This document shows, one piece after another, positions 1 to 64,000 of a DNA stretch of 64,000 bases. The notes beneath the pieces were generated by a model. The model was not told the DNA's origin and did no database searches. It worked only from the letters and a program-made list of their open reading frames with translations. The position numbers were made by a program, and so were the translations under genes. The stretch comes from an uncultured Bacilli bacterium (lineage in GTDB: Bacteria; Bacillota_I; Bacilli_A; RF39; UBA660). Position 1 is the first letter of the stretch; every line of letters starts with the position of its first letter. The stretch covers positions 4,297 through 68,296 of the forward strand of contig CANQNL010000002.1 of NCBI GenBank assembly GCA_947625215.1, written 5' to 3'.

Positions 1-981
1 ATATTTTGCTGAACCACTAATTAGTTGTAAATAGTCGATGATAACGACATCTAAACCATCACTAGAATTAGCTAGTCTACGACATTTAGCTCTAATTTCA
101 CTTACTGTCATTCCTGGAGTATCATCGATAAATATTTTGGTATCAGCTAGTCTACTTATCGCTTCATTAACTCTTTTCCAATCACTATGTTCTAGTTTTC
201 CTGTCGCTAGCTTTGATAGTTCAATTTGACCAACTGAAGCTAGCATTCTATTGATTAATTGTTCAGCGCCCATTTCCATTGTAAATAAAGCAACTGTTTT
301 TTTAGCATTAATAGCCATATTAACAGCTAAATTTAAAGCAAATGCGGTTTTTCCCATTGCTGGTCTAGCTGCCAAAATTATTAATTCATTATTATGAAAT
401 CCTTTAGTAATTCTATCTAAATCATAAAATCCTGAAGGAATACCTGTTATTTCACCTTTTTGTTTTGATAATTCTTCTAAATCAGCTTGGGCTTTAAATA
501 AGACATCCTGGATCGTTCTAAATTCTGTTCCCATTCGATATTTTACAACATCTTGAACACCCTTTTCAGCTTCATCTAAAATATCGCCGATATTTTCGGT
601 TGAAGAAAAGCCATCACCGACTATTTTAGTTGCTGTTTCAATTAAGCTTCTTCTTAAGAATTGTTCTTCTATAATTTTTAAATAATAATCAACATTAGCG
701 GCCGTTGGCACACTATTAATTATTTCTGTTAAATTTTCAACGCCACCAACTGAACCTAATATTTTTCGTTTATCAAGTTCAGCAGTAACTGTAGTAATAT
801 CAATGGGAGTTCCTTTTTCAGCTAAATATTTAATAGTATCAAATATTTTAGCGTGCGCTTCTAAATAAAAATGATAAGAAGAAACTTGTTCTAAGCTTTT
901 CTCTAAGGCATTTTTACTTAAAAACATTGACCCTAATACTGCTTGTTCGGCATCTATGTTGTGAGGCATTACTCTTTCCAT
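1..981 (-). CDS. dnaB: Replicative DNA helicase DnaB (N-terminal 327 codons; 3' end runs off the left edge)
   Basis: My own translation of the minus strand from ATG 981..979 gives MERVMPHNIDAEQAVLGSMFLSKNA..., then a Walker A-like AARPAMGKT, and ends ...VVIIDYLQLISGSAKY. RBS AAGGTGA lies 5 nt upstream. An alternative in-frame ATG at 996 forms an ATGA overlap with the rplI stop. The frame stays open to base 1. It is absent from the ORF track because there is no stop in the window. Synteny DHH-rplI-dnaB matches Bacillus yybT-rplI-dnaC. Confidence 0.9.
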   Translation of the reverse strand, partial: MERVMPHNIDAEQAVLGSMFLSKNALEKSLEQVSSYHFYLEAHAKIFDTIKYLAEKGTPIDITTVTAELDKRKILGSVGGVENLTEIINSVPTAANVDYYLKIIEEQFLRRSLIETATKIVGDGFSSTENIGDILDEAEKGVQDVVKYRMGTEFRTIQDVLFKAQADLEELSKQKGEITGIPSGFYDLDRITKGFHNNELIILAARPAMGKTAFALNLAVNMAINAKKTVALFTMEMGAEQLINRMLASVGQIELSKLATGKLEHSDWKRVNEAISRLADTKIFIDDTPGMTVSEIRAKCRRLANSSDGLDVVIIDYLQLISGSAKY

Positions 982-992
982 ACTTATCACCT

Positions 993-1430
993 TCATTTTA
1001 TAAGTCTTACTTTTAATGATGCAGTTACTTCTTTATGTAAATCAATATCAACGTTAGTTATTCCTAAAGTATTAATTGGTACATCGATTTTTATTTTTCG
1101 TTTATCAATATCTATTCCTTTATTTTTTAATTCACTTGCGATTTGTTTTGAACTAATAGAGCCAAATACTTGGTCTTCTTTACCAACTTTGACTTTGAAA
1201 TCCAAAGTTAGTTTTTCTATTTGTTTTTTTTGCTCTTGGCACTCTTCTAATAATTTATCGGCTTTTTCTTTAGCTTCTTTATTTTGTTTTGCTAAAACTT
1301 CTTTACTTCCTTTAGTTTCTAAAACCGCTAGATTATTAGTAATTAAATAATTTCCATAGCCATCTTTAACGGTAATTATCTCGCCCTTTTTACCTTGCTT
1401 TTTAACATCTTCTAAAAGAATTACACGCAT
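993..1430 (-). CDS. rplI: 50S ribosomal protein L9
   Basis: 145 aa. The N-terminus MRVILLEDVKKQGKKGEIITVKDGYGNYL is the classic L9 signature, and the gene sits next to dnaB. Confidence 0.95.
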   Translation of the reverse strand: MRVILLEDVKKQGKKGEIITVKDGYGNYLITNNLAVLETKGSKEVLAKQNKEAKEKADKLLEECQEQKKQIEKLTLDFKVKVGKEDQVFGSISSKQIASELKNKGIDIDKRKIKIDVPINTLGITNVDIDLHKEVTASLKVRLIK

Positions 1431-1431
1431 T

Positions 1432-2418
1432 TTATCCCTCCGTGACTACTTTTTTTATCATTTCAATAACTTCGGCATTTGTTTTGTCAGTAAACTGGGC
1501 GGCAGCATCTGTAACGTGGCCACCACCACCGATTGCTTCCATAATTACAGCAGCGCTTACTTTTCCCATTGAGCGAGCGCTTACTCCAACTTTATTAGGT
1601 CCTAATTTACCAACAGCAAATGATACTTCGACTTTATCAAATCTTAATAATTCATCGGCTAAAATAGCTAAATCAACAGGATCATTTATTTCTTCTTCAC
1701 CCATATCACATAATAAATATTTTTCACATATAAAATAACTGTTTTTTATATGATTATTTCTTCTAATAACATCTTCTTTTGATTCTTGTAAAATTTCTTT
1801 TTTTAATATAGGATCCGCACCTAATCTAGTTAAAAATCCAACCATTTGAAAAGTGTTTTCAGTTGTTTTTAAACTAAATGAATGTGTATCTATTTCCATT
1901 CCTGCTGCCATTAAAGTTATAATTACTGGATCTAAAGTTTTATTTAAATATCTTAAATATTCCGTAATTATTTCAACAACACTAGATTTATTAGAATTAA
2001 TATATTCAAATACTGTATTTGAAATATGTTCAGAACTATTTGTATGATGGTCAATTACAAATATGTCTTTGACTTCATCTAATAATTCTGATGACTCCAC
2101 TAAAGATGGTTTTTGAGTATCTAGGACGATAAGTAATGTATTATCATCAATTAATTTCTTTATTTCTCCAGCTTTTTTAAAATTAATTTCTATACCTTTA
2201 TTTTTAAGGGCCGCTAACCCTTTATCAACTGACATATTTACTCTTTCTTTAGGAAATACAACATATGCTGTTTTTTTGAAACTTTCAATAATTTTAGCTA
2301 AAGCAATTGCACTACCTAAGCCATCTAAATCGGGATGTTTATGAGTCATTAAGACAACATTTGAATGTGATTTTATATCTTCAGTTAGTTTTTTAAATAA
2401 ATAATCCATTCTAGTCAC
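1432..2418 (-). CDS. DHH/DHHA1 family phosphoesterase (NrnA-like size, in the position usually held by GdpP/YybT)
   Basis: 328 aa with DHH motifs (HKHPDLDGLGS, VIDHH) and the DHHA1 motif GGGGH. No N-terminal TM/PAS/GGDEF region is present. Confidence 0.8.
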   Translation of the reverse strand: MTRMDYLFKKLTEDIKSHSNVVLMTHKHPDLDGLGSAIALAKIIESFKKTAYVVFPKERVNMSVDKGLAALKNKGIEINFKKAGEIKKLIDDNTLLIVLDTQKPSLVESSELLDEVKDIFVIDHHTNSSEHISNTVFEYINSNKSSVVEIITEYLRYLNKTLDPVIITLMAAGMEIDTHSFSLKTTENTFQMVGFLTRLGADPILKKEILQESKEDVIRRNNHIKNSYFICEKYLLCDMGEEEINDPVDLAILADELLRFDKVEVSFAVGKLGPNKVGVSARSMGKVSAAVIMEAIGGGGHVTDAAAQFTDKTNAEVIEMIKKVVTEG

Positions 2419-2613
2419 CTCTAATAAACATTATACTATAAATTTGATAAGTTGTCTTTATTATAAAAGAAAAAAAACAAGAGATTTTTATTTTATTGGT
2501 CTGCTTATTAGGATTAATAATGTTTTATAATTCCATTTAATTTACATCAATAATTTTTCTATTAATTTTATTTTATAATTTTAGTACAATTAGATGCGCC
2601 AAAACCTTTAAAA

Positions 2614-2622
2614 TGATATAAT
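2614..2622 (+). promoter_or_regulatory. Candidate extended -10 promoter (TGATATAAT) for the Abi-like gene
   Basis: TGATATAAT lies 22 nt upstream of ATG 2645, followed by RBS GAGGTGA. No clear -35 element. Confidence 0.4.
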
Positions 2623-2644
2623 AATACATACGAGGTGATTAGCT

Positions 2645-4162
2645 ATGGAAACAAATTCAACTAACAAACTTATTATAATTACTAAAAATAAAGGTATAAA
2701 ATTTTTAAAAGGTGATAAATCTTTATTTACAAAATACAGTTATTTTCAAGTAATTAATGCATATAAGAATCTTTTTGTTTGTGATGAAGATACTATAGAC
2801 GAAATAAAAAAGAATATTGAAAATAAAATAAAATTAGGTTTTTATAGAAAATCCTTTCAAATAAAAGATGATGTTACTGACGATAACTTGTTTGAAGCAA
2901 TATGTAATAAAATATGCAAAAAATATGGTTTGTGTGGGAAAACACTACAGGAAAAAGAGGAGCAAATAAAAATTATAAAATACCATCATCATATCTATAA
3001 TCCTAACACTTTGTATACAGATTTTATCAGAATGTATAAATTCGAACATGAATTAAGAATGTTACTATTAAAATACACTTTGATAGTAGAAGAAAGTATA
3101 AAGAATATTTTCATTTCTTATCTTAATGATAAAAATGCTGAGCCAAATTATCTTGTTAATATGGATAATTATAATACTAACTCTTTAAAATCAAAATCTT
3201 TTGACACAATGAAGTTAATAATTGATAAATATGACAATCAAAAATCAAAACCAATAAAGAGGAAAAGAGATCAACACTTAATTGTTCCATATTGGATTAT
3301 TATTAATGAATTAGCTATGAATCAAACTTACTATGCAATAGCTAATTTGAATTCAAATGATTCAAATAAGATATTTTTAAAATGTTTAAATTTTTTTACT
3401 AATCTTAATTTATCCGAAGAAAAAAAAGGAAAAGCTACAAAACAGATAACTTATGAACGGAAAATGGTTAATAATTTCAAAACCTTATTATGCTATTTAG
3501 GCGAATTTAGAAATATGTTGGCGCATAATCAACCAATATATTGTTATAACGTATTAAACTATAGTATTAATGGTAATCCAAAGTTTGAATATGAGTTACC
3601 ATTAGCAAATCCCGAATATAAAGATAAATATAATAATAAAGTGCCTATAGAAAAACAACAAATAAATATAATGGGATCTCTAATGAATAGTTTGAAAGAA
3701 TATTTTGGTAATGATAATTTTAACTCAAATAATTCTACTAAATTAGATCTTTCAAAAATAATATATATTTTATATAAACTGCTAAAACATATTGATAAAA
3801 ACACTAATTTTTATACTGAATTGGTAGAAATATATTCAAAATATAATATAATTTTAAGTAAATCAGTCATTGAAGTCAAAAATCCTAAAAAAATTAATGA
3901 AATTAAAAATATTATTTCAGAACTATCTACATATGATATGGAAATACCTAATCTTATTGAAAAAATTGAATCTGGTAAAGCATATAAAATGAGTTTAAAA
4001 TCTAAGAATAAACAATTAGAAAACCTAATAAAACAAATTAATCTTATATCCAAAAGTATTAATGTTAATGAAATTAAATCTAAGTATAAACACTTCCCTG
4101 CAGCAAAACGATATACTGAATTTACAGGAATAAATGCAAATTTTTTTACTAATATAAAATAA
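2645..4162 (+). CDS. Abi_2 (AbiD/AbiF-like) abortive-infection family protein with a long K/N-rich C-terminal extension
   Basis: 505 aa. The N-terminal ...KGIKFLKGDKSLFTKYSYFQVINAYKNLF and the central LGEFRNMLAHNQPIY resemble the conserved Abi_2 blocks (the R-N-x-x-A-H motif). The last 170 aa or so are low-complexity and coiled-coil-like. It is a lone plus-strand gene among minus-strand housekeeping genes. Confidence 0.65.
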   Translation: METNSTNKLIIITKNKGIKFLKGDKSLFTKYSYFQVINAYKNLFVCDEDTIDEIKKNIENKIKLGFYRKSFQIKDDVTDDNLFEAICNKICKKYGLCGKTLQEKEEQIKIIKYHHHIYNPNTLYTDFIRMYKFEHELRMLLLKYTLIVEESIKNIFISYLNDKNAEPNYLVNMDNYNTNSLKSKSFDTMKLIIDKYDNQKSKPIKRKRDQHLIVPYWIIINELAMNQTYYAIANLNSNDSNKIFLKCLNFFTNLNLSEEKKGKATKQITYERKMVNNFKTLLCYLGEFRNMLAHNQPIYCYNVLNYSINGNPKFEYELPLANPEYKDKYNNKVPIEKQQINIMGSLMNSLKEYFGNDNFNSNNSTKLDLSKIIYILYKLLKHIDKNTNFYTELVEIYSKYNIILSKSVIEVKNPKKINEIKNIISELSTYDMEIPNLIEKIESGKAYKMSLKSKNKQLENLIKQINLISKSINVNEIKSKYKHFPAAKRYTEFTGINANFFTNIK

Positions 4163-4273
4163 AATGTATAATTATTTCTAAAAAAGCATATAAATATAAT
4201 GGGTTACATATTTACAAAGATATTTAAATATGATATCATAAATATGTAATTAAATTCCGTAATTAACGGGGGG

Positions 4274-4300
4274 AAAAGGAACTGAGGTTCCTTTTTTCTT
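4274..4300 (+). terminator. Rho-independent terminator after the Abi-like gene
   Basis: Stem AAAAGGAAC / GTTCCTTTT with loop TGAG, followed by a T-run. Confidence 0.7.
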
Positions 4301-4303
4301 ACT

Positions 4304-4338
4304 AAAAATCCCATTTCTTTGTCCGAAAAATGGGATTT
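4304..4338 (-). terminator. Rho-independent terminator after the PP2C gene
   Basis: Stem AAATCCCATT / AATGGGATTT. On the minus strand it is followed by TTTTT. Confidence 0.6.
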
Positions 4339-4348
4339 ATATCATTTG

Positions 4349-5191
4349 TCATCTCTTTTTAGTTAATGTTTTACAAGCTAAAGTAGCATTATCTTTTCCA
4401 GCTTTTATTATTGTATCATATTCTGGTGATATATAAGGATAAAAAGAGTCTGTAGTTAAAACGTGATTTATAATATCTTTGCAAGGATTATTACTTGTTT
4501 TAACAATATCTTCAAATGTTTGCTTAGAAATACAATCAGAAACTCCATCAGAACATAGGAAGATTTTTTCTATATCCTTTTTATCAATCTCGTGAAATTT
4601 TACATTTATAAGTTTATTATAATTAATACCTAAATATGAAGTTATAATATTACTCTTTTTATAGAAACGCATCTCTTCATTATCTTTAATTTTACCAGTT
4701 TCATACATTCTTTGAGCATATGAATCATCGTTTGTAACTTGTTTTAATTCCTCATTATTATAAATATATCCGCGGGAATCTCCGATATTAAAAAGTAATG
4801 CTTTTTCTTCATCAGTAAAAGCGGCAACTAAGGTAGATCCACCGCCATAACTTTTTCTTTTTACTGTCATATCTAACTTATCTAAAAATTTATTAAATTC
4901 TATTTGAAAATTATTTAAATCGTTTTTATTTAAGTCTTGAAACCAAAAATACATTTCAGTTACGGTAATATTACTGGCTAGATCACCGTTTTTAGCTCCG
5001 CCTACGCCATCGGCAACTATCAGTAGCTCTTTTTCAGGGTATTTTTGATGCTTAGTAATTAATAAAGAGTCTTCTTGTCTTTTTCGGTAATTTCCAATAT
5101 CCATAATTGCTATTACATCATCAATGTCATATAAAACATAATCTTTTTGCTGTTGTAATTTAGCTAAAACATCTACTTCACAAACATTCAC
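4349..5191 (-). CDS. PP2C-family Ser/Thr protein phosphatase
   Basis: 280 aa with PP2C motifs RKRQEDS, LLIVADGVGGAKNGDLAS and LCSDGVSD. Its start overlaps the whiA stop by 4 nt. Confidence 0.8.
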   Translation of the reverse strand: MNVCEVDVLAKLQQQKDYVLYDIDDVIAIMDIGNYRKRQEDSLLITKHQKYPEKELLIVADGVGGAKNGDLASNITVTEMYFWFQDLNKNDLNNFQIEFNKFLDKLDMTVKRKSYGGGSTLVAAFTDEEKALLFNIGDSRGYIYNNEELKQVTNDDSYAQRMYETGKIKDNEEMRFYKKSNIITSYLGINYNKLINVKFHEIDKKDIEKIFLCSDGVSDCISKQTFEDIVKTSNNPCKDIINHVLTTDSFYPYISPEYDTIIKAGKDNATLACKTLTKKR

Positions 5192-6105
5192 TTTATATCT
5201 CCTTTTTCTCTTAATTTTTGAGCAAAGTTTTTTATTTTATTAAATCGGTGATATATCCCTGATTTTGTAATTTTATTACCGGTTTCAAGTCCTATTATTT
5301 CACTAAGTTCAAGTAATGAAGCATCAGGATATTTTAATCTATATTCACAAACTATTCTTTCTTTTTCATCTAATAAATCTAAAACATCTTTTTCAATTAT
5401 TAAATTAATATCTTTTATTTGATTATTAGAAGTTTCAATTATTCTATCAACATTAGCTTGTTCACAATTATTAAGCCTATTAGTCATATTTTTATGATCT
5501 CTATAAATTCGAATATCTTCATAGTACATTACGGCTTTAAAAGCACCAACCATTCTTAAAAAATCTCCAATTTTTTCCGCTTCTTTAATATAAACCATAT
5601 AATTATTATCACGGTGAAGTACTTTTGAATTTAAAGTATATTTATTTAAAAGATTATTTAAATAATAAGCATACTTTTCATTATTTAAATTAAATTCTAA
5701 ATGATATCTTGAAGTTTTAGGATCATTGATACTTGCACTCATCATAAAAACGCCTCTTAAATAAGCTCTAGCAAGCTCATCATCAGCAACAATAAATTCT
5801 TCAGGTATATCTTTTGTAATTCCTAAATCTTTTACTATTTTGTCTACATTATTTGTAACTTCTAAAATATAATTCATTTTTTTATTATAATTATATCCTT
5901 TTCTTACAGTTATTTTAGGATTGATATGAAAGATTTCTTTAATTAAAACAAAAATTCTTCTAGCTACACTATTATTTTCAGTTGTAATTATAATACTATT
6001 ATCTATATTAGCGGTACTAATAATTCCTGATAATTCTGAAATTCTAGAAGTTTCATTTGTTTCTAATTTAGCTAATTCATCTTTTACAGTACTAGTAAAA
6101 GACAT
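5188..6105 (-). CDS. whiA: DNA-binding protein WhiA
   Basis: 305 aa with the MSFTSTVKDELAK start typical of WhiA and a C-terminal HTH (KSGIYHRFNKI). yvcK-whiA synteny supports the call. Confidence 0.9.
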   Translation of the reverse strand: MSFTSTVKDELAKLETNETSRISELSGIISTANIDNSIIITTENNSVARRIFVLIKEIFHINPKITVRKGYNYNKKMNYILEVTNNVDKIVKDLGITKDIPEEFIVADDELARAYLRGVFMMSASINDPKTSRYHLEFNLNNEKYAYYLNNLLNKYTLNSKVLHRDNNYMVYIKEAEKIGDFLRMVGAFKAVMYYEDIRIYRDHKNMTNRLNNCEQANVDRIIETSNNQIKDINLIIEKDVLDLLDEKERIVCEYRLKYPDASLLELSEIIGLETGNKITKSGIYHRFNKIKNFAQKLREKGDIK

Positions 6106-6115
6106 AATATCACCT

Positions 6116-7066
6116 CTAATCTAATAAGTATGATAAAAGGTTAATTGAAACTTTGAGTGCATTATGTCTAATGGTATTGTTTTCAATTAAAACATAGTTA
6201 TCTTCAATTATATCTACACCTAGTTTTTTAATATTTTTATAATCTATTTCAACTAAATCTTTCTGTTCACTAGCGCCATATTTTTCAATAATTTCTTCAG
6301 ATATTTTTCCGTTATTAACAACAACGGCATCAACTTTCCTGCGTCCTAAATATTTATTTAATAATCTAATATGATGACTTACTGAGAAATCATCAGTTTC
6401 ACCAGGTTGAGTCATTATATTACAAACGTAAATTATTTTAGCCCTGCTTCGGCCAATTTCACGTCTTACTTCTTCACAAATTAAGTTGGGAATAATACTT
6501 GTAAATAAACTACCCATACTTAAAACAATGGCATCAGCTTCTCTTATTGCTTTTAAAACTTCAGGATTAGCTTCTGGTTTTTCTTTATAGAAAACTGATT
6601 TAATTGGTCTTTTATCTTCGGTGATATTGTGCTCACCTTCGACAATACTACCATCTTCCATATTACCCATTAAAATTACATTATCCTCTGTAAGTGGGAG
6701 GACTTTTCCTTTTAATTTTAAAAGGGAATTTAAAAGTTCAATGGCATCTGACATATTACCAGCAATATCATTGGCTCCCGTTAATAAGAGATTGCCTAGT
6801 GGATGTCCATTTAAATCACTATCAGTTACAAAACGATAATTAAGAACTTTTTCAACGTCCTCATCATCTTCAGAAAGACTTATAAGAACTTTTCTGATAT
6901 CACCAACAGCAAGCATATTAAATTCTTCTCTAAGTCTACCCGTACTTTGTCCATCATCACAAACTGAAACCACAGCAGAAATATCAAAAGGTAATTTTTT
7001 TAAACCTTTTAATAAAACGCTCATTCCTGTTCCTCCGCCTAATACAGCTACTTTAATTGCTTCCAC
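6116..7066 (-). CDS. yvcK: YvcK/CofD-like gluconeogenesis factor (UPF0052)
   Basis: 316 aa with the N-terminal VAVLGGGTGMSVLLKGLK motif, located upstream of whiA. Confidence 0.85.
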   Translation of the reverse strand: MEAIKVAVLGGGTGMSVLLKGLKKLPFDISAVVSVCDDGQSTGRLREEFNMLAVGDIRKVLISLSEDDEDVEKVLNYRFVTDSDLNGHPLGNLLLTGANDIAGNMSDAIELLNSLLKLKGKVLPLTEDNVILMGNMEDGSIVEGEHNITEDKRPIKSVFYKEKPEANPEVLKAIREADAIVLSMGSLFTSIIPNLICEEVRREIGRSRAKIIYVCNIMTQPGETDDFSVSHHIRLLNKYLGRRKVDAVVVNNGKISEEIIEKYGASEQKDLVEIDYKNIKKLGVDIIEDNYVLIENNTIRHNALKVSINLLSYLLD

Positions 7067-7940
7067 TTTTCCACCTACTTTTTATACTTAGTGCGGCAAT
7101 AATACCGTCATTAATAGCTGTTGATATTTGATAAAAATCTTTAGAAATAATATCACCAGCCGCATATATGTTTTTCTTTGATGTTTCCATATTTTTGTCT
7201 ACTTTTATATAACCATCTTTAAGATTTATATCTTTAATAAAATCTAGATTTGGCCTTCCTCCAATAGCAATAAATAAGCCTTTTATATCTAATTTTTCAT
7301 CATTATTTAAAATGATACTTTCTAGCTTATTATCTTCAGCATTTAATTTTTTTACTTCTGTTTTTTCTAATACTTTGATATTTGGAAAACTTTTTGCTTG
7401 ATTTATAAGTTCATAACCAGCTTTTATTTTATTTCTAACTAAAATATAAACCTGATTACATATTCCAGCTAAATAAATGGCATTAGTAAAGGCTGAATCA
7501 CCGCCACCGACAACGGCCACATCTTTATTTTTATAAAATGAACCATCACAAACAGCGCAGTAACTTATACCTTTTATTTTATCTATGTTTTCTAAAGGTA
7601 AAGTTTGCGGTGTTTTTCCTACGGCAATTATGATGTTTTCACATTCAAATTCTTCGGTTTTGGTTTTAACTATATAATTATTATTTTCTTGAATACTGAT
7701 TACTTCACCAAATTTATAATCGATATTATTATTTTTAATTTGATTATACATTTTTAAAGCTAAATCAGCTCCACTAATAGATTCAAAACCTAAATAATTT
7801 TCAATAACGCTTGTTTTTAGCATTTGACCTCCGGGAGCATCTTTATCTATTAACAAAGGATTTATCCCAGCTCTTTTCAAATATAAGGAAGCGGCCATAC
7901 CAGCTGCTCCTGAACCAATAATTATTGTATTATATTTCAT
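7053..7940 (-). CDS. trxB: Thioredoxin-disulfide reductase
   Basis: 295 aa with FAD motif IIIGSGAAGMAAS, redox-active CAVCDG and NADPH motif VVGGGDSA. Confidence 0.85.
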   Translation of the reverse strand: MKYNTIIIGSGAAGMAASLYLKRAGINPLLIDKDAPGGQMLKTSVIENYLGFESISGADLALKMYNQIKNNNIDYKFGEVISIQENNNYIVKTKTEEFECENIIIAVGKTPQTLPLENIDKIKGISYCAVCDGSFYKNKDVAVVGGGDSAFTNAIYLAGICNQVYILVRNKIKAGYELINQAKSFPNIKVLEKTEVKKLNAEDNKLESIILNNDEKLDIKGLFIAIGGRPNLDFIKDINLKDGYIKVDKNMETSKKNIYAAGDIISKDFYQISTAINDGIIAALSIKSRWKSGSN

Positions 7941-8744
7941 CTATTTCGCCTCCATATTATATGGCTGATTTTTCTTTAAACTGATTATAAATAATATAAT
8001 GCCAGCTAAACACATTAGTATTGATACTACTTGAGCGATTTTTAAATCAAAAAACATTAAACTATCAGTCCTTAAACTTTCGATAAAAAATCTGCCAATA
8101 CTATACCAGATTAAATATAAACTAGTCATAAATCCTATTTTATTTTTCTTAAGATTTCTTATAAAAAATAAAATTATAAATCCAAGTAAACACCATAATG
8201 ATTCAAAGAAGAATGTTGGTATATAATATGTCCCTCCAATATGCATTCCATCGATAACGAAGCTAGGAAGGTGCATATCTTGAAGATGGGCTAAAGTTGT
8301 GGCTGGCCCGTGGGCTTCACCATTAAAGAAATTCCCCCATCTACCGATGGCCTGACCGATTATAAGGCCAACTACAATAAAATCTAAGATTAATAAAGTA
8401 TTTTTCTTTTTTATATAAAGATAAATTATTATGAAAATTAAGGCGGCAATAATTCCGCCGTGAATTGCGAGACCTCCGTGCCAAAACATAATAATTTCTA
8501 AGGGGTTTTCTAAATAATAATCAAGGTGAAATAAGACAAAATAAGCTCTTGCGCCTAATATACCGATTAAAACTGTGAAAAATATTAAATTCACGATAAA
8601 ATTTTCTTCAAAACCAAACTTTTTTGCTTCTTTTAAAACTAAATATCCTCCTACTATAACCGCTAAAAAGATAAAAATGGAATACCAATGTATACTAATA
8701 AATCCTAAATTAATAACATTATCCATTATTCTTACCTTTTCCAT
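7941..8744 (-). CDS. lgt: Prolipoprotein diacylglyceryl transferase
   Basis: 267 aa polytopic protein with HWYSIFI and GRWGNFFNGEAHG motifs. An alternative start is M7 at 8726. Confidence 0.9.
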   Translation of the reverse strand: MEKVRIMDNVINLGFISIHWYSIFIFLAVIVGGYLVLKEAKKFGFEENFIVNLIFFTVLIGILGARAYFVLFHLDYYLENPLEIIMFWHGGLAIHGGIIAALIFIIIYLYIKKKNTLLILDFIVVGLIIGQAIGRWGNFFNGEAHGPATTLAHLQDMHLPSFVIDGMHIGGTYYIPTFFFESLWCLLGFIILFFIRNLKKNKIGFMTSLYLIWYSIGRFFIESLRTDSLMFFDLKIAQVVSILMCLAGIILFIISLKKNQPYNMEAK

Positions 8745-9144
8745 TTAATTTTTCAAAAACTAAGGTATCCATTAAAACATTTAAAGCGGATATTAAGATT
8801 GAAGCACATACGGCAAACCAAATTCCATAAATGTGAAAATGAGGTCCTAGAATAATATTGACGATTTTTAAAATAATTAGATTTATAAATGGATAAAACA
8901 GTCCTAAAGTAATACCTGTAATAGGAATTGTAAGCCACACTAATAAAGGTTTTATTGTTTTATTTAGTAAATAAATTATTACTGCAGCTACTAAACACCA
9001 TACTCCATAAAAGGCATTATCAATATATAATGTTTGCTTAAAAATTAGTGATGTTACATATAAAATAACCGCATAACCAAACATTCTAATTATCCAGTCA
9101 AAAAGTTTATATAAAGCTTGTTTTGAAAATAATTTTTCGCGCAT
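8719..9144 (-). CDS. YvlD/Phage_holin_4_2-family small membrane protein
   Basis: 141 aa with 4 TM segments. The block IKPLLVWLTIPITGITLGLFYPFINLIILK resembles the family core. Confidence 0.6.
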   Translation of the reverse strand: MREKLFSKQALYKLFDWIIRMFGYAVILYVTSLIFKQTLYIDNAFYGVWCLVAAVIIYLLNKTIKPLLVWLTIPITGITLGLFYPFINLIILKIVNIILGPHFHIYGIWFAVCASILISALNVLMDTLVFEKLNGKGKNNG

Positions 9145-9173
9145 TTTTTCACCTTCTTATGCCCTCTTTTTAT

Positions 9174-9182
9174 ATTATATCA
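9174..9182 (-). promoter_or_regulatory. Candidate extended -10 promoter (TGATATAAT on the minus strand) for the yvlD-like/lgt/trxB gene string
   Basis: The reverse complement of ATTATATCA is TGATATAAT, about 30 nt upstream of ATG 9144. Confidence 0.35.
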
Positions 9183-9194
9183 TATATAAGAAGT

Positions 9195-11144
9195 TTATTC
9201 GCTTTTTAATTCATATAAAATATCACGAAGTTCCATAGCTCTTTCAAAGTCTAAGTTTTTAGCGGCCTGTTTCATTTCGTTTTCGATGTTAATCATTAAT
9301 TTTGCTTTTTCATTCTTACTCATTTTTTGTGGTTTTTCTTCTTTAATTTCTTCATTATTAGAAATTAAATCTCTAATTTCTTTAACAATTGTTTTTGGAA
9401 TAATGCCGTGCTTTTTATTATAATCATCTTGAATTTGTCTTCTTCTTTCTGTTTCTTTAATTGCTTTATTCATCGCATCGCTTATATAATCAGCATACAT
9501 TACTACTCTTCCTTCAGCATTTCTAGCGGCTCTACCAATTGTTTGAATTAAACTGCGTTCACTTCTTAGGAAGCCTTGCTTATCAGCGTCCATTATGGCA
9601 ATTAAACTTACTTCTGGAATATCAATTCCTTCTCTAAGTAAGTTTATTCCAACTAAGACGTCATATTTACCAAGTCTTACATCTCTAATTATTCTAGTTC
9701 TTTCTAAAGTTTTTACTTCGTTATGTAGATAAGCTACTTTAATATCGATTTTCTTTAAGTAATTTGTAAGTTCTTCGGCCATTCTTATAGTTAATGTCGT
9801 AATTAAGGTTCTTTCATTTTTATTTATTTGTTTTCTGATTTGTTCTACTAAATCATCTATTTGATTTTTAGTTGGCTTTACTTCAATACTTGGATCTAAT
9901 AGACCAGTTGGTCTAATAATTTGTTCAGTAACTTTATGATTACATTTTTCAAGTTCATAGTCCCCAGGGGTGGCTGAAACATATATCACATTATCGGTTT
10001 TTTGCTCAAATTCATCAAATTTTAATGGTCTATTATCTAGAGCACTTGGAAGTCTAAAACCATAATCTATTAATACTTGTTTTCGCGCTCTATCACCATT
10101 ATACATTGCTCTTACTTGGGGAATAGTAACGTGAGATTCATCGACAACTAATAGATAATCTTCACCGAAGAAATCCATTAAAGTTGTAGGAGTTTCTCCT
10201 TCTTCTCTTAAAGCTAAGTGTCTTGAATAGTTTTCTACGCCTCTACAAAAACCAGTTTCTGAAAGCATTTCAATATCATAATTTGTTCTTTCTTTTAGTC
10301 TTTGATATTCAAGTAATTTATTTTCTTTTTTAAAGTATTCTAATCTTTCTTCTAATTCATTTTTTATTCTTTGAACGGCTATTTTTAATTTATCTTCACT
10401 AGTAACAAAGTGACTAGCTGGAAAAATGGTTGTTGTTTTTTTATCATTTAAAATAGCTCCTGTTACGATATCAAATTCACTAATTCTTTCTATTTCATCG
10501 CCAAAGAATTCAACTCTTAAGCCTTTTGAATGGTCATTTGCGGGAATAACTTCTAAAACATCTCCTCTTACTCTAAATGTTCCTCTTTTTAAATCTATGT
10601 TATTCCTTTCATATAGCATTTCGATTAATTTTTCGATAACTTTATCTCTATCAATCGTTTCTCCTTTATTAAGGGATAAAGTTTTATTTCGGTATTCTTC
10701 AATTTCTCCAATACCATATATACAAGAAACTGAAGCTACAACAATAACGTCTTTATTATATAAAAGTGAGGAGGTAGCATAATGACGAAGTTCATCTATT
10801 TCATCATTTATTGCCGCATCTTTTTCAATATAAGTATCAGTTTTAGCTACATAAGCTTCGGGCTGATAATAATCATAGTAGGAAACAAAATAACAAACGT
10901 GGTTATTTGGAAATAATTCTTTTAATTCCCCATATAATTGCCCAGCTAAGGTTTTATTATGAGCTAAAACTAAAGTTGGTTTATTTATTTCTTTAATAAC
11001 GTTGGCGATTGTAAAAGTTTTTCCAGTACCTGTTGCTCCTAGTAATACTTGATTTTTCTTACCCTCTTTTATTCCATTTACTAATTCTTTAATAGCTTCG
11101 GGTTGATCGCCACTTGGTTTAAATTTTGATACTAAATTAAACAT
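9195..11144 (-). CDS. uvrB: Excinuclease ABC subunit B
   Basis: 649 aa with Walker [13 protein letters not shown] helicase motifs and a C-terminal UVR domain (FERAMELRD). No uvrA is adjacent. Confidence 0.95.
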
Positions 11145-11200
11145 ATTTTTTCACCTTCTTTTTTAGTGATTTCTGTTAATATATTTTACCATTTATATAT

Positions 11201-11229
11201 AAAGAAAACAAGATAACTAAACTATCTTG
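11201..11229 (-). terminator. Possible terminator or insulator hairpin upstream of uvrB
   Basis: Stem CAAGATA / TATCTTG with a 7-nt loop. On the minus strand it is followed by TTTTCTTT. Confidence 0.35.
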
Positions 11230-11311
11230 CTTATCTTATTTTGAAACTTTGAATCTTTTATTTTTTTGATAATTTTTTAATACAGTTTTATCAAACATAA
11301 GTGACAAACTT

Positions 11312-11370
11312 ACAAAAATCAATCAGAACAAGATAAAGACTATATATTTTTTTCTTTTTGTGATAAAATA
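11312..11370. repeat. Direct repeat, copy A (25 bp exact plus a degenerate extension)
   Basis: ACAAAAATCAATCAGAACAAGATAA is identical at 11312..11336 and 11696..11720. Both copies continue to a similar TTTTTGTG(A/T)(T/G)AAAATA block. Confidence 0.8.
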
Positions 11371-11375
11371 CAGAT

Positions 11376-11720
11376 ATGGGGAGGTTTAGTCTGAAAAACA
11401 ATTATTTTGATGGCTATGTGTTCCTTAAACAAATTGAAAGGAATGGTTGGATTAAAATGAAAAATGAAGAAATTCTTGACAATGCATTTCTAAATGAGGA
11501 AAAAGAAATAAATAAAGAAAAACAAAATAGAAGTTTTAAAGAGCACGAAAGACCTAATTTACGCATAAGAAAAGTAGTAAAATCAAATATTACAATTAAA
11601 CGCGATGATACAGGAAAAATGATAATTCCATCTCGATTTTTATTAGAAGAGGTTAGAACTGAAGAAAATCAAACAGAAAAAATAAATAAAGGAAAACAAA
11701 AATCAATCAGAACAAGATAA
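11376..11720 (+). CDS. Hypothetical K/E-rich small protein (doubtful)
   Basis: 114-aa ORF with no recognisable motif and a weak RBS. Its 3' end coincides with repeat copy B. Confidence 0.25.
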   Translation: MGRFSLKNNYFDGYVFLKQIERNGWIKMKNEEILDNAFLNEEKEINKEKQNRSFKEHERPNLRIRKVVKSNITIKRDDTGKMIIPSRFLLEEVRTEENQTEKINKGKQKSIRTR

Positions 11721-11750
11721 TGGGTTATTCCCTTTTTTTGTGTGAAAATA
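11696..11750. repeat. Direct repeat, copy B
   Basis: See copy A. The 25-bp exact match ends at the ORF stop codon. Confidence 0.8.
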
Positions 11751-12194
11751 TGAATTATGATTTCTACTATTTTTTATAAACTTAAATCATACTAAACCTA
11801 ATAATTCCTTTTAATTTATTTCTATTTAAAATTATTTTGAACTTTGAAGATTTTTTTCTAAATAATAGAGGCCGAATTTTTGCATATTTTTGCATTTTTT
11901 CGGCCATATAATTTTTTATTAAAATTATTTCATTTAAAAATTTGTAGTATCATAAATAAAAGTAAAGATTACATTCTTTGAAACTTTTTATATAATTTCT
12001 TTCATTATTTTAAATTAATTTATGTGAATTATTTTTAAGAAAGGTTTTTTCATTTTTCATAATTGCGTTTTCTTTACTTTCGTACTTACATTATATAATA
12101 TATATGTACAAAAGTAAGGGTGAACTTAATTATTTACAAACTAAATAATAATTAGCATTATAGTTGGATATAAATATATGAAAACATATGATAA

Positions 12195-12234
12195 TTAAAA
12201 ACAAAAACTTTAGCTCATAGTTGGCTAAAGTTTT
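12195..12234 (-). terminator. Rho-independent terminator after the DUF5684-like gene
   Basis: Stem AAAACTTTAGC / GCTAAAGTTTT with a 9-nt loop and T-runs on both strands. Confidence 0.65.
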
Positions 12235-12254
12235 TATATTAAATAATTTTAGTA

Positions 12255-12746
12255 TTATTCCGCTTTCTTAGATTCATTCTTTACATATTTGATTTTACTA
12301 AATGCTAAAATCAAAATAAAGATTGGATTTAAGAACAATAATCCTAATGTATACCCAACACCTTTGCCGAAAGCTTTTGAAAGCATATGTGTCTGGTATA
12401 TACTAATTACTAGTGCTGCGAGTAAGAAAATAAGTCCAACTACTGGGATAACACTTAAAGCAGCTAGAATTATAACGGCTAAAAATAACCAAGGTGTTAC
12501 TCCAGAAATTCGATACAATACAACTTGATTGTATATTGGAATAATTGATTTCCAACCTTTTTCACCAGCTTTAGTAAAGATTTTCCACCAAGCAATTATT
12601 TGAATAATAGTCCAAACTAGACCGATTGTTAAAATTACTCCAATATACGCTCCAAAAGCAGCAAATATAGCATTTTGAGTTTCTGGATCTAAACCACCTA
12701 CTAATTGCTGAAGTTGTTCTGGTGTTTCAATACTACTAACATCCAT
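12255..12746 (-). CDS. DUF5684-like small membrane protein
   Basis: 163 aa. WWKIFTKAGEKGWKSIIPIYNQVVLYRISG matches the block I associate with DUF5684, and there are 4 TM segments. Confidence 0.55.
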   Translation of the reverse strand: MDVSSIETPEQLQQLVGGLDPETQNAIFAAFGAYIGVILTIGLVWTIIQIIAWWKIFTKAGEKGWKSIIPIYNQVVLYRISGVTPWLFLAVIILAALSVIPVVGLIFLLAALVISIYQTHMLSKAFGKGVGYTLGLLFLNPIFILILAFSKIKYVKNESKKAE

Positions 12747-12771
12747 TTACATATTCTCCTTCCTTATAAAA

Positions 12772-12800
12772 ATTATACTAATTAGCCATAGATTTGTCAA
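12772..12800 (-). promoter_or_regulatory. Consensus sigma-A promoter TTGACA-17-TATAAT
   Basis: The minus strand reads TTGACA aatctatggctaattag TATAAT. It lies about 25 nt upstream of ATG 12746, and RBS GGAAGGAG follows. Confidence 0.7.
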
Positions 12801-12812
12801 TTTTTTTAATAT

Positions 12813-13220
12813 TTATTTTAAAATATAATTTAAAATAAATAAACTTAAAGAAGCACCTAAAGTATCAATAAAAATATCAAGTAATTTAGGAGTTCTACCA
12901 TCAATAAAAATCTGATGAACTTCATCACTAACAGCATATATAAAACAGAATATAATACCAATTATTAATTTATTATCTAAATTATATAATCTTAAATTTA
13001 AAAATAATAATATTCCTAAAATAAAATATTCCATAAAATGAGCTGTTTTTCTTACAATAATACTTATTTCTTCATCTTTATTTTTAATATTTAATATATT
13101 AGTTATTGATGATACAAATTTATCACTAACGCCAGTACTTTTATCAGCTGTTTGATTTGAAAACATAAATATTATTATTAACCATATAACTAATAATGTA
13201 CCTAATATTATTTTTGGCAT
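12813..13220 (-). CDS. VanZ-like family membrane protein, copy 1 (last gene of the left glycan operon)
   Basis: 135 aa with VRKTAHFMEYFILG and SDEVHQIFIDGR motifs. It is near-identical to 45965..46375. Confidence 0.8.
   Translation of the reverse strand: MPKIILGTLLVIWLIIIFMFSNQTADKSTGVSDKFVSSITNILNIKNKDEEISIIVRKTAHFMEYFILGILLFLNLRLYNLDNKLIIGIIFCFIYAVSDEVHQIFIDGRTPKLLDIFIDTLGASLSLFILNYILK
12834..13215. repeat. Left arm of a 382-bp inverted repeat (381/382 identical to 45973..46354)
   Basis: I aligned the reverse complement against 45973..46354 base by base. The only mismatch is 13155 versus 46033 (AAT/AAC, synonymous). Confidence 0.95.
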
Positions 13221-13238
13221 TGTATCATCTCCTTTATG

Positions 13239-14402
13239 TTAATCTCTAATATAAATATCTCTTGAATATATTTTATTCATTACATCTTCTATATTTTCAT
13301 CTATTCTATTGGCAATTATTAAATCACTTTGTTTTTTAAATTCATCTAAATTATTTATTTTTTCACAATTATTAAAATTATCTTCTTTTAATATTGGCTC
13401 ATATATAATTACGTTTACTTTATCTTTAAGCATATTTATAACATCTTGAATAGCACTAGCTCTAAAGTTATCAGAATTTGATTTCATAGTTAGTCTATAT
13501 ATTCCAACTGTTTTAGGATTTTTTTCTAAAATCATATTTACAATATGTTTTTTTCTTGTATCATTAGCTTTTACAATGGCTTCAATCATATTATTTGGAA
13601 CATCTTTAAAGTTAGCTAAGAGTTGTTTTGTATCTTTAGGAAGGCAGTAGCCTCCATAACCAAAAGATGGATTATTATAAAAGTCCCCTATTCTAGGATC
13701 TAAACATACTCCTTCAATTATATCTTTTGTATTTAAGTCTTTTACTTCAGCATAAGTATCCAATTCATTAAAATAAGCAACTCTTAAAGCTAAATATGTA
13801 TTAGCAAATAATTTAACTGCTTCAGCTTCTTTTGAACCCATTAAAAGTATTTTTACGTCTTTTTTTAAGGCACCTTCTTTTAAAGCTTCAGCGAACTTTA
13901 AAGCTTCCTTACTTTTAGAACCAACAATGATTCTAGATGGATATAAATTATCATATAAAGCTTTACCTTCTCTTAAAAATTCAGGAGAAAACATTATATT
14001 ATCAATATTGTATTTTTCTTTCATTTTATCGGTAAAACCTACAGGTATAGTTGATTTTATAATTATAGTTGTTTCTAATTTCATATCTACTACTTTTTTA
14101 ATAATATCTTCAACAGAAGATGTATCAAAATGATTTAAAACATCATCATAATTAGTAGGTGTACTTATAACAATATAATCAGCATCTTTAAAAGCTTCTT
14201 TATAATCTAAAGTGGCTTTTAGATTTAATTTTTTATTTTTAAAATAATCTTCTATCTCTTTATCTTTAATTGGAGATATTCTATTATTAATCATATTTAC
14301 TTTATCTTCGATTATATCTAAAGCCACTACTTCATTATTTTGTGAAAGTAATGTAGCTATCGATAATCCAACATAACCTGTTCCTGCTACCGCTATTTTC
14401 AT
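13239..14402 (-). CDS. ugd: UDP-glucose 6-dehydrogenase
   Basis: 387 aa with [14 protein letters not shown] and the [10 protein letters not shown] catalytic Cys motif. Confidence 0.9.
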
Positions 14403-14429
14403 ATTGATTCACCTTCTTTCGTGAAGAAT

Positions 14430-15989
14430 CTAATTTTCTTTTTCTTCGTGATATTCTTGTTCTGTATTGACATTCCAAATATTGTTCTTGTCTTTAACAC
14501 CATTTAAAATATTTTTAACTGTTTCAAATGATGTAACCATTGAATGATCCATATTGTTATATCTGTGTTGTCCATTTCTACCAACACAATATAGATTCTC
14601 ATAATTATTCAAATATTCGATTAATTCATCGATCTTATCATAAGTGTCAAAATATGCTGGATAAGCTTTTTTTACTTTTTCTCTGTGACTATCTAATACA
14701 CTTTCTTCACCTATTATTCCCATTGATACTAATTCTTTAGTGGCAAACTCAATACATTCTTTATCACTCATATTCCAGAATGAATCACCCTCATCACAGA
14801 AATATTCTAATCCTATCCATACTGTATTATCAGGATTTTTTACCATATATGGTGACCAGTTATTGAATATTTGTATTCTTCCTAATTTTACATTTGGTTC
14901 TTGAACATATATCCAACAATCTGGGACGATATTATTTAATGTTTTAATGTCAGTTTCATTTTTTAAGTTTAATTTATTTACTAAAAGTCCTACTGTAACA
15001 AAGTCACGATATGGTAGTCCTTTAGCTATATCGTAATACTTCTTAGGTGCTTTTGTTTTAAAATCTACTACTAAATCTTTAAGTGGCATTGATGATATAA
15101 ATATATCTCCTTTTATTTCTTCTTTTTTATTTTTTACTTCACAAGTGACTGATGAAATTTTGTTTTTGTCATTTTTTATTTCAACTACTTTATATCCTTT
15201 TTTAATTGTTCCGCCCATTTTTTCAAAATCTTTAGCTACTGTTTCCCAAAGTTGACCTGGGCCATATTTTGGATATATAAATTCTTCTATTAAAGATGTT
15301 TCGACCTTTCCATTATTAATATGGAATACCTTTTTAAACATATCTTTTATTATTCCAATAACTGATAAACCTTTTACTCTTTGAGCTCCCCAATCAGCTG
15401 ATATTTCACTAGGATGTCTTCCCCATAATTTTTCAGTATATTTTTCAAAAAACATACTATATAGTTTTTTACCAAATCTATTTATATAGAAATTTTCTAG
15501 TGATGTTTCTGGCTTTTTAACTATAGTGCTTTTTAAATAGCTAAAACCACCAGCTAAAGTTCTACCTAATCCCATATTTTTAAAAGTCTGTAGTTTCATA
15601 CTTATTGGATAATCAAAGAATTTTTTTAAATAATATATTCTTGATACTCTATTTCTTAATAGTAATACTCTATCTTCCTTTTCAGGATCTGGTCCATTTG
15701 GGTTTAGATTCTTTTTTCTTCCTAATTTTTTATCATCGTATGATGGTTTTCCCTGTATTGGCATAATGTTTTTCCAAAACTCCATTACTTCTTCATCTTT
15801 TGAAAAGAATCTATGACCACCGATATCCATTCTATTACCGTTATGTTTTACAGTTCTAGATATACCGCCTATTTCATTACTTTCTTCTAATATAATTACT
15901 TCATAGTCTTTGCTCTGTTTTAAAAGTTCATAACCTGCTGTAAGTCCAGCTGGACCAGCACCTATTATTATTACTTTTTCTTTCTTCAT
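14430..15989 (-). CDS. NAD(P)/FAD-dependent oxidoreductase (amine-oxidase/UDP-galactopyranose-mutase-like fold)
   Basis: The start was moved to [22 protein letters not shown], which has RBS AGGAGTG 5 nt upstream. The track start at 16007 would overlap gtrA. Rossmann GxGxxG motif present. Confidence 0.7.
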
Positions 15990-15999
15990 ACTATCACTC

Positions 16000-16434
16000 C
16001 TACTCAATTACTTTGTATAATACCTTTCTAGCCCCAAAGTTCCATATAAATACTATTATTGTTGATATAATCTTACTTACCATATAAAATAAGGCAATTT
16101 TCTCAGTAAATAACCATAATAACAATGTATCTAAACCTAAACCAATTACTCCAATAATGGCATATATTGTAAATTCACTTATTTTGGAAATACTTACATT
16201 ATTACTAAAGACAAATTTTTTACTTAATATATAATTAACAATTAATCCTAGAGTAAAGGATAAAACATTAGATACAATATAATGAATATGAAACATATCG
16301 GTAAATACATAAAGCATTCCAATGTTTACTATGGCTGCTATACCACCAACAAATCCATATCTTATAAATTGTAAAAATGAATTATTGGTTTGATTTATAA
16401 ATAGCTTATTTATTAATTCAGTCATTTTTATCAC
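16000..16434 (-). CDS. GtrA-family membrane protein (polyprenyl-phosphate-sugar translocation family)
   Basis: 144 aa with 4 TM segments. [25 protein letters not shown] is a typical GtrA N-terminus. Confidence 0.75.
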
Positions 16435-17977
16435 TTCTCTTTACTTTATTATTTAAACTTAAGGCATATATTAATAGCGGAACTGCACAAATTATCTGTG
16501 AATAGACAAATCTATATTCTTCACCAGTTATTAGTAACATAATTACTAAAGTATTGGATAAAACTAAGACAAATGGTAAATAGCTTGTCCATTCTTTTCG
16601 TTTTTTAAATATTGTTATTGCTATTGAAAATACAATTATAAATAAACTAGTTCCAACACTGAAAAATATATAGTTTAATGGTGATGCTGATACAATTTCC
16701 GTATATCTTTCATACCATCCACGAGTGTATTTAACAGCAGCTGATTTAGAATCTAAAATTGTAAAAGTTGTATCAGGGCTTTTAAAATCAACCTGATTTC
16801 TTATCTTCCATATTGGGCTTGTAACATTCATATATGAACGGATATACATATTTGGATATTTTAAGCCATACTTTATATAGAAATTTACAATTTCTTTAGA
16901 ATTTTCACGTCCCCAAATAAAGTAGCGTTTTTTAACTTCTTTATCAAACTTAAAAGGATTGAAATTAGCTGGTCGATATTTTTCTTCCCATTTTTCTTTA
17001 GGTGCTAAATCATCAAGTAATTTTTGATCTTCTTTAGATAACAGAACATTTTGATGATATACATAAGCTATTTGGTTCATTGGGACACCGATAAGTTCGG
17101 AAATTCCACCATCTTTTGACATATTTAAGCTATTATAAACAGGGCCATATAAGATAAATCTAAATAATATTAAACCAATTATCGTAACGGTATAAAATAA
17201 TCTTTTTTCCTTAAAAAATATTATCAAGAGGACAAACATCAAAAATACATTAGCGATACCATTATGTCTAACAAGCATTATGCCTAAGCTTGTTATAATA
17301 AGTAATATTTTGTGACTGTTTTTATTTATCCACTCACCTTTTGTTAGAACTATTTCAATTAATAGTAATGTTCCTAGGAAAAGAAGATAGGAAAATGGGC
17401 CATCTTTTCCAATATACATTGCCATTTTGATAAAAGTAGGATTTAATATAACCAATAATAAGGTTATAATAGTTCCTTTTTTATTAAAGAAATATTTTCT
17501 TAAAAAATAACAGAAATATAATAATATAGCACCTACAATTATCAGTTCAAATATTGCACATGATGCATAGCTATTATATATAAGTGAAGGAAGCTTCATA
17601 AATATAAATGTATGAATGAATGGATGCCAATTAGAATATATGCCACTTTGAACTTCTTTCCATTGACTTGGTGTATCTGCAGCTTTTAAAACAGCTGGAT
17701 AAAAGGCTATAAAAGCAAATAGCAATACTACAAATATAATAAGTCCATATACAATAAGTTCTTTTTTATTAAATTTTTCTTTATTAGTTGGCAATTTTAA
17801 ATTAACAATTTTAGGGAAAATAATGTTTAGAATAATAAAGGAAATTATAAATACTACTATTAAACTAAAATATGAAATGCTTTCTGTAACACTAAAACAA
17901 ATAGCTATAGAAAAATATATTGATAAAAGTGTAATTAAAATTTCTTTTAAAATTTTATTTTTGTTCATTATTTTCAC
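16418..17977 (-). CDS. Polytopic membrane protein, GT-C-like glycosyltransferase candidate (tandem paralog 2)
   Basis: 519 aa with more than 10 TM segments. It is a clear paralog of 17955..19487, sharing blocks SGxYSNWHP, FCYFLRKYFFNKKGTI, NQIAYVYHQ, YMNVTSPIWKI and EWTSYLPFVLVLSN. Confidence 0.45.
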   Translation of the reverse strand: MKIMNKNKILKEILITLLSIYFSIAICFSVTESISYFSLIVVFIISFIILNIIFPKIVNLKLPTNKEKFNKKELIVYGLIIFVVLLFAFIAFYPAVLKAADTPSQWKEVQSGIYSNWHPFIHTFIFMKLPSLIYNSYASCAIFELIIVGAILLYFCYFLRKYFFNKKGTIITLLLVILNPTFIKMAMYIGKDGPFSYLLFLGTLLLIEIVLTKGEWINKNSHKILLIITSLGIMLVRHNGIANVFLMFVLLIIFFKEKRLFYTVTIIGLILFRFILYGPVYNSLNMSKDGGISELIGVPMNQIAYVYHQNVLLSKEDQKLLDDLAPKEKWEEKYRPANFNPFKFDKEVKKRYFIWGRENSKEIVNFYIKYGLKYPNMYIRSYMNVTSPIWKIRNQVDFKSPDTTFTILDSKSAAVKYTRGWYERYTEIVSASPLNYIFFSVGTSLFIIVFSIAITIFKKRKEWTSYLPFVLVLSNTLVIMLLITGEEYRFVYSQIICAVPLLIYALSLNNKVKRSDKND

Positions 17978-19487
17978 CTTCTTTCTTATTTAACCATAAT
18001 GAATATATTAATAATGGAATCATACATATTATTTGGGAATAGACAAATCGGCATTCATAACCGGTAAGTAAAAGCATAATTATTGCTGTGTTTGAAAGAA
18101 CTAAGACAAATGGTAAATAACTTGTCCATTCTTTTTTTCTTTTATTAATAGTAATAAATAATGAAAATACAATTATAAATAAGCTAAAGCCTACTCCAAA
18201 GAAAATATATTTTGAAGTAATAATACCGCTATATTTATCTACATAATTACCAACACGAATACTTACTGGTGAATTTTTGCTACTTCCTATAAACTGAACA
18301 TTATCTTGAATTTTCCATATTGGACTGGTAACATTCATATATGCTCGAATATATTTATGTGGATACTTAAGTCCATATTTGATATAAAAATTCATTATAT
18401 CTTCAAAATTATTAGATACCCAGTTTCTATATGGTTCACCATTATCGTGAGTATATATTCCGTAAGTTTTCCCGTGACCTTTTAAACTATTAAAAGTAGC
18501 TGGTTCATAATATTTATTCCAAGTTTCTTTATCAGCAAATTTATCTAATAATTCTTGTTCATCTTTAGTTATATCGATATCTTGATGATAAACATAGGCA
18601 ATTTGATTCATCAAAACACCCATCATTTCTTCTTTACCACCATTTGGTTTTATATTTAAATTATCATATATCGGGCCATATAAGATAAATCTAAAAGCAA
18701 TTAATAATATACCGGTAATAATGTAAAATTTTTTATTTTTATAAAATATTGATAGAAATAAGAAAATTAGAAATACACTAACAATTCCATTATGTCTAAA
18801 TAGCATAATACCTAAACTGGTTAAAATTAATAATATTTTATTTTTATTGTTTTCTATCCATTTACCTTTTGTTAGAACTATTTCAATTATGAATATTGTT
18901 CCTATAAACATACACCAAGAAAATGGAATATCTTTGTAGATATACATTGCCCATCTTATAACTGCTGGATTTAATATAATTAAAAGCAATGATATTATCG
19001 TACCTTTTTTGTTAAAGAAGTATTTTCTTAAAAAGTAACAAAAATATAGTAAAATTAAACCAATAAACAATAATTGAAATATCGCACACGAAACATAGCT
19101 ATTATGAAACAATGATGGGAGTTTTAAAAATATTAATGTTTCTACTACTGGATGCCAATTAGAATATACGCCACTTTGAACTTGTTTCCATTGAACTTCT
19201 GTATCAGTATTTATTACACCTGGATATGAGGCAATAAATGATACTACTAAAAATATTAAAATAATAAATCCATATATAATAAGTTCCTTTTTATTAAAGT
19301 TTCCTTTATTCTTCTTAAAACTAAAATCGGTTATTTTTGGAAAAATTTTATTTAAAATTATAAAGGAAATTATAAATAAAATAAGCATAGCTATTAATGA
19401 TACTTTTTCAAATACATTATAAGTAATAGCTACTGAAAAATATATTGATAAAAGTATTGTTAACATTTTTTGTAGTATGTTATTCAC
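17955..19487 (-). CDS. Polytopic membrane protein, GT-C-like glycosyltransferase candidate (tandem paralog 1)
   Basis: 510 aa. See the paralog at 16418..17977. Confidence 0.45.
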   Translation of the reverse strand: MNNILQKMLTILLSIYFSVAITYNVFEKVSLIAMLILFIISFIILNKIFPKITDFSFKKNKGNFNKKELIIYGFIILIFLVVSFIASYPGVINTDTEVQWKQVQSGVYSNWHPVVETLIFLKLPSLFHNSYVSCAIFQLLFIGLILLYFCYFLRKYFFNKKGTIISLLLIILNPAVIRWAMYIYKDIPFSWCMFIGTIFIIEIVLTKGKWIENNKNKILLILTSLGIMLFRHNGIVSVFLIFLFLSIFYKNKKFYIITGILLIAFRFILYGPIYDNLNIKPNGGKEEMMGVLMNQIAYVYHQDIDITKDEQELLDKFADKETWNKYYEPATFNSLKGHGKTYGIYTHDNGEPYRNWVSNNFEDIMNFYIKYGLKYPHKYIRAYMNVTSPIWKIQDNVQFIGSSKNSPVSIRVGNYVDKYSGIITSKYIFFGVGFSLFIIVFSLFITINKRKKEWTSYLPFVLVLSNTAIIMLLLTGYECRFVYSQIICMIPLLIYSLWLNKKEGENNEQK

Positions 19488-19502
19488 ATTATCACCTTCT
19501 TT

Positions 19503-20345
19503 TTATTTAAATCTAGTTAATATATGATTTCCAGCATTGGTATGAATTATTTCACCGGAAATACAATTTGAAAAATCGGAAATTAGAAACAAAACTGTTT
19601 CAGCAACTTCTTCTGGAACAAAATATCTTTCACAATTTTCTTTACCAGAATATAAATCACCATTTTTATCTATACTAGTCATTTCCGTAGCTGTAACTCC
19701 AGGAGCTACCCCATTAACTCTAACTCCTTTGCGGTAAAACTCCGTTGATAGTCCTTTCACTAAACTATTAATGGCTACTTTTGTTAAACCATAAGGTATA
19801 TTGTCACAATAATCACCTCGCTCGGATGAAATGAAAATTATATTTGCCCCTTTTTGATCTATAGCTAAATATTTTCTTAAAAAATGCTGGGTAAAAAAGT
19901 AACTACCGTATAAATTTGTTTCCATTTGATTTTTAAAGCTTTCTTCGGTAACATCGAAAAAGCTTTTTTCGTGTAATGAAATACCAGCATTATTAATTAA
20001 ACAGTCTATTTTGCCATATTTTTCATAGATTTTATCAATGATATCTTTTCCTTTAGCAAAATCTTTAATATCAAAAACCATATATTCACTATTTTCGCCA
20101 ATTTCTTTTGTAGTTTGGGAAAGCTCTTTTTCATTTCTTCCTGTTATAATTACTTTAGCGCCTTCGCTTGCTAATTTTTTCGCTATTGCTTTTCCTAAAC
20201 CTTTTCCACCACCAGTGATTACTACTACTTTGTCAGTTAAACAATGTTTCATATCACTTTGAATAATTTCAGCTTTAATTACTTTTGGTTTATGATCATA
20301 AGCAATATATTTAAATGCTCTTTTGAAATATGTTCCTAAACTCAT
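19503..20345 (-). CDS. Short-chain dehydrogenase/reductase (SDR)
   Basis: 280 aa with TGGGKGLGKAIA cofactor motif, NNAG, and a Y-x-x-x-K region (PYGLTKVA). Confidence 0.8.
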   Translation of the reverse strand: MSLGTYFKRAFKYIAYDHKPKVIKAEIIQSDMKHCLTDKVVVITGGGKGLGKAIAKKLASEGAKVIITGRNEKELSQTTKEIGENSEYMVFDIKDFAKGKDIIDKIYEKYGKIDCLINNAGISLHEKSFFDVTEESFKNQMETNLYGSYFFTQHFLRKYLAIDQKGANIIFISSERGDYCDNIPYGLTKVAINSLVKGLSTEFYRKGVRVNGVAPGVTATEMTSIDKNGDLYSGKENCERYFVPEEVAETVLFLISDFSNCISGEIIHTNAGNHILTRFK

Positions 20346-20361
20346 TTACAACATACCTCCC

Positions 20362-21903
20362 CTATATTTTTATATTTTTCTTTTTATTTATGAGATAATA
20401 AATTCTCTCCTTAACTTGTTTATATTGTTCGGTTTTAAATGTAAATAGGACAAAAATTACCATTACAATTCCAGTTATTAAAATGCCATCAACTATAAAT
20501 CCTAAAATACCTTGTATTGGAATGATATTGATAACAAAACCACTTATGATAAATGCAATAGCAGTTACAAAAAAGTAATATGCGTATGTTTTATAATATC
20601 TTAAGGGTGACGTTCCAAAAGCATTTTTATGTATAAAATATGGTTCATAACTAGTTAAAATAAATAATCTTGTTATAGATGTAGCTATTAAAACACCAAA
20701 CATTCCCATATAATTTACTAATATTATAGATAAAATGACATTCGCTAAAGCTGTTATAATTGGAACAAAACGGCCTTTTCTAAATAAGCCTAAAGTATTT
20801 CTATATGTATAATTAACATACCTCATACCATTTATATAAAAATCAAGTCCCAAAGCTATACTTATGCTTAAGCCTAAAATATAATTATTTCCTAACCAAA
20901 TAGTTACAAAATCATTTATAAGTAAGGTCATTGCGATAGATATATAGCCATATACAATAAACGATATAAACATGATCTGATAAAAGACACTTTCTTTTTT
21001 TGCTTTTTCTTTTATCGTATTTAAATTTCCTATACTTGATGTTATTGATTTAAACACAGAATCAAGTAAATTTTTTATCGAAGATGTTATAATGGTATAA
21101 TTTGATAAAAGACCAACGGCTCCTACACCTAAAAATGTCGAAATTATAATATTATCAGTACCTGTTGATAGTACATATCCTAACTGATAGAAAAATAATG
21201 ATTTAATATCGTTGAAAATACTTTTTTGTTCAGCTTTATCTAACTTTTTATATTCCTTTTCTTTGATATATGGGTACATTTTATCAGCTTTTTTAGAAGC
21301 TATTATATTATCTAACAATGTCGCTCCAATTTGTAATAATAAATAGACAATATAATTATGTGTAATTAATAAAAGTATTATTTGTAATATGTCTAGTACA
21401 ATAGATATTACAAGCGAAATAAGACTTAATATATAATCTTTTTGATGCCCAGTTATTATCGACCTTTTATACACAAAAAAGTACGACATTGTTGAATTTA
21501 TTAAAAATAGGATATAAATAAATATTAAATTTTCACTAATATTTGGTTGTTCTTTAATAAAGTAATGTAAGAAAGGAATAAGACACAAACCCATAACTAA
21601 AATAACTATGCCAATTATAAAATAGACTTTTTTATAGAAATGAATTAAAGTTTTTATTCTTTCTCTATCATCTTCAGCTATTGGTTTATACATTTTATAT
21701 ATTATTGCCGTACCAATTCCAAGTTCGGCAAATGATAACATTGTTAAAACATTGGTAAATAAACCATTAACACCTAAATATTCAGTGCCTAGTGTTTGTA
21801 TAAATATTGTTCGGCAAATAAAACTTATAATAATGTATATAACTTTTGAAATAATGGTGACACTTGCATTTCTTGCTGAATTTACAGTTCTTGATTCTTC
21901 CAT
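20362..21903 (-). CDS. wzx: Wzx-type (MOP superfamily) polysaccharide flippase
   Basis: 513 aa with about 14 TM segments. The N-terminal ARNASVTIISKVIYIIISFICRTIFIQTLGTEYLGVNGLF is typical of this family. Confidence 0.7.
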   Translation of the reverse strand: MEESRTVNSARNASVTIISKVIYIIISFICRTIFIQTLGTEYLGVNGLFTNVLTMLSFAELGIGTAIIYKMYKPIAEDDRERIKTLIHFYKKVYFIIGIVILVMGLCLIPFLHYFIKEQPNISENLIFIYILFLINSTMSYFFVYKRSIITGHQKDYILSLISLVISIVLDILQIILLLITHNYIVYLLLQIGATLLDNIIASKKADKMYPYIKEKEYKKLDKAEQKSIFNDIKSLFFYQLGYVLSTGTDNIIISTFLGVGAVGLLSNYTIITSSIKNLLDSVFKSITSSIGNLNTIKEKAKKESVFYQIMFISFIVYGYISIAMTLLINDFVTIWLGNNYILGLSISIALGLDFYINGMRYVNYTYRNTLGLFRKGRFVPIITALANVILSIILVNYMGMFGVLIATSITRLFILTSYEPYFIHKNAFGTSPLRYYKTYAYYFFVTAIAFIISGFVINIIPIQGILGFIVDGILITGIVMVIFVLFTFKTEQYKQVKERIYYLINKKKNIKI

Positions 21904-21918
21904 ATTTCTCCTTTATAT

Positions 21919-23112
21919 TTAATTAATGATTTTATTTATTTTTTTAATAATTTTATAGAGGAAAAAACGAGGTTTTAAAAATATTTTGCTTGGTAAAGAC
22001 ATTTTATGTTCCTTTAAATACTTTATTAATGCTCCACTTTGTATATCGTCGGATAGTAGAAATTTATATTTGAAAAATTTTTTGTTTTGATGATAAACTT
22101 GTAAATCAAATACATTTTTATAATCCTCTAATTTATTTATTGTCTCCAAAACTAATAATGTTCTCACACATTTTTGACAACAAGAACAATTATATCCATT
22201 ATCTTTTGGATTAATACAAACATTTAAGTATTTTTTTGCAATATCCCAATCATTTATTTTTTCGATTTTTTCAGCCCTTGTATATTGACAGCCATCTATA
22301 ACTAATTCAAATATTTCAGTAGATATCAAATGTGGCATATAATTTTCGGCATAACCAGCCATATCTATATCCCGTTCGGAAAGAGAATACTTGGAATTAT
22401 CATCATATGATGAGCTACTAGATGCAACATACCTTTTTATATATTTTTGTAAACAAAGAATACAAGAATATATAGCTAAATAACCAACTTGTGTCTCTCC
22501 TACCTTATGTGTAAATGCATGCAAATTGGAATCGATTAAATATACAGGCAAGCCTAATTCATCAGCTGCACCTTTGTTTAATTTAGCTCTATCAAGCCAA
22601 ACTTGCCTTGTTTTTTCATTTTCATAATCGCCGTGAGTCCCACAGTTTGCGAAAAATAAACTATTTATTCTAAAATTTTTATCAGTAGTTTCTATAAAAT
22701 TGTCATATATGGTAGTAAGGCAATCTACTCCACATGATATGCCAGTTCCGATTAAATTAGCTGGTCCTTTATCTGCTACTTTGAAACCATCTACAGTAAA
22801 ATTAACTTTCTTAGTATAATCAGAAAAACCATCAAATATATTCATTAAATAATGTGTAATATTATGATAGAAACGTGGAGAAATTTTTCCTTCTATATGC
22901 ACATCTTGGTGATAGTGCATTCCTAAATAAAGTGGAACTAAAGTAAAGGCATCATATACATCATCTGTTAACATATCAGCATTTTTATTTTCAACAGCTA
23001 TCCACATTGTCTTTTCTTCAAATGGATTTTCAAATTCAGTAACATTAAAATCAGCTTTTAAATATGTCCAACCATTGTTTTCTTCTTTTCTTAAATTGCT
23101 TATTACAAACAT
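21919..23112 (-). CDS. Hypothetical protein (Cys-rich, function unknown)
   Basis: 397 aa. GTGISCGVDC (a degenerate PP-loop-like SGGxDS?) and CSCCQKCVRT are noted. I recognise no family. Confidence 0.5.
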   Translation of the reverse strand: MFVISNLRKEENNGWTYLKADFNVTEFENPFEEKTMWIAVENKNADMLTDDVYDAFTLVPLYLGMHYHQDVHIEGKISPRFYHNITHYLMNIFDGFSDYTKKVNFTVDGFKVADKGPANLIGTGISCGVDCLTTIYDNFIETTDKNFRINSLFFANCGTHGDYENEKTRQVWLDRAKLNKGAADELGLPVYLIDSNLHAFTHKVGETQVGYLAIYSCILCLQKYIKRYVASSSSSYDDNSKYSLSERDIDMAGYAENYMPHLISTEIFELVIDGCQYTRAEKIEKINDWDIAKKYLNVCINPKDNGYNCSCCQKCVRTLLVLETINKLEDYKNVFDLQVYHQNKKFFKYKFLLSDDIQSGALIKYLKEHKMSLPSKIFLKPRFFLYKIIKKINKIIN

Positions 23113-23128
23113 ATACCTTCTCCTTCAC

Positions 23129-24865
23129 TTATTTTTTTATAATTTTTTTTAATCTATTTATGTTTTTTTCTCCTATTACATTTTTTATCATTTGTTTACC
23201 AGAAAAAGTTTGCACTAAATTATTCATTGTATTTAAGGCATCACTTTCTAGTTTTGCATCAGTAAAAATTTCAAAGATAATTGATTTTTCATTATCATTT
23301 ATAAATCTTTTAATATTAGTTAAATATTCTTCTTTATTAGAGGCACTTAAATAATCAAAGCCTAAATCTTCGGCATAATCTTTAACTAATTTTTTTGATT
23401 TATTACCATTATGCCCATCGGCAGCAATAAATTTTTCGGCCATTCCACTATCTAATTTACTTGCCCTATGTCTAGCAAGATGAAATTCTGCACCACAACC
23501 ATTATTAATTACAATTAACCTTAAATTGTTTTGAATTTCTCTATTTCCAAGTGAATTCATATCGTAGAAAAATGCTAAATCACCAACAATTCCATATACC
23601 TTTTTTGATGGATTATTTAATGATGCGCCAATTAAGGAAGAAACATTGCCATCAATTCCAAAACCACCAGTGTTGCTATAACAGAATAATTTTTGTTTAG
23701 GACTAAAATAATTCCAAGATCTTAATGTGTTTAAAATTCCTAAATGAAGAATACTGTTTTCAGGTAATAAATCAATGGTATTTTGAGCTACCCATATATT
23801 AGAAAATGGGAAATCTATTTCTTTTAATTTTTTATTTACCATTTCTTGTTCTGTAAGCCATTTTTGATAATACTCATTATTAGTAAAAACCTCTTTGCTA
23901 TTATTGTATTTTTTGAAAAACTCAAGCTCATCCATTTCAAAAACATAACGTAATTTTTTAAATGGATCTCTAATTTCACCATCAGGATTAACTCGCCATA
24001 CTGTTTTTGGATTTAATGATATATAAGCTCCAGACACATCACCAATATGGATTAAAGTATCAATGTTTTTTAATGGTGAAAAATATCCATTTTGATCACA
24101 TATTAAATTAGGCATAATTTTATATTTACCGTGATAATTACTTGTATGGTCACATAAAACTACAGCATTATATTTTTGGCAAAATTCTTCAACCTCTTTT
24201 GTTAAATTATCACTCCATTTTTTATGAGAACCTACAAAAATAGCTACATTATTAGAATTAATTAATGGAATATTGTCATTACTTTCAATTCTATCTATTT
24301 TTCTTTCTGAAGGAATCTCTGGAACATCAAAATTGTTGCTATATGTTGAGACTAAGTTGATATGTACTGGTCCACCACCGTTATGTCTGCATTCCAATAA
24401 AGCTTTATTTATATTTAGATTACATGCCCATCTATCTTCTTCGGAATGAACAGTATCAGCTAAAATGCTTACTTTAACCATATCATTTAATGGATTACTT
24501 CTATCTATTACTTGCGCAATATGCTGTCCGATTCGGCCAGGGTGCTGGGCACCAGTTATCGCAATTATTGGTAATTTTCGATAATAAGCTTCGGTCAAAC
24601 CCGAAATGTAATTTCTTGAAGCTGTTGCTCCCGTACAGGTTAAAACTACTGGTTCCCCGCTTTCGGTAGCTAAACCACAAGCCATATAACAAGCTGATCT
24701 TTCATCTACACAAGAATAGATTTCAAAAAACTCATCATTTTGAATACTAGCTAAAAAACTAATATGAGTTGTTCCTGGACTGGCAATAACCTTTTTAATA
24801 TTGTGTTTTTTAAGTAAACTAATTAAGATTTGCGCATTAATCTCATCAGTATATTTATTAGCCAT
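23129..24865 (-). CDS. Thiamine-diphosphate enzyme, MenD-like (left-operon copy)
   Basis: 578 aa. SPGTTHISFL...VDERSACYMACGLATESGEPVVLTCTGATASRNYISGLTEAYYRKLPIIAITG follows the MenD/SEPHCHC-synthase N-terminal pattern. A C-terminal ThDP motif GDLAFFYDMNSLG...NNGCG is present. Paralog of 41577..43316. Confidence 0.7.
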   Translation of the reverse strand: MANKYTDEINAQILISLLKKHNIKKVIASPGTTHISFLASIQNDEFFEIYSCVDERSACYMACGLATESGEPVVLTCTGATASRNYISGLTEAYYRKLPIIAITGAQHPGRIGQHIAQVIDRSNPLNDMVKVSILADTVHSEEDRWACNLNINKALLECRHNGGGPVHINLVSTYSNNFDVPEIPSERKIDRIESNDNIPLINSNNVAIFVGSHKKWSDNLTKEVEEFCQKYNAVVLCDHTSNYHGKYKIMPNLICDQNGYFSPLKNIDTLIHIGDVSGAYISLNPKTVWRVNPDGEIRDPFKKLRYVFEMDELEFFKKYNNSKEVFTNNEYYQKWLTEQEMVNKKLKEIDFPFSNIWVAQNTIDLLPENSILHLGILNTLRSWNYFSPKQKLFCYSNTGGFGIDGNVSSLIGASLNNPSKKVYGIVGDLAFFYDMNSLGNREIQNNLRLIVINNGCGAEFHLARHRASKLDSGMAEKFIAADGHNGNKSKKLVKDYAEDLGFDYLSASNKEEYLTNIKRFINDNEKSIIFEIFTDAKLESDALNTMNNLVQTFSGKQMIKNVIGEKNINRLKKIIKK

Positions 24866-24884
24866 ATTTATTCTTCCTTTCTTT

Positions 24885-26186
24885 TTATTTTTTTTCTTCT
24901 ATTTCACTTTTATTTTCTCTAGTAAAAGCATAAGTATAAAACATAAATAACATTGAAATTAAAACTGTTTCTTCGTAAATGGTAAAAATTCTCGCATAAG
25001 CCGTAAAGATTAATAAAGTTACAAAGATAAATAACTTATGCCACTTATTTAAATTTTTAGAAAAACTGGCAATAACTGAGTAGAAAAGATTTACTAAAAT
25101 TAGTAAGTATATAATGCCACCTGTATAAATTCTTGGTACCATATCATTTAAAGTAAAATGATTAGGTAAATAAGGTGTTTGTTCTAATAAAGAAATTGCC
25201 CCTATTCCTTTACCAAATAAATAACCATTTCCATTTTCTAAAGAATATTTAAGTAGTTCGATTCGCTCCTCACCATTTCCATTAGAATTATCTGATAAAC
25301 TATCAGTAACATTATCAAAGGTTCTTGTAATATGTTGTTCGATAATATCTTTATCAATGAACTCTTTAAAACTATCATTGAATGTATACACTCCAAAAAC
25401 AATAAAAACTATTGCAAGAAAGCCACAAGTGATTTGTCCAATTCTTTCTCTTTTTATTTTGATTTTATTTCCACTTTTAGAAAATAAAGCGGTAAAAATC
25501 ATTGGTATCAAGAATAACATTAACAAGAAATAATACATTCTATTATCATTAAAAGCTGAAATATAAATTGATGAAATAATTATAAAGATAAACATTATTT
25601 TAGCTATTTTACTTCTTGTTTTATTTTCATCTTTTAAATAAATATAATTAAGCATTAAACAAACTAATGTAAAAAAACATAATCTATGTGTACCATTAGT
25701 CCCAAGAAGTCCACATATTTTATCAAAATTCCACTCCTCGCCATATGGGTTAGAAAACAAAAAACCAGGGACATAAATTTGAATAAAAGTAATAATAGTA
25801 TTAATTACACAATATGCATTTAAAATTATAAAACTCGGATTAAGAATTAATTTCTCAAATTTTTCTTTATCAGCCATAAAGAATCTAAAACATAGAACAA
25901 TAGATAATGGAATAATTCCACGGCCGATAACTTCTTTAATCCAAAGACTATGAGCATCAGTAAGAATATAATTTATTACCAGATAAAGGATATATATAGC
26001 AAATGCCATAATTTCCTTATAAGTAAATTTCATTTTTTTGTAATTTATTATAAGTAATACAGCACAGGTTCCAACAGCTACATACCTTACTAACCACATT
26101 TGATTAGCCCAAACTAGAAATAAAACGCAAAAAGTCATCAAATAAAATGATACAACACAAATTATGTCATTAGTTTTTAATTTCAT
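24885..26186 (-). CDS. wzy: Wzy-like polysaccharide polymerase / O-antigen ligase-like membrane protein
   Basis: 433 aa with more than 10 TM segments and a large loop near the C-terminus. The call rests on position and topology only. Confidence 0.5.
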   Translation of the reverse strand: MKLKTNDIICVVSFYLMTFCVLFLVWANQMWLVRYVAVGTCAVLLIINYKKMKFTYKEIMAFAIYILYLVINYILTDAHSLWIKEVIGRGIIPLSIVLCFRFFMADKEKFEKLILNPSFIILNAYCVINTIITFIQIYVPGFLFSNPYGEEWNFDKICGLLGTNGTHRLCFFTLVCLMLNYIYLKDENKTRSKIAKIMFIFIIISSIYISAFNDNRMYYFLLMLFLIPMIFTALFSKSGNKIKIKRERIGQITCGFLAIVFIVFGVYTFNDSFKEFIDKDIIEQHITRTFDNVTDSLSDNSNGNGEERIELLKYSLENGNGYLFGKGIGAISLLEQTPYLPNHFTLNDMVPRIYTGGIIYLLILVNLFYSVIASFSKNLNKWHKLFIFVTLLIFTAYARIFTIYEETVLISMLFMFYTYAFTRENKSEIEEKK

Positions 26187-26203
26187 ATTTTCACCCTTTT
26201 CTT

Positions 26204-27229
26204 TTATATATCCATAGATTTTTTTAAATAATCTTTAGCCTTTTCTTTTTCTATTTTCAATATTTTATGACTTTCATTATAATCTTTGTTTAAATTATCA
26301 GCTGTTAGTCTTCCTTTATAAGTTTTGTCTTTTAATTTTAACAATGAAAGTAATTGTTCAATTCTGGTATACATTTTTTCTTCATTATCATTGCGTTCAT
26401 ATACTGTAAATGGTGTATCAAATAATACAGCAAATACACAAGCGTGAAATGAATCGGTACAAACTAAGAAAGCATTTTTTTCAAGATATAAAAATTCCTC
26501 TGGGCTTAAACTATAAAATTCACTATCTTTATCTAAAATATTAATAATTTTAGCGTTATTTTGTTTCGCAAATTTTTTTAAATCGTCCTTTATTTTTTTA
26601 TCTTGCTTACCAAGAAAATATGTTAATATATATTTTTCTGGAATATTCTTAGGTTTAACTATTATTTGTTCCCATTCTTCTTTAGAAAGTAACATTGTTG
26701 GATCAACTAAAACCTCTGATTTGATTTTTAAATCTTGTAGTATTTGTTTTCCACTTTCTTCTCTTACAGAAACACTTTTAAAATTACTCAAATATTTTTT
26801 ATACTCTTCTTTTACAGAATCTTTTATTTTTGATATTCCAAAACTAGCTGCATAAGAAATATTTTTTTCTTTAGGTGAATATTTAAGTAGGGTCATATCC
26901 TTATTTACACTTGCAAAATTATAATTCCATACTTGATCACTGCCAACTATTAAATAATCATAATGTGTATGTATTTTTTCTAATTTAAAATAGAAAATTG
27001 TATTTAAATATTTCTGAGAAAATTTTTTTAATTTTTTATATTTTAATTTATCTTCCTTAGAAATAGTGATTTTTGTTTTTATGTTTCTTTTTATATCTTT
27101 TAATGACATATAATTAACTGTCTCGACTGTAACTCCAATATCTTCTAAAAAACATTTTAAAGCATAATTTTGAAGACGATTACCATAGTTTATATAACCA
27201 TTTAATGTGACAATTCCGACTTTTTTCAT
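26204..27229 (-). CDS. Polysaccharide pyruvyl transferase family protein
   Basis: 341 aa with MKKVGIVTLNGYINYGNRLQNYAL and GSDQVWN blocks. Paralog of 39033..40154. Confidence 0.7.
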   Translation of the reverse strand: MKKVGIVTLNGYINYGNRLQNYALKCFLEDIGVTVETVNYMSLKDIKRNIKTKITISKEDKLKYKKLKKFSQKYLNTIFYFKLEKIHTHYDYLIVGSDQVWNYNFASVNKDMTLLKYSPKEKNISYAASFGISKIKDSVKEEYKKYLSNFKSVSVREESGKQILQDLKIKSEVLVDPTMLLSKEEWEQIIVKPKNIPEKYILTYFLGKQDKKIKDDLKKFAKQNNAKIINILDKDSEFYSLSPEEFLYLEKNAFLVCTDSFHACVFAVLFDTPFTVYERNDNEEKMYTRIEQLLSLLKLKDKTYKGRLTADNLNKDYNESHKILKIEKEKAKDYLKKSMDI

Positions 27230-28170
27230 ATGTTCCTCCTTTTTATATAACTATATAAATTAGGATTTAACCTAAAGATAAAATATTTGAGTTTATTTTT
27301 AACTGAAATATTTATTGTTATTTTTTTTCGGCAATTATTAAATTTATCTAATAATTCCTGTTTTTGCTTTTTATCTAAAATGTTAGTTAAAATACTATAA
27401 CAATGCATTATTGAATCCATAACTCTAAGAATCGATTTTTCATAATGAAAATTATCGTTTTTCTTTTTAAATTCTTCTGCCCAATGTTCAAAAGCACCAA
27501 TTTCATCTAATCTATCTATATTATTTGTTGACATAATACTATTTGTGTGAATCACCCTATTATATAAAGGAAGATTTAAATACGAAAATTTCTGGCATTT
27601 TGATAAAATATCATAAATTATATAGGTATCTTCATTAATTGTATTTATGGGATACTTGCAAGATTTTATAATTTCTGATTTATATAATTTATTTATTGGG
27701 TTGCCAAGCCTTCTTTCAGAAAATAAATAATCAAACATTTCTTCACCTTGAGCAGTAAATGAATTTCTTTCTTCAGCAATTAAATAATTTTTACTAGGAG
27801 TGTGCTGAAGAATATCACACATCGAAAAATCAGCATTATTTTCTTTTAAATTATCATACAAATATTGGCAGTAATTAACATCATAATAATCATCACTATC
27901 GCAAAAGCATAAATATTTTCCTTTTGCTAAAGATAAACCAACATTTCTTGTATAAGCAATTCCCTTATTTTTTTGATGATGTACTTTTATTCTTTTATCT
28001 TCTTTTTGATATTTTTTGCATATATCTAAAGATTTATCAGTAGAACCATCATCAATTAAAATAATTTCCAAATTTTTATATGTCTGATTTGTGATGCTGG
28101 TAATACATTTATCTAAGTATTTTTCACGATTATATATACATACTATTACGCTTATTAAATCTTTGTTCAT
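27226..28170 (-). CDS. Family 2 glycosyltransferase
   Basis: 314 aa with ISVIVCIYNREKYL, IILIDDGSTD and CDSDD (DxD). Confidence 0.85.
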   Translation of the reverse strand: MNKDLISVIVCIYNREKYLDKCITSITNQTYKNLEIILIDDGSTDKSLDICKKYQKEDKRIKVHHQKNKGIAYTRNVGLSLAKGKYLCFCDSDDYYDVNYCQYLYDNLKENNADFSMCDILQHTPSKNYLIAEERNSFTAQGEEMFDYLFSERRLGNPINKLYKSEIIKSCKYPINTINEDTYIIYDILSKCQKFSYLNLPLYNRVIHTNSIMSTNNIDRLDEIGAFEHWAEEFKKKNDNFHYEKSILRVMDSIMHCYSILTNILDKKQKQELLDKFNNCRKKITINISVKNKLKYFIFRLNPNLYSYIKRRNI

Positions 28171-28176
28171 AATATC

Positions 28177-29331
28177 TCACTTTTCTAATATTTCATCATA
28201 TAATTTCATTATATTTTCAGCATTTTTTATATCACTAAATTCTTTAGCTCTTTCATAACCATTTTGGCTAATTTTGTTTCTTTCTTCTAAAGGCATATTG
28301 TAAATTTTTATAATAATATCAGCCAAATCTTGATAATCATTATGTTTATAGATAAAACTTGAATTTTTAGTTACTATTTCTGGGCAAGCACCAGTATTTG
28401 GAACAATAGTAATTAATTTATTTGTCATATATTCAACAATTACTCTTCCAAATGCTTCTGATTTTGAGCACATAATTCCAACATTATAATCTTTCATAAT
28501 AATATCAATATTATCGATAAAGCTATGAAACTTTATATTTTGAAGATTGTAATTTTCTATCTTATTAAGTAGCATCTTTTTATAGTCTTTATTTGCTTCA
28601 CCATAAAATGAAACATTTATATTTTTGCGTATTTCAGCAGGTATTAAATTTAAAGCTTCTATAAGTTCTAATTGGCCTTTGCTTTCTTGAATGCCTCCTA
28701 AAAATAATATATTTAAATTTTTATCAGTATTTGTTTTTGCTTTTTCATTTAATTGAACGCCATTATAAATAACTTTTATTTTATTTTTATCAATACCTTT
28801 TTTTACAAAATTCTCTTTTATCACATTAGATATTGCAATAAATCTATCAGTATTATTATTTAAAAATGTTATATATTTTTTTCTTAAATATAAAAGTTTA
28901 TAATCACTATCGCCAAATTCTCTTAAATGCATAATATGTGGGATATGATATTTTTTACTTAATAAAGCCCCAAAGTCATCACGATTTACATTAGTATGGA
29001 TTAAAGATATTTCATTCATATCAATTAATTTATCTATCTGTTTTAAGGCTAATTTATTGCGAATAAAATATTTTAATTTTAAAAGTGGAAATAATATTTT
29101 TTTAGCAACTTTTTTAAATTTTGTAATTCCTTCACAAACAGCAAAACCTTCATAATTTAAAATGTAATATTTTATATTATATTTTTCACACATTTTAGTT
29201 AATTGACCCTCTTTATTTATAAGAATAATTGGTTCATATTGTTTGTGCATATTTTTTGCCATATAAACAAGGGATTTAGTAGCTCCTCCTATTTGTATTT
29301 CATTAGCAATAAATAAAATTTTCTTTTTCAT
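28177..29331 (-). CDS. Family 4 (GT-B) glycosyltransferase
   Basis: 384 aa with a GGATKS N-terminus and a C-terminal SKSEAFGRVIVEYM (E-x7-E region). Confidence 0.8.
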   Translation of the reverse strand: MKKKILFIANEIQIGGATKSLVYMAKNMHKQYEPIILINKEGQLTKMCEKYNIKYYILNYEGFAVCEGITKFKKVAKKILFPLLKLKYFIRNKLALKQIDKLIDMNEISLIHTNVNRDDFGALLSKKYHIPHIMHLREFGDSDYKLLYLRKKYITFLNNNTDRFIAISNVIKENFVKKGIDKNKIKVIYNGVQLNEKAKTNTDKNLNILFLGGIQESKGQLELIEALNLIPAEIRKNINVSFYGEANKDYKKMLLNKIENYNLQNIKFHSFIDNIDIIMKDYNVGIMCSKSEAFGRVIVEYMTNKLITIVPNTGACPEIVTKNSSFIYKHNDYQDLADIIIKIYNMPLEERNKISQNGYERAKEFSDIKNAENIMKLYDEILEK

Positions 29332-29481
29332 TAAATATCACATCCTACTTGTATTCCAATTCATCATCTGATTCTAAAATAGCAGAATATAATGTTCATA
29401 TATCGGCAACAAAAATATTAAATAGTTACGTCAATGAAAATAACAATAAATTGTTTCAACATTATATTTTGACTATTTATT

Positions 29482-31338
29482 TTATTTACTATCACGCACC
29501 ATTAATTTATATAATTTAAAATAATCAATTTTGATTTTAAATAACTTTTTTAAAAATCCTACTTTCCAATTACTATCTAGTAAATCTTTTATTAATCTTT
29601 TAGGTCTAAAGATATAATAAATTAAGCTATGAGGATTTGCTAAATAAAACGTTTTGGTATCTAAGTAAGTAATACTTCCAAATAATTTAATATCATTTAA
29701 TGTGGGATATAATCCAAGTTTTTTAATGCCAAACGAGGCTATATAATTATCTATATTTATAACATTTCTATCAATAGCACTATAATTTTTTACAAAATCT
29801 AAAGCACCATTTTGAATTAAACGAAAGATTTCATTTTCCCTTGAAGAATATTCATATTTTGCTAAAACCGGGTTGATTCCATTAGAAGTTTTTTCATACT
29901 TAATTGTTGTACCGTGATTAGCAGAAAACAAATTTTCAAATAGGCTTATAAAAGCTCTAATTTGTGTTTCATCTGATTTATAATTAAACAAATACCCATA
30001 TTGCTTATTTCCTTTTTTTATGTTTTTATAAGCATTTGATAATTGACCTATATAATACCCTGTGATATCAGCTGATATTTTATTTTGAATGCAGGCATTA
30101 GTAAGTGCTGATTGCATTGAACCAGACCAACCAATATCTGAAATAGCTAATTTGCCATTAAAATCTTGCTCTTTTAAATATGAAAGTAAATTGATTTCCT
30201 CTTTTTTAGCGTTTTCTTTAATATCATTTTTAATTTCATTAAATAAATCTTCAAAATTAAAAATATTTTTGATATTTTCCTCTTTATTTGTTTTATATTT
30301 ATTTAAAAAATCTTTATAATTATTAATATCTAAGCCTACATTAATAAAGAAACTTTCTAAATCAATTACTCTTCGCATTTTACAAATTTCAAATACTTCT
30401 TCTAAAGTATTTATATTTTTAAGCAAACTAACTCTGGTACTTCTTCTTGATACATATAAATATTTTGTTTCTATATCAGTATCATTTATTAAATCAAAGG
30501 CTTTTTTTAATAAAGCTCCTTCTCTAGATAGGAAAAATATTTTATTTATTTTTTCTTTTTTAACATTTTCTTTTAACCATTTTGAATATCCAAGTAAAAG
30601 TATTCCTAATGTTTCATAACCTATTTTGTAATAAATATCTTTATCAGGTAGATTATTATTAATAAAATTTTTAATAATATTATCTTCTAAAGAATTTATT
30701 TTGTAGTCTTTATAATATCTAAGTTTATTTATTTTTTTAGGAATTAATATTGATTTAATCCTATAAAATTTTGGCATTAAATAATCAGCTCTTTTAGAAT
30801 CTCCTATATGTAATAATTCATTAGATTTAATATTTAATTTTTTTAATATATAAGGATATACTTTTCCACAATGTTTATTTAGTTTTATATCATTAGATAA
30901 AAACATATAATCATAGTTGATATTGGCATTTTTTAAAATTTGTTTTAATGTATCTTTTTCAAGATACATATCTGAAGTAATAATAATTTTTTTATTCTTT
31001 TCTTTTGCATATTTATATATAGGATAAAAATCTATATTTTTTTGGCAAAATTTTAATTCTAATTCTATTTCTAATTTTTTTATTTCTTCTTTATTTTTAA
31101 TATCAATTAACTTATAAATATCATTTATATCTGGTTCTCTATGGTTAGTTAAATCTCTAGCTTTTCTTTCGGCATTAATTCTAATTTCTTTAAAGTTTGT
31201 ATGATTATATTTTTTTCCGATTAAATCAAATATGTCAGCCGGATTTTCTATATTTCTTTTAATTAATGTATCGAAAACATCAAAAGATATATAGTCATAT
31301 TTATCTATTTGTTTTTTTATTTTTTTATAATCATACAT
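29482..31338 (-). CDS. Large HAD-superfamily hydrolase-domain protein (COG5610-like)
   Basis: 618 aa with an N-terminal HAD motif I (ISFDVFDTLIKR) and a later GDS motif. The function in the glycan pathway is unknown. Confidence 0.6.
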   Translation of the reverse strand: MYDYKKIKKQIDKYDYISFDVFDTLIKRNIENPADIFDLIGKKYNHTNFKEIRINAERKARDLTNHREPDINDIYKLIDIKNKEEIKKLEIELELKFCQKNIDFYPIYKYAKEKNKKIIITSDMYLEKDTLKQILKNANINYDYMFLSNDIKLNKHCGKVYPYILKKLNIKSNELLHIGDSKRADYLMPKFYRIKSILIPKKINKLRYYKDYKINSLEDNIIKNFINNNLPDKDIYYKIGYETLGILLLGYSKWLKENVKKEKINKIFFLSREGALLKKAFDLINDTDIETKYLYVSRRSTRVSLLKNINTLEEVFEICKMRRVIDLESFFINVGLDINNYKDFLNKYKTNKEENIKNIFNFEDLFNEIKNDIKENAKKEEINLLSYLKEQDFNGKLAISDIGWSGSMQSALTNACIQNKISADITGYYIGQLSNAYKNIKKGNKQYGYLFNYKSDETQIRAFISLFENLFSANHGTTIKYEKTSNGINPVLAKYEYSSRENEIFRLIQNGALDFVKNYSAIDRNVINIDNYIASFGIKKLGLYPTLNDIKLFGSITYLDTKTFYLANPHSLIYYIFRPKRLIKDLLDSNWKVGFLKKLFKIKIDYFKLYKLMVRDSK

Positions 31339-31346
31339 ATAACCAC

Positions 31347-32420
31347 CTACTTGCCGTGTACTTCCTTTTCTTTTAATTTAATAAATAATCCTTTAAAATG
31401 TTTTCTTACAAAATTAATAACATTACTAAACCATATACAAAGAGTTATGTTGTTTAATTTCATCGGTATAACTAATATCTTAAATTTTACTGATAATGAT
31501 TTAGCATTTTTTAAAGCTTCTTTCGTATATTTATGATTTAAAATATATTTTGTTTTTTCTCTTACTTCTTTTTTAGTTAAATTTTTATTGTCAGCTAATT
31601 CTTGAATACACTGAAACACACGACCTATAAAATATGAATCAATAGCATCTCTACTTTTTTCATCATCTAACATATTCCAATGTTTATAGAGTTTTAAAAC
31701 GTGTTCATAATGTTCAATTCTTTTTTCAAACATATTAGGATCACTATAATTTATCATTGTTTCTGCACCTTTTCTTGAACGATACCAATGATATTTAGCC
31801 ATTGAAGATACGACTACTTTACCTATATCCATTAAAAAAAACATATTAAAATGATGATCATCCCATTTGGTATCTGGAAAAATTATATTATTTTTGACAA
31901 CAATTTCTCTTTTAAAAAGCTTGTTCCAAGGTAAACTTAAAAAACTGTTATTAAAATATTTATAAGCATTTTTGCGGAAATCATTTTTATTTGTATATAT
32001 AGCATCTTCACAAGAGGTACTGTAGGTTATTGTTTTTCCATTTTGATAATATTCCATTAAAAATCCAGTAACTACTAAATCAGCATTATTATTTTTAGCT
32101 AGTTCATACATTTTTTCTAAATAATCTTTTTCAATCCAATCATCTGAATCAATAAAGTATAGATATTCTCCTTTAGCTTTTTTTAAAGCTGCATTTCTAG
32201 CAGTTGGTGCGCCGCCGTTTTCTTTATGAATAGCTGTTACTCTTTTATCTTTTTTGGCATACTCATCACATATTTTTCCACTATTATCCTTAGAACCATC
32301 ATCAATGACGAATAATTCAATATCTTTAAATGTCTGATTTAAAACGCTTTCAATTGCTTTTGATAAAAATTCTTCAACATTGTAAACCGGCATTATAATG
32401 GAGATTTTTCCTTTTTCCAT
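31347..32420 (-). CDS. Family 2 glycosyltransferase (first gene of the left operon)
   Basis: ISIIMPVYNVEEFL, VIDDGSKD and IDSDD motifs. The start was set at ATG 32420, which has RBS AGGTGG 5 nt upstream. The track start at 32429 is a GTG inside that RBS. Confidence 0.85.
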   Translation of the reverse strand: MEKGKISIIMPVYNVEEFLSKAIESVLNQTFKDIELFVIDDGSKDNSGKICDEYAKKDKRVTAIHKENGGAPTARNAALKKAKGEYLYFIDSDDWIEKDYLEKMYELAKNNNADLVVTGFLMEYYQNGKTITYSTSCEDAIYTNKNDFRKNAYKYFNNSFLSLPWNKLFKREIVVKNNIIFPDTKWDDHHFNMFFLMDIGKVVVSSMAKYHWYRSRKGAETMINYSDPNMFEKRIEHYEHVLKLYKHWNMLDDEKSRDAIDSYFIGRVFQCIQELADNKNLTKKEVREKTKYILNHKYTKEALKNAKSLSVKFKILVIPMKLNNITLCIWFSNVINFVRKHFKGLFIKLKEKEVHGK

Positions 32421-32454
32421 TTTTTCCACCTACTATTTTTACAAATTTTATAAT

Positions 32455-32493
32455 TAATAATGTGATTAAAAAAATATCTCTGAATATTTAATT
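32455..32493. repeat. IRL: left 39-bp perfect inverted repeat of the recombinase cassette
   Basis: TAATAATGTGATTAAAAAAATATCTCTGAATATTTAATT is the exact reverse complement of 33617..33655. Confidence 0.95.
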
Positions 32494-32506
32494 CAAAGAT
32501 ATTTTT
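32466..32506 (-). terminator. Terminator hairpin after the recombinase gene, formed half by IRL and half by cassette-internal sequence
   Basis: Minus-strand RNA forms AAAAAUAUCUUUGAA / UUCAGAGAUAUUUUU: a 15-bp stem with one G-U pair and a 7-nt loop, followed by Us. The 5' arm is internal (32492..32506) and the 3' arm lies in IRL. Confidence 0.5.
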
Positions 32507-32520
32507 TATTTAATGTATGG

Positions 32521-33462
32521 TTATGCCATCATATATTCAACTAAATTTTCAATGGAAGTTTTTTTAAATTCATCAGATGGGTGGGCGTATAAATTAATGG
32601 TAATATCAACACTTGAATGACCTAATATTTCACTTAAAGTTTTAAAATCCATTTTTGATTCAAGTGATCTAGTAGCAAAAGTATGTCTTAATGTATGAAA
32701 ATTAGTATATTTAAGATTAGCTTTCTTCATTATTCTTTCAAAAAACCTTCTAAATTGTCTTGGATCATATAAAGATTTGCTTTTTGATAAAATAAAATCT
32801 TCATTTGAACCTTTAAATTTTAATAAATAGTCTATAATAAAATTAGAAATTGGTATTGTTCTAATTGAAGTTTCACTTTTAGGTGTACTTTCAATTAAAA
32901 TGGTTTTTGATTTTATATTAGGGTTTTCATTATAAATTCTTTCAATTGTCCTGTTAACTGTTACAGTTTTATTATTAAAATCAATATCTTCCCATTTAAG
33001 ACCACAAACTTCTCCTATACGAAGTCCAGTATAAAGGGCAAGCAATAAACAAGCTTTTCTAATATTTGGCTTTTGATATAATACTTTTTCTAATTTTATT
33101 TGTGATTCTTTTGATAAAACACATACTTGTTTCGCTCTTTTTCGGATTTTTAAATTTGTTAAATCAATGTTTTTACACATATTTTTTTTAACACCAGTTT
33201 TTAAAGCAGCCTTAATAATATAAAGTAAAGTTTTTTGAACTGAAATAGATACTTTTTTCTCATTTAAGCTATTAAAATATAAAATAATATCATTAGCAGT
33301 AACTTTCTTTGCTCTTTTGCCAGCAATATTACCTTTAATATATCTTTCTATTAATTGTTCATACTTTTGCCTTGATTGAATTTTTATATCATTTTTTGTT
33401 TTTACCCACATATTAACGACATCTAAAAAACTTTTTTTCTCCCATAACATTAACTTATGCAT
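32521..33462 (-). CDS. Tyrosine site-specific recombinase (phage-integrase family)
   Basis: 313 aa from MHKLMLWEKK, with RBS AAGGAGG 7 nt upstream. Catalytic pattern: YTGLRIGE (Arg), HTLRHTFAT (H-x-x-R) and LGHSSVDITINLYAH (His/Tyr). The track's 38-codon N-terminal extension is rejected. Confidence 0.85.
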   Translation of the reverse strand: MHKLMLWEKKSFLDVVNMWVKTKNDIKIQSRQKYEQLIERYIKGNIAGKRAKKVTANDIILYFNSLNEKKVSISVQKTLLYIIKAALKTGVKKNMCKNIDLTNLKIRKRAKQVCVLSKESQIKLEKVLYQKPNIRKACLLLALYTGLRIGEVCGLKWEDIDFNNKTVTVNRTIERIYNENPNIKSKTILIESTPKSETSIRTIPISNFIIDYLLKFKGSNEDFILSKSKSLYDPRQFRRFFERIMKKANLKYTNFHTLRHTFATRSLESKMDFKTLSEILGHSSVDITINLYAHPSDEFKKTSIENLVEYMMA

Positions 33463-33512
33463 ATTTTTACCTCCTTTATTTTGCCCCATATTTACTTCTT
33501 TTTTCTTCCAAA

Positions 33513-33541
33513 ATATTACAATATGCAACTTTTTGCAACAA
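33513..33541 (-). promoter_or_regulatory. Candidate promoter of the recombinase gene (TTGTTG-17-TAATAT)
   Basis: The minus strand reads TTGTTG caaaaagttgcatattg TAATAT, about 50 nt upstream of ATG 33462. Confidence 0.35.
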
Positions 33542-33580
33542 AATTTATGAATTTTCGACAAATTTATAAAAAACATAGTA

Positions 33581-33594
33581 TTTTATGGTATAAT
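33581..33594 (+). promoter_or_regulatory. Outward-facing extended -10 promoter (TTTTATGGTATAAT) inside the cassette, aimed through IRR at the right operon
   Basis: TGGTATAAT lies at 33586..33594, 22 nt inside IRR. The identical 14-mer TTTTATGGTATAAT precedes recF at 60004..60017. Confidence 0.55.
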
Positions 33595-33616
33595 ATTGCT
33601 ATGTGATTTGCCCTGA

Positions 33617-33655
33617 AATTAAATATTCAGAGATATTTTTTTAATCACATTATTA
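33617..33655. repeat. IRR: right 39-bp perfect inverted repeat of the recombinase cassette
   Basis: AATTAAATATTCAGAGATATTTTTTTAATCACATTATTA is the exact reverse complement of IRL. Confidence 0.95.
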
Positions 33656-33678
33656 GTTTAGAAAAAATAGGTGAAAGT

Positions 33679-34458
33679 ATGCATAAAGATATAAAAATAA
33701 TCATTGCCACTCATAAAGAATATAAAATACCAAATGACAATATGTATCTTCCTTTATACGTTGGAAGTAAAGGGAAAAAGAACATAGGTTATAAAAGAGA
33801 TGATACTGGTAAAAACATTTCTTTAAAAAATCCATATTTTTGTGAATTAACAGGTTTATATTGGGCCTGGAAAAATCTAAAAGTAGACTATATTGGTTTA
33901 GTACACTATCGTAGGTATTTTTCTTCTAAAAAGAAAAATAAAGATAAATTTGATTCTATTTTAAAAAGAGAAGAATTGGAAAAATATTTAAATGAATATG
34001 ATATAATCGTTCCTAAAAAAAGAAAATACTATATCGAAACAATTGAAAGTCATTATAAACATACAATGAAAGAAGAAACTTTAGAAGAAACAATAAAAAT
34101 TATAAATGAAAAATATCCTGAGTATGTTAATAGCTTACAAAAAATAATGAATAGAACTTATATGCATGCTTTTAATATGTTTATTATGAAAAAAGAATAT
34201 TTAGATGAATATTGTACTTGGTTATTTGATATTTTATTTGAATTAGAAAAAAGAATGAAAAATAAAGAATATGATGCTTTCCATTCTAGATTCTATGGAA
34301 GAATAAGTGAAAGATTATTAGATGTTTGGCTAGATTACAAGGGTTATAAATATAAGGAAGTACCATTTATGTATATGGAAAAAATAGACTGGATAAAGAA
34401 AGGAACTGGCTTTTTAAAAGCTAAATTTCTAGGTAAAAAGTATGACAAAAGTTTTTAA
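33679..34458 (+). CDS. DUF4422-family glycosyltransferase-like protein (first gene of the right operon)
   Basis: 259 aa. IIIATHKEY...DDTGKNISLKNPYFCELTGLYWAWKN...GLVHYRRYF matches the DUF4422 pattern. Confidence 0.7.
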   Translation: MHKDIKIIIATHKEYKIPNDNMYLPLYVGSKGKKNIGYKRDDTGKNISLKNPYFCELTGLYWAWKNLKVDYIGLVHYRRYFSSKKKNKDKFDSILKREELEKYLNEYDIIVPKKRKYYIETIESHYKHTMKEETLEETIKIINEKYPEYVNSLQKIMNRTYMHAFNMFIMKKEYLDEYCTWLFDILFELEKRMKNKEYDAFHSRFYGRISERLLDVWLDYKGYKYKEVPFMYMEKIDWIKKGTGFLKAKFLGKKYDKSF

Positions 34459-35542
34459 AGAACCAATAAGAATTTTACAAATAGGTATGCATAACCAAAT
34501 AGGCGGAGTTGAAACATATTTATATAATTATTATAAAAATATAAATAAAAATAAAATTCAATTTGATTTTATAAATTCTTATGATTCTTTATGCTTTGAA
34601 GATGATTTGAAAGATATGGGAGCAAATATATACAAAGTACCTAATTTTAAAAAGAATCCTATAGGATTTTATAGAAGTATAAAAAAGATAATTCAACACA
34701 ATAATTATCAAATTGTTCATATTAATATGCTGTCTGCCGCAAATATATTACCAGTTTTAGCAGCAAAAAAAAGTAAAGCTAAACATATAATTGTACATTC
34801 ACATAACAATGACACGCCTACAGGTTTTTTAAGAAAAGCATTGGATAAAATAAACAAAAAAGTGTTATTGAAGAATGCAACAGATTTCTTTGCTTGTTCA
34901 GATTTGGCAGGGCAATGGATGTTTGGAAATCATAAATTTACAATTATTGAAAATGCCATTGACCTAACAAAATTTAAACCAAATAAAGATATTAGGAAAA
35001 GAATAAGAAAAGAATTAAAAGTGGAAGATAAATTTGTTATAGGTCATATTGGTAGATTTTCATATCAAAAAAATCATGAATTTTTAATAGATGTTTTTAA
35101 TGAAGTACAAAAAAAGATAAAAAATGCTGTATTGTTATTAATTGGCACAGGTGAACTTGAACAAAAAATAAAAAACAAAGTTAATGATTTGAAATTAAAT
35201 GATAAAGTTATATTTTTTGGGACAACTGATAAGGTAAATGAGTATTTTAATGCAATGGACTTATTTGTTTTGCCTTCAAGATTCGAAGGATTTGGAATAG
35301 TCGCTATAGAAGCCCAAGCAACAAAAATAAAAACTATTTTATCAACTAATGTTCCTGCTTCAGTAAATGTATCCAATTTAGCTGAATTTTTGCCAATAAG
35401 TGATTATAAAATATGGTCAAATCATATTAAAAAATATTTTAAAAATTCAAATAAAATTAGTGAAGAACAAGATTTTCCTAAAGAATATAACATTAAATAT
35501 GCAGCTGGTCTTTTAGAAAAAAAATATACGGAAATGAATTAG
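34442..35542 (+). CDS. Family 4 (GT-B) glycosyltransferase
   Basis: 366 aa with GGVETY N-terminus, GRFSYQKN and LPSRFEGFGIVAIEAQA. Confidence 0.85.
   Translation: MTKVFKEPIRILQIGMHNQIGGVETYLYNYYKNINKNKIQFDFINSYDSLCFEDDLKDMGANIYKVPNFKKNPIGFYRSIKKIIQHNNYQIVHINMLSAANILPVLAAKKSKAKHIIVHSHNNDTPTGFLRKALDKINKKVLLKNATDFFACSDLAGQWMFGNHKFTIIENAIDLTKFKPNKDIRKRIRKELKVEDKFVIGHIGRFSYQKNHEFLIDVFNEVQKKIKNAVLLLIGTGELEQKIKNKVNDLKLNDKVIFFGTTDKVNEYFNAMDLFVLPSRFEGFGIVAIEAQATKIKTILSTNVPASVNVSNLAEFLPISDYKIWSNHIKKYFKNSNKISEEQDFPKEYNIKYAAGLLEKKYTEMN
35192..35289. repeat. 98-bp perfect direct repeat, copy 1 (inside a GT4 gene)
   Basis: AAATTAAATGATAAAGTTATATTTTTTGGGACAACTGATAAGG...GATTCGAAGG is identical to 36308..36405, while the flanking paralogous sequence has diverged. 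Confidence 0.9.
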
Positions 35543-35566
35543 TTTAATTATAAAAGGATGAGTAAT

Positions 35567-36649
35567 ATGTCTAAAAAAAGAATTTTAATTTATGGAATGA
35601 CGTCTGTAATCGGAGGTTTAGAAAGATATTTAATTAATTTTTTACAAAATATTGATTCTACAAAATATGAAATTGATCTTTTATTAAAAAAAGATATTAT
35701 CGGAACTAATGCCACAGAAATAAATGGATATTACCATAAAAAGTATATATTTCCACATCCTAACTTTTTTAAACATCCAATAAAAACATTTATGTTTTGT
35801 AAAAAAATTGCTGAAGAAAAGAATTATGACATTGTTTATTTTAATATCATAAATGCAGGGTTTATTTTATGTGCATTGCCTTTTAAATTATTTTCTAAAA
35901 CTAAAATATATATTCATAGTCATAATGACAATGATGAAAACAAAATATTTACTCATTACATATTTAGACCATTGTTAAATACAATTACTGATAAAAAATT
36001 TGCTTGTTCTATTTCAGCTGCTAGATGGATGTATGGCAAAGTTCAAAAAAATGTAATTTTAATTAATAATGCTATTGATTTATCAATATTTAAAACTGAT
36101 AATAAAGTTCGAAACAAGATAAGAAAAAAATTAAAAGTAGAAGACAAATTTGTTATAGGACACGTTGGAAGATTTTGTTATCAGAAAAATCAAGAGTTTT
36201 TAATAGATATGTATTATGAACTTCAAAAAGAGGTTCATAATACAAAATTACTTTTAATTGGAACAGGTGATTTAGAGTCAGAAATTAAAAAGAAAGTGAT
36301 AAATTTAAAATTAAATGATAAAGTTATATTTTTTGGGACAACTGATAAGGTAAATGAGTATTTTAATGCAATGGACTTATTTGTTTTGCCTTCAAGATTC
36401 GAAGGCTTAGGAATTGTTGCTATCGAGGCACAGGCGATAGGACTTCCTTGTTTACTTTCAAATAAAGTTCCAAATGAGGCAAAAATAACCAATATTACTG
36501 AGTTTTTACCATTTGATAAAGATATTTGGAAAAAGAAAATTATTAATATAATGAATAAAGATATTAAAATTAAAAATAGGAAAGCAGAAATTATAAAAGC
36601 TGGATATGATTTAGAAACAGAAATTAAACGTATAGAAAAATATTTTTAA
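35567..36649 (+). CDS. Family 4 (GT-B) glycosyltransferase (tandem paralog)
   Basis: Start set at ATG 35567, with AAGGA 8 nt upstream. Motifs GRFCYQKN and LPSRFEGLGIVAIEAQA. Confidence 0.85.
   Translation: MSKKRILIYGMTSVIGGLERYLINFLQNIDSTKYEIDLLLKKDIIGTNATEINGYYHKKYIFPHPNFFKHPIKTFMFCKKIAEEKNYDIVYFNIINAGFILCALPFKLFSKTKIYIHSHNDNDENKIFTHYIFRPLLNTITDKKFACSISAARWMYGKVQKNVILINNAIDLSIFKTDNKVRNKIRKKLKVEDKFVIGHVGRFCYQKNQEFLIDMYYELQKEVHNTKLLLIGTGDLESEIKKKVINLKLNDKVIFFGTTDKVNEYFNAMDLFVLPSRFEGLGIVAIEAQAIGLPCLLSNKVPNEAKITNITEFLPFDKDIWKKKIINIMNKDIKIKNRKAEIIKAGYDLETEIKRIEKYF
36308..36405. repeat. 98-bp perfect direct repeat, copy 2
   Basis: See 35192..35289. Confidence 0.9.
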
Positions 36650-36673
36650 AATCTATAGAAACGGGGTGCTAAA

Positions 36674-37879
36674 ATGACATTTTTAAGAAAAACTTCAAAT
36701 TTGCTATTAAATAAGCCAATCATAATATTTATCGTATTTATGTTTCTCATAAAACCAGGGATAGTAAATCTGAATGGTACTATAAATATGCTTTACAATG
36801 TAGCGAGTGTAACATTAATAGCAGTTATCATATTGTTGTATATCTTGCGAGGCAAAATTTCTAAATTACAAATAGCACTTATTATATTTATTTCTTGCTT
36901 AGGAATTTCCACGTGTTTTGGAACACAAGACTTTAGTACATTCGCAAAAACTTATAGTATGATATTAGGAATCAGTTTATATACTGAAATGGTTATTAAT
37001 ACTAATTTAGAAAAATTTTTAAAAGCACTTACTGCCTTAGTATCTGTTTATATAATTTTAAATTTTTTAACTATATTATTTGTGCCTCATGGCTTTATTG
37101 GTGATGGAACACTGCATGACTTTTATTTTTTAGGATATGATAATGCCTCAGTTCATACGATTGTGCTTGGATTGGTTGTCGTAATGATATCTTCTCATTA
37201 CTTTCATAAAAAATTAACACCATTTGCACTTATTATGATAGGAATAGGGGCACTATCTTATTACTTGGTATGGGCTGCTTCCTGCTTGGTTAGTGTTTCA
37301 TTATTAGTTTTTTATGTAATATTTGTATATAAAAGGCAATTTTTTAAAAAATTCTTGAATTTTAAGGTATTATTTGGTTTTGCCATATTGTTTTTCCTTG
37401 TTATAGTTATACTTAGATGGCAGGATATATTCTCATGGTTTATTGTTGATGTATTGCATAGAGATTTAACTCTAACTGGAAGGACATATATTTGGGATAG
37501 ATGTATGACACAAATAGGGAACCATCCTATTTTAGGCTTAGGTGTTCAAGCCGAAGCAGTTCGTTTATCTACATTAGGAATTTATCATGCTCATTCTGGA
37601 TTATTAAATGTATTACTTGAAGGTGGAATTATTGGATTTGTGGCTTTCTTAAATATCTTTAGAGTAGCAACTAAATCATTAACAACTAAAGAAAACAAAG
37701 TAAATGAATTTTCAGCAATTTGTACCTTTGCATTATTTATATATTTTATTTCTACATTAGTTGATGTTATTGTAGATAGTTATTTATTCTATATACTTTT
37801 AAATATTTGTTATTTCATTCCTTTAATAAAAGAAAAGTTTGAAGAAAGAGAAAAGTTAAATGAGAATACTGATAGTTAA
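36674..37879 (+). CDS. wzy: Wzy/O-antigen-ligase-family polymerase
   Basis: 401 aa with about 10 TM segments. GRTYIWDRCMTQIGNHPILGLG...YHAHSGLLNVLLEGGIIGF resembles the Wzy_C block. Confidence 0.65.
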   Translation: MTFLRKTSNLLLNKPIIIFIVFMFLIKPGIVNLNGTINMLYNVASVTLIAVIILLYILRGKISKLQIALIIFISCLGISTCFGTQDFSTFAKTYSMILGISLYTEMVINTNLEKFLKALTALVSVYIILNFLTILFVPHGFIGDGTLHDFYFLGYDNASVHTIVLGLVVVMISSHYFHKKLTPFALIMIGIGALSYYLVWAASCLVSVSLLVFYVIFVYKRQFFKKFLNFKVLFGFAILFFLVIVILRWQDIFSWFIVDVLHRDLTLTGRTYIWDRCMTQIGNHPILGLGVQAEAVRLSTLGIYHAHSGLLNVLLEGGIIGFVAFLNIFRVATKSLTTKENKVNEFSAICTFALFIYFISTLVDVIVDSYLFYILLNICYFIPLIKEKFEEREKLNENTDS

Positions 37880-39017
37880 TAGATGTGTTTTGCCATTACC
37901 AGCAGTACAAGGTGGAGCTGTAGAAACATTAATTGAATCTTACTTGGAAGAAAATGACAAAAAATATCACGATGAAATAGATGTAGTAAGTGTTCCTATT
38001 CCAACTGAAATGCAAAAAAAAATAAAAAAATACAAATATAGTAATTTTATATATATAAAAAATAAAAGTATAAATAGTCTATATAATCTTTGCCATAGAA
38101 CTATCAAAAAGTTGGGAAAATATATTGGTGATTATTTTATAAATTCAGCTATTAAAGAGATCAAAAATAGTAAGAAAGAATATGACATAATAGTTTGTGA
38201 AAATGAGCCAGTATATGTAATGTTGTTAAAAAAACATTTTAAAGGAAAAGTAGTTTTGCATTTACACAATGATTTTCTAAATAGAGAAACACCATTTTAT
38301 GAAGATATTATTCAAAGTTGTGATTTAATATTACCAGTAAGCAATTATATAAAAAAAAGAGTTAATTGCCCAAAAAAATGTATTACTACTTATAATGGAA
38401 TTGATTTGAAGTTGTTTAAAAATAATAGCAATTCAAAATTAAAAAAACAATATAATATCAACGATAAAGATTTTATATATAGTTATATTGGTAGAGTGTC
38501 TAAGGATAAGGGAATTAATGAATTAACAGATGCTTTTATAAAATTAAATGATAAATATAAAGATATAAAATTATTTATTATCGGAGATCCTATAGGAAGT
38601 CCTAATTCCAAAGTCGCTGAAAAAGATTATTTTTATAATAGTTTATTAAAAAAGAAAAATAATAATATGATTTTTACAGGCTATATTGATAATAAAAAAT
38701 TATATCAATATATTGATATAACTAACGTACAAGTTATACCATCTATAGTAAATGAAGCATTTGGCTTAGTTGCTATAGAGGCACTTGCAATGGATAAAAG
38801 ATTAATTGTAACAGATGCTGGAGCATTACCTGAAATAACTAATAAAAAATATGGAAGAATTGTTAAAAGAGAAAACTTAACCAATAATTTATATACCGCC
38901 ATGGAAGAGGAATATTTAAATAGAAAGAAAAACAAAAATTGTCTTAATAATTTAAAACAATTTTCAAAGGAAGAATATGCAAAAAGATTACATGATAATT
39001 TAATGACTTTAAAATAG
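37860..39017 (+). CDS. Family 4 (GT-B) glycosyltransferase
   Basis: 385 aa with QGGAVE N-terminus, GRVSKDKG and PSIVNEAFGLVAIEALA. Confidence 0.8.
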   Translation: MRILIVNRCVLPLPAVQGGAVETLIESYLEENDKKYHDEIDVVSVPIPTEMQKKIKKYKYSNFIYIKNKSINSLYNLCHRTIKKLGKYIGDYFINSAIKEIKNSKKEYDIIVCENEPVYVMLLKKHFKGKVVLHLHNDFLNRETPFYEDIIQSCDLILPVSNYIKKRVNCPKKCITTYNGIDLKLFKNNSNSKLKKQYNINDKDFIYSYIGRVSKDKGINELTDAFIKLNDKYKDIKLFIIGDPIGSPNSKVAEKDYFYNSLLKKKNNNMIFTGYIDNKKLYQYIDITNVQVIPSIVNEAFGLVAIEALAMDKRLIVTDAGALPEITNKKYGRIVKRENLTNNLYTAMEEEYLNRKKNKNCLNNLKQFSKEEYAKRLHDNLMTLK

Positions 39018-39032
39018 AAAGCAGGTGAAGTT

Positions 39033-40154
39033 ATGAAAAAAATAGGAATAATAACTTTTAGTAGAGCTCAAAATCATGGAGCTACTTTGCAGTGTATGGC
39101 ACTACAAAAAACAATTGCTAATATTGTTAATGATAGTGATGTAAAAGTAATAGATTATCGAAATAAATATGTAGAGCATTCTTATAAAGTGTTTAGTATT
39201 GATACAAGCAATATAAAAACTTGTATAAGAACTATTATATCTTCTTTAGTATTTTTTAAGAAAAATTTTATTAGAAATAAAAAATATAAAAAATTTATTC
39301 TAACTCATCTTAATTTTACTAAAGAATGTACTACTAAAAAGCAAGTAGAGGAAATTACTAAAGACTTTGATTATATTATTGTTGGTAGCGATCAAGTTTG
39401 GAATCCATTTTTTGCTAAAAGTATTGATGATGTCTATTTTTTGAATTTTAAAACACCTGCTAAGAAAATATCTTATGCCGCCAGTCTTGGCTTTAATAAA
39501 ATGGAAGATAAAAAGTTATATAAAAAGTTATTAGGAAATATCGATAATATTTCTATTAGAGAAAAAGATGGATGTAAGATAGTTTCTAATATTTTAAACA
39601 AAGATATAAAAAACACATTAGATCCGACATTACTTCTTACAAGAGAAGAATGGGAAAATTATTTCAATAAAAATAATACACTAACAGATAAATATATATT
39701 TGCTTATGTGCCTGGTAATTTGGAAGGCTATGAGGAATTAGTAAATACTGTTTCTGATAAACTTAACAAAAAGGTAGTCAATATAAGAAAAAGAGATACA
39801 GGGATTAGAAATATACTAAAAAATGCCTTTACATCCACTCCTGATGAATTTCTAAATTATATTTATAATGCTGATATTGTGGTGACAACATCGTTTCATG
39901 CGGTTGTATTTGCATTAATATTTGAAAAGAAATTTTGGGTATTAGCACCTAAAAATAATAGTAGTAGAATTAACAATTTACTTGAAAAGTTGAATTTATC
40001 TTATAGAAGTGTAGATAATATTGAAAAATTAAAACAAGTGGATTTGATGAAAGATATAAATTATAAAGATGTAAAAATTAAATTAGAAGAACTAAGACAA
40101 GATTCTTTAAATTGGCTAACAAAAATGCTGACTGAAAGTGATAAAAATGAATAG
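39033..40154 (+). CDS. Polysaccharide pyruvyl transferase family protein
   Basis: 373 aa with MKKIGIITFSRAQNHGATLQCMAL, GSDQVWNP and TTSFHAVVFA. Confidence 0.7.
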   Translation: MKKIGIITFSRAQNHGATLQCMALQKTIANIVNDSDVKVIDYRNKYVEHSYKVFSIDTSNIKTCIRTIISSLVFFKKNFIRNKKYKKFILTHLNFTKECTTKKQVEEITKDFDYIIVGSDQVWNPFFAKSIDDVYFLNFKTPAKKISYAASLGFNKMEDKKLYKKLLGNIDNISIREKDGCKIVSNILNKDIKNTLDPTLLLTREEWENYFNKNNTLTDKYIFAYVPGNLEGYEELVNTVSDKLNKKVVNIRKRDTGIRNILKNAFTSTPDEFLNYIYNADIVVTTSFHAVVFALIFEKKFWVLAPKNNSSRINNLLEKLNLSYRSVDNIEKLKQVDLMKDINYKDVKIKLEELRQDSLNWLTKMLTESDKNE

Positions 40155-41556
40155 GGAAAGAAAACTATTTAAAAATACAATAATAATATCAATTGGTAAA
40201 ATTTGTACCCAGTTTGTTTCTTTCTTACTTTTACCACTATATACAGGCTATTTATCAACAACTGAATATGGAATTGTTGATTTGGTAAATACATTGGTTA
40301 CATTATTGATGCCTATAGTATCATTTCAACTTTATCAAGGAGTGTTTAGAGAATTAATTGATAGTAGAAATAATGAAGAAAATAAAGGTAAAATAATATC
40401 TACTGGAACTACTTTAACGACAATGCAATGTATAATATTTTTAATTTTATTCTTGGTATTTTCTCCATTTATAAATAATGATTATAAATTACTGTTAGTT
40501 GTCAATTTAATCATCTGTATTTATTTGACATTATTTCAACAAATAGCTAGAGGATTTGGAGATAATACTAGATATTCTATTGGATGTGTCATTGCTAGTC
40601 TTTGTACAATAGTATTAAATGTTTTCTTCATTGTAGGTTTGCATTTAGGAGCAACAGGTATGTTACTGGGTACAATGCTTGGGCAACTAATTGGAATAAT
40701 ATATTTTATTTGTTCATTAAAATTAATTCGTTACATTGGTTTTAATAAATATGATGTTAGCATAAGAAAAAAATTATTAAAATATTCAATTCCACTAATA
40801 CCAAATGCTATATCTTGGTGGCTAATTAGTGCTTCTGATGCAATGATTGTGTCACTTATGTTAGGAGTTGATATGAATGGTGTATTAGCTGCTTCCTTAA
40901 AATTTTCTACTATACTTACAGTATTATATGGAATGTTTGATATGGCTTGGATTGAATCTATATCGGCTAATATAAATGATAAAGATATAGATGTATATTT
41001 TAATAAGACTATGAATATCATCTTAAAGTTGTTTTTATCATTATGTATAGGAATTATTGCTTGTATGCCATTTGTATTTCCAATAATGATTAATAGTGCT
41101 TATAGTGCTGGATATGTGTTAATTCCATTTACTATACTTTCAGCATTATTTAATGTCATTCAGGGTATGGTTATTGTTGTTTTTGCAGCAAAAAAGAATA
41201 CTGGTTTTGTTTCTATAACTTCAGGTCTAGCTGCAATCATAAATATTGCGATAGATATATTATTGATTAAATTTATTGGATTATATGCTGCTGTTATTTC
41301 AACTTTAATAGCATATATAGTTATAGCTATTACAAGATATATTGGAGTAAACAAAAAATATTTTAAAATAAAAATTGAAAAAGCATTATGTCTAAGTGGC
41401 TTTGCTATATTAACTTTGGTAATAAGTTGTTATTACATAAATAATATATATCTTAACATTTTATCATTAGGTGTAGCCATTATATATGCAATATTATTAA
41501 ATAAAAATTCAATTACTACTTTAATAAAATTAGTAAAACATAAATTTGGTAATTGA
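40138..41556 (+). CDS. wzx: Wzx-type (MOP superfamily) flippase
   Basis: 472 aa with 12-14 TM segments. LFKNTIIISIGKICTQFVSFLLLPLYTGYLSTTEYG is typical. An alternative start is at 40147. Confidence 0.75.
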   Translation: MIKMNRERKLFKNTIIISIGKICTQFVSFLLLPLYTGYLSTTEYGIVDLVNTLVTLLMPIVSFQLYQGVFRELIDSRNNEENKGKIISTGTTLTTMQCIIFLILFLVFSPFINNDYKLLLVVNLIICIYLTLFQQIARGFGDNTRYSIGCVIASLCTIVLNVFFIVGLHLGATGMLLGTMLGQLIGIIYFICSLKLIRYIGFNKYDVSIRKKLLKYSIPLIPNAISWWLISASDAMIVSLMLGVDMNGVLAASLKFSTILTVLYGMFDMAWIESISANINDKDIDVYFNKTMNIILKLFLSLCIGIIACMPFVFPIMINSAYSAGYVLIPFTILSALFNVIQGMVIVVFAAKKNTGFVSITSGLAAIINIAIDILLIKFIGLYAAVISTLIAYIVIAITRYIGVNKKYFKIKIEKALCLSGFAILTLVISCYYINNIYLNILSLGVAIIYAILLNKNSITTLIKLVKHKFGN

Positions 41557-41576
41557 AATATAAAGGAGAGATGTTT

Positions 41577-43316
41577 ATGTACACAAGTGAAAGAAATATT
41601 CAAATATTGATAAGTGTTTTAAAACATAATAATATAAAGAAAATAATTGTTAGTCCAGGAACAATGAATCTTTGTTTTGTTGGTAGTGTTAAAAATGATC
41701 CATTTTTTGAAGTCTATTCTTGTGTTGATGAAAGAGCTGCTTGTTATATGGCAAGTGGACTTGCTGTAGAGAGTGGAGAGCCAGTTGTATTATCTTGTAC
41801 TGGAGCAACTGCCTCAAGAAATTATATGTCTGGATTAACCGAAGCATATTATAGAAAAATACCAATTTTAGCAGTAACTTGTGCACAACATTTTTGTAGA
41901 ATTGGAAACAATGTGCCACAATCTATTGATAGAACTGCAATACCAAACGATATTGCTAATATAAGTGTTCAAATACCTAAAATAAATAGTATGGATGATG
42001 AAATCGGAAGTAATTTATTGATAAATAAAGCAGTATTAGAACTTAAACATAATGGTGGAGGACCAGTTCATATTAATTTAGAAGCACAAATTGAGAGTAA
42101 TAAATTTGAAGTTTCTGAATTACCACAAACTAGATTTATTGATAGAATTGAAATTTATGATAAATTTCCTGAACTTAAAAATAAAAAAATAGGTATTTTT
42201 GTTGGTAATCATAGAATTTGGGATAAACAATTGATTAAAGAGGTAGAAAAATTTTGTGAATTATACAATGCTGTAGTATTATGCGATCATACAAGTAATT
42301 ATAATGGCAAATATAAGATTATGCCAAATATTATATTGGATCAAGACAATTATATAAGTCCTTTAAATGATTTTGATATATTAATTCATCTTGGTGATAT
42401 ATCAGGAGCTTATCTTAAATTAAGTATGAAAGAGGTCTGGCGAGTTAATCCTGATGGAAAATTAACAGATACTTTTTCAAAATTAAGATATGCATTTGAA
42501 ATGAGAGAACTTGATTTTTTCCAAAAATATAATGCTGTTGGAAATAAGAAAATTAATACTAGCAACTATTTTGAGTTAAAAAAAGAATTTGATGAATTAG
42601 AAGAAAAGGCTTTAAATTGTGATATCCCATTTTCAAACATTTGGATGGCACGTAATACAATTAAATTGCTACCTAAAGATGGTTACTTACATTTGGCTAT
42701 TTTAAACTCATTAAGATCATGGAATTATTTTACAAGAGAAGATAATCTATATTGTTTTTCAAATACTGGAGGTTTTGGAATCGATGGCTCTTTATCCACA
42801 ATAATAGGATCTTCACTTGTGAATCCAAATAAAATTTACTTTGGCATTGTAGGTGATTTAGCATTCTTTTATGATTTAAATTCATTAGGTAATAGACATA
42901 TAGGCAATAATATTAGAATTATGTTTATAAACAATGGTTGTGGAACAGAGTTCCATAACTATAGTCATCCAGCATCTTCTTTAGGAAGTATGACAACAAA
43001 CTATATAGCTGCTGATGGACATTTTGGAAATAAGTCAAGAAGTTTAGTTAAACATTATGCTGAAGATTTAGGATTTGAATATATAAGTGCTGAAAATAAA
43101 GAAGAATTTAAAAAATACATAAAACATTTTACTTCGAACGATAAATATGATAAACCAATTATTTTTGAAGTATTTACTAATTCTGATGATGAAAGCAATG
43201 CTTTAAAAACAATAAGAAATTTAAAAAAGTCAACCATTGGAGTTATAAAAAATGCTGCCAAAAAAATACTAAATGAAAATGCAAAAGCTAAAATTAAAAA
43301 ACTTATAAGAAAATAA
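41577..43316 (+). CDS. Thiamine-diphosphate enzyme, MenD-like (right-operon copy)
   Basis: Start set at MYTSERNIQIL, with RBS AAGGAGAG about 8 nt upstream. VDERAACYMASGLAVESGEPVVLSCTGATASRNYMSGLTEAYYRKIPILAVT and GDLAFFYDLNSLG are present. Collinear with 23129..24865. Confidence 0.7.
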   Translation: MYTSERNIQILISVLKHNNIKKIIVSPGTMNLCFVGSVKNDPFFEVYSCVDERAACYMASGLAVESGEPVVLSCTGATASRNYMSGLTEAYYRKIPILAVTCAQHFCRIGNNVPQSIDRTAIPNDIANISVQIPKINSMDDEIGSNLLINKAVLELKHNGGGPVHINLEAQIESNKFEVSELPQTRFIDRIEIYDKFPELKNKKIGIFVGNHRIWDKQLIKEVEKFCELYNAVVLCDHTSNYNGKYKIMPNIILDQDNYISPLNDFDILIHLGDISGAYLKLSMKEVWRVNPDGKLTDTFSKLRYAFEMRELDFFQKYNAVGNKKINTSNYFELKKEFDELEEKALNCDIPFSNIWMARNTIKLLPKDGYLHLAILNSLRSWNYFTREDNLYCFSNTGGFGIDGSLSTIIGSSLVNPNKIYFGIVGDLAFFYDLNSLGNRHIGNNIRIMFINNGCGTEFHNYSHPASSLGSMTTNYIAADGHFGNKSRSLVKHYAEDLGFEYISAENKEEFKKYIKHFTSNDKYDKPIIFEVFTNSDDESNALKTIRNLKKSTIGVIKNAAKKILNENAKAKIKKLIRK

Positions 43317-43382
43317 ATCAATCAAAATACTAATATCACTAAAAATATGAGGATATTAACTAAAATAAAATATAAATAATGG

Positions 43383-44861
43383 ATGGAAGTGATGTTCTTT
43401 ATGGACAAACTGAAAAAAATATTAATATATGCTTTCTTAATATTTTTAAGTCTTGCCTTTGCCAATAAACTTTTAGATACATCAGTTGTTTTAAGTTTAT
43501 TATACGTAGGTATTGTTTTGTTAGTCGCTTATAAAATAAAAGTACCAAAGTTTGGATTAGTATTATTTATAGGTGCATTTTTACTAAGGCTAGTAGTTAT
43601 TTTGATATTTGATACTCCGATAGTAGCCGATCCTGAAATAGCTTATCAAATGGCAAATAATATTGTTTCTGGAAATTTTGATGCAATTGCTCATCATCCG
43701 TATATTCAAAAATGGGGATTTAGAATGGGCTATGCTATATTTATGAGTTTACCATTGTTTATTTGTAAAGGTACTATTTTAATAAAACTCATAAACTGTT
43801 TATTTACTTCATTAATAGTTTTATTAATTTATTTAATTTCTAAAGAACTTACAAATGAGAAGACTGCAAGAATTATTAGTATTGCCTATATGGCATTTCC
43901 ATTCCCATTAATATTCAATACAGTTTTAAGCGATCAACATATATCTTCATTTATGTTTTTGTTAGCGGTTTATATTTTAATTAGTAAAAAAACTAAAAAT
44001 ATGAATCATATATTAAAGTTTTTCTTAATTGGACTTGCTTTAGCCATAGGAAATATTATAAGGCCAGAAGCTATAATATTTTATACATCAATAATTTTAT
44101 TCTTAATTTTAACAAGTAAATTAAAAGATTATAAAAAAGTTATTATAAATATTTTAGTAATGCTTGTCACATATTTTGGGATAACAACTGGAGCATCAGC
44201 TTTAGTTACTTATTCAGGCATAAATCCTACAGGATTAAAAAATATGATACCATCTTTTAAAATCGCTATGGGATTAAATTATGCGAGTGGTGGTGATTAT
44301 GAGCAAACGTTTGCTTCCAAATTTGTAGGCCATTATAAAGAAAATGCTAAAACAAAAGATTCTGATGAAGACTATGTTTGGGCAAGTGATGAAACAAGAA
44401 AAGAAATGCTTTTAGATAATACAATAGGGCAATTTAATAAACTTCCATCATTATTCATATATAAAGCTAGAATGTATTGGCTAAATACTAATAGGGATGC
44501 AAACCCTTGGATAGAAGATTTTGCTGTAGGTTATTTAAAGAAAGATAATATTACTATTTTTGGACATAAATTTTCTGGTAATAAAGTATTAGGAATAATA
44601 TATTCCATTAACCAATTATATCTATATATTTTCTTTATACTTATGGTATTTGCTATTTATTTAAATAGAAAGAAAATGCCTAAAGAACAATTCTTTATTT
44701 TCTTAATATTAGCAGTTACTACTGGAGCATTTCTAATAGTTGAATGTACTCCAAGATATGCTTATCTAGGACAAATATATATGTTTATAATGTCAGCATA
44801 TTCTATTAAATATATATTGAACAAAATTGAAGAAAGAAAAATGCTAAAAAAAAGTAAATAA
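43383..44861 (+). CDS. GT-C fold membrane glycosyltransferase (ArnT/PMT, family 39/83-like)
   Basis: 492 aa with more than 10 TM segments and an N-terminal loop IVADPEIAYQMANNIVSGNF typical of the family. The start is uncertain (43383, 43392 or 43401). Confidence 0.5.
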   Translation: MEVMFFMDKLKKILIYAFLIFLSLAFANKLLDTSVVLSLLYVGIVLLVAYKIKVPKFGLVLFIGAFLLRLVVILIFDTPIVADPEIAYQMANNIVSGNFDAIAHHPYIQKWGFRMGYAIFMSLPLFICKGTILIKLINCLFTSLIVLLIYLISKELTNEKTARIISIAYMAFPFPLIFNTVLSDQHISSFMFLLAVYILISKKTKNMNHILKFFLIGLALAIGNIIRPEAIIFYTSIILFLILTSKLKDYKKVIINILVMLVTYFGITTGASALVTYSGINPTGLKNMIPSFKIAMGLNYASGGDYEQTFASKFVGHYKENAKTKDSDEDYVWASDETRKEMLLDNTIGQFNKLPSLFIYKARMYWLNTNRDANPWIEDFAVGYLKKDNITIFGHKFSGNKVLGIIYSINQLYLYIFFILMVFAIYLNRKKMPKEQFFIFLILAVTTGAFLIVECTPRYAYLGQIYMFIMSAYSIKYILNKIEERKMLKKSK

Positions 44862-44904
44862 AAGATTTGTTATTTAAACAAATTGTTGTATGAGAGGTGT
44901 TTTA

Positions 44905-45783
44905 ATGATAGAGAAGATAACTAATTATTTAAAACTTTTAAGAGTAAAACATTACATTAAAAACTTATTAATATTTCTTCCATTGCTTTTTGGCAAAATG
45001 TATTATGATGTAGATAATATATTAATTTGTTTAATAGGCTTTTTGACTTTTAGTTTTACTTCTTCTATTATTTATATATTTAATGATATTTGTGATATTG
45101 AAAGTGATAGGAAACATGAAATAAAGAAAAATAGACCACTTGCAAGTAGAAAAATAAGCATTGCCAGTGCTTATAAAACTATAATAATATTATTAGTTAT
45201 TGTTGCTTTTATGACATATTTATTATACATACTTAATGCTAATATGAACTCAATTTTTCTAGTTTGCAGTTACGTTATAATAAATTTACTATATTCAAAA
45301 TGGCTTAAACATATTATTTTGGTTGATGTAATTATTCTTGTTTTAAGTTTCTTAATTAGAGTGTTCTTTGGTGCAGCATTAATTGATGTTGAAGTATCAA
45401 ATTGGCTTTATTTAACAATTATGTCTGGAGCATTCTATATGGGATTTGGTAAAAGAAGAAATGAAATTATAAAAAACGAATCACATAAAGCACAAGCAAC
45501 TCAATTTTACAACAAAGATTTTTTAGATAAAAATATGTATGTTTGTTTAGCTTTAACAGTTGTATTTTATGCAATGTGGACTGTGGATCCGAACGTAATT
45601 GCTCATGTAAGGTATAATTATTTGATATGGACTGTGCCATTGGTTTTAATAATTTTATTTGAATATAGTTTTGCCATTGAAAAAAATGTATATGGTGATC
45701 CTGTTGATGTATTAATTAATAACAAAAATATCATTTTAACAACTATTATATATATGTTATGTTTGTTGTTAATGTGGCTTTAA
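44905..45783 (+). CDS. UbiA-family prenyltransferase, decaprenyl-phosphate phosphoribosyltransferase-like
   Basis: Start set at MIEKITNYLKLLRVKHYIKN, with RBS GAGAGGTG upstream. NDICDIESDRKHEIKKNRPLASRKIS matches the NDxxDxxxD...RP(L/I)AS pattern of the DPPR-synthase subgroup. Confidence 0.7.
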   Translation: MIEKITNYLKLLRVKHYIKNLLIFLPLLFGKMYYDVDNILICLIGFLTFSFTSSIIYIFNDICDIESDRKHEIKKNRPLASRKISIASAYKTIIILLVIVAFMTYLLYILNANMNSIFLVCSYVIINLLYSKWLKHIILVDVIILVLSFLIRVFFGAALIDVEVSNWLYLTIMSGAFYMGFGKRRNEIIKNESHKAQATQFYNKDFLDKNMYVCLALTVVFYAMWTVDPNVIAHVRYNYLIWTVPLVLIILFEYSFAIEKNVYGDPVDVLINNKNIILTTIIYMLCLLLMWL

Positions 45784-45964
45784 GAAATTAATCAATAATT
45801 ACAAAAGGTTCTTTTAAAACTAAATATTGATAAAAGCATATTGTCTGCTTTTTAAGGGTGTAAGAAAAATACATAGTTAGAATACATCTAAATAAAATCT
45901 TTTTTAGAGATAGTTAAATTTAAATTCTACACCCGGAAAGGTATATGACAAAAAGGGGGGTAAA

Positions 45965-46375
45965 ATGTTACAAAAAATAATATTAGGTACATTATTAGTT
46001 ATATGGTTAATAATAATATTTATGTTTTCAAACCAAACAGCTGATAAAAGTACTGGCGTTAGTGATAAATTTGTATCATCAATAACTAATATATTAAATA
46101 TTAAAAATAAAGATGAAGAAATAAGTATTATTGTAAGAAAAACAGCTCATTTTATGGAATATTTTATTTTAGGAATATTATTATTTTTAAATTTAAGATT
46201 ATATAATTTAGATAATAAATTAATAATTGGTATTATATTCTGTTTTATATATGCTGTTAGTGATGAAGTTCATCAGATTTTTATTGATGGTAGAACTCCT
46301 AAATTACTTGATATTTTTATTGATACTTTAGGTGCTTCTTTAAGTTTATTTATTCTTTCGTTAATAAAACCGTAA
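45965..46375 (+). CDS. VanZ-like family membrane protein, copy 2
   Basis: 136 aa, identical to copy 1 except for the first 3 and last 5 residues. RBS GGGGGG is present, and a 180-bp leader separates it from the UbiA-like gene. Confidence 0.8.
   Translation: MLQKIILGTLLVIWLIIIFMFSNQTADKSTGVSDKFVSSITNILNIKNKDEEISIIVRKTAHFMEYFILGILLFLNLRLYNLDNKLIIGIIFCFIYAVSDEVHQIFIDGRTPKLLDIFIDTLGASLSLFILSLIKP
45973..46354. repeat. Right arm of the 382-bp inverted repeat
   Basis: See 12834..13215. Confidence 0.95.
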
Positions 46376-46381
46376 ATTAAT

Positions 46382-46412
46382 GGGCTTTACTATTTGTATA
46401 GCCCTTTTTTAT
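46382..46412 (+). terminator. Rho-independent terminator after vanZ copy 2
   Basis: Stem GGGCTTTAC / GTATAGCCC with one mismatch, followed by TTTTTT. Confidence 0.55.
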
Positions 46413-46485
46413 TTAAATATATGATATAATTATGTTGTAATTATATTTTAAAATTTGTCATTAAATTTAATAATAAGGAGGATAT

Positions 46486-47925
46486 ATGGCTAAAAGAAAA
46501 AGTAAAGCAAAAAAAATGAGGACTACTGGTATTATTTTTAGTTTAATCAGTTTATGTTCATTAGGTATATTTAGTTATTTTTTATTAGATTTAAATGTTA
46601 TTCCAACTAAATATTTAGAAATTGGTTATGGAATTATTGGAGTAATTTATTTAATATTATTTATTATTTTCTTTAAGAAAAAATGTCCAAAATTTTTAAA
46701 AATAATGGCATTTATCCTTAGTTTTATTTTATCAGCTATCTTTATAGCTGGAAGTGTTTATCTAAATACTACTAATAAATTTTTTGATAAATTAGGAGTA
46801 GGGGAATATGATAAAATTACTTATTCTATATTAGTTTTAAAGGATAGTAAGTTTGATAATATAAATGATTTAAAAAATAAAACTATTGGTTTAATAAATG
46901 ATGATAATAAAAATAAAGTTAACGAAAAAATCCTTAAAAAAATAAATTATGAAAAAATAGAAAATGATAATTCAAATACTTTAGCTAATAACTTACTTAA
47001 TAACAAAATTGATGCTTTATGTTTAGAACAAGGATATATTGGTATGCTTTCAGAAGAAATTAATAATTTTGAAAGTAATGTTAAAACTATTTATTCATTT
47101 AATGTTTTTGTTAAATCGCATAAAGGTAAATCTAATATTGATACTACTAAAGAAGCCTTTATTATGTATATAAGTGGTATTGATCAGTATGGTAGTGTTA
47201 AATCAGTAAGAGGACGTAGTGATGTTAACCAATTAGCGATTATTAATCCTAAAAATCATAAAATATTATTATTAAACACCCCAAGAGACTATTATGTAAG
47301 ACTTCATAATACAACTGGACTTAAAGATAAATTAACGCACGCTGGTATTTATGGTATTGATAAAAGTATCGATACATTAAATGATATATATGATATTAAT
47401 ATTAATTATTATTTTAGAGTTAATTTTGATAGTTTAATTGATTTAGTTGATACCATTGGTGGTATTGATATTGATTCTGATACCGATTTTATAGCTTTTA
47501 CTGATAAAAGTGTTCACATTAATAAAGGTATAAATCACTTAAGTGGTAAAGAAGCACTAGCATATGCGAGAGAAAGACACGCTTATGCATCTGGTGATAG
47601 ACATAGGGGAGAGAATCAACAACAAATAATTAAAGCCATTATTGAGAAAATGACTAGTTCAACAGTTTTACTTAGTAATTATAATCAAATTTTAAATACA
47701 TTAAGTGGAACTTTTCAAACCGATATGCCTTCTAAAAATATTACTGATTTTTTAAAAATGCAGTTAGATAAAATGCCAAAATGGGAAATCGATGATTATA
47801 GTGTTGATGGTAATGGTAGTAAACAGCCAACATATAGTATGCCTAGTACATCACTTTATGTAATGATTCCAAATGAAGAAACTATAAATACTGCTAAAAA
47901 TAAAATTAAAAATATTTTAAAATAA
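46486..47925 (+). CDS. LytR-CpsA-Psr (LCP) family glycopolymer-peptidoglycan ligase
   Basis: 479 aa with an N-terminal TM anchor and an LCP core (ISGIDQYGSVKSVRGRSDVNQLAIINP, NTPRDYYV, YARERH). An extra segment of about 110 aa lies between the TM region and the LCP domain. Confidence 0.8.
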   Translation: MAKRKSKAKKMRTTGIIFSLISLCSLGIFSYFLLDLNVIPTKYLEIGYGIIGVIYLILFIIFFKKKCPKFLKIMAFILSFILSAIFIAGSVYLNTTNKFFDKLGVGEYDKITYSILVLKDSKFDNINDLKNKTIGLINDDNKNKVNEKILKKINYEKIENDNSNTLANNLLNNKIDALCLEQGYIGMLSEEINNFESNVKTIYSFNVFVKSHKGKSNIDTTKEAFIMYISGIDQYGSVKSVRGRSDVNQLAIINPKNHKILLLNTPRDYYVRLHNTTGLKDKLTHAGIYGIDKSIDTLNDIYDININYYFRVNFDSLIDLVDTIGGIDIDSDTDFIAFTDKSVHINKGINHLSGKEALAYARERHAYASGDRHRGENQQQIIKAIIEKMTSSTVLLSNYNQILNTLSGTFQTDMPSKNITDFLKMQLDKMPKWEIDDYSVDGNGSKQPTYSMPSTSLYVMIPNEETINTAKNKIKNILK

Positions 47926-47958
47926 AACACATTTCTTTATTTAAAAATGTGTTTTTTT
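47924..47958 (+). terminator. Terminator after the LCP gene
   Basis: Stem ACACATTT / AAATGTGT followed by TTTTTT. Confidence 0.65.
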
Positions 47959-47960
47959 AG

Positions 47961-47990
47961 AAAAAAACCAAATTCTATAAAATTTGGTTT
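47961..47990 (-). terminator. Terminator after the parB-like gene
   Basis: Stem AAACCAAATT / AATTTGGTTT. On the minus strand it is followed by a run of 7 Ts. Confidence 0.6.
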
Positions 47991-49761
47991 ATTGTTTTGT
48001 AATTTTAAATGTTGCCTGATAAGTATTTCCCATATCAATTTCATCAACATCAATATAATATCCTAATTTTTCTATCTGATTTGAACAATTTCTAATAATT
48101 GTTAAAACCTCATTAAATTTATTTGGTTGAACTAATTGTGGACCATTTTCTTCAATGATATCTGTATTTGGAATATTAAGCGCTGGCTCTGAAGGTGCGG
48201 TAAATGGCATTCCTTGTGGTTGTTCTGGTATTGGAGCAATTGGTTCAACTACTGGATTTACTGGTTGATTAAAATTGTTTGATTCTGGTACTGAAAATTC
48301 TGGTGTTTGTTGTGGTTCAAATGATGGCATTGGTGCTGGCTCAGGCTGAACTAATTCATTATATAACTGACTATTATCTTGAATAGGCGCTGCTGGTGGC
48401 TCAGAATTCATAGCTCTTTGAACCGCCTCAGCAATGCTTGTAGCATTCTGATTTACAGGTGGCACTGGATTAAATGGAGATGGTTCTTGTGGTTGTTCTG
48501 GTATTGGTGCGATAGGTTCAATTACTGGATTTACTGGTTGATTAAAGCTATTTGGTTCTGGTACTGAAAAACTTGGTGTTTGTTGTGGTTCAAATGACTG
48601 CGGAGTTACTACTGGCTTAGGTGCCTCAGTAGGTTGAACTGGAGCACTTTGTTCTAAACCAGCAGGTGCTGCATTAAACATACTATCAAAACTCACACCA
48701 TTTGGCGTAGGTATTGGTGCTGGTGCTTGTTCTTCTTGCGCCATTCCGGCAAAATTTACAAATTTATTTTGATCATCAACGGGAACTTCGGTATTTGGTA
48801 TATTCTCTGGTTGAACATTATTTGGCGTTGGTGGTTGAATTGCTGAAACACCATTTATTGTCATAAGATTTGAAATATCTTTTCCTTGTTCTGGTACATT
48901 TATATCTTGAGCTTCTTGCATTATTTTATCGATATCCATATTGCCCTCTTCCTTTCCTTTTAACTTATCTTCTAATTCTTTTGGTGGTTTTACCCTAATA
49001 ATTTCGTGACTAGCTACAGCTATCGCACGGCGAGGTTTCTTTTGTAATGGTTCTTTGAATAATTCTTCGATTTCATCAGTTGGTTTTATTACTGGTGATA
49101 TATATAAATCTTCAATTGAACCAGTATACATTTTTTTAGGTTTTTCCTCTTTAGGACCTTCCAAAAGTTCTTTTATCGCATCATCGGTCTTTTTAACCGT
49201 TAATCTTTCATTAATAATTTTATTAAGCATCTTTACTTGATCACTTTCATTACGAAGTCTAAGTAATGATCTGGCGTGTCTTTCAGATATTTTTCCGTTT
49301 AATAAAGCATACTGAACTTCATCATCTAAGTTTAGTAATCTTATTTTATTAGCAATTGTTGATTGTGATTTTCCTAATTTTTTAGCTAAATCTTCTTGAG
49401 TAATATAACCCATATCTAATATTCTTTTATATGATACAGCTTCCTCAATTGGAGTTAGATTTTGTCTTTGCACATTTTCAAGTAAAGCAATTTCTTCACT
49501 TTCTTTATCAGTTAAAGTTATAACAATAGATGGGATTGTACTTCTTCCAGCAATTTTACTGGCTTTGTATCTTCTTTCTCCAGCAATTATTTCGTATTTA
49601 CTTCCAATTTGTCTAACGATAATTGGTTCAATGACTCCATATTTACGAATAGATTCTGCTAGTTCATTTAGATGTAAATCATCGAAATGGATACGTGGCT
49701 GAAAACGATTTGGTAAAATATCATTTATGTCTAAATACGTAAAACTGCTAGCGCTGTCCAT
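47989..49761 (-). CDS. ParB/Noc/Spo0J-family protein with a long P/Q-rich repeat-containing C-terminal region
   Basis: 590 aa. ParB N-domain (LPNRFQPR, GVIEPIIVR, IIAGERRYKAS) and HTH (QEDLAKKLGKSQSTIANKIRLL) are present. About 300 aa of low-complexity P/Q/E sequence with two 39-aa repeats follows, then a short globular tail. Confidence 0.8.
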   Translation of the reverse strand: MDSASSFTYLDINDILPNRFQPRIHFDDLHLNELAESIRKYGVIEPIIVRQIGSKYEIIAGERRYKASKIAGRSTIPSIVITLTDKESEEIALLENVQRQNLTPIEEAVSYKRILDMGYITQEDLAKKLGKSQSTIANKIRLLNLDDEVQYALLNGKISERHARSLLRLRNESDQVKMLNKIINERLTVKKTDDAIKELLEGPKEEKPKKMYTGSIEDLYISPVIKPTDEIEELFKEPLQKKPRRAIAVASHEIIRVKPPKELEDKLKGKEEGNMDIDKIMQEAQDINVPEQGKDISNLMTINGVSAIQPPTPNNVQPENIPNTEVPVDDQNKFVNFAGMAQEEQAPAPIPTPNGVSFDSMFNAAPAGLEQSAPVQPTEAPKPVVTPQSFEPQQTPSFSVPEPNSFNQPVNPVIEPIAPIPEQPQEPSPFNPVPPVNQNATSIAEAVQRAMNSEPPAAPIQDNSQLYNELVQPEPAPMPSFEPQQTPEFSVPESNNFNQPVNPVVEPIAPIPEQPQGMPFTAPSEPALNIPNTDIIEENGPQLVQPNKFNEVLTIIRNCSNQIEKLGYYIDVDEIDMGNTYQATFKITKQ

Positions 49762-49856
49762 AAAGTACCCCTCCCTTCTATTCTTTCATAATTATAATAC
49801 TATTTTTTGGGAAATAATTCAACATATTTTTCTAATAAAAAGAAAAAAGTCTCATA

Positions 49857-50555
49857 TTATAGAGGTTTTTTCTTAATTTCAGTATTTTTTCTAGGATATT
49901 TTAAGGAAATATTTCCCAGCCTTTTTATTTTAATAATTGTACGGTTACTATTTTCAATTGGAAGAGTAAACTTATCTTCTTTTATAACTTCAGAATTTAA
50001 TATTTTTAAAGCATTTTTAGCTAATGATATATCCTCATTTCCCTTTAGGGCAATAAAATATTTCCCGGGTTTTACTAAAGGTAAAGAATACTCTAATAAA
50101 ACATTTAATTTAGCTACAGCTCTTGCGGTAACAACATCAAAAATATCTCTATTTTCTTTAGCATATTCTTCAGCTCTTATGTGAATACATTCAATATTTT
50201 GAAGATTTAATTTAGAAATTACTTCCTCTAAAAAAGTAATTCTTTTTTGCAAAGCATCTACTAAAGTTACTTTTAAATGAGGAAAACAAATCTTTAAAAC
50301 AATTCCAGGAAAACCTGCTCCTGTTCCAATATCACAGAGCGTTTTTTCTTTACTTAAATCAATTACCCGGCATAAAGTTAAACTGTCATAAAAATGTTTT
50401 AAATAAACTTCTTTTTTTTCAGTAATTGCTGTAAGATTGATTTTTTCATTCCACTTAATTAATAACTCATAATACATTTCTAGTTGCTTTAACATATTAT
50501 CAGTTATATCAATATTAAATTCTTTAATTTTATTAATAAATTGTTCTTTATCCAT
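49857..50555 (-). CDS. rsmG: 16S rRNA (guanine527-N7)-methyltransferase
   Basis: 232 aa with the SAM motif DIGTGAGFPG, located downstream of mnmG. Confidence 0.9.
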   Translation of the reverse strand: MDKEQFINKIKEFNIDITDNMLKQLEMYYELLIKWNEKINLTAITEKKEVYLKHFYDSLTLCRVIDLSKEKTLCDIGTGAGFPGIVLKICFPHLKVTLVDALQKRITFLEEVISKLNLQNIECIHIRAEEYAKENRDIFDVVTARAVAKLNVLLEYSLPLVKPGKYFIALKGNEDISLAKNALKILNSEVIKEDKFTLPIENSNRTIIKIKRLGNISLKYPRKNTEIKKKPL

Positions 50556-52407
50556 AATAATCCTTCTTTAAATAAATCATTAAAACACTAATATCAGCTG
50601 GATTTACGCCACTAATTCTTAAAGCTTGTCCTACTGAAGTAGGCCTTATTTCTTTTAACTTTTGTTTAGCTTCGCTAGCAAGATTATGCATATCATCATA
50701 ATTTATATCTTCAGGAATTTTTTTATTTTCAAGTTCATTCATTTTTAAAGCTTCTTCATTTGCTTTTTTAATATAACCTTCATATTTTATCATAATGCCT
50801 ACTTCTTCTAAAACATCAAATTCATATTCTTTATTCAATAAATGTTTTAAAGATTCAATTGTTACTTCAGGTCTTTTTAATAAATTATATAAAGTCATTC
50901 CATCCTTAATTTCAGGTGTATTTATTGATTTTAAAAATTCATTATCATTAGTAGTTACTTTTTTTTCTTTTAATTCACATATTAATTCTTTTATTGCCTG
51001 CTTTTTATCTAGAAATTTTTGATAACGTTTTTTATCAATTAAACCGATTTTATAACCATATTCCCTTAATCTTAAATCGGCATTATCGTTTCTAAGTAAT
51101 AATCGATACTCGGCGCGCGATGTTAATAAACGATAAGGATCTCTTATACCTTTGGTAATTAAATCATCAATTAATACTCCAATATAAGCTTCATTTCTTT
51201 TTAAGATAAGTGGCTCTTTACCTTCAATTTTTAAAGAAGCATTGATTCCTGCAATAAGTCCTTGGCACGCGGCTTCTTCATAACCACTAGTTCCATTTAT
51301 TTGACCCGCTGAATAAAGATTTTCAATGATTTTAGTTTCTAAAGTTTGCTTAAGCTGCGTTGGATAAATAGAATCATATTCTATCGCGTAGGCATATTTT
51401 AAAATTTTAGCCTTTTCTAAGCCTTTAAGACTATGAACCATTTCTTCTTGAACGTCATATGGCATTGAAGTAGAAAAACCTTGTAAATAGATATCATCAT
51501 AGTATATACTTTCTGGTTCTAAAAACAATTGATGTTTTTCTTTATCAGAAAACCTAACAACTTTATCTTCAATTGATGGGCAGTACCTTGGACCAACACC
51601 TTTGATATCATCAAGGCCTCCATACATACTCGATTTATTTAAATTATTTTTTATAATCTTATGAGTATTATCATTTGTATATATTAAATAACACGATATT
51701 TGTTTATCAACATCATATATAGGCTTCATATCATAACTAAATGTATGATATACACTATCTCCTTTTTCCTCTTTTGTTTGAGTAAAATCAATACTTTGTT
51801 TATCAATTCTAGGTGGCGTTCCTGTTTTTAATCTTTTTAAAGTAAAACCATATTTTTTTAAATTATCACTTAAATAATTAGATGGTTTTTCCCCGTGAGG
51901 ACCTTCTCTTCTTCTTTCACTACCAATTAAAATATCAGCATTCATATAAGTACCTGTAGTTAAAATAACAGCTTTAGCTTTTATTTTGGTTTCATCTTCT
52001 AATAAAACACCTTCAACTTTGTTATTTTTGACGATTAAATCTTTAACTAAAGCTTCTAATATATCAAGGCTGTGCTCTTGTTTTAAAGTTTTTAACATTT
52101 CTTTTGGATAAGTTATTTTATCAGCTTGGGCGCGTAAAGCTCTAACCGCAAGTCCTTTTCCACTATTAAGCATTTTTATTTGAAGTAAACTTTTATCGGC
52201 ATTTTTGCCCATCTCTCCGCCTAAGGCATCAATTTCTCTTACGACAATTCCTTTAGCGCTACCACCAATAGATGGATTACAAGGCATATCCGCAATATTG
52301 TTTATATTGCCGGTTACCAATAAAGTTTTATGACCTTTTCTAGATGCCGCTAAAGCGGCTTCACAACCAGCGTGACCACCACCGACAACGATTATCTCAT
52401 AATTCAT
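50548..52407 (-). CDS. mnmG: tRNA uridine 5-carboxymethylaminomethyl modification enzyme MnmG
   Basis: 619 aa with IVVGGGHAGCEAALA and the conserved GidA core. Confidence 0.95.
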   Translation of the reverse strand: MNYEIIVVGGGHAGCEAALAASRKGHKTLLVTGNINNIADMPCNPSIGGSAKGIVVREIDALGGEMGKNADKSLLQIKMLNSGKGLAVRALRAQADKITYPKEMLKTLKQEHSLDILEALVKDLIVKNNKVEGVLLEDETKIKAKAVILTTGTYMNADILIGSERRREGPHGEKPSNYLSDNLKKYGFTLKRLKTGTPPRIDKQSIDFTQTKEEKGDSVYHTFSYDMKPIYDVDKQISCYLIYTNDNTHKIIKNNLNKSSMYGGLDDIKGVGPRYCPSIEDKVVRFSDKEKHQLFLEPESIYYDDIYLQGFSTSMPYDVQEEMVHSLKGLEKAKILKYAYAIEYDSIYPTQLKQTLETKIIENLYSAGQINGTSGYEEAACQGLIAGINASLKIEGKEPLILKRNEAYIGVLIDDLITKGIRDPYRLLTSRAEYRLLLRNDNADLRLREYGYKIGLIDKKRYQKFLDKKQAIKELICELKEKKVTTNDNEFLKSINTPEIKDGMTLYNLLKRPEVTIESLKHLLNKEYEFDVLEEVGIMIKYEGYIKKANEEALKMNELENKKIPEDINYDDMHNLASEAKQKLKEIRPTSVGQALRISGVNPADISVLMIYLKKDYYG

Positions 52408-52466
52408 TTTACCACCTTATTTCTTTAAAATATGTTTTTTATGGAAGAAAAAGAATCAAATGATTC

Positions 52467-52871
52467 TTAAGTAAGTGAAAATATATAAAAGGTTATTAAT
52501 GTTACCCCTAATAAAGCAATTATACTTATAATTATTCCAGTTAAACCAATCACGTTTTTATTATGTTTATATCCACTAATAGATAAAATTAAACTAATTA
52601 TTGGCAATATTAAATAAAAGAAAATATTAGAAACCGCTGATAAAACAAATTCATATGTTCCTTTGCTATATAAGATTTCTTCTTTTATCTCAAGTGGTGT
52701 TCCCATACAAGAAAATATAATTAAAGAAGATATTGCTGCTATAGTCAAACCAGCTACTGATAGTCCATTAATATTTTTATGAGGTGTTATCGTTTCTTTT
52801 AACATTTTTCCGCAGTTTAAACAAAAATCAGATTCTTCTTTTACTTTTTTCCCGCAATTTGGACAATACAT
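52467..52871 (-). CDS. Zinc-ribbon domain membrane protein
   Basis: 134 aa with MYCPNCGKKV...FCLNCGK (CxxC...CxxC), then 3-4 TM segments. Confidence 0.6.
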   Translation of the reverse strand: MYCPNCGKKVKEESDFCLNCGKMLKETITPHKNINGLSVAGLTIAAISSLIIFSCMGTPLEIKEEILYSKGTYEFVLSAVSNIFFYLILPIISLILSISGYKHNKNVIGLTGIIISIIALLGVTLITFYIFSLT

Positions 52872-52909
52872 AATAATCCCTCCTAGTTTTAATTATATAA
52901 TATTTTTAT

Positions 52910-54259
52910 TTATTTGCCTACACAAAATCGGCTAAATAATTCATCAATTAATTCTTCTTCGTAAGTTTCTCCAATTATTTCACCAAGTAAATTCCAAATA
53001 TTTTTTAAGTCGATTTCAATCATATCTAAAGTAGCCCCGTTAGAAAGTCCATTTTTTACTTCTTTAATAGCAACTTTTATTTTATTTAAAATAGCCTGTG
53101 AGCGAGCACTTCCTAGATAACTCATATCTTCGGTTTCTAGTTTTTCTAAATTAAATAATTCTTTTATTTTTAATGAAATACTTTCCATATTTATGTTTTT
53201 ATAGGCACTTACGTAAATTTTATTTTCTAAATTTTCATCGTTTATTTTTTTATTTAAATCACATTTATTTATAATCGTAATATACTTTTTATTTTTTATT
53301 TCATTTAATATTTTTTCATCTTCTTTAGTTAAAGGTTCACTATAATCTAAGACTAATAAAATTAAATCAGCTTCTTTAGCTAGTTTTAAACTTTTTTCAA
53401 CACCTTTACTTTCTACTATATCATCTGTTTTTCTAATACCAGCTGTATCAATTAAATTTAAAATTATATTGTCGATTATTAGTGTAGCTTCAACACTATC
53501 CCTTGTTGTCCCTTGAATTTCGGTAACTATAGCTTTTTCTTCACCTATTAAATTATTTAAAAGACTACTTTTACCAACATTAGGTCGACCTAATATAACC
53601 GTCTTTATTCCGTTTTTTAATAATTCGCCATTTTTACTTTCACATATGATTTTATTTATTTTCTCTTCTAAAGAGTCCATACTATCATTTATTTTAGATA
53701 CAGTCATCTCTTCGATATCTTCATATTCTGGATAGTTTAAATTTACTTCAATATTGGCGAGTATATGTGATAAATCATTTCTTAAATTTTTAATAAGTTT
53801 AGATGCTTTTCCACCAATTTGACTAATAGCCATTTTATGAGCTTTTTCTGTTTTCGCATTTATTAAATCAATTATACCTTCAGCTTCCGTTAAATCTATT
53901 CTGCCATTTAGAAAAGCCCTTTTTGAAAATTCACCCGGTTCAGCTAATCTACAACCTTCTGAAAGTAATATTTCTAAAACTTTATTTGTCGTAGTTATTC
54001 CGCCGTGGGTGTTTATTTCAACAATATCTTCTCTGGTAAAAGTTTTAGGAGCTAACATTTTAGATACTAATACTTCATCTATTTTTTCATCTTTATATAT
54101 TATATAACCATAATGAATAGTATGGCTTGAAGATGTTTTAAAATTTTTGTTAGTAAATATTTTACTTACAATATCAACCGCTTTACTACCACTAACTCTG
54201 ATTATAGAAATAGCTCCAATTCCTTGTGCCGTAGCTATAGCTGCAATAGTATCATTCAT
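52910..54259 (-). CDS. mnmE: tRNA modification GTPase MnmE
   Basis: 449 aa with G1 GRPNVGKSS, G3 DTAG and the C-terminal FCVGK motif. Confidence 0.95.
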   Translation of the reverse strand: MNDTIAAIATAQGIGAISIIRVSGSKAVDIVSKIFTNKNFKTSSSHTIHYGYIIYKDEKIDEVLVSKMLAPKTFTREDIVEINTHGGITTTNKVLEILLSEGCRLAEPGEFSKRAFLNGRIDLTEAEGIIDLINAKTEKAHKMAISQIGGKASKLIKNLRNDLSHILANIEVNLNYPEYEDIEEMTVSKINDSMDSLEEKINKIICESKNGELLKNGIKTVILGRPNVGKSSLLNNLIGEEKAIVTEIQGTTRDSVEATLIIDNIILNLIDTAGIRKTDDIVESKGVEKSLKLAKEADLILLVLDYSEPLTKEDEKILNEIKNKKYITIINKCDLNKKINDENLENKIYVSAYKNINMESISLKIKELFNLEKLETEDMSYLGSARSQAILNKIKVAIKEVKNGLSNGATLDMIEIDLKNIWNLLGEIIGETYEEELIDELFSRFCVGK

Positions 54260-54326
54260 ATAGTACCTCCTTTAAGTAATGATTTTACAATATATAATGA
54301 TTTAAGTCAAATTAAAAGAAGATAAA

Positions 54327-54941
54327 TTAATCTTCTTTATATTTTATAACAGTATATCGGTTAGGATTTTCTCCTTCACTTTCACTATATAAATGATCAA
54401 ATTGTGATACAACATTATGAACTATTCTTCTTTCGTAAGAATTCATTGGGTCTAATTTAACATCAACTTTTGTTTTTAATACTTCCTTACAAATCTTTTT
54501 AATTTCAAAACTTAAATGTTTCTCTTTTTTAGCTTTATAATTAGAAATATCTAAATTAACTTTAAAGCCAAAATCACCATATTTTTTAAGGCTTTGACGT
54601 AAGATAGCTTGAATACTATTTAAAGTTTTACCATCTTTACCTATCATCATTGCACTATCTTCAGTTACGATAATTACAGAAAAACCAACTTCATTATTAG
54701 TAACTTCAATATTAAATTTAGTATTCATTTTTTTAGCTAAATCTTTTAAAAATTCTTTAATATATTCTTTGACTGCATATTTAGTTGTAACTACTGAAGT
54801 ATATTTTTTTCCTTTAAATAAACCACCTTCTGTTTCTTCAAAGAAATAATAAACTTCATCTTCTCTAACATTTAATTGTTCTAAACTTTTATTTAAGGCT
54901 TCCTCTTTATTCTTAGCTTCGTTTCTTACTACTTCTAGCAT
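54327..54941 (-). CDS. jag: Jag/KhpB RNA-binding protein (KH + R3H)
   Basis: 204 aa with the R3H region SYERRIVHN, located downstream of yidC. Confidence 0.85.
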   Translation of the reverse strand: MLEVVRNEAKNKEEALNKSLEQLNVREDEVYYFFEETEGGLFKGKKYTSVVTTKYAVKEYIKEFLKDLAKKMNTKFNIEVTNNEVGFSVIIVTEDSAMMIGKDGKTLNSIQAILRQSLKKYGDFGFKVNLDISNYKAKKEKHLSFEIKKICKEVLKTKVDVKLDPMNSYERRIVHNVVSQFDHLYSESEGENPNRYTVIKYKED

Positions 54942-55902
54942 CTTTTTTCCTCCTTATAATTAATGATTGGATAATTGTAAATAAGCTTCCTGTTATCCAA
55001 TAAATAATGATACTTGTTGACATTGTGAAAGAAGCAAAGGTGATAAATACCATCATAAAATTCATCATCATTTTCATTTGTTTTTCTTGTTCTGGATTAC
55101 CAGTATTCATACCAGAATTCATCTTAAATGAGAAGAAAGTGGCAAGTCCAACCATAATTGGTAATAAAATATAAACCCAAGAGCCATTACTAAATGAACT
55201 AATAAAATGACTCCAAGAAAGACTTGTTCCAAATAAAGCATTAAAAGGACTGGTACCTAAATTATAAACTAAGAAGTCTCCTTCAAACACCGCTGGAATA
55301 CGATATAAACTTTCTAAGAAAGCAAAGAATAAAGGTAATTGGATAAAGGCAAATAAACATCCAGACATTGGATTAACATCGTATTTTTTATATATATTCA
55401 TCATTTCTTGGGCTTTCATCATTTGATCTTGCTGAGAATTTCGATTACGATATTTATTTTCTAATTTTTGTAAATCTTTACTAGCGTCTTTCATTCTTTC
55501 AGATTGAAGAGCTGATTTTTGACTTAGTGGAAAAATAATCATACGAATTAGAAGAGTTACTATAATAATTGCTAAACCATAATTTTTGATAATTTCACCA
55601 ATTTGAATAATAAGCCAACTTAAAGGTTTAATAAATACTGTACTCCAAATTCCTTCATATCCGCCAGAAGCAGGAGTAAATTTTTCACATTTAGGTAATT
55701 TTTCAATATTTACATCATTTTTTTTATAAGTTTTTATTACGTCTTTATTTTCAGGCTGACATAATATATTAGAAACTAAATTTTGACCATTTGTCTGTTC
55801 TCTAACTGCTCTACCATCATCATCTCTTAAATATTTCGTGCATCCTGTTAGAGATAATGTCATTATTAGTAGAAGAACAATAAGTACTTTTTTACTTTTC
55901 AT
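54913..55902 (-). CDS. yidC: Membrane protein insertase YidC/SpoIIIJ (lipoprotein type)
   Basis: 329 aa with the lipobox LSLTGC and a conserved 60-kDa IMP core (PMSGCLFAFIQLPLFFAF). Confidence 0.9.
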   Translation of the reverse strand: MKSKKVLIVLLLIMTLSLTGCTKYLRDDDGRAVREQTNGQNLVSNILCQPENKDVIKTYKKNDVNIEKLPKCEKFTPASGGYEGIWSTVFIKPLSWLIIQIGEIIKNYGLAIIIVTLLIRMIIFPLSQKSALQSERMKDASKDLQKLENKYRNRNSQQDQMMKAQEMMNIYKKYDVNPMSGCLFAFIQLPLFFAFLESLYRIPAVFEGDFLVYNLGTSPFNALFGTSLSWSHFISSFSNGSWVYILLPIMVGLATFFSFKMNSGMNTGNPEQEKQMKMMMNFMMVFITFASFTMSTSIIIYWITGSLFTIIQSLIIRRKKDARSSKKRS

Positions 55903-56239
55903 TATGATTCTCCTTTATTAAATTTAATTTTTCAAAAGCTTTAAACAAATTATCTTCCATTTCCTCAAAACTTCTATCTAAAATCCCCTTGCTTACTATT
56001 ATAATACAATTAAAGTTATTTTGATAGGTTTTTTTATCAATTATATTTTTTAATCTTCTTTTATATTTATTTCTAGTTACAGCATTACCAACCTTTTTAC
56101 CTACAGATAAGCCAAATTTATAGATATCGTTTGTATTTTTTTCTAAATATATAACATAATCCTTATACTTAAAAGGCTTATTATTTTTGATAATTCGATT
56201 AAAATCTTCATTCTTTTTTAAGATATTTATCTTTTTCAT
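55892..56239 (-). CDS. rnpA: Ribonuclease P protein component
   Basis: Start set at MKKINILKKNEDF, with AGGTGA 5 nt upstream. The conserved VGKKVGNAVTRNKYKRRLK block is present. Confidence 0.9.
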   Translation of the reverse strand: MKKINILKKNEDFNRIIKNNKPFKYKDYVIYLEKNTNDIYKFGLSVGKKVGNAVTRNKYKRRLKNIIDKKTYQNNFNCIIIVSKGILDRSFEEMEDNLFKAFEKLNLIKENHNEK

Positions 56240-56287
56240 ACATATCACCTAATATTTAAAAGCCACTGAGTTGCAGTGGCTAGATAA

Positions 56288-56413
56288 TTAATGAGATAAA
56301 ACTTTGCGTCCTTTTTTTCTTCTATTTTTTAATACTTGCGTTTGCATTCTTGCAAAAAATCCTAATTTTTTACTTCTTCTTCTAGTATTAGGTTGAAAAG
56401 TTCTTTTGGTCAT
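56288..56413 (-). CDS. rpmH: 50S ribosomal protein L34
   Basis: My own translation gives [41 protein letters not shown] (41 aa), with RBS GGGAGGAG upstream. The ORF is below the size cut-off of the ORF track. Confidence 0.9.
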
Positions 56414-56457
56414 CTCTTTCACTCCTCCCAATTAAATTTTTTCCCTTTGCTTAGTTA

Positions 56458-56486
56458 ATTATATAGATAAAAGCCTATTTTGTCAA
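56458..56486 (-). promoter_or_regulatory. Consensus promoter TTGACA-17-TATAAT for rpmH-rnpA
   Basis: The minus strand reads TTGACA aaataggcttttatcta TATAAT, about 45 nt upstream of ATG 56413. Confidence 0.65.
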
Positions 56487-56502
56487 TCTTTTTTCCTTTT
56501 AT

Positions 56503-56729
56503 TTATCCACATTTTATATTTTTTATTTTTTTTATCTTTTAATTTATCCACAGTGGTAATTTCTTTTTATTTATTTTGTTTTTTTCGTTTTAAACATATG
56601 TGAATTTGGATAATTTTATACCCAGTTGGGGATAATTATTTATCCACAAAAAATGTGGATAAAATTTGTTTTTAATTTATTTGTAATAGATTGCTTACTT
56701 GTGGATACTTTTTTTTATTTTTTTCCACA
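56503..56729. promoter_or_regulatory. oriC upstream DnaA-box cluster
   Basis: Perfect TTATCCACA boxes lie at 56503, 56544 and 56640 (+) and at 56654..56662 (TGTGGATAA, -). One-mismatch boxes lie at 56605..56613, 56627..56635, 56700..56708 and 56721..56729. Confidence 0.85.
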
Positions 56730-56803
56730 GTTTTTATGGTTTTTTTTATTAAAATAAGGTAAAATGAATGTAAGACCTAATATGTAAGTAAGTGGGGGAT
56801 TTT

Positions 56804-58147
56804 ATGGATTTAGATAATATTTGGAAAGTTTTTTTAGCAAAAATAAAAGAGAAATTAAAACCGGTTTTATTTCAAACGTGGTTTAAAGATACTAACCTAG
56901 TAGAACTTACTGATGAATATGCTTTAGTTAAAGTTCCTTTAGATGTTCATAAAAAACATCTTAAAGAAAATTATAATGACATTATTAAAGAAACTTTTAT
57001 GGAAGTTACGGGCGCTATTTTTGATTTTAAATATATAACTGAAGATGAAAGCACTGATGACAAACCCGTAATTAAAGAAAATGATGAAGCCGTTTTCGAA
57101 AGTAATTTAGATAGCCGTTATACCTTTGATAATTTTATTTTAGGTGAAAGTAATAAATTTGCCAAAACAGTAGCAATGGCCGTAGCCGAAAAACCAGGTA
57201 ATACTTATAATCCCTTATTTCTATATAGTGGAAGTGGTCTTGGTAAAACCCATTTAATGCACGCAATTGGAAATTATATTGTGGCTAATTCTAATAAAAA
57301 AGTTTTATTTGTAACTTGTGAAAAATTTGTCGAAGATTTTATTAATCTATACCGCCGAAAAGAAAATAATTTTAATGATGTCGATAATTTTAAAAGAAAA
57401 TATAGAGACATCGATGTTTTATTAATTGATGATATTCAGTTTTTAGAAATTGCCAATAAGACACAACAAGAATTTTTTAATACATTTAATGAACTACACG
57501 ATAAAAATAAACAAATTATTATTTCTTCAGATAGATCACCCGATGATTTACACAAATTAGAAGAACGACTTATTACTAGATTTAATTGGGGGCTTACCAT
57601 TGATATTTTGCCACCTGATTTTGACCTTAGAATGGCTATTTTAGAAAAAGAAATTGAAGCCCAAGGTATAAGCAGTTTTGTTCCTGAAGAAGTAAAAGAA
57701 TACATTGCGAATAACTGTACTAGTGATATTCGTAAATTAAAAGGCGCTTTAACTAGAGTCTTCGCATATGCTACTATTATGAATGGATCGGAAATTACTA
57801 TTGAACTTGCCGTTGAAGCTTTAAAAGATTTAATTGGTAAACACGTTTTAGCTAAAAATAAAATCAATAAAGTTATAAATATTGTGGCAGATAATTATAA
57901 TATAACACCTGAAGATATAAAAGGAAAAAGCCGATTATCAAAAATTGCCGTTCCAAGACAAATTGCTATGTATATATGCCGTATATATTTAGAAGAATCT
58001 CTACCAAAAATTGGAAATGAATTTGGGGGTAAAGATCATACTACAGTAATGCACTCAGTAAATAAAATTAAAAAAGCCATCGATAAAGATAAAGCCTTGG
58101 AAGAAGAAATTAAAAAAATTGTTTCTAAAGCTAATCTGGAAAACTAA
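56804..58147 (+). CDS. dnaA: Chromosomal replication initiator protein DnaA
   Basis: Start set at MDLDNIWKVFL; the track start at 56792 is a GTG. Walker A GSGLGKTHL, sensor motifs and a C-terminal DNA-binding domain (DHTTVMH) are present. Confidence 0.95.
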   Translation: MDLDNIWKVFLAKIKEKLKPVLFQTWFKDTNLVELTDEYALVKVPLDVHKKHLKENYNDIIKETFMEVTGAIFDFKYITEDESTDDKPVIKENDEAVFESNLDSRYTFDNFILGESNKFAKTVAMAVAEKPGNTYNPLFLYSGSGLGKTHLMHAIGNYIVANSNKKVLFVTCEKFVEDFINLYRRKENNFNDVDNFKRKYRDIDVLLIDDIQFLEIANKTQQEFFNTFNELHDKNKQIIISSDRSPDDLHKLEERLITRFNWGLTIDILPPDFDLRMAILEKEIEAQGISSFVPEEVKEYIANNCTSDIRKLKGALTRVFAYATIMNGSEITIELAVEALKDLIGKHVLAKNKINKVINIVADNYNITPEDIKGKSRLSKIAVPRQIAMYICRIYLEESLPKIGNEFGGKDHTTVMHSVNKIKKAIDKDKALEEEIKKIVSKANLEN

Positions 58148-58150
58148 AGT

Positions 58151-58286
58151 TTTCCCACATCTTTTTAACAGGTGGTATTTCCTAATTTTGAGCTTATAAA
58201 TTAACATATTTTTTAGGTTATCCACACAATTCACATCTATAATAAAAATATAATTATAAATAATATAATAAAAGGAGATAAAGAAA
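58151..58286. promoter_or_regulatory. oriC downstream part: a DnaA box plus an AT-rich stretch that is a candidate unwinding element
   Basis: A perfect TTATCCACA lies at 58218..58226 and a degenerate TTTCCCACA at 58151..58159. These are followed by about 55 bp that is almost pure A/T before the dnaN RBS. Confidence 0.6.
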
Positions 58287-59408
58287 ATGAAATTAGAAAT
58301 AAAACAAGAAATTTTACTTGAACATTTAAACTATGTAATAAAAGGAATATCTACTAAAAATTTAAGACCTATTTTAAACTGTATTAAATTTGAACTTACT
58401 GATGAAGGTTTATATTTAATGAGTACTGATAATGAAATTGCTATTAAAACCTTTATTTATAAAAGTGAAATTGAAAAAATAGAAGCAAATGGAGAAATTG
58501 TTGTATCTGGAAGATATATATATGAAATCGTAAGAAAATTACCTGATGAAATAATTAATATTGAAGAAGTTATTGATTCCAAAATTTTTATTACAACTAA
58601 AAATTCATCATTTAATTTAAATTGTAGTGATGTTTCTGAATTTCCAGATTTAGAACTAGAATATCGAAAAGAACCTATTATTTTAAATCAAAAAGTATTT
58701 AAAACAATTATAAATCAAACAGCTTTTGCTACTTCAGTAGGGGAATCAAGACCAGTTTTAACTGGAATAAATTTTAAAATAGAAGGAAATAAAATGGAAT
58801 GCACCGCTACTGATTCATATCGTTTAGCTATAAAGAAAATAGAGTTATTAACTAAAGCCGAAGAAAGTAGTAATATTATAATTCCAACCAAAAATCTAAA
58901 TGAATTAGTTAAATTAATGCAGGATGATGAGGATAATATTGAACTTCATATTTTTAACAATAAAATAATTTTTAGATTTGGATCACTTACAATGATGAGC
59001 CGTTTAATAAGTGGAACATATCCTGATACTTCTAAATTAATTCCTGAAGAGTTTACTTTAAAAATAAAAGTGAGTTTAATGGATTTCTTTAGTGCGATTG
59101 ATAGAGCTTCATTATTAACCAATGAAAGTGATAAAAATACAATTAAACTTGCCAGTAAAGAAAATACAGTCTTTATTTCTTCTAATATTCCAGAAATAGG
59201 AAATGTTGAAGAAAAAATAACAGTGGAAAAAGATAATGATGAAGAAATTAAAATTGCTTTTAATTCAAAATTTATGTTAGAAGCAGTTAGAGTATTAGAA
59301 TCAACAGATATTGAACTTTTATTTAATGGAGAATTTAAACCAATTATTCTAAAAAATCCTGAAAGTGATGACTTAATTCAATTAATTTTACCAATTAGAA
59401 CTTATTAA
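58287..59408 (+). CDS. dnaN: DNA polymerase III beta sliding clamp
   Basis: 373 aa. Position and overall pattern fit (MKLEIKQEILLEHLNYV, a C-terminus ending LPIRTY). Confidence 0.95.
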   Translation: MKLEIKQEILLEHLNYVIKGISTKNLRPILNCIKFELTDEGLYLMSTDNEIAIKTFIYKSEIEKIEANGEIVVSGRYIYEIVRKLPDEIINIEEVIDSKIFITTKNSSFNLNCSDVSEFPDLELEYRKEPIILNQKVFKTIINQTAFATSVGESRPVLTGINFKIEGNKMECTATDSYRLAIKKIELLTKAEESSNIIIPTKNLNELVKLMQDDEDNIELHIFNNKIIFRFGSLTMMSRLISGTYPDTSKLIPEEFTLKIKVSLMDFFSAIDRASLLTNESDKNTIKLASKENTVFISSNIPEIGNVEEKITVEKDNDEEIKIAFNSKFMLEAVRVLESTDIELLFNGEFKPIILKNPESDDLIQLILPIRTY

Positions 59409-59514
59409 AAGTTCTTTTTTTTAGTTTTTTGACAATAGTTGATAATTTCTGACAATAAAAAAGAGTATAAGAGTACTATCGAATTTTTAATTCGGCAAAT
59501 TTAGGGGGGATAAT

Positions 59515-59961
59515 ATGTTAGAATATGAAATTACGAGTAATACTTGCGCATTAATAGGAATTAGTGAAAATGAAACTGAGGTAATTGAAAAAGATAAACG
59601 TTTTGTTATTCCTAAAAAATTAAATAAAGTCCTTAACGATAGCTGTCAATTTTATGGAAGTACTTTAGAAGGAAGAATAAAAGGAAGTCAGAGACAACTT
59701 GGAATGAAATATAAATTACCGATTATGGTGGAAAGTAGTAAAGAATTAATATTTTTTCCCACAATTTCACCAAGATTAACTTATTGTTCTTGGATTTCCC
59801 TTAAAAATATTAAAAGTTATAGAGATACACCATTAGGTTTAGTTATTGAATTTGAACATAACAACACAATTACCATTTCATTATCATTAGAATCTTTTGA
59901 AATGCAAATATTTAGAGCTACCAAATTAATGTTAATTGCAAGAAATCGTAGAAATAATTAA
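59515..59961 (+). CDS. ComK-family protein (short form)
   Basis: 148 aa. YEITSNTCALI...SCQFYGSTLEGRIKGSQRQLGMKYKLPIMVES...IFFPTISPRLTYCSWISLKNI follows the conserved ComK blocks (C..GSS.EGR, K.PI, FFPT.SP...C.WI). Confidence 0.65.
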   Translation: MLEYEITSNTCALIGISENETEVIEKDKRFVIPKKLNKVLNDSCQFYGSTLEGRIKGSQRQLGMKYKLPIMVESSKELIFFPTISPRLTYCSWISLKNIKSYRDTPLGLVIEFEHNNTITISLSLESFEMQIFRATKLMLIARNRRNN

Positions 59962-59965
59962 AAAT

Positions 59966-59988
59966 AGGCTAAAAAAAGCCTGTTTTTT
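59966..59988 (+). terminator. Terminator after the ComK-like gene
   Basis: Stem AGGCT / AGCCT followed by GTTTTTT. The stem is short. Confidence 0.45.
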
Positions 59989-60003
59989 GATTTTTTCACC
60001 CCA

Positions 60004-60017
60004 TTTTATGGTATAAT
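60004..60017 (+). promoter_or_regulatory. Extended -10 promoter TTTTATGGTATAAT upstream of recF
   Basis: TGGTATAAT lies 75 nt upstream of ATG 60092. It is the same 14-mer as in the invertible cassette. Confidence 0.5.
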
Positions 60018-60091
60018 GTAAGTGGTGTATAGGAGTACTATTAAGGTGAATTTTTTTGAAAATAACCTAAAAAAAGCGAAAAGAGGAATTT

Positions 60092-61204
60092 ATGATACTA
60101 AAAGATATAGAAATCAGAAATTTTCGAAATTATGAACATCTAAAACTTAGTCTCGATAAAAATATAAATATTATCTATGGTAAGAATGGTGGAGGAAAGA
60201 CTAATATCTTAGAAAGTATATATGTTTTAGCATTAACAAAATCTCATCGAGCGCTTAATAATATTGATTTAATTATGAAATCAAAAGAAAAAGCTTTAAT
60301 AAAAGGTACTATACATAATGATATTTCTTATAATCTTGAGTTAGAACTCACAAAAAGTAAAAAACAAGTGAAAATCGATAATGATTTAATTTTAAAAAAA
60401 GGTGAATATATAAGTATGATGAATATCATTATTTTTTATTCTGAAGATTTAGAATTAATTAGAGGTTTTCCAAGTAATCGACGAAAATATTTGAATTTAG
60501 AATTAAGTCAAATTTCTAAGAACTATTATAATACTTTAAATGATTATAATAAGCTATTAAAAACCAGAAATGATTATTTAAGAAAAATAGCTAATAAAGA
60601 AATTATCGATATGAGTTATTTTGATATTTTAACAGAATATTTAGTTGAAAAAAGTGTCTTTATTTATCAAATGCGCGATAAATATATTGAAAAGCTTAAT
60701 GAAATTTGTCCGAAAATATATAAAGATATTACTAAGGCTAACAATTTTAAAATTCAATATAACCCATCAACTGATTTAAAAGATAAATCAAAGGAAATGA
60801 TAAGAGAAGAATTAAAAAAAGTTTTGACGGATAATTATGAAAAAGAAGTTAAATTAAAAACAACCCTATATGGTCCCCACCGTGATGATTTTGAGTTTAT
60901 TTTAAACAATGAAAATTTAAAAAATTATGGGTCTCAAGGTCAACAAAGAATCGCAGTCTTATCACTTAAATTATCTGAAATACAAATTTTCAAAGATTAT
61001 AAGAAAAATAATCCAATTATTTTATTAGATGATGTTTTTAGTGAACTTGATATTGATAAAAAAAATAATTTATTAAAATACATCGATAACGATATGCAGG
61101 TAATTATTACTACTACTGATTTAGATAATATTGACTCGAAACTAAAAGCAAAGGCTAAACTTATAAAAGTTCATAAAGGAAAAGTAATGGAAGAGGTGAA
61201 ATAA
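60092..61204 (+). CDS. recF: DNA replication and repair protein RecF
   Basis: 370 aa with Walker [10 protein letters not shown], the SMC signature GSQGQQR and Walker [12 protein letters not shown]. Confidence 0.95.
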
Positions 61205-63129
61205 TGGCAGAAAATAATGAACATTATAGTGAATCAGATATTCAGGTTTTAGAAGGCTTAGAAGCTGTTAGAAAAAGGCCTGGAATGTATATTGGAACAA
61301 CTGATGTTAAAGGACTTCATCATTTGGTATGGGAAATTGTCGATAATGCGATTGATGAAGCTTTAGCTGGTTATTGTGATAATATTGAAATAATTATTAA
61401 TAAGGATAATTCTATTACGGTAAAAGATAACGGTCGTGGTATTCCTGTAGGAATTCACCCTAAAACTGGATTATCTACGGTAGAAACGGTTTATACAGTT
61501 CTTCACGCTGGTGGTAAATTTGGTGGCGGCGGATACAAAGTATCAGGTGGTCTTCACGGTGTTGGAGCTTCAGTAGTTAATGCTTTATCAAAAAGTGTTA
61601 CCGTAACTGTATATAAAGAAGGTAAAATTCACGAAGCTAAATTTGCTGATGGCGGAAAATGTATTCAAAAATTAACAGTAATAGGTGAATGTTCACCTGA
61701 AAGAACTGGAACAACAGTAACTTTTAAACCAGATCCTGATATTTTTGATACTGATATTTACGATTATAATACCTTAATGGTTAGAACTAGAGAGTTAGCG
61801 TTCTTAAATAAAGGTCTAAGACTTACTTTAAGAGACGATCGTGATGAAGAAGATACCACAGGTGAAACATTCCATTATGAAGGTGGTATTAGTGAATATG
61901 TTAAATATTTAAACCAAAATAAAACCCCAATTCAAAATGAAATTATTCATTTAGAGGGAGAAGAAGATGATATTGTTTTTGAAGTAGCCTTACAATATAA
62001 TTCAGGATATAACGAAAGTATTTATTCATTTGTTAATAATATTAATACCCACGATGGTGGTACTCACGAAGAAGGAGTAAAAAGAGCTTTAACAAGAATT
62101 TTGAATAATTACGCTAGAAAAGCCAATATTTTGAAAGAAAAAGATGATTCTTTAAGTGGAGAGGATGTTAAAGAAGGTTTAACAATGATTGTTTCCTGCA
62201 AACACCCAAATCCACAATTTGAAGGCCAAACTAAGGGACGTCTTGGAAACTCTGAAGTTCGTAAAATTGCTGATAATGTTTTTGCTGAAGGCTTTGAAAG
62301 ATATTTAATGGAACATCCTGATGAAGCTAAAATAATTATCGAAAAAAATATGACAGCTGCTCGTGCTAGAGTAGCCGCTAAAAGAGCTCGTGAGCTTACA
62401 AGAAGAAAAAGTGACTTAGATGTTGTAAATTTTGGTGGAAAACTAGTCGATTGTAAAGATAAAGACCCAATAAATAGTGAAATATTTATAGTCGAGGGTG
62501 ATTCAGCAGGTGGTTCAGCAATTAAAGGAAGAAATTCAATGACCCAGGCTATTTTACCACTAAGAGGAAAAATCTTGAATGTCGAAAAAGCGCGAATAGA
62601 TAAGGCTTTGTCAAACGAAGAAATAAGAACTATTATAACCGCTTTTGGCACAGGTATAGGACAGGATTTTGATTTAAATAAACTACGATATCACAAAATA
62701 ATAATTATGACCGATGCCGATGTTGATGGTGCTCATATCCGTGTTTTATTATTAACATTATTTTACCGCTTCTTTAGGCCTATTGTCGAGGCTGGATATG
62801 TCTATGCAGCTCAGCCACCATTATTCTGTATTAAGCACGGCAAAACGATTAAATATGTTTTAAATGAAGAAGAAAGAGATGCTTATTTATCAACCCTTAA
62901 TCCAAATACTAAATATGATATATTACGTATGAAAGGTTTAGGTGAGATGGATCCTGAAGAATTAAATGAAACAACAATGGATATTAATACAAGAGTCCTT
63001 AGAAAAATAACTGTAGATGATGCTATTGCGGCCGATGAAGCATTCTCAATGCTTATGGGTGAGGAAGTAGAGCCAAGAAGAAAATTTATTGAAGAGAATG
63101 CGCCTTATGCGCAAAATCTAGATATTTAG
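61204..63129 (+). CDS. gyrB: DNA gyrase subunit B
   Basis: 641 aa with [14 protein letters not shown], the GHKL ATPase fold, Toprim EGDSAGG and [12 protein letters not shown]. Confidence 0.97.
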
Positions 63130-63139
63130 GAGGTGCGAT

Positions 63140-64000
63140 ATGGATGATAAGATAAAAGATAAACTAGAAGAAAATAATATTGTCGATGAAATAAAATCAT
63201 CATTTATTGATTATTCATTAAGTGTCATCGTTTCTCGTGCCCTTCCTGATTTAAGAGATGGATTAAAACCCGTTCATCGTCGTATCTTATATTCAATGTA
63301 TGAATCTGGTTATACGCCTGATAAACCACATAAAAAGAGTGCTCGTATTGTCGGAGATGTAATGGGTAAATATCACCCACACGGAGATTCTAGTATTTAT
63401 GATGCAATGGTAAGAATGGCGCAAGATTTCAACTACCGACATATGCTAGTAGATGGCCACGGAAACTTTGGTAATATTGAAGGTTATAGTGCCGCTGCAA
63501 TGCGTTATACAGAATCAAGATTATCAAAAATATCACTAGAACTATTGCGTGATATAAATAAAGATACTGTAGATTTTGATCCAAATTTTGATGAATCAGA
63601 AAAAGAACCATCAGTTTTACCTTCAAGATTTCCAAATATTTTAGTAAATGGAACAATGGGTATAGCAGTTGGTATGGCAACCAATATTCCACCACATAAT
63701 CTTGGTGAAGTAGTAGATGGTTGTGTTGCTTATATTGATAATCCTGATATTGATACTTTGGGATTAATGGAATATATTAAAGGACCTGATTTTCCTACTG
63801 GAGCTATTATTTTAGGAAATAGTGGCATCAAAAAAGCTTATGAAACAGGAAAAGGTACCATTACAATTCGTAGTAGAGCTCGTATTGAAGAAAATAATGG
63901 TAAAAATCAAATTATTATTGATGAAGTACCTTATGGTATAAATACTTCAGAACTTAAAAATAAAGTCGCTGATTTGGTTCACAGTAAAGTAATAGATGGT
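63140..64000 (+). CDS. gyrA: DNA gyrase subunit A (N-terminal 287 codons; continues past the right edge)
   Basis: My own translation from ATG 63140 (RBS AGGAGGTG upstream) gives [15 protein letters not shown]...[21 protein letters not shown]...[22 protein letters not shown]...[12 protein letters not shown], which includes the active-site Tyr region. Confidence 0.95.

What the first reader, a model, noticed from the sequence alone, without database searches (positions are those of the whole stretch)
12834..46354. 382-bp inverted repeat (381/382 identical) formed by duplicated vanZ genes brackets the whole 33-kb glycan region
A base-by-base comparison shows that 12834..13215 is the reverse complement of 45973..46354, with one synonymous mismatch (13155 versus 46033). 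Identity stops abruptly a few codons inside each end of the two vanZ ORFs, and the flanking DNA is unrelated. Everything else in the two operons is diverged paralogy at best, so this identity implies very recent duplication or ongoing gene conversion. Two consequences follow. First, each operon ends in, or is followed by, the same VanZ protein, so VanZ would be made whichever operon is ON. Second, a 382-bp inverted repeat is a good RecA substrate, and homologous inversion of the entire 33-kb block is possible. Because this region lies about 10-40 kb from oriC, such an inversion would flip gene orientation relative to replication and would confuse short-read assemblies.
Basis: seen in the sequence. 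Interest (0 to 1): 0.7.

Follow-up and report, generated by a model that had tools for sequence, protein, structure and literature searches.

The report
Twin vanZ genes bracket glycan locus
Two almost identical copies of a small membrane-protein gene (vanZ) sit in opposite orientation at the outer ends of two alternative cell-surface sugar-polymer operons in an uncultured gut bacterium; they have been kept identical by copy-correction between the copies and could let the whole 33-kb block flip, which is a known kind of bacterial genome behaviour, not a new mechanism.

Summary
12834-13215 is the reverse complement of 45973-46354 (381/382; the one mismatch is a synonymous Asn codon). Both arms lie strictly inside two VanZ-family ORFs that have different first 3-4 and last 5 codons. 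The arms end two divergent polysaccharide operons whose other paralogues are only 33-58% identical as proteins. An in-frame, intragenic identity block inside two otherwise distinct genes indicates gene conversion between old paralogues, not a simple duplication or an assembly artefact. All four repeat/flank junctions recur in independent metagenome contigs. The source is an uncultured 'Bacilli bacterium' MAG lineage (26% GC). Two low-coverage metagenome contigs, 100% identical to the window's flanks, join ugd-vanZ to lytR. That is exactly the junction a 33-kb inversion would create. However, they come from 2.5x SPAdes assemblies in which the repeat is collapsed, so a chimeric join cannot be excluded, and the reciprocal junction was not found. 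Inversion is therefore plausible but unproven. Each outer flanking gene has its own promoter or terminator, so an inversion would be nearly silent. The closest analogues are tufA/tufB and S. aureus hsdMS. This is a new member of a known kind, of modest interest.

The parts
12834..13215 (.). Left arm of the 382-nt inverted repeat, internal to vanZ-A
   Evidence: 381/382 complementary to 45973-46354
45973..46354 (.). Right arm of the 382-nt inverted repeat, internal to vanZ-B. The C at 46033 is private to this assembly.
   Evidence: contigs L002, L003 and L004 all carry T at 46033
12813..13220 (-). vanZ-A, 135 aa (MPK...NYILK), last gene of operon A, 18 nt behind ugd, with an AGGAG ribosome-binding site
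   Evidence: (PF04892, 72.4 bits)
45965..46375 (+). vanZ-B, 136 aa (MLQK...SLIKP), 181 nt behind ubiA of operon B
   Evidence: (PF04892, 73.9 bits)
13216..45972 (.). 32,757-nt segment that a crossover between the arms would invert. It holds operon A, the central recombinase cassette and operon B.
   Evidence: geometry; gene content
13239..32429 (-). Glycan operon A: GT2, unknown, GT4, GT2, pyruvyl transferase, unknown, TPP enzyme, unknown, Wzx, SDR, 2x DUF6020, GtrA, FAD oxidoreductase, UDP-glucose dehydrogenase. It is co-directional with replication.
   Evidence: Pfam
33679..45783 (+). Glycan operon B: DUF4422, GT4, GT4, Wzy-like, GT4, pyruvyl transferase, Wzx, TPP enzyme, PMT_2, UbiA. It is head-on to replication.
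   Evidence: Pfam
32452..33658 (.). Central cassette: a tyrosine recombinase gene bracketed by a 42-nt inverted repeat (41/42). It lies about 20 nt from the first gene of each operon. Its repeats are unrelated to the vanZ repeat.
   Evidence: I4; PF00589
46382..46414 (+). Terminator-like hairpin plus U-run directly after vanZ-B, which separates it from lytR
   Evidence: -11.7 kcal/mol centroid, z = -2.8, followed by UUUUUUAUUU
46486..47925 (+). LytR-CpsA-Psr (LCP) glycopolymer ligase gene, the outer flank of arm B
   Evidence: PF03816; LCP is adjacent to vanZ in 37 of 152 related loci
12772..12800 (-). Perfect TTGACA-17-TATAAT promoter-like site directly after vanZ-A, serving the DUF5684 gene (12255-12746), the outer flank of arm A
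   Evidence: 12 of 12 matches; PF18936
56503..56729 (.). DnaA-box cluster (oriC) upstream of dnaA, the reference point for replication direction
   Evidence: 8 boxes, 4 perfect; DnaA

Best explanation
The two divergent cell-surface glycan operons each ended in their own vanZ paralogue. Homologous, RecA-type gene conversion between these oppositely oriented paralogues overwrote the interior of one with the other. This left a 382-nt block that is identical in both genes and in frame, while each gene kept its own first 3-4 and last 5 codons and its own flanks. The block is now long and perfect enough to be a substrate for further conversion, which keeps the copies identical. It is also a substrate for reciprocal crossover, which would invert the 32.8-kb segment between the arms. 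A crossover regenerates two intact vanZ genes with swapped termini (MPK...SLIKP and MLQK...NYILK). It leaves both operons attached to the central promoter cassette. The outer neighbours also stay independently controlled: DUF5684 has its own consensus promoter, and lytR sits behind a terminator. An inversion would therefore be nearly silent phenotypically and would change mainly which operon is head-on to replication. Shown here: the repeat, its intragenic in-frame position, the much older divergence of the other paralogues, and the reality of all four junction flanks. Inferred: the conversion mechanism, its RecA dependence, and the actual occurrence of the inversion.
For: The repeat is 381/382 with sharp ends inside both ORFs. 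Both ORFs are VanZ. The other inter-operon paralogues are 33-58% identical at protein level and 72% at DNA level at best. The divergent termini still look like genuine VanZ ends found in relatives: MIQK......LSYFIK...ILSLITKN. This fits old paralogues and not a duplicated fragment. The only mismatch (C at 46033) is private to this assembly, and other samples show T in the B context, so homogenisation is as recent as strain-level divergence. An Ile55Val variant (46127 = 13061) appears both in a B-context contig (L004) and in an A-context contig (L005). Independent contigs reproduce A-in|R|A-out (L001, L005) and B-in|R|B-out (L004). The hybrid protein MPK...SLIKP (P0002) exists in two samples. 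Contig L002 is window 15153->12834 joined to 46355->47158 at 100% identity, i.e. ugd-vanZ-lytR. Precedent: the inverted tuf genes co-evolve by RecA/RecB-dependent conversion, and up to a quarter of recombination events give an inversion (PMC8262849, citing Hughes 2000).
Against: No read-level or long-read data are available. All metagenome contigs are 1.1-2.6x SPAdes contigs in which the two copies collapse, so neither the SNP-to-copy assignment nor the hybrid junction is secure. In sample ERZ27248994 the A-out contig L087 starts only 26 nt inside the repeat. That is a coverage gap, and it would leave lytR as the only continuation in the assembly graph. The reciprocal hybrid MLQK...NYILK is not in the 15-billion-protein collection. 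No second species with both copies could be retrieved, so concerted evolution across species is untested. recA is not in the window.
Confidence: 0.7

Rival explanations
1. The vanZ repeat is a selected, frequently used flip-flop device. RecA-mediated inversion of the whole dual-glycan block is a second switching layer nested around the central site-specific promoter toggle. It could, for example, put the expressed operon co-directional with replication or place it next to lytR.
For: The hybrid junction occurs in two samples whose flanks are 100% identical to the window, so the same strain appears in both orientations. The locus already contains a recombinase-bearing invertible cassette. VanZ and LCP genes are recurrent neighbours in relatives.
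Against: The outer genes have their own promoter or terminator, so no expression change is predicted. The repeat lies at the 3' ends of the operons, so promoters are not exchanged, unlike the C. fetus sap system. The hybrid contigs may be low-coverage chimeras. The reciprocal junction was not found. The third-position skew analysis gave no usable signal.
Confidence: 0.1
2. A single recent event copied vanZ sequence from one site to the other, and there is no ongoing exchange. The copies will now simply diverge.
For: Only one genome with both copies was available. One mismatch in 382 nt is compatible with a single recent event.
Against: The copied block is in frame and strictly inside a pre-existing vanZ gene, so the event itself was homologous replacement, i.e. 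conversion. A 382-nt perfect repeat remains recombinogenic. The shared Ile55Val variant in both contexts and the T at 46033 in other samples hint at repeated exchange, although copy assignment is uncertain.
Confidence: 0.15
3. The second copy is an assembly artefact, a duplicated or collapsed contig end or a mis-join in the MAG.
For: The source is a MAG lineage, and repeats of this size are hard for short reads.
Against: Both copies are interior to a 70-kb contig with unique flanks on both sides and complete ORFs. Contigs from five other samples independently reproduce all four flank/repeat boundaries. A copy-specific SNP exists. Only the relative orientation of the 33-kb block could be an assembler's choice.
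Confidence: 0.03
4. Strong purifying selection on VanZ alone keeps two old paralogues identical.
For: All 127 amino acids in the block are identical.
Against: Synonymous sites are identical too, with one difference in 382 nt. The neighbouring paralogues are 72% identical at DNA level, and the closest other VanZ is 77% identical at DNA level.
Confidence: 0.01

Closest known systems
tufA/tufB of Salmonella and E. coli (Abdulkarim & Hughes 1996; Hughes 2000; summarised in PMC8262849)
   Same: These are two paralogous genes in inverted orientation on one chromosome. RecA/RecB-dependent gene conversion keeps them near-identical. The same recombination gives inversion of the intervening DNA in a fraction of events.
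   Different: The tuf genes are about 1.2 kb, essential, roughly 760 kb apart and on opposite sides of oriC, so their inversions are roughly symmetric. Here the block is 382 nt of an accessory membrane-protein gene, the arms are 33 kb apart and both lie within one replichore, and they bracket one functional locus. Nothing has been tested genetically here.
Staphylococcus aureus hsdMS inverted copies (PMC6778178)
   Same: Nearly perfect inverted repeats made of paralogous genes mediate a reversible chromosomal inversion. That inversion is invisible to short reads. The copies show mosaic SNP patterns.
   Different: There the repeats are 1,748 bp, half the chromosome inverts, the phenotype is strong (small-colony variants), and the inversion was reported not to depend on recA. 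Here the inversion would be 33 kb and probably silent.
Campylobacter fetus sap locus (Dworkin & Blaser, 1990s; from my own knowledge, not re-read here)
   Same: RecA-dependent inversion occurs between conserved segments of oppositely oriented paralogous surface-structure genes, in a locus that controls surface variation.
   Different: In C. fetus the conserved segments are at the 5' ends and the invertible DNA carries the only promoter, so inversion switches expression. Here the repeat is at the 3' ends of the operons and no promoter is exchanged.
Site-specific invertons such as the Bacteroides capsule promoters, the C. difficile switches and Hin
   Same: They also involve inverted repeats flanking DNA in surface-polysaccharide loci. 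This locus does contain such an element at 32452-33658.
   Different: Invertons use short (about 10-50 nt) non-coding repeats recognised by a dedicated recombinase. The vanZ repeat is 382 nt of coding sequence and shares no sequence with the recombinase's 42-nt repeats.
Arm-to-arm gene conversion in human Y-chromosome palindromes (PMC3723533)
   Same: Inverted repeat arms are kept above 99.9% identical by gene conversion, with rare inversions.
   Different: That is a eukaryotic system with arms of tens to hundreds of kb and different recombination machinery.

Membership tests
VanZ-like family (Pfam PF04892; VanZ-2 group of the Lipocone superfamily, PMC12419801) | Significant match to the family profile over its full length | tested here: met
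   72.4 and 73.9 bits against a cut-off of 30.1, covering profile positions 4-123/125 of 126
VanZ-like family (Pfam PF04892; VanZ-2 group of the Lipocone superfamily, PMC12419801) | The RKxxH motif in helix 2 and the DxxxD motif in helix 4, which PMC12419801 gives for VanZ-2 | tested here: met
   Read directly from the translations: VRKTAHF and DIFIDTLG. R58, K59, H62, D116 and D120 are invariant in alignment A1.
VanZ-like family (Pfam PF04892; VanZ-2 group of the Lipocone superfamily, PMC12419801) | Gene-neighbourhood link to lipid-carrier-dependent cell-wall or exopolysaccharide synthesis | tested here: met
   Both copies end Wzx/Wzy-type glycan operons. An LCP ligase gene is adjacent to vanZ in 37 of 152 related loci.
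VanZ-like family (Pfam PF04892; VanZ-2 group of the Lipocone superfamily, PMC12419801) | Biochemical activity on undecaprenyl-linked head groups, or a lipoglycopeptide-resistance phenotype | not testable with these tools
   This is only a prediction in PMC12419801.
Inverted paralogue pairs that co-evolve by gene conversion and mediate inversion (tuf-type) | Two paralogous genes in inverted orientation on the same replicon | tested here: met
Inverted paralogue pairs that co-evolve by gene conversion and mediate inversion (tuf-type) | Within-genome identity far above that of neighbouring paralogues, including at synonymous sites, with the tract bounded inside the genes | tested here: met
   99.7% DNA identity against 72% DNA and 58% protein identity for the TPP-enzyme pair. 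The ends lie 5-8 nt and 21 nt inside the ORFs.
Inverted paralogue pairs that co-evolve by gene conversion and mediate inversion (tuf-type) | Copies cluster by genome and not by position across strains or species (concerted evolution) | tested here: inconclusive
   Ile55Val is seen in both contexts, and T at 46033 is seen in the B context of another sample. However, the copies collapse in low-coverage assemblies. No second species with both copies was retrievable.
Inverted paralogue pairs that co-evolve by gene conversion and mediate inversion (tuf-type) | Both orientations of the intervening segment observed | tested here: inconclusive
   The ugd-vanZ-lytR junction occurs in L002 and L003. The reciprocal junction is absent. 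Chimeric assembly is not excluded.
Inverted paralogue pairs that co-evolve by gene conversion and mediate inversion (tuf-type) | Dependence on RecA or RecBCD-type (AddAB) recombination | not testable with these tools
   This needs genetics. recA is not in the window.
Site-specific inverton (invertible DNA switch) | Short repeats recognised by a dedicated recombinase, with the repeat sequence shared with that recombinase's sites | tested here: not met
   The repeat is 382 nt of coding DNA. The 42-nt repeats of the local tyrosine recombinase and their halves occur only at 32452-32493 and 33617-33658.

The most novel reading that the evidence does not exclude
The vanZ repeat could be a maintained homology cassette that lets the cell flip the entire 33-kb dual-glycan locus by general recombination. 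It would be nested around a site-specific promoter toggle. The result would be a two-level inversion system in which the outer flip re-orients the currently expressed operon relative to replication, or relative to the lytR ligase gene. Both orientations would then coexist within one strain in the gut.
Probability: 0.08. Interest if true: 0.65.

Novelty: new member of a known kind. Interest (0 to 1): 0.35.

Why it matters
The finding gives a clean natural example, in an uncultured small-genome gut Bacilli lineage, of gene conversion homogenising accessory genes at the ends of two alternative surface-glycan operons. It has practical consequences. The orientation of this 33-kb block in any short-read MAG is not trustworthy. 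Hybrid vanZ genes in metagenome catalogues may be either real recombinants or chimeras. The recurrent pairing of VanZ with LCP ligases, and its presence at the end of both alternative operons, supports the idea that VanZ is a shared terminal or recycling function for undecaprenyl-linked glycopolymer intermediates. If the inversion is real and frequent, it would add a RecA-type structural polymorphism on top of a site-specific phase switch.

Tried and rejected
(1) Exact-protein look-ups for vanZ-B, P0001, P0004, UbiA and LytR returned nothing, because NCBI-only genes are not in the position index. As a result the B-in side is represented by a single contig, L004.
(2) Scans of the GTDB representative genomes and of the JGI/ENA metagenome contigs with a VanZ alignment gave only relatives at 50% identity or less. 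Neither the species nor a sister species with both copies could be fetched.
(3) I compared third-codon-position and four-fold-site GC/AT skew between operon A, operon B and the flanking genes, looking for signs of long-term residence in one orientation. The co-directional control groups disagree among themselves (-0.17 to +0.11), so the operon B value (+0.19) cannot be interpreted. The whole-sequence skew simply follows the coding strand.
(4) I searched for the recombinase's 42-nt repeat or its halves inside or near vanZ and found none. Site-specific inversion at vanZ is rejected.
(5) I searched for the GC-rich leader motif CCCRKAAAGGTA elsewhere in the window. It gave 2 hits, which is no better than chance.
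(6) Rfam at gathering thresholds found no RNA family in the window.
(7) The 'MTKGGK' N-terminal extension in related VanZ proteins looked at first like a second genomic context. It turned out to be an alternative in-frame start call.
(8) Organism names: the GyrB search gave no names directly. Only cluster members named 'Bacilli bacterium' MAGs.


Full report
OBSERVATION. The repeat is real and is as described. The repeat finder lists I1, arms 12834-13215 and 45973-46354, 382 nt, with 32,757 nt between the arms. A base-by-base comparison gives a single mismatch, at 13155/46033. Similarity drops to random level immediately outside both ends. The mismatch is AAT versus AAC, both Asn. The arms lie inside ORFs 12813-13220(-) (135 aa) and 45965-46375(+) (136 aa). 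Both ORFs match Pfam VanZ (PF04892) at 72-74 bits against a cut-off of 30.1. Both carry the RKxxH and DxxxD motifs that PMC12419801 assigns to the VanZ-2 group. The proteins are identical over 127 residues. They differ only in the first 3-4 residues (MPK versus MLQK) and the last 5 residues (NYILK versus SLIKP).

CONTEXT.
- Organism: the window is 26% GC. GyrB relatives at 86-96% identity are abundant in metagenomes, and the only named cluster members are 'Bacilli bacterium' MAGs. Both vanZ proteins and GyrB sit on one 70,199-nt NCBI contig.
- Origin: dnaA, dnaN, recF and gyrB follow a cluster of eight DnaA boxes at 56503-56729.
- Gene order from Pfam: uvrB; DUF5684 (12255-12746, -); vanZ-A; then operon A on the minus strand (ugd, FAD oxidoreductase, GtrA, two DUF6020, SDR, Wzx, an unknown, a TPP enzyme, an unknown, pyruvyl transferase, GT2, GT4, an unknown, GT2, up to 32429). 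Next comes a tyrosine-recombinase gene bracketed by a 42-nt inverted repeat (32452-33658). Operon B follows on the plus strand (DUF4422, GT4, GT4, Wzy-like, GT4, pyruvyl transferase, Wzx, TPP enzyme, PMT_2, UbiA, to 45783). Then come vanZ-B, a LytR-CpsA-Psr ligase gene (46486-47925), and then parB, gidB, gidA and onwards.
- Other paralogues shared between the operons are old: TPP enzyme 58% aa (72% DNA identity, I2/I3), pyruvyl transferase 33% aa, and the two Wzx not detectably similar.

WHAT IT IS. The identical block begins 5-8 nt after each start codon and stops 21 nt before each ORF end. It is in frame in two genes that keep different termini and different neighbours.
- A duplicative insertion would not land in register inside a pre-existing paralogue. 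Homologous replacement (gene conversion) does exactly that.
- The non-identical termini resemble genuine VanZ termini in relatives: MIQK......LLSYFIK...ILSLITKN.
- The two 5' leaders share a short AAAGG-A-ATGA motif when compared with a related contig. This fits two old paralogues whose interiors were homogenised.
- Selection alone cannot explain the identity at synonymous sites.
- It is not an assembly artefact. Both copies are interior to the contig with unique flanks. Contigs from five other samples reproduce all four flank/repeat boundaries: L001 and L005 show A-in|R|A-out, L004 shows B-in|R|B-out, and L086 and L087 show the A-out flank.
- The C at 46033 is private to this assembly. L002, L003 and L004 carry T, so in other samples the arms may be 382/382.
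- An Ile55Val change (46127 = 13061) appears in a B-context contig (L004) and in an A-context contig (L005). This would indicate exchange between the copies. However, the copies collapse in low-coverage graphs, so a SNP cannot be assigned securely to one copy.

DOES THE BLOCK INVERT? A crossover within the repeat predicts hybrid genes MPK...SLIKP and MLQK...NYILK.
- The first hybrid exists. P0002 is found in two ENA assemblies. Contig L002 (3,125 nt, ERZ27249483) is window 15153->12834 joined to 46355->47158, with 100% identity in both flanks, i.e. ugd-vanZ-lytR. L003 (ERZ27248994) shows the same junction.
- The reciprocal hybrid is not in the collection.
- Caveat: these are SPAdes contigs at k-mer coverage 1.1-2.6. 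L086 begins exactly 55 nt inside the repeat, which is a graph branch at k = 55. L087, from the same sample as L003, begins only 26 nt inside it, which is a coverage gap. With the A-out link missing, lytR is the only continuation available to the assembler. A chimeric path therefore explains L003 without any inversion.
- Of the five metagenome contigs that span the repeat, three are parental and two are recombinant. That ratio fits both a real polymorphism and random joins.
- I rate a real inversion polymorphism at roughly 0.4. It is plausible a priori: the tuf genes and kan cassettes in inverted orientation give inversions in 8-25% of recombination events (PMC8262849). It would also be close to neutral here.

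CONSEQUENCES.
- vanZ-A is 18 nt behind ugd with its own AGGAG site, so it is almost certainly co-transcribed with operon A.
- vanZ-B lies 181 nt behind ubiA, after a weak A/U-rich hairpin with a T-run and an imperfect GC-rich inverted repeat. Co-transcription with operon B is plausible but not shown.
- A consensus TTGACA-17-TATAAT site follows vanZ-A and serves DUF5684.
- A good terminator-like hairpin follows vanZ-B, before lytR.
- Inversion would therefore not rewire the expression of the outer genes or of the operons. It would swap which operon (A about 19 kb, B about 12 kb) is head-on to replication. It would also swap a few terminal residues of VanZ.
- The skew analysis meant to reveal long-term orientation was uninformative.

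WHY vanZ AT BOTH ENDS? In 152 related loci fetched with a VanZ alignment, an LCP gene lies within 3 kb of vanZ on the same strand in 37. It usually lies immediately upstream. [quoted passage not shown] A shared terminal or carrier-recycling function needed by either glycan would explain why both operons carry a copy and why homogenised copies are tolerated. This is inference.

COMPARISON AND VERDICT. The closest known systems are:
- the inverted tufA/tufB pair, which shows conversion plus inversion (PMC8262849);
- the S. aureus hsdMS inverted copies, which show reversible inversion invisible to short reads (PMC6778178);
- the C. fetus sap locus, known to me from the literature but not re-read here.

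The vanZ repeat is not a site-specific inverton. The local recombinase's 42-nt repeats are unrelated to it. The finding is a sound observation and a new member of a known kind. Gene conversion is preferred over duplication, and inversion remains unproven. Interest is modest (0.35). Most of the residual novelty lies in the possibility of a two-level inversion architecture around a dual glycan locus.

Noticed in passing
window 32452-33658: A tyrosine-recombinase gene (PF00589) is bracketed by a 42-nt inverted repeat (41/42). It lies only about 20 nt from the start codons of the first genes of both divergent glycan operons. An extended -10 element, TGGTATAAT, at 33586-33594(+) inside the segment points at operon B. 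This looks like a recombinase-carrying invertible promoter cassette that toggles between operon A and operon B.
   Followed up: partly
window 45856-45943; L168 579-768 and about 1215-1355: The leader of vanZ-B holds an imperfect GC-rich inverted repeat (AAGGGTGTAAGAA ... TTCTACACCCGGAAAGG). In a related contig the same position has a 24-nt, 92% inverted repeat enclosing 142 nt with four AAATCTTACAA repeats. A second similar pair follows vanZ there. This could be a small inverton or a MITE-like element.
   Followed up: partly
L168 (ERZ27249483), 1-1369: A co-occurring relative has ugd at 92% DNA identity to the window, but its vanZ is only 77% identical. The 5' leader of that vanZ resembles the window's vanZ-B leader, not the vanZ-A leader. 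The ends of the locus are therefore mosaic between close relatives.
   Followed up: partly
loci L006-L167: A LytR-CpsA-Psr gene is the immediate same-strand neighbour of vanZ in 37 of 152 related loci, usually 34-150 nt upstream. This suggests a conserved VanZ-LCP functional pair.
   Followed up: partly
window 47989-49761: The ParB-like ORF is unusually long (590 aa). It contains a 112-nt internal direct repeat (48213-48324 and 48486-48597, 90% identity).
   Followed up: no
window 16418-19487 and 34442-36649: There are tandem paralogue pairs inside the operons: two DUF6020 membrane proteins (59% aa) in operon A and two GT4 glycosyltransferases (50% aa) in operon B.
   Followed up: no
window 33679-47925: About 14 kb of plus-strand genes (operon B, vanZ-B and lytR) are head-on to replication only 9-23 kb from oriC. 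This produces a local reversal of the cumulative GC skew that could be mistaken for an origin or terminus signal.
   Followed up: partly

Follow-up and report, generated by a model that had tools for sequence, protein, structure and literature searches.

A glycan switch in which a promoter reorients between opposed operons is already known, and the closest precedent for the locus described here is the eps2A/eps2B promoter-reorientation locus of Bifidobacterium breve, where two opposed EPS operons are combined with promoter reorientation (PMC4155821). In several Gram-positive wall polysaccharide systems it is the norm for the priming transferase to be encoded outside the glycan locus (RgpG/GacO/TagO, PMC9574508). 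PRPP-dependent ribofuranosyltransferases have also been described as an enzyme class (PMC11127046, PMC10299916). Here we analyse 64 kb of DNA (the window) from an uncultured low-GC gut Firmicute (Bacilli-like), and on balance we favour reading its glycan locus as a phase-variable switch that selects one of two alternative cell-wall heteropolysaccharides, with either coat, not both, probably made at a time.

Results

HMM and structure-database searches delineate two divergent operons, left (12813-32420, minus strand) and right (33679-46375, plus strand), separated by a 1.2-kb segment with 42-nt inverted repeats (Table 1). In addition to glycosyltransferases, each encodes a Wzx flippase, a pyruvyl transferase and a MenD-like ThDP enzyme, and each has VanZ as its last gene. 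In Pfam terms the left operon reads GT2, a HAD-containing 618-aa protein, GT4, GT2, PS_pyruv_trans, a 433-aa polytopic protein, the ThDP enzyme, a 397-aa protein, Polysacc_synt (Wzx), SDR, two DUF6020 proteins, GtrA, an FAD/amine-oxidase-like protein, Ugd and VanZ, and the right operon reads DUF4422, GT4, GT4, Wzy_C, GT4, PS_pyruv_trans, Polysacc_synt, the ThDP enzyme, PMT_2 (GT-C), UbiA and, after a 181-nt gap, VanZ. This layout agrees gene for gene with the original prediction, the families of which are largely borne out by the HMM search; its bounds of 13239-45783 miss both VanZ genes, which are the true operon ends.

Table 1. Coordinates of genes and sequence elements of the locus, in window positions
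Feature	Position	Strand	Evidence or remark
VanZ, last left-operon gene	12813..13220	-	PF04892, 72 bits
Left arm of 382-nt inverted repeat, inside left VanZ	12834..13215	.	381/382 identical to 45973-46354
UDP-glucose 6-dehydrogenase (Ugd)	13239..14402	-	PF03721, PF00984, PF03720
FAD enzyme, UDP-galactopyranose-mutase-like	14430..16007	-	NCBIfam PRK07208, 823 bits, above cut-off
GtrA-family small membrane protein, candidate lipid-linked-sugar flippase	16000..16434	-	PF04138, 87.7 bits
Two tandem DUF6020 polytopic membrane proteins	16418..19487 (16418-17977, 17955-19487)	-	PF19484, 48-50 bits
Short-chain dehydrogenase/reductase (SDR)	19503..20345	-	PF00106, 167 bits
Wzx-type MOP flippase, left	20362..21903	-	PF01943, 49.6 bits (cut-off 28.2)
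397-aa soluble protein	21919..23112	-	No family match; 61% identical to 398-aa protein in L024/L025
MenD-like ThDP enzyme, left	23129..24865	-	TPP_N + TPP_C
Putative Wzy polymerase, left	24885..26186	-	About 11-12 hydrophobic helices (hydropathy) and a hydrophilic loop
Polysaccharide pyruvyl transferase, left	26204..27229	-	PF04230, 138.8 bits
GT2b glycosyltransferase	27226..28170	-	PF00535
GT4 glycosyltransferase, left	28177..29331	-	PF00534, PF13439
PRPP-dependent ribofuranosyltransferase, HAD phosphatase and glycan phosphoribosyltransferase domains	29482..31338	-	PDB 7shg
GT2a glycosyltransferase, first left-operon gene	31347..32420 (alternative start 32429)	-	PF00535, 143.5 bits
Left inverted repeat of cassette	32452..32493	.	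41/42 complementary to 33617-33658
Terminator-like hairpin (17 bp) and U-run	32462..32507	-	Directly after recombinase stop; half inside left repeat
Tyrosine recombinase inside invertible segment	32521..33462	-	PF00589, 103.9 bits
P_out, outward extended -10 promoter element TGGTATAAT	33586..33594	+	22 nt from right repeat, toward right operon
Right inverted repeat of cassette	33617..33658	.	42 nt, partner of 32452-32493
DUF4422 putative glycosyltransferase, first right-operon gene	33679..34458	+	PF14393, 308 bits; 20 nt past repeat
Two paralogous GT4 glycosyltransferases	34442..36649 (34442-35542, 35558-36649)	+	PF00534; 50% mutual identity
Wzy polymerase, right	36674..37879	+	PF04932 Wzy_C, 52 bits (cut-off 31.7)
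GT4 glycosyltransferase, right, third	37860..39017	+	PF00534
Polysaccharide pyruvyl transferase, right	39033..40154	+	PF04230, 114 bits
Wzx-type MOP flippase, right	40138..41556	+	PF01943, 65.5 bits
MenD-like ThDP enzyme, right	41553..43316	+	TPP_N + TPP_C
GT-C fold glycosyltransferase	43383..44861	+	PF13231 PMT_2, 32.9 bits (cut-off 26.1)
Polyprenyl-phosphate phosphoribosyltransferase (PPPRS/DPPRS-like UbiA enzyme)	44890..45783	+	NF008977, 184 bits, below 234 cut-off
VanZ, last right-operon gene	45965..46375	+	PF04892
Right arm of 382-nt inverted repeat, inside right VanZ	45973-46354	.	Pairs with 12834-13215
Intrinsic-terminator-like hairpin (GGGCT...AGCCC, then T-run)	46382..46413	+	After right VanZ; read from sequence
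Extended -10 element TGATATAAT upstream of LCP gene	46422..46430	+	Read from sequence
CpsA-type LCP glycopolymer-peptidoglycan ligase	46486..47925	+	PF03816, 126 bits; sole copy in window

The segment between the operons (32452-33658) has its own recombinase, on record as 313 aa, with readable catalytic R...HxxR...H...Y residues. The window holds exactly two copies of the 26-nt core of the segment's repeats, where chance would give none. Independent ENA contigs confirm both junctions (L001, which contains the one with DUF4422, and L028), and the window and these two contigs all have the same orientation; the repeat core found no match in a large metagenome-contig collection. An 83%-identical cassette (L029) is followed immediately by a Bac_transf priming-transferase gene, and this subfamily of cassettes is thus associated with glycan operons.

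P_out faces the right operon in the window. An outward TGnTATAAT is conserved in four cassettes, with recombinases 59-83% identical to that of the window; in L029, L002 and L030 it lies 5' of the recombinase, with 10-23 nt between it and the repeat, and in L030 it is preceded by a perfect TTGACA-17. Promoter-like hexamers in the region are no more frequent than in shuffled sequence, and it is therefore by position and conservation that P_out is recognised. Beyond the repeats, only 20-31 nt remain before the first gene of each operon begins. A separate promoter would hardly fit there, which implies that transcription comes from inside the invertible segment. We infer that P_out is the promoter driving whichever operon it faces. 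The hairpin behind the recombinase gene (-18.6 kcal/mol, z = -5.25, with none of 200 shuffles as stable) is kept in the 83%-identical cassette, and the promoter end has no equivalent (z = -0.18).

Several left-operon products could be assigned more closely. The 618-aa protein, previously described by its HAD phosphatase domain, which is indeed present, proved to be a PRPP-dependent ribofuranosyltransferase: residues 100-556 match PDB 7shg, 'Ribofuranosyl transferase' (E = 5.9e-25), and it also matches Bcs3 (E = 4e-15), with an N-terminal match to a DxD motif. The supposed FAD oxidoreductase is instead UDP-galactopyranose-mutase-like, its residues 161-511 matching the eukaryote-type UGM structure 4dsg (E = 9e-18). 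The ThDP enzyme resembles MenD structures (E = 1e-26) and scores 171 bits against TIGR00173 menD, under the cut-off of 244. Its neighbour of 397 aa has no match in Pfam, NCBIfam or PDB; in L024/L025 a single epimerase gene separates a ThDP homologue from a 398-aa relative encoded downstream, and from this gene order the protein is a predicted conserved partner of the ThDP enzyme. The ATG start of GT2a at 32420 agrees with an independent gene call in L028. Neither GT2a nor GT2b has a predicted TM helix; the best PDB relatives of GT2a are GalT1, TarP and TarS-type enzymes, and those of GT2b are glycan-acceptor GT-A enzymes rather than GtrB/DPMS/ArnC. The SDR reached no NCBIfam equivalog. The DUF6020 proteins (59% mutual identity) are possibly GT-C glycosyltransferases, as had been proposed, but hhalign pairs them only weakly with the PMT_2 protein (E = 0.0023), which leaves that proposal unproven; their AF2 model was unusable (pLDDT 38.7).

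The putative left polymerase is Wzy-like in topology and operon position, but it has no Pfam or NCBIfam match, does not resemble the right Wzy at the profile level and, in its AF2 model (pLDDT 76.6), has no PDB neighbour; its 11 homologues are all unannotated. In the right operon the UbiA-like protein does match Pfam UbiA, and its identity is that of a polyprenyl-phosphate phosphoribosyltransferase, matching DPPRS (PDB 8j8j) over its full length (E = 3.4e-26). Of the genes described as parallel between the operons, the ThDP enzymes (58% amino acid and about 72% nucleotide identity), the pyruvyl transferases (32.5%) and the VanZ proteins (97%) are true paralogues, whereas neither the Wzx pair nor the Wzy pair has detectable similarity.

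No ORF of at least 180 aa in the whole window matched PF02397, PF00953 or PF02706 (all were scanned but one, antisense inside gyrB), and the 64 kb as a whole yielded no PF02397/PF00953 priming transferase and no Wzz/CpsBCD gene. Six-frame tblastn, with PGT, Wzz, CpsD and CpsB queries drawn from related loci of gut Bacilli, gave a best E of 0.096. The predicted lack of priming and chain-length genes is thereby upheld, and no gene assigned to GT2, GT4 or HAD is a priming transferase by PF02397/PF00953.

The one LCP gene lies outside the operons, as predicted, and is of CpsA type, matching NF051849 LCP_trans_Cps2A over its full length (E = 1e-103, below cut-off). It appears to be insulated by a terminator, which the terminator scan missed because its loop exceeds 8 nt, and to have its own predicted promoter, an arrangement that fits a shared attachment step.

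Discussion

The original proposal of switching between two cassettes is partly supported, by the two operons, the inverted repeat, the recombinase and the outward promoter element; the flipped orientation is present in no assembly. We propose that the cassette would invert between the divergent operons via its own recombinase, with the outward extended -10 promoter at the 5' end of that gene and the terminator-like hairpin at its 3' end. The operon facing the promoter would be transcribed, and the opposite operon would see only the terminated recombinase transcript; the right operon would be ON in the window. Undecaprenyl phosphate priming and any chain-length control would be encoded elsewhere and be common to both operons, an argument from the absence of a priming enzyme in the window, and the neighbouring LCP would ligate either polymer to peptidoglycan. 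The repeat unit built by each operon would be pyruvylated and contain pentofuranose, and each operon would rely on cytoplasmic glycosyltransferases, a MenD-like ThDP enzyme, a Wzx flippase and a Wzy polymerase of its own, the polymerase being supported by homology on the right and putative on the left. In the left operon, which also encodes Ugd and the UGM-like mutase, the PRPP-dependent gPRT-phosphatase enzyme would add ribofuranose in the cytoplasm; in the right operon PPPRS would make a polyprenyl-phosphate-linked pentose donor for use by the GT-C enzyme outside the membrane.

Some parts of this scheme can be read otherwise. The stability and conservation of the cassette hairpin are consistent with a terminator, but it is AU-rich, and it could be a leaky one or instead a recombinase-binding element. 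The earlier view that each gene set looks complete was overstated, given the merely putative left polymerase and the division of the extracytoplasmic glycosylation parts, with GtrA, the SDR and the GT-C-like proteins on the left and PPPRS and GT-C on the right. The left operon lacks a lipid-linked donor synthase to go with its GtrA and GT-C-like proteins, and the right operon has the synthase and GT-C and lacks a small flippase and phosphatase. This division hints that the operons are partly cross-dependent or need off-locus components. Three-component systems use a MATE flippase (PMC11127046), and the right Wzx could by this precedent flip the lipid-linked pentose donor instead.

The arms of the 382-nt VanZ repeat differ by a single synonymous mismatch (46033), and homologous recombination between them probably allows the whole 33-kb block to invert, leaving the ON operon unchanged. 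Two metagenome contigs (L026, L027) join Ugd-VanZ to LCP, which suggests that the whole block inverts, or else that they are mis-assembled. Mis-assembly could explain these joins, as both are short-read contigs of 2.4-2.6x coverage that cross the repeat, and the DUF5684-side contigs in ERZ27248994 (the sample of L027) and ERZ27249481 break inside it. The repeat, which bounds the whole unit, had been left unused in the original prediction.

Results

The two glycan operons of the window lie on either side of a recombinase cassette (see table) whose predicted organisation is that of a single promoter switch serving both. ORF calls and HMM family searches returned, gene for gene, the gene content of the original prediction, and all 16 genes of the left operon are intact ORFs with no frameshifts. 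Both operons encode a Wzx flippase matching PF01943 (49.6 bits on the left and 65.5 bits on the right, cut-off 28.2), and the only detectable left/right paralogue pairs are the MenD-like ThDP enzymes (58% amino acid identity), the pyruvyl transferases (32.5%) and the VanZ proteins (97%).

Features of the window and of related cassettes
Feature	Position	Strand	Remarks
Left operon	32420/32429 to 12813	-
Right operon	33679 to 46375	+
Inverted repeat arms of cassette	32452-32493 / 33617-33658		42 nt, 41/42 complementary, 1123 nt apart
Tyrosine recombinase gene	32521-33462	-	PF00589; catalytic R, HxxR, H and Y present
Candidate promoter P_out, TGGTATAAT	33586-33594	+	22 nt from right repeat, toward right operon
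VanZ inverted repeat	12834-13215 / 45973-46354		382 nt, 381/382 identical; one synonymous mismatch, at 46033
MenD-like ThDP enzyme, left	23129-24865
MenD-like ThDP enzyme, right	41553-43316
397-aa protein, left operon	21919-23112
Hairpin in second right-operon GT4 gene	36210-36244	+	15 bp with 4 G-C pairs, 5-nt loop; within coding sequence
Gap between PPPRS gene and right VanZ	45784-45964		181 nt, untranslated
LCP gene	46486-47925		single copy
ParB-like protein	47989-49761	-	590 aa
dnaA	starts 56792		rnpA, yidC, jag, mnmE, mnmG, rsmG and parB to its left
ComK-family gene	59515-59961	+	between dnaN and recF
uvrB, lgt, trxB, yvcK, whiA	far left of window
Abi_2 gene	2645-4162	+	505 aa, abortive-infection-like
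Stretch between uvrB and DUF5684 gene	11145-12254		about 1.1 kb
Sole ORF in that stretch	11376-11720	+	114 aa, no family match
L029 cassette	3962-5516 of GCA_037193785.1 JBANRS010183202.1		closest recombinase, 83% identical; 19-nt inverted repeats
L002 cassette	9875-10943		59-61% identity, also L031-L033; tight inverted repeats, outward extended -10
L030 cassette	9850-10970		as L002
ThDP-containing glycan cluster of L024	5134-9242

The core of the cassette repeats occurs exactly twice in the window, with no occurrence expected by chance, and the recombinase is predicted to be their cognate enzyme. The first start codons of the operons stand 22-31 nt (left) and 20 nt (right) outside the repeats, directly after ribosome-binding sites. 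This leaves essentially no room for fixed operon promoters, so that, judging from the sequence, transcription of both operons would have to start inside the 1.2-kb segment. The candidate promoter P_out is found in a 154-nt non-coding stretch at the 5' end of the recombinase gene. Straight after the recombinase stop codon, and straddling the left repeat, is a 17-bp hairpin with a U-run (-18.6 kcal/mol, z = -5.25), in contrast to the promoter side, which has no comparable structure (z = -0.18); the hairpin stem consists of A-U and G-U pairs except for two G-C pairs. Each of the four cassettes examined (that of the window and the related L029, L002 and L030) has an outward TGnTATAAT at a distance of 10-23 nt from the repeat, preceded in L030 by a perfect TTGACA at a 17-nt spacing. 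Generic promoter and terminator scans are uninformative at 25% GC, with shuffled sequence yielding as many sites or more. The operon facing P_out would be on, the other operon would receive only the terminated recombinase transcript, and in the orientation of the window it is the right operon that would be on. The two gene sets are probably alternatives, with a toggle as the simplest reading. The switching interpretation originally proposed has thereby gained an architecture (repeats, recombinase, P_out and hairpin) that is strong on sequence grounds.

The orientation of the cassette was identical in all three assemblies, namely the window and two ENA contigs, L001 over the right junction and L028 over the left junction, and none of them contained a flipped cassette. 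These contigs were retrieved by searching for exact copies of the proteins encoded by the two flanking first genes, with one contig for each; a look-up of the recombinase gave no further contigs of the species, and the 29-nt repeat core had no match in a large metagenome-contig collection. As consensus contigs cannot show minority orientations, the missing flipped state is weak negative evidence. The extended -10 of L001 carries a mutation of its TG (TGG to TTG).

The closest relatives of the recombinase are from rabbit-gut 'uncultured Bacilli' MAGs. L029, the cassette with the closest recombinase, keeps the outward TGGTATAAT and the post-stop hairpin, with the same promoter/hairpin asymmetry as the window, and has a gene for a Bac_transf (PF02397) priming transferase just outside its 3' repeat. 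The position of L029 ahead of this gene indicates that the cassette subfamily is used before glycan operons, and L029 resembles a one-sided form of the switch, placed ahead of a glycan operon whose first gene is a priming transferase. The cassettes of L002 and L030-L033 adjoin either a Big_2-type surface protein gene or a DUF3137-LemA operon, and in all captured copies of the L002/L030 type the 3' end of the recombinase gene is toward the candidate target gene, which is presumed to be the OFF state. The occurrence of this family upstream of a priming transferase, a Big_2-type protein and DUF3137/LemA suggests that it is a widespread, portable, general-purpose phase-variation module in gut Bacilli/Firmicutes. 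The two-sided design was not found elsewhere: homologues of the window's glycan genes were absent beside the recombinase relatives in 22 genome and 47 metagenome loci, with the sole exception of a lone GT2 match in one locus (L013), and the contexts of two close relatives, P0139 and P0141, included a single glycan-related one, L029, which is one-sided; a look-up of P0140 gave no match.

In the left operon, the 618-aa product first described as an HAD-domain protein does have a weak HAD match at its N-terminus (PF00702, 23 bits; NCBIfam HAD-IA), where a DxFDT motif also aligns. Its assignment can be sharpened, as residues 100-556 align to the ribofuranosyltransferase structure 7shg (E = 5.9e-25) and the protein matches Haemophilus Bcs3 (E = 4e-15). 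By these matches it is a putative member of the PRPP-dependent gPRT-phosphatase ribofuranosyltransferases (the gPRT-PRP class of Kelly et al.), which combine a glycan phosphoribosyltransferase domain with an HAD phosphatase domain (PMC11127046, PMC10299916). The 'FAD oxidoreductase' belongs to the PRK07208 family (823 bits) and among solved structures is closest to eukaryote-type UDP-galactopyranose mutases. The two GT2 proteins (GT2a and GT2b) have no TM helices, and the solved structures nearest to them are those of glycan-acceptor GT-A enzymes (GalT1, 3bcv, chondroitin synthase, TarP and TarS); GtrB, DPMS and ArnC were not among their structural relatives at E < 1e-5, and in NCBIfam a left GT2 matched ArnC at 4e-9 as against PRK10073 at 6e-35. 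The left 'Wzy-like' protein, a putative polymerase, is polytopic, 433 aa long and in the expected operon position. It finds no support in family, profile or fold, with no match by Pfam (E up to 5), NCBIfam or homologue search, to the right Wzy by hhalign, or to the PDB with an AF2 model and Foldseek. A large loop of this protein contains an R-x10-G stretch (R308...G319), which we take to be reminiscent of Wzy motifs. For the DUF6020 proteins a PDB sequence search gave no match, an AF2 model built on two sequences was too low in confidence for use (pLDDT 38.7), and the description 'GT-C-like' comes from a weak hhalign match only. VanZ, the last gene, starts 18 nt after Ugd.

The right Wzy matches PF04932 Wzy_C above the cut-off (52 bits). 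The UbiA protein of this operon, a polyprenyl-phosphate phosphoribosyltransferase by type (PPPRS), aligns over residues 11-286 to the DPPRS structure 8j8j (E = 3.4e-26) and scores 184 bits with NF008977, below the equivalog threshold of 234. The GT-C gene directly upstream of it matches PF13231 PMT_2 (32.9 bits, cut-off 26.1). Of the three components that make up the extracytoplasmic pentofuranose system described in PMC11127046, the right operon accordingly has two, a PPPRS-like protein and a GT-C. It encodes no dedicated donor flippase, its sole MOP protein being the presumed Wzx, and no HAD or PAP2 phosphatase; GtrA and an HAD domain are encoded in the left operon only. PPPRS is the only polyprenyl-phosphate-using enzyme in the locus. 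The parts of lipid-donor glycosylation are therefore divided, with GtrA, SDR and DUF6020 on the left and PPPRS and GT-C on the right. The operons may be leakily co-expressed or rely on partners encoded at other loci, and scattered components have a precedent in the L. lactis flippase CflA, which is encoded at another locus (PMC9574508).

Two minor features of the right operon were noted. The hairpin inside the second GT4 gene was flagged by the terminator scan and is not followed by a proper T-run. Expression of VanZ may be controlled from the untranslated gap upstream of the right copy, by an internal promoter or an attenuator; an Rfam scan of the whole window including this gap, in which a riboswitch was sought, gave no match.

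Neither a priming transferase nor chain-length genes had been seen in the original prediction, and within the window this absence holds. ORFs of at least 180 aa across the 64-kb window gave no match to PF02397, PF00953 or PF02706, and the best E value of a six-frame tblastn with the priming phosphoglycosyl transferases (PGTs), Wzz, CpsD and CpsB of related gut-Bacilli loci was 0.096 (two PGTs, E > 1; Wzz, CpsD and CpsB from the related ThDP-containing locus L024, E >= 0.096). The case that would have undone the claim, a primer hidden among the genes called GT2, GT4 or HAD, was looked for with a negative outcome and was rejected: the GT2 proteins have no TM helices and are glycan-acceptor-like, and the HAD protein is a putative ribofuranosyltransferase. 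In L024, by comparison, genes for cpsB, LCP, Wzz, a ParA/MinD-like P-loop ATPase and Bac_transf all lie within a few kb. Gram-positive wall polysaccharides are normally primed by enzymes encoded off-locus, with RgpG, GacO and TagO lying outside rgp loci (PMC9574508). Within the scope of the window, we infer that priming is encoded elsewhere and is shared by both operons. The LCP protein is full-length, of CpsA type and encoded outside both operons; a terminator-like hairpin (GGGCT...AGCCC with a T-run) precedes its gene, which has its own candidate promoter element TGATATAAT, and this arrangement fits expression that is independent of orientation.

The 33-kb block of two operons is itself bounded by the VanZ inverted repeat. 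Two ENA contigs from different samples, L026 (3125 bp) and L027 (853 bp), run through FAD-Ugd-VanZ and then into the LCP flank at 99.9-100% identity, which is the junction made by inversion of the whole block. Such repeats, identical at 381 of 382 positions, are an efficient substrate for RecA-mediated inversion. Both contigs have the left-copy allele at the diagnostic position followed by the LCP flank, the pattern that a genuine crossover within the distal 321 nt would leave, and the same junction was recovered in two independent samples. The VanZ encoded on these two contigs is the hybrid that recombination of the two arms would yield, and it is present in the protein collection. Nevertheless, the junction could be a mis-join across the repeat, which would then be a shared terminal gene subject to gene conversion. 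Coverage of the two contigs is just 2.4-2.6x and the 382-nt repeat exceeds the typical short read, two contigs from the DUF5684 side, L034 (ERZ27249481, the sample of L001) and L035 (ERZ27248994, which also yielded L027), stop within the repeat after 55 and 25 nt respectively, as contigs do where an assembly graph branches, and the reciprocal chimeric VanZ was absent from the protein collection. We regard a mis-join as a serious possibility, if a somewhat less probable one than genuine inversion. If the block does invert, the operon facing P_out would be unchanged, while the neighbour of LCP and the direction of each operon relative to replication would change. The two VanZ copies of another strain (P0123, P0124) share an I55V change, consistent with either concerted evolution or repeat collapse in assembly.

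Discussion

The closest described system is eps2A/eps2B of B. breve UCC2003, in which two EPS operons are adjacent and opposed and one is silent until reorientation of the promoter, which is mediated by an intergenic inverted repeat and carried out by an unidentified recombinase (PMC4155821). Both loci are opposed operon pairs with an intergenic inverted repeat; in the window, where flipping is predicted from sequence, the cassette carries a tyrosine recombinase and a terminator-like hairpin inside it, and the host is an uncultured low-GC Firmicute. A priming glycosyltransferase presumably adjoins the B. breve locus, in contrast to the window, where there is no primer within 64 kb and the operon pair is also bounded by a 382-nt inverted repeat. 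WecA of E. coli is an off-cluster initiating transferase common to several pathways, and the window clusters, like those served by WecA or by RgpG, GacO and TagO, lack an initiating transferase, the off-locus primer being in this case inferred. The sap locus of Campylobacter fetus has one promoter on an invertible segment that can be aimed at alternative flanking genes, but its inversion is RecA-dependent and the genes encode S-layer proteins. In the Salmonella hin/fljBA system the H segment carries both the recombinase gene hin and an outward promoter, but Hin is a serine recombinase and only one operon is controlled. The capsule switches of Bacteroides work on one side only, as ON/OFF elements of about 200 bp that are inverted in trans by Mpi/Tsr-type recombinases encoded elsewhere, with cross-locus exclusivity obtained through UpxY/UpxZ. 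In the window a single cassette physically serves two operons, so that exclusivity would be built into the DNA and mutual exclusion would be possible without trans-acting regulators. In their accounts of capsule switching, reports on Bacteroides describe Wzx/Wzy-type operons switched by inverted-repeat promoter inversion, with population heterogeneity as a result (PMC10403206, PMC3090145). With respect to the three-component system of PMC11127046, the right UbiA protein adjoins a GT-C as it does there, but a dedicated MATE flippase and a phosphoribose phosphatase domain are lacking, and the setting is a Gram-positive wall glycan rather than an O-antigen. The locus sets itself apart by its in-cassette recombinase and terminator, the lack of an in-locus primer and the outer VanZ repeat.

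Readings other than a toggle between alternative gene sets have to be weighed. The operons could cooperate on one composite wall glycan, or make two co-existing glycans, with the cassette shifting only their ratio: P_out would drive one operon strongly, and the recombinase promoter would reach the other by leaky read-through. The divided parts of lipid-linked-donor glycosylation are in favour of this, with GtrA, SDR and two DUF6020 proteins but no donor synthase on the left, where the GT2 proteins are glycan-acceptor-like and without TM helices, and with PPPRS and GT-C but no small flippase, epimerase or phosphatase on the right; the nearly all A-U/G-U hairpin stem may also terminate poorly, and only one orientation was seen in three assemblies. 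However, a Wzx, a pyruvyl transferase and a ThDP enzyme are encoded in both operons, and a bona fide Wzy in the right one, a duplication that would be redundant for a single polymer, the parts of three-component systems are known to be scattered in the genome, as with CflA in L. lactis (PMC9574508), and the promoter/hairpin asymmetry is kept in L029; we consider co-operation unlikely. The single orientation would equally suit a cassette that is a fixed relic or an integrase-type insertion beside a constitutive right operon and a silent or cryptic left operon, as would the many unrelated contexts of recombinase relatives (L002, L030-L033 and metagenome loci) and the mutated extended -10 of L001. 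It is very improbable that the cassette is fixed in this way, given that the repeats remain intact at 41 of 42 positions and the recombinase gene retains an uninterrupted ORF and its catalytic residues, that 16 of 16 left genes are intact, an unexpected state for 20 kb of permanently silent genes, and that the relatives keep repeats tight around the recombinase gene, the signature of an invertible segment and not of an integrated element.

Shared off-locus priming may likewise be set against a pattern like that of Lactococcus PSP, in which a repeat unit would be built on a polyprenyl-monophosphate-sugar made by the operon itself, flipped by Wzx, polymerised and transferred by a GT-C to a wall acceptor. 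The right operon would then be primed by PPPRS, the sole polyprenyl-phosphate user in the locus, and neither a PGT/PNPT nor perhaps an LCP would be needed. Each operon has at least one GT-C-type membrane protein beside Wzx, and the L. lactis Wps system combines a GT2 primer with the Wzx WpsG, the polymerase WpsI and the GT-C ligase WpsJ (PMC9574508). For the left operon in-operon priming of this kind, with GT-C as ligase, is not supported, as GT2a and GT2b have no TM helices and are not GtrB/DPMS/ArnC-like, leaving no candidate primer; for the right operon it is speculative, as known PPPRS products are single-sugar donors and not primers (PMC11127046). A CpsA-type LCP is also directly adjacent, and we hold this pattern to have only a slim chance of applying. 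A combined reading, with nested inversion at two levels (an inner toggle of recombinase, promoter and terminator, and an outer 33-kb VanZ inversion) and a right operon that is a PPPRS-primed, GT-C-finished, PGT-free Wzx/Wzy system, appears improbable as a whole; if it were true, the outer inversion would reset which operon is adjacent to LCP and which is transcribed head-on to replication.

If the cassette flips, a toggle would provide compact either/or control of surface-glycan identity, with one promoter for two operons of 13-20 kb. The single described precedent, B. breve eps2, would thus be extended to low-GC Firmicutes, and a candidate recombinase class and cassette architecture would be supplied. 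The cassette family is a possible target for metagenomic inverton surveys.

The locus further draws attention to the MenD-like ThDP enzymes of glycan loci, which form a very large family, and to their conserved partner of 397 aa. At least 8000 candidates were found at E < 1e-20, the best 120 of which are 56-69% identical. In the single homologue context that was read (L024/L025), the ThDP enzyme lies inside a glycan gene cluster, and both there and in the left operon its companions are the conserved protein of about 397 aa, of no known family, and an SDR or epimerase. A literature search on MenD-like ThDP enzymes or VanZ in glycan loci found nothing relevant.

Setting of the locus

The window has a G+C content of about 25% and includes the replication origin, with the two-operon block about 10 kb from oriC. 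Near-identical fragments of the window are present in several low-coverage ENA assemblies (ERZ27248994, ERZ27249265, ERZ27249481 and ERZ27249483). On the flank of the left operon, the DUF5684 gene has a consensus promoter (TTGACA-17-TATAAT), and the stretch between it and uvrB is without a convincing gene. The Abi_2 gene stands in the lowest-GC part of the left flank (about 0.23), on the strand opposite to its housekeeping neighbours, and may be a small defence island. The ComK-family gene is in the origin region, and, taken with the housekeeping genes around dnaA and at the far left, it indicates a low-GC Firmicute of Bacilli type. The ParB-like protein has ParB_N and HTH_ParB matches in approximately its first 200 residues and a long C-terminal extension beyond these domains, and its adjacent genes do not include ParA/Soj.

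Follow-up and report, generated by a model that had tools for sequence, protein, structure and literature searches.

To our knowledge, natural thiamine diphosphate (ThDP) enzymes of the Stetter type are very few, namely MenD, PigD and their relatives. In yersiniose A biosynthesis, a glycan locus encodes a ThDP carboligase, YerE, together with a reductase, YerF; YerE is acetolactate synthase (ALS)-like; it probably draws its acyl anion from pyruvate, and makes a C-branched sugar by 1,2-addition to an NDP-4-keto sugar. All PF04230 enzymes that we know to have been characterised yield cyclic ketals of pyruvate and no free enol ethers; the mechanism of this family is an addition-elimination at C2 of an enol phosphate. 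MenD (TIGR00173; PDB 2X7J, 3HWX, 5EJ4, 9E9B) has a three-domain ThDP fold and is the prototype enzyme of Stetter-like addition, and its natural acceptor bears an enolpyruvyl ether (PMC2914249). Ec R33 and R107 (Bs R32 and R106) are its isochorismate-recognition arginines, R107 being conserved in >94% of MenD homologs (PMC2914249, PMC6618250). Ec R413 (Bs R428, Mtb R399) recognises 2-oxoglutarate, and Ec R395 (Bs R409) contacts both substrates (PMC2914249, PMC6618250, 10.1101/841569).

Two related substituents have been found in O-antigens. The reduced form, 2,4-dihydroxypentanoic acid in 2-ether linkage, occurs in Providencia alcalifaciens O31 and others (Shashkov et al. 2008). The keto form is the lenose of Plesiomonas shigelloides O37, whose structure was reportedly described by Kaszowska et al. 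in 2013. Here glucose is ether-linked to (2S)-4-oxopentanoic acid ("lenose"), and the gene cluster contains wzx, a 940-bp gap, a menD-like orf12 (569 aa) and, beginning 11 bp downstream of it, a wcaK-like orf13 (372 aa), with no annotated reductase (PMC9723277). Orf12 ('menD') and orf13 ('wcaK') were tied to D-lenose by annotation alone, and the main text and the supplementary table are at odds over the best match of orf13 (PMC9723277). Literature searches turned up neither a gene cluster for Providencia O31 nor a Stetter-type enzyme characterised as acting on glycans.

The window analysed here is a stretch of 64,000 nucleotides from a small-genome gut Bacilli bacterium. Its two Wzx/Wzy glycan loci, left and right, each hold a MenD-like gene (M), a pyruvyl-transferase-type gene (P) and a flippase gene (F), as follows:

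23129..24865, minus strand: M-left, MenD-paralogous ThDP enzyme, 578 aa (P0001; Pfam, NCBIfam, AF2, Foldseek)
41577..43316, plus strand: M-right, paralog, 579 aa (P0002; alignment, NCBIfam, tree)
26204..27229, minus strand: P-left, PS_pyruv_trans-family transferase, M-linked subfamily (PF04230, 4e-40, 138.8 bits)
39033..40154, plus strand: P-right, PS_pyruv_trans-family transferase, same subfamily as P-left (PF04230, 1e-32, 114.2 bits)
20362..21903, minus strand: F-left, Wzx-type flippase (Pfam Polysacc_synt, cassette position)
40138..41556, plus strand: F-right, Wzx-type flippase, adjacent to M-right on its upstream side (Pfam Polysacc_synt, cassette position)
19503..20345, minus strand: S, classical short-chain ketoreductase, left locus only (adh_short, 3e-49)
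21919..23112, minus strand: accessory 397-aa protein between M-left and F-left, without a Pfam or NCBIfam match

In order to place the M proteins, we compared them with each other and with known families. The two copies aligned collinearly over their full length, with 338 of 579 positions identical (58%) and 74% positives, and the motifs quoted in the original prediction, which had called them paralogs, were found in both translations. In the tree, M-right fell in another subclade of the M family than M-left. At M-right, a TTG at position 41553 is a possible alternative start; homologs begin at ATG. Pfam TPP_enzyme_N (PF02776) matched M-left with 73 bits and M-right with 62 bits, and TPP_enzyme_C (PF02775) with 26 and 21 bits, the latter slightly below the 21.9-bit cut-off. 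A PYR domain with the catalytic Glu and a PP domain with the GD(G/L)...NN metal/diphosphate motif placed both in the ThDP-dependent decarboxylase/carboligase superfamily. MenD (TIGR00173) was the top NCBIfam family, with 171.4 bits for M-left and 149.3 bits for M-right, both under the curated equivalog cut-off of 244.2 bits, whereas ALS models, whose own cut-offs exceed 500, gave at most 58 bits; the earlier statement that the proteins resemble MenD more than ALS is therefore correct. The AF2 model of M-left, a monomer of an enzyme class whose ThDP active site lies at the dimer interface, had a pLDDT of 88.6, and its best 50 Foldseek matches were all MenD. In genomes that contain both, true MenD scored 351-432 bits against TIGR00173, M 140-177 and other ThDP enzymes at most 81. 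A very long branch separated M from the one true MenD included in the tree, and because the tree took in only that one, we argue the separation from the bit scores. On this sequence evidence, the M copies are not MenD, although MenD is their nearest family.

The active-site residues were surveyed in a 44-sequence alignment of the M family, with roles taken from studies of MenD (PMC2914249, PMC6618250, 10.1101/841569). The catalytic Glu55, Gln118, R382 (equivalent to Ec R395/Bs R409), F461 (Ec F475/Bs F490) and the GDL...NN ThDP motif were retained in all 44 sequences, with D429 and N454-N455 invariant, so that the ThDP-binding residues, whose loss would have spoken against the original prediction, are intact. 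In contrast, three arginines by which MenD recognises its substrates have been lost. The position of Ec R33 is T, and that of Ec R107 is Q, in 42 of the 44 sequences each; that of Ec R413 is T in 35 and V in the other 9, the MenD motif SNRGxxGIDG reading SNTGGFGIDG in the M family. F402, which corresponds to Ec S416 and lies two residues on in the same loop, is invariant, and Ile474 of MenD is replaced by an invariant Glu (E460). Judged by these alignments, the pattern is consistent with an enzyme that has kept its Stetter-type catalytic core but has changed to a smaller donor and another acceptor.

We then asked whether M could serve menaquinone biosynthesis. Profile searches detected no men genes close to the M copies, as had been stated before, and none in the host genome (1.2 Mb, 92% complete), where menB (TIGR01929) and isochorismate synthase (TIGR00543) gave no match. 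A bona fide MenD (SEPHCHC synthase) that lies in glycan loci by chance would account for the best family match, the best fold match and the name that one homolog bears in a database. However, besides the sub-cut-off scores and the absence of menB and isochorismate synthase, two isochorismate-binding arginines and the 2-oxoglutarate arginine are gone, genomes with a true MenD hold M as an extra gene beside it, and the glycan-locus context is kept over at least seven phyla. We consider this explanation extremely improbable, and a menaquinone role of M was rejected.

The second feature of the loci is the partner of M. P-left and P-right, both above the PF04230 gathering threshold of 25.3 bits, are the sole two PF04230 genes in the host genome, and bear out the claim that each M copy shares its operon with a pyruvyl transferase. 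Like the ketal-forming CsaB, WcaK and EpsO, they match PF04230 strongly. Unlike these, the P genes linked to M group as a subfamily of their own in BLAST and HMM comparisons: P-left belongs to cluster 1, common to 66 M-linked homologs, and the CsaB equivalog model gave only 30-33 bits. The FrhB-linked P of locus L003 falls in a different subfamily, and a PDB sequence search with a P protein returned no match. S of the left locus is orthologous to the short-chain dehydrogenase/reductase (SDR) that flanks M elsewhere (cluster 4, in 39 loci); it is FabG/BudC-like and scores under every equivalog cut-off. The family of the accessory 397-aa protein, with the invariant motifs GTGxxxGxD and NCxxCxKC, occurs in 7 of 86 M loci, always on the strand of M and 9-2760 bp from it.

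A survey of genomic context, which the original prediction had proposed, revealed that M lies in a conserved cassette across 86 loci in at least seven phyla. Its culturable carriers include Bacteroides intestinalis, Parabacteroides distasonis, Selenomonas ruminantium and Photobacterium piscicola. The cassette comprises the distinct PS_pyruv_trans subfamily (P), a Wzx flippase (F), M and usually one of two alternative reductases (S or E). Bacillota have the order P-F-M-(S/E); in Bacteroidota and Pseudomonadota it is F-(S/E)-M-P. P was found by BLAST cluster in 41 of the 48 loci with full flanks, and in more by HMM, a strong match being absent in about 7; 47 of 66 P genes lie <2 kb from M. This conservation of P as a partner supports the functional tie between M and the pyruvyl transferase. 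S and E, the most frequent immediate neighbours of M, are nearly mutually exclusive; one or the other is present in 38 of the 48 loci, with no reductase in about 10. Genes for a kinase or another activating enzyme are not among its conserved members. The family itself is large, with 494 pattern-matched stretches that encode a relative in a species-representative genome set and >100 metagenomic clusters at >56% identity. M-family relatives are currently mis-annotated as SEPHCHC synthase, a label that one database gives to an M homolog. The M genes are part of a widespread cassette and do not encode vitamin-K enzymes; the product of the cassette is most likely a rare C5 keto- or hydroxy-acid ether on surface sugars.

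The O37 cluster resembles this cassette. Its MenD-like gene lies downstream of wzx and immediately upstream of the PF04230 gene in a Wzx/Wzy locus, which corresponds to the Bacteroidota/Pseudomonadota form, and the same combination of MenD-like gene, PF04230 gene and wzx is found in the window. Orf12 and orf13 (GenBank MN115824) were likened to M and P by description, that is, by protein length, best hits named 'MenD' and 'pyruvyl transferase', the adjacency of the two genes and the wzx neighbour. Two differences are apparent: the O37 host is a gammaproteobacterial O-antigen producer and not a Bacilli bacterium, and the left locus of the window has an extra ketoreductase, whereas O37 has none annotated and its product retains the 4-oxo group. 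By analogy, the window cassette appears to be a further example of a kind that until now has been proposed from annotation alone. The chemistry had been called unexplored, and this holds for Bacillota and for biochemistry generally, but O37 lenose provides a genetic and structural precedent (PMC9723277).

On balance, we favour a reading in which a mobile cassette, P-F-M(-S/E), tailors glycans in three steps, with each M copy as its ThDP-dependent carboligase; for these steps we infer donor, acceptor, order and product. P would place an enolpyruvyl ether from PEP onto a sugar hydroxyl of the lipid-linked repeat unit; we assume that P releases this enolpyruvyl intermediate. M would then decarboxylate pyruvate to hydroxyethyl-ThDP and join the acetyl anion to the enolpyruvyl group at its CH2 end, the beta-carbon of this alpha,beta-unsaturated carboxylate. 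As in MenD, this would be a Stetter-like 1,4-addition, although MenD uses neither the donor nor the enolpyruvyl-sugar acceptor proposed here. The product would be a sugar 2-O-ether of 4-oxopentanoic acid of the 'lenose' type (+114 Da); its carbons add up, with C1-C3 coming from PEP and a C2 acetyl unit from pyruvate. Where present, S or E would reduce the 4-oxo group, giving the 2,4-dihydroxypentanoic acid ether (+116 Da), and the decorated unit would be exported by the co-inherited Wzx. In the window, the keto form is predicted for the right locus, which has no reductase, and the hydroxy form for the left locus, which has the SDR (19503-20345).

Pyruvate is suggested as the donor by the loss of one arginine and by the number of carbons in the substituent of O37. 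The same cassette logic with 2-oxoglutarate would deliver a C4 succinyl-type unit and lead to a 4-oxoheptanedioic acid ether or another dicarboxylic substituent. This would suit the kinship with MenD and the retention of R382, whose equivalent contributes to 2-oxoglutarate binding in BsMenD, but the main 2-oxoglutarate arginine is T or V in 44 of 44 sequences, the invariant F402 occupies the same loop, and the O37 substituent is C5, not C7; such a donor seems unlikely. The steps might also run in reverse: M, with or without the reductase, would come first and produce the C5 acid in free or phosphorylated form, one route being a Stetter addition to PEP, itself an enolpyruvyl Michael acceptor, and a PF04230-like enzyme would then transfer the acid to the sugar. 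As M-linked P is its own subfamily, far from CsaB, an altered donor for P is conceivable. However, a saturated 2-phospho acid would, from the mechanism, not serve as a donor for PF04230 chemistry, and the cassette has no conserved kinase or activating gene, so that we regard the reversed order, too, as unlikely.

The original prediction had pointed to YerE: a keto sugar, NDP-4-keto or other, would receive an acyl anion from M at its carbonyl, and the SDR would reduce the side-chain ketone of the resulting branched sugar as YerF does. The pairing of a ThDP enzyme with a neighbouring reductase follows this logic, and MenD variants are capable of 1,2-additions. Yet no NDP-sugar 4,6-dehydratase or other keto-sugar-forming gene was found in either window locus or its flanks, an RmlB-like gene was present in no more than about 10 of the 86 related loci, and M, MenD-like in lineage, is distant from ALS/YerE-like families. 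The one linked structure, that of O37, contains an ether-linked C5 keto acid and no branched sugar. A branched sugar is thus disfavoured, because keto-sugar genes are absent and the conserved, PEP-dependent partner P would be left unexplained; we consider it quite improbable. The earlier suggestion of a C-branched or keto-acid-derived substituent made by carboligation accordingly survives in its second half, which is the best reading, and not in its first. A phosphonate route through PEP mutase and phosphonopyruvate decarboxylase (Ppd) was also rejected: the loci contain no PEP mutase, and M is a 578-aa MenD-like protein, not Ppd-like.

Collectively, the three-step reading of the cassette allows a wider proposal, which we put forward tentatively and hold to be somewhat short of probable as a whole. 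M may be a new natural Stetter-type family that adds pyruvate-derived acetyl to glycan enolpyruvyl ethers, the missing route to lenose and 2,4-dihydroxypentanoic acid ethers, horizontally spread over at least seven phyla including many gut commensals; it would probably correspond to the 'Gln-107 community' of orphan MenD homologs (Fries et al. 2019), and the two glycans here may alternate via a recombinase-bearing, IR-bracketed invertible segment between them, in the region 32452-33658. If true, a glycan-directed Stetter-type enzyme would be new to enzymology and of use as a biocatalyst in making 1,4-dicarbonyl ethers, a large orphan family now carrying the wrong name would receive a function, and the origin of the lenose and 2,4-dihydroxypentanoic acid ethers would be explained. 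The presence or absence of the reductase offers a simple, testable rule from genotype to structure. Many gut Bacillota and Bacteroidota would then display an acidic keto- or hydroxy-acid epitope, of relevance to phage receptors and immune recognition.

The two proteins described as MenD-like thiamine-diphosphate (ThDP) enzymes, here called M, are real ORFs at 23129-24865 (-) (P0001, 578 aa) and 41577-43316 (+) (P0002, 579 aa), and their collinear paralogy was borne out, with 58% identity and 74% similarity over the full length. Both carry TPP_enzyme_N and TPP_enzyme_C domains, the C-terminal match of the right copy falling marginally below the Pfam cut-off. Profile and structural comparison agreed with the original prediction that they resemble MenD more than acetolactate synthase. 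TIGR00173 was the top NCBIfam model (171 bits for P0001, 149 for P0002), with acetolactate synthase models at 58 bits or less; the top PDB matches by sequence were MenD structures (1e-26); and an AlphaFold2 model from a 44-sequence family alignment (pLDDT 88.6, pTM 0.87) retrieved only MenD, from five species, among its top 50 Foldseek matches in PDB.

The window has a G+C content of 26%, and its nearest relatives, titled 'uncultured Bacilli bacterium', are MAGs from rabbit gut. Beyond a flank of housekeeping genes (1-13 kb) lie two divergent Wzx/Wzy-type glycan loci, one on the minus strand at ~13.2-32.4 kb and the other on the plus strand at ~33.7-47.9 kb. In transcription order, the left locus starts with GT2, a HAD-like protein, GT4 and GT2, and the right locus with DUF4422, GT4, GT4, Wzy_C and GT4. 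These are followed by:

26204-27229 (-), left locus: P-left, PS_pyruv_trans (PF04230) transferase
between P and M, left locus: polytopic membrane protein, probably Wzy polymerase, judged from sequence only
23129-24865 (-), left locus: M-left
21919-23112 (-), left locus, between M and Wzx: 397-aa protein, unknown family
20362-21903 (-), left locus: F-left, Wzx flippase
19503-20345 (-), left locus: S, SDR
39033-40154 (+), right locus: P-right, PS_pyruv_trans transferase
40138-41556 (+), right locus, before M: F-right, Wzx flippase
41577-43316 (+), right locus: M-right

After the SDR, the left locus ends with two DUF6020 paralogs, GtrA and an amine-oxidase/GLF-type FAD oxidoreductase (membrane glycosylation genes, 14430-19487 (-)) and UDP-glucose dehydrogenase. 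After M, the right locus ends with PMT_2 (GT-C-like) and a UbiA-family prenyltransferase (43383-45783 (+)), then VanZ and an LCP protein. That both loci close with polyprenyl-phosphate-sugar-type membrane genes suggests an extracytoplasmic side-chain addition step. For a 618-aa protein of the left locus (29482-31338 (-)), the sole match was a weak one to HAD hydrolases at the N-terminus (1e-4). Each M does share its locus with a pyruvyl transferase, and these two are the only PF04230 genes of the genome.

Function as a bona fide MenD within a men pathway was ruled out by low scores, missing partners and replaced arginines. P0001 and P0002 both fall below the MenD equivalog cut-off (TIGR00173) and are the only MenD-like matches in their own genome (1.2 Mb, 92% complete), in which neither MenB nor isochorismate synthase was found; as originally noted, both glycan loci lack men genes. 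In ten other homolog-bearing genomes, scores against the MenD model formed separate groups (true MenD 351-432 bits, M family 140-177, other ThDP enzymes at most 81), and true MenD was present in three of the ten. By sequence, these discrete groups make M a separate paralogous family, able to coexist with MenD.

Residues were mapped onto MenD of E. coli (Ec), B. subtilis (Bs), L. monocytogenes and S. aureus, and columns were counted in 44 family members. E55, Q118, R382 (Ec R395 / Bs R409) and F461 (Ec F475 / Bs F490) are invariant in all 44, and the ThDP-binding residues have been kept, with the GDL...NN motif in every sequence. The positions of Ec R33 and Ec R107 are occupied by T and Q, respectively, each in 42 of 44; that of Ec R413 (= Bs R428 = M. 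tuberculosis (Mtb) R399) is T or V throughout, and those of Ec S416 and Ec I474 are invariantly F and E. In BsMenD, mutagenesis showed that isochorismate recognition critically needs Arg32 and Arg106, that Arg428 contributes chiefly to 2-oxoglutarate binding, and that Arg409 binds both substrates (PMC2914249); Arg399 is critical for alpha-ketoglutarate recognition in MtbMenD (10.1101/841569). Fries et al. found Arg107 >94% conserved across MenD homologs and described a homolog community with Gln at position 107, of unknown substrate scope (PMC6618250), a description that the M family fits.

Homologs of M are plentiful (>100 clusters, ~580 aa, 56-69% identity to P0001), and a relative is encoded in 494 of 532 pattern-matched stretches from a species-representative genome set. 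The 80 best loci span Bacillota, Bacteroidota, Synergistota, Spirochaetota, Pseudomonadota, Verrucomicrobiota and Saccharibacteria. ORFs were called and clustered in 86 loci, with Pfam-labelled gene context for three further homologs; the cassette statistics refer to the best 80 matches, all of at least 48% identity, and depend on the ORF-calling and clustering thresholds used. This survey revealed a conserved module around M, ordered P-F-M-(S/E) in Bacillota and F-(S/E)-M-P in Bacteroidota and Pseudomonadota. The P genes form a single BLAST/HMM subfamily of PS_pyruv_trans; 41 of the 48 loci that have 6 kb or more of sequence to either side contain it, and the distance to M is no more than 2 kb for 47 of 66 P genes. 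The alternative reductases, S (a classical SDR of ~282 aa, orthologous to window 19503-20345) and E (an extended SDR of ~360-372 aa), are M's commonest immediate neighbours; one or the other occurs in 38 of 48 loci, and both together in only two, so that they are nearly mutually exclusive. Reductase-free loci, the window's right locus among them, are a minority. In the tree, P0001 and P0002 belong to different well-supported subclades, P0002 clustering with proteins of other organisms; the left and right loci thus did not arise by recent local duplication. A second PS_pyruv_trans of a different subfamily, in a relative's locus (L003:1-1629), is paired with an FrhB_FdhB_C/Fer4 protein, a distinct recurrent pairing unrelated to M.

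The original prediction of carboligation stands in part: the preferred reading is a keto-acid-derived substituent, and a YerE-type branched sugar is unlikely, since neither glycan locus was found to hold an NDP-sugar dehydratase and no more than ~10 of the 86 loci have an RmlB-like dehydratase cluster. PEP mutase was not found in either glycan locus. We propose that P would move enolpyruvyl from PEP onto a sugar hydroxyl of the lipid-linked unit. M would decarboxylate pyruvate, and the resulting hydroxyethyl-ThDP carbanion would undergo 1,4-addition to the enolpyruvyl methylene; release would give a 4-oxopentanoate-2-yl ether, with C3 from PEP and C2 from pyruvate. S or E would reduce C4, and the co-inherited Wzx would export the modified unit. 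The proposed M step is MenD's reaction type, and MenD's acceptor likewise bears an enolpyruvyl ether. A small donor fits the loss of the 2-oxoglutarate-binding Arg, and the invariant Phe, two positions off in the same loop, may also narrow the donor pocket. Candidates for acceptor-carboxylate binding and alpha-carbon protonation are R382, Q118 and F461, all retained, and E460, D121, R122 and H485, which are newly invariant. To our knowledge, the products of characterised PF04230 enzymes are ketals, not free enol ethers. The Cys-containing 397-aa protein (21919-23112 (-)) has no Pfam/NCBIfam match and may be an accessory tailoring enzyme acting, for example, on the new carboxylate. Its family, with invariant motifs GTGxxxGxD and NCxxCxKC, recurs in 7 of 86 M loci, each time in the orientation of M and at a distance of 9-2760 bp.

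MenD and PF04230 chemistry together predict a 4-oxo acid borne on a sugar as a 2-O-ether, which could be reduced to a 2,4-dihydroxy acid, and the literature holds both substituent types. 2-Ethers of 2,4-dihydroxypentanoic acid are reported on Providencia alcalifaciens O-antigen sugars, e.g. Man4OR in O31 (PMC10609480, citing Shashkov et al. 2008). The keto form is lenose, (2S)-4-oxopentanoic acid ether-linked to glucose in the Plesiomonas shigelloides O37 O-antigen, described by Kaszowska et al. 2013, as cited in PMC9723277. The O37 cluster runs from O37-11 wzx across a 940-bp unannotated gap to O37-12 'menD' (569 aa), with O37-13 'wcaK' (372 aa) beginning 11 bp further downstream (PMC9723277). 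This order corresponds to the cassette's F-( )-M-P form, with a ketone as product and without an annotated reductase. From the published gene table we infer that orf12 and orf13 are orthologous to M and P; text and table conflict on the best match of orf13 (PMC9723277). The gap (12483-13421, supplementary table of PMC9723277) occupies the exact S/E position of the Bacteroidota/Pseudomonadota cassette and roughly equals an S gene in length; a decayed reductase may lie within it, in keeping with the keto product. The published link from these genes to lenose is annotation-based, without mechanism or experiment (PMC9723277); what our sequence comparison adds is a cassette member in a new phylum and a reductase-bearing variant.

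Downstream of the right locus, a ParB homolog (47989-49761 (-)) has a low-complexity, Pro/Gln/Glu-rich C-terminal extension of ~380 residues with an internally duplicated segment, FEPQQTP(S/E)FSVPE(P/S)N(S/N)FNQPVNPV(I/V)EPIAPIPEQPQ. Between the loci, a tyrosine recombinase gene (32521-33576 (-); Phage_integrase, 1e-29) is enclosed by a 42-nt inverted repeat, 98% complementary, with one arm (32452-32493) in the left-locus leader and the other (33617-33658) in the right-locus leader. This 1.2-kb segment with its own recombinase is a candidate invertible element. The candidate invertible segment could toggle expression from one glycan locus to the other, the predicted products being the keto form from the right locus and the hydroxy form from the left.

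Follow-up and report, generated by a model that had tools for sequence, protein, structure and literature searches.

A recombinase-bearing cassette that probably inverts between two divergent surface-glycan operons of an uncultured Bacilli bacterium

In a 64,000-nt stretch of DNA from an uncultured Bacilli bacterium (hereafter the window), two glycan operons diverge from a short segment that is bounded by inverted repeats and encodes a recombinase. This arrangement raises the question of whether the segment inverts and thereby decides which of the two operons is transcribed, as a first-pass annotation had proposed. From the analysis described below, the cassette probably flips to swap one sugar coat for the other, and we regard it as likely that the region 32452-33658 acts as an autonomous switch, inverting by site-specific recombination and so alternating the two glycan operons.

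Anatomy of the cassette and the flanking operons

The features of the locus are as follows.

12813..32420, minus strand: left glycan operon of 16 genes, now facing the recombinase 3' end
12834..13215, minus strand: VanZ-like copy 1, at the distal end of the left operon
32421..32451, minus strand: left leader, with the RBS AGGTGG between IRL and the first left-operon gene
32452..32493, no strand: IRL (left inverted repeat), spanning the left core site's outer arm and spacer together with some 17-20 nt of shared leader
32462..32507, minus strand: terminator-like element of the recombinase transcript, a 17-bp hairpin from the left core palindrome followed by U7
32469..32507, no strand: left core site, the full palindrome AAAAAATATCTCTGAAT-ATTTA-ATTCAAAGATATTTTTT
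32521..33462, minus strand: tyrosine recombinase of 313 aa, the sole ORF of at least 50 aa inside the repeats
33513..33541, minus strand: candidate recombinase promoter, TTGTTG-17-TAATAT, back to back with P_out; weak
33607-33580, minus strand: alternative candidate recombinase promoter, ATCACA-16-TAAAAT; weak
33584..33594, plus strand: P_out, predicted extended -10 promoter TATGGTATAAT of the TRTGnTATAAT type, without a good -35
33603..33641, no strand: right core site, with ATTCAGAGATATTTTTT as the outer arm, TAAAT as the spacer and an inner arm that is degenerate, as read from the sequence itself
33617..33658, no strand: IRR (right inverted repeat), the second of the two repeat copies
33659..33678, plus strand: right leader, with the RBS AGGTGA between IRR and the first right-operon gene
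33679..45783, plus strand: right glycan operon of 10 tightly packed genes, now facing P_out
45973..46354, plus strand: VanZ-like copy 2, just past the right operon

The arms at 32452-32493 and 33617-33658 were 42 nt long and 98% complementary, and within them 39 nt (32455-32493 and 33617-33655) were perfect and enclosed 1,123 nt, as the first-pass annotation had described. By blastn the match extended over 49 nt at 94%, and only two copies of the repeat were present in the 64-kb window (0.03 expected by chance). The description of plain repeats, however, has to be corrected, since both are in fact core sites of the lox-like kind. The left core palindrome had 17-nt arms matching at 94% around a 5-nt spacer, and its inner arm lay beyond the repeat, inside the invertible segment and beside the recombinase stop codon. 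The arm motif TATCnnnGAAnA was common to the window and the related loci L001, L016, and L082. The two core spacers, ATTTA on the left and TAAAT on the right, were opposed to each other; this inverted orientation predicts inversion rather than excision of the segment. There was no target-site duplication at the ends of the cassette.

The enclosed gene, whose ATG was preceded by AGGAGG, encoded a protein that matched the Pfam Phage_integrase model (2.8e-30) and carried an N-terminal SAM-like domain, which bore out the earlier assignment to the tyrosine recombinases. The residues R148, K195, H256-x-x-R259, H282, and Y292 were invariant in an alignment of 26 family sequences, and the catalytic set was thus intact. 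Only tyrosine-recombinase domains were detected in the protein, with no serine (resolvase-type) catalytic domain. Against the NCBIfam models PRK09870 and PRK09871 the recombinase scored 25.0 and 29.7 bits (cut-offs, 221 and 222); these scores, together with a length of 313 aa versus approximately 200 aa, place it by sequence outside the FimB/FimE family. The XerC, XerD, XerS, and XerA models all scored far under their cut-offs, the best being XerA with 98.6 versus 220 bits, and the protein resembled Xer proteins and integrases of conjugative transposons (XerA, 6e-16; Tn1549 Int, 1e-15). An Xer/dif dimer-resolution module was considered and rejected because of these scores and because the two sites are inverted and lie approximately 23 kb from dnaA. 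Distant homologues of the recombinase occur in phages and plasmids; a match on a Ruminococcus albus plasmid sits amid a cluster of recombinase genes and was uninformative.

The motif of the putative outward promoter noted in the first-pass annotation was present as described. The motif TGGTATAAT at 33586-33594, located 22 nt inside the right repeat and pointing outward, was identical in L001, the 83%-identical relative, and the transcription start for P_out was predicted at approximately 33601. Two exact occurrences of the 14-mer TTTTATGGTATAAT were found (0 expected), one at 33581 and the other at 60004, in front of the recF ORF. A scanner for the -35/-10 consensus omitted P_out because P_out lacks a -35, and in DNA of 25% GC its matches were no more numerous than expected by chance, hence uninformative. 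On either side of the cassette the first start codon followed closely, ATG 33679 on the right 23 nt past the perfect repeat and ATG 32420 on the left 34 nt past it, the same spacings and ribosome-binding sites as annotated before, and neither flanking operon has space for a promoter of its own before the first gene. A search of the window against Rfam found nothing.

The two ends of the cassette differed in predicted RNA structure. On the recombinase side, the hairpin followed by U7 had a folding energy of -18.6 kcal/mol (z -5.25), which none of 200 shuffled sequences equalled, whereas the leader on the P_out side was unstructured (z 0.33). The hairpin was rich in A-U and G-U pairs throughout and was passed over by the terminator scan on its G+C criterion. 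The same structure was found at the recombinase 3' end of L001, the closest relative; however, a terminator at that end and none on the P_out side was no trait of the family (p = 0.31), and the insulation of the recombinase 3' side is therefore uncertain.

The sizes of the two operons, 10 genes on the right and 16 on the left, agreed with the earlier annotation. The right operon encoded DUF4422, GT4, GT4, Wzy_C, GT4, pyruvyl transferase, Wzx, TPP enzyme, PMT_2 (GT-C), and UbiA proteins in this order. Genes 1-8 of the left operon encoded GT2, HAD-like, GT4, GT2, pyruvyl transferase, 10-TM, TPP enzyme, and unknown proteins, and genes 9-16 encoded Wzx, SDR, two DUF6020, GtrA, flavin oxidoreductase, UDP-glucose dehydrogenase, and VanZ proteins; the gene beyond the left operon (12255-12746) was preceded by a perfect TTGACA-17-TATAAT. 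Each operon had its own set of glycosyltransferases, Wzx, putative polymerase, pyruvyl transferase, and TPP enzyme, and identity between the two sides was 33% for the pyruvyl transferases, 58% for the TPP enzymes, and 97% for the VanZ copies at or just past the distal ends. The DNA of the two VanZ-like copies was 99.7% identical and mutually inverted. Such parallel gene sets fit alternative versions of a single function. The earlier wording of two complete glycan loci was nevertheless overstated, because a priming phosphoglycosyl transferase was not recognisable in either operon, and the LCP ligase was encoded outside both.

Related cassettes and their orientation

Near-perfect repeats of at least 17 nt, 1.0-1.45 kb apart, flanked the recombinase gene in 57 of the 81 related loci. 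When these 57 loci of the same layout and the window were combined, 28/58 loci had, at the recombinase 5' end, an outward extended -10 element inside the repeat and at most 70 nt from it, compared with 5/58, 1/58, and 3/58 in the controls, and target genes began 19-30 nt outside the repeat in many relatives. We defined the family by a clade recombinase of approximately 310-400 aa, inverted core sites of 17-40 nt within 10-450 nt of the recombinase, an outward extended -10 at its 5' end, and a target start codon near the repeat on the outside. All of these features were found in the window, and judged by them the cassette is one of a large number of related self-contained switches in gut Firmicutes.

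The recombinase stop codon and the repeat were in most relatives followed at once by the target gene, with no separate terminator, and the (+,+) arrangement was the commonest (28/57). A conserved hairpin terminator, AAAAGGAATATG..CATATTCCTTTT, stood 3-7 nt beyond the repeat; L005, L009, and L013 had it on the P_out side, L015 and L082 on the opposite side. The majority of members resemble ON/OFF switches that serve a single side and have a "parking" terminator on the other, and the window is the clearest case in the family with two targets. Paralogues within one genome were approximately 70% identical, each with its own repeats, which argues against recent transposition, and TnpV, resolvase, or RepA genes neighboured some of the related loci. 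A 1,424-bp contig of Clostridium aminobutyricum DSM 2634 (L043) ended exactly in 18-nt inverted repeats, a suggestive but not conclusive observation. The idea that homologue contigs of 1.1-1.4 kb reflect assembly breaks at the repeats was dropped, because L093 and L094 were fragments of 2x coverage not bounded by repeats.

Related genomes, whose comparison the first-pass annotation had suggested, contained the cassette both ways round with respect to homologous flanks. L016 and L021 had in common a target operon, collinear over at least 5.6 kb, that lay to one side of the cassette in the first and to the other side in the second; the homology stopped exactly at the repeat boundary, and the cassettes aligned the same way round. 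The target side was also swapped in the pairs L029/L032, L001/L003, and L009/L015. Such swaps with breakpoints at the repeats are comparative evidence, at the level of sequence, of inversion, and the hairpin terminator found on one side or the other in different relatives points the same way.

A flipped copy of the window locus itself was not found: the window, L091, and L092, from three independent samples, all had the same orientation. These were consensus assemblies of 2-3x coverage, which cannot reveal minority orientations and are a weak test. Searches with the flanking proteins returned one contig each, oriented as in the window, and an exact search of JGI metagenome contigs with a 32-mer of the repeat gave no match. 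The P0055 locus was likewise uniform in orientation (nine places shown of the 24 contigs read, plus two JGI contigs), as was the Enterococcus raffinosus megaplasmid cassette in three records. L091 had SNPs just inside the repeats. The proposal of an invertible promoter is supported by the layout in 57/81 loci, by the outward extended -10 in 28/58, and by inversion between related genomes; because no flipped copy occurred in the three samples, we infer rather than observe inversion in the window organism, and the same holds for strict either/or expression.

Proposed switching and alternative explanations

In the proposed mechanism, the recombinase encoded inside the segment would bind the two inverted lox-like sites, with TATCnnnGAAnA-type arms and an asymmetric 5-7-bp spacer, and flip the DNA between them. 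P_out would act as a strong promoter at the recombinase-5' end of the segment. In the assembled orientation, its transcripts would cross the right repeat, which is unstructured, and enter the 10-gene DUF4422 operon, while the 17-bp hairpin followed by U7 should block read-through from the recombinase 3' end into the adjoining 16-gene GT2 operon. After inversion, the GT2 operon would be driven by P_out, and the hairpin would re-form beside the DUF4422 operon, since the recombinase 3' end carries the palindrome's inner arm along. As the outcome, two Wzx/Wzy-type pyruvylated surface glycans would alternate, at minimum between high and low expression. Promoter activity, terminator efficiency, and mutual exclusivity would each have to be as presumed here. 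The strict either/or part of the first-pass proposal would depend on the hairpin at the recombinase 3' end, which is also present in L001 but whose asymmetry was not family-wide.

Recombinase-promoter read-through could hold the 3'-side operon on at a low level. The cassette may accordingly invert as a rheostat or a one-sided switch and not as an either/or selector, the 3'-side operon staying on through such read-through or an internal promoter and inversion only exchanging strong for weak drive or effectively regulating one operon. We consider this unlikely, although less so than the other alternatives. It agrees with the target genes that directly follow the recombinase stop and repeat in most relatives, with the dominance of the (+,+) arrangement, with the lack of a family-wide hairpin asymmetry, and with the A-U/G-U composition that hid the window hairpin from the terminator scan. 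Against it, the 17-bp stem and U7 were far stabler than shuffled sequences and were kept in L001, and the conserved strong P_out and the parking terminators of relatives imply that transcription is driven mainly from P_out and not from the promoter of the recombinase.

It is improbable that the cassette is a frozen relic, a former switch that no longer inverts and in which P_out has become the fixed promoter of the right operon. The single orientation in all three samples of the species and the degenerate inner arm of the promoter-side core site would fit a relic, but the 39-nt repeats are perfect while L091 has SNPs immediately interior to them, the recombinase is intact both as an ORF and in all its catalytic residues, the left operon would be left with no evident promoter, and the low-coverage assemblies are blind to minority orientations. 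Still less credible, to the point that we give it hardly any weight, is a small mobile element or integrase module with terminal inverted repeats, or an Xer/dif-type module, that came to lie between two operons by chance. The similarity of the recombinase to XerA and Tn1549 Int, its distant homologues in phages and plasmids, and the TnpV, resolvase, and RepA genes near some loci point in that direction; however, the window contains a single cassette copy with no target-site duplication, the paralogues each have their own repeats, the Xer scores are far under their cut-offs, two inverted sites approximately 23 kb from dnaA are no dif arrangement, and neither a conserved outward promoter nor a fixed spacing of 20-30 nt to the target start codons would serve a role in a transposon.

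A switch that alternates the two operons, if confirmed, would be a minimal hard-wired two-state surface-glycan selector in a low-GC gut Firmicute, in which two operons share one promoter and DNA geometry alone gives exclusivity. A broader joint reading is quite possible, though we stop short of favouring it: the cassette would be a portable, self-contained phase-variation module that has spread in front of very diverse genes in hundreds of gut Firmicutes species and that acts, in this genome, as a true two-way selector. The module would combine a tyrosine recombinase with lox-like sites of its own and an outward promoter of the TRTGnTATAAT type, in many cases also with a conserved parking terminator; its targets would be glycan operons, SLH/LRR/WxL surface proteins, CheW, and regulators; and here one promoter would be allocated to one of two complete Wzx/Wzy operons, exclusively and without a trans regulator. 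Under the same joint reading, inverton catalogues would have missed these cassettes because regions containing a CDS are discarded (PMC8748976). Phase variation is poorly charted in gut Bacilli and Clostridia, and the switch family, if confirmed, would govern surface proteins, glycans, chemotaxis, and regulators in uncultured members of both. With recombinase, sites, and promoter in 1.2 kb, the cassette is in addition a candidate for use as a compact part in synthetic biology.

Comparison with known inversion systems

Salmonella Hin/fljBA, to which Gin, Cin, and Pin are related, uses a serine recombinase that requires an enhancer and Fis. The target of Hin, fljBA, is one-sided, and either/or expression is achieved through the co-transcribed repressor FljA. 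As with Hin, the window cassette combines a recombinase gene and a predicted outward promoter in a segment of approximately 1 kb and would serve a choice between two surface antigens; unlike Hin, its recombinase is of the tyrosine type and a second target operon lies on the other flank. In the sap system of Campylobacter fetus, conserved 5' regions of the genes recombine homologously, with the help of RecA, and so invert a segment of approximately 6 kb. It resembles the proposed switch in that an invertible promoter is common to opposed surface genes on both sides, but its segment has no dedicated recombinase. Escherichia coli fimS (FimB/FimE), mrp, and mad share with the proposed switch the inversion of a promoter-bearing segment by a tyrosine recombinase; fimS-type segments, however, are ON/OFF elements of approximately 300 bp with the recombinases outside, whereas the window recombinase is inside.

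The hin gene lies inside its own invertible segment, and an invertible fimbrial switch of 844 bp in Providencia stuartii was reported to enclose a recombinase ORF (PMC5903667). The latter is one-sided and proteobacterial, unlike the window. The Bacteroides invertons, served by Mpi or by Tsr tyrosine invertases whose genes neighbour the inverton, are similar to the proposed switch in providing, in gut bacteria, a phase-variable choice of surface polysaccharide via inverted promoters; there, each locus has its own ON/OFF inverton of approximately 200 bp, and the recombinase acts in trans or is encoded nearby (PMC8748976, PMC5903667). Exclusivity in Bacteroides depends on trans regulators, whereas in the window a single cassette would allocate one promoter between two operons. 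In Ureaplasma, two neighbouring genes are alternately expressed through inversion (PMC3047005). The UU172/UU171 and mba/UU376 pairs of Ureaplasma parvum resemble the proposed switch in site-specific short-repeat inversion and alternating surface genes in low-GC Bacilli/Mollicutes, but their sites lie in or next to coding sequence and give chimeric genes, their targets are single genes and not operons, and the candidate recombinases XerC, RipX, and CodV are encoded elsewhere in the genome (PMC3047005, PMC3599477). The RecV switches of Clostridioides difficile (cwpV, flgB, and cmrRST) are a further Firmicutes example of tyrosine-recombinase inversion in surface or signalling control; their segments are 154-230 bp and ON/OFF, one trans recombinase serves several sites, and some of them work via terminator formation and not promoter orientation (PMC5903667, PMC2784873).

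Recombinase-in-cis switches and inversion-driven alternating expression are therefore each already known, separately. The novelty claimed in the first-pass annotation has to be narrowed for this reason, with P. stuartii (PMC5903667) and Ureaplasma (PMC3047005) as precedents. Full-text literature searches turned up no published account of the cassette family of Firmicutes. Inverton pipelines remove invertible regions containing a CDS (PMC8748976, methods), and screens of this kind lose such cassettes by design. Chemotaxis-linked inversions in Clostridia, possible members of the family, are listed in PMC5903667.

The cassette, its recombinase and its candidate promoter

The cassette (32452–33658), which lies between two glycan operons, is a real feature. 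Its inverted repeat of 42 nt (98% identity; 32452–32493 and 33617–33658), stretched by blastn to 49 nt at 94%, contained the perfect 39-nt core described in the first-pass annotation, with 1,123 nt separating the arms. The sole ORF of at least 50 aa inside the repeats was, as that annotation had also stated, a 313-aa tyrosine recombinase (32521–33462, minus strand) with an ATG start preceded by AGGAGG.

Core site and flanking operons of the cassette
32469–32507: left core site, at the 3' end of the recombinase gene; full palindrome AAAAAATATCTCTGAAT-ATTTA-ATTCAAAGATATTTTTT, its inner arm lying past the repeat, within the segment
33679–45783, plus strand: right operon; DUF4422, GT4, GT4, Wzy_C, GT4, pyruvyl transferase, Wzx, TPP enzyme, PMT_2, UbiA
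From 32420, minus strand: left operon, genes 1–9; GT2, HAD-like, GT4, GT2, pyruvyl transferase, 10-TM protein, TPP enzyme, unknown, Wzx
To 12813, minus strand: left operon, genes 10–16; SDR, DUF6020 (two), GtrA, flavin oxidoreductase, UDP-glucose dehydrogenase, VanZ

The recombinase had a Phage_integrase domain (2.8e-30) and an N-terminal SAM-like domain, and R148, K195, H256-x-x-R259, H282 and Y292 were invariant in a 26-member alignment. Its nearest solved structures were XerA (6e-16) and Tn1549 Int (1e-15), and its scores with the Xer models were below threshold; it is a generic Xer/Int-like enzyme. Membership of FimB/FimE was ruled out by family-model scores, and assignment as a serine invertase was rejected, the enzyme being a tyrosine recombinase.

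Each cassette repeat carried a lox-like core site, and the 22-nt repeat core was found at only two sites in the 64-kb window when up to three mismatches were tolerated (0.03 expected by chance). The promoter-end site shared its outer arm and spacer with the site at the recombinase 3' end and had a degenerate inner arm. On the plus strand the spacers read ATTTA and TAAAT, that is, in opposite orientation, so that inversion rather than excision is predicted for a tyrosine recombinase. The window repeat was longer than those of relatives (39–42 versus 18–34 nt) and reached about 20 nt outward of the core; an identical leader segment would thus be given to both operons. In the recombinase transcript, a hairpin with a 17-bp stem, trailed by U7, was predicted for the palindrome (−18.6 kcal/mol, z = −5.25; none of 200 shuffles was as stable). 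The inner arm travels with the 3' end of the recombinase gene, so that the terminator-like element would re-form on the flank that the recombinase faces.

The candidate outward promoter, P_out, consisted of TGGTATAAT at 33586–33594, 22 nt inward of the right repeat, on the side of the recombinase 5' end. With the bases upstream it read TATGGTATAAT, which fits TRTGnTATAAT, the Gram-positive extended −10 form. As first reported, its 14-mer TTTTATGGTATAAT recurred upstream of the recF ORF at 60004, the only other occurrence, and an 83%-identical relative, L001, carried the identical TGGTATAAT. The leader of P_out across the right repeat was predicted to be unstructured (z = 0.33). At the predicted 5' end of the transcript, AUGUGAUU (33601–33608) can pair with AAUCACAU (33642–33649), enclosing the core site; this pairing may form a 5' stem-loop, although the plus-strand minimum-free-energy fold is a different one. 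A direct repeat, GTTGCA-AAAA-GTTGCA (33524–33539, minus strand), lay between the recombinase start and P_out, and similar elements occurred in the 83%-identical relative (GTCGCAAAAAGTCGAA) and in two other loci, L017 and L020 (TCGACAAAAAGCAA); a possible role is in regulation or in binding an accessory protein. In L091, another metagenome sample of the window species, the extended −10 (positions 14–23, corresponding to window 33585–33594) read TATTGTATAAT and not TATGGTATAAT, which breaks the TG spacing, and a second SNP changed gccctga to gctctga in the degenerate inner arm. Coverage there was only 2.9x, and the repeat itself was identical to that of the window.

A family of cassettes and the evidence for inversion

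Homologues of the recombinase, about 310 aa long and 50–60% identical, numbered in the thousands in gut metagenomes. When one genome per species was scanned, at least 595 were found, of which the best 80 were retrieved; the closest among these (44–60% identity) came from rabbit-gut "uncultured Bacilli" or Tenericutes MAGs, and remoter ones from Oscillospiraceae, Ruminococcus, Lachnospiraceae and other Clostridia. Near-perfect inverted repeats of at least 17 nt, 1.0–1.45 kb apart, bracketed the recombinase gene in 57 of 81 loci. These repeats were palindromic core sites with the pattern TATCGTAGAATA-n5-TATTCTACGATA, to which the window site TATCTCTGAATA conforms. When an extended −10 was defined as a hexamer matching at five or more of six positions plus TG, no more than 70 nt inside the repeat, 28 of 58 loci, counting the window with the 57, had an outward one at the recombinase 5' end, typically 20–35 nt from the repeat, compared with 5/58 for the inward direction in the same region and 1/58 and 3/58 at the other end. 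Flanking genes overwhelmingly pointed outward on at least one side, with convergent flanks in only one of the 43 loci where genes were called on both sides, and target start codons often lay 19–30 nt beyond a repeat. The targets comprised glycan operons, surface proteins (SLH, BspA-LRR, Big_2 and WxL), CheW, and LytTR and HTH regulators.

Several pairs of related loci had their target on opposite sides. L016 and L021, whose recombinases are 67% identical, had in common a target operon that was collinear over at least 5.6 kb (proteins of 192, 199, 387, 388 and 197 aa, and beyond), located on the P_out side in L016 and on the recombinase 3' side in L021. The cassettes aligned in the same orientation, and the homology ended exactly at the repeat boundary. 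The target also changed sides between L029 and L032, whose target proteins are 80% identical, between L001 and L003, where it is a glycan operon led by Bac_transf, and between L009 and L015. In several genomes a hairpin terminator, conserved and bidirectional (AAAAGGAATATG-loop-CATATTCCTTTT), stood 3–7 nt outside one repeat: on the P_out side, left of the cassette, in L005, L009 and L013, and on the opposite side, right, in L015 and the L082 group (L082–L090, L096–L097), which would suit a component of a switch module that can be transferred. From these shifting sides, a typical member would consist of target leader, repeat, outward P_out with recombinase, repeat and a parking terminator on the side without a target, in either state. 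This evidence, which is comparative and not population-level, suggests that the family inverts.

Only the window, L045 and, doubtfully, L028 among the 58 loci had outward genes on each flank at a distance of 60 nt or less; with two close operons and no parking terminator, the window is the clearest two-target member. Enterococcus raffinosus (megaplasmid NZ_CP081847.1, 441.2–442.8 kb) and E. gilvus carried a more remote member, of 370 aa and about 32% identity, bracketed by a perfect 26-nt inverted repeat with arms 1,573 nt apart; a WxL/DUF916 surface-protein operon lies downstream of it. Having a cultured host and a complete genome, the E. raffinosus cassette offers a tractable model. In Clostridium aminobutyricum DSM 2634, an entire 1,424-bp contig of the isolate genome (NZ_JAFJZZ010000018.1) consisted of a family recombinase, with 18-nt inverted repeats exactly at the two ends of the contig, the pattern expected if the sequenced culture held both orientations.

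Proposed mechanism, alternatives and known switches

The first-pass reading of the architecture was largely right, and the family evidence adds strength to it. The comparison with relatives that it suggested showed both orientations relative to the target among the related loci, and one orientation in the window species, in which P_out faced the DUF4422 operon in all three independent samples (the window; L092, 100% identical over 1,964 nt; and L091, 99.6%). Orientation variants were likewise not found at repeatedly sampled loci, the abundant P0055 locus and the E. raffinosus cassette (three records) being uniform. We consider it probable that the segment is inverted by its own tyrosine recombinase: the enzyme would flip the segment at the inverted core sites and so hand P_out from one flanking operon to the other, and the palindromic site would end transcription behind the recombinase in either orientation. 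Inversion in the window organism and strict exclusivity of the operons are inferred. A rheostat or one-sided switch with read-through is a less likely arrangement, and a frozen relic that has lost inversion is improbable. That the cassette is a mobile element or Xer-type module is very improbable, given its single copy, the absence of a target-site duplication, the low Xer scores, paralogues of about 70% identity each with their own repeats, and the conserved geometry of promoter and target.

The underlying switching principle is already established. Inversion at the Campylobacter fetus sap locus alternates the expression of two neighbours, as proposed here. Like the window cassette, Hin has recombinase and promoter within the segment, and Bacteroides chooses glycans through promoter inversion. 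The same pairing of recombinase and promoter is noted for the Providencia stuartii fimbrial switch (PMC5903667), and two neighbours alternate in a similar way in Ureaplasma UU172/UU171 and MBA/UU376 (PMC3047005, PMC3599477). The window cassette would combine these three ideas. Neither this Firmicutes family nor a two-operon selector with a tyrosine recombinase in cis was found described in full-text literature searches. PhaseFinder-based catalogues drop invertible regions that contain or overlap CDS (PMC8748976), so recombinase-carrying cassettes would stay hidden from them. Specialists would find both the self-contained design shared across the family and the two-way wiring noteworthy, and both can be tested directly.

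The flanking operons and the glycan island

The right operon starts at ATG 33679 (RBS AGGTGA) and the left at ATG 32420 (RBS AGGTGG), 23 and 34 nt beyond the perfect repeat, as originally noted; separate operon promoters do not fit in so short a distance. The first-pass count of 16 left-operon genes agrees with a perfect consensus promoter belonging to the next gene. That the operons are two complete loci was not established: no priming transferase (Bac_transf or MraY-like GT4) could be recognised in either, and the LCP ligase (46486–47925) lies outside both. The operons are parallel but divergent, with pyruvyl transferases 33% and TPP enzymes 58% identical. VanZ-like copies (12834–13215 and 45973–46354) formed a 382-bp inverted repeat of 99.7% identity at, or just past, the distal end of each operon, bracketing the 33-kb two-operon region. 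Their proteins were 97% identical, versus 33–58% for other paralogue pairs of the operons, which implies gene conversion. The repeat could be a substrate for homologous inversion of the entire island, and VanZ at each operon fits two alternative units sharing a need for one accessory function.

The glycan island (about 12.8–47.9 kb; window GC 25%) lies near the replication origin between housekeeping genes, with uvrB, lgt, trxB-like and whiA on one side and parB, rsmG, mnmG, mnmE, yidC, dnaA, dnaN, recF and gyrB on the other. The plus-strand right operon (region 33679–47925) is left of the dnaA (56792)/dnaN/recF/gyrB origin region, and its transcription would therefore run head-on to replication. 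GC skew changed sign at the cassette (about 33 kb) and at about 48 and 56 kb. Within the operons, tandem pairs of paralogues were observed for the DUF6020 membrane proteins (16418–19487; 73% DNA identity) and GT4 glycosyltransferases (34889–36423; 80% over 430 nt). The ParB-like gene (47989–49761) was unusually long, at 590 aa, and contained a 112-nt direct repeat of 90% identity (48213–48324 and 48486–48597).
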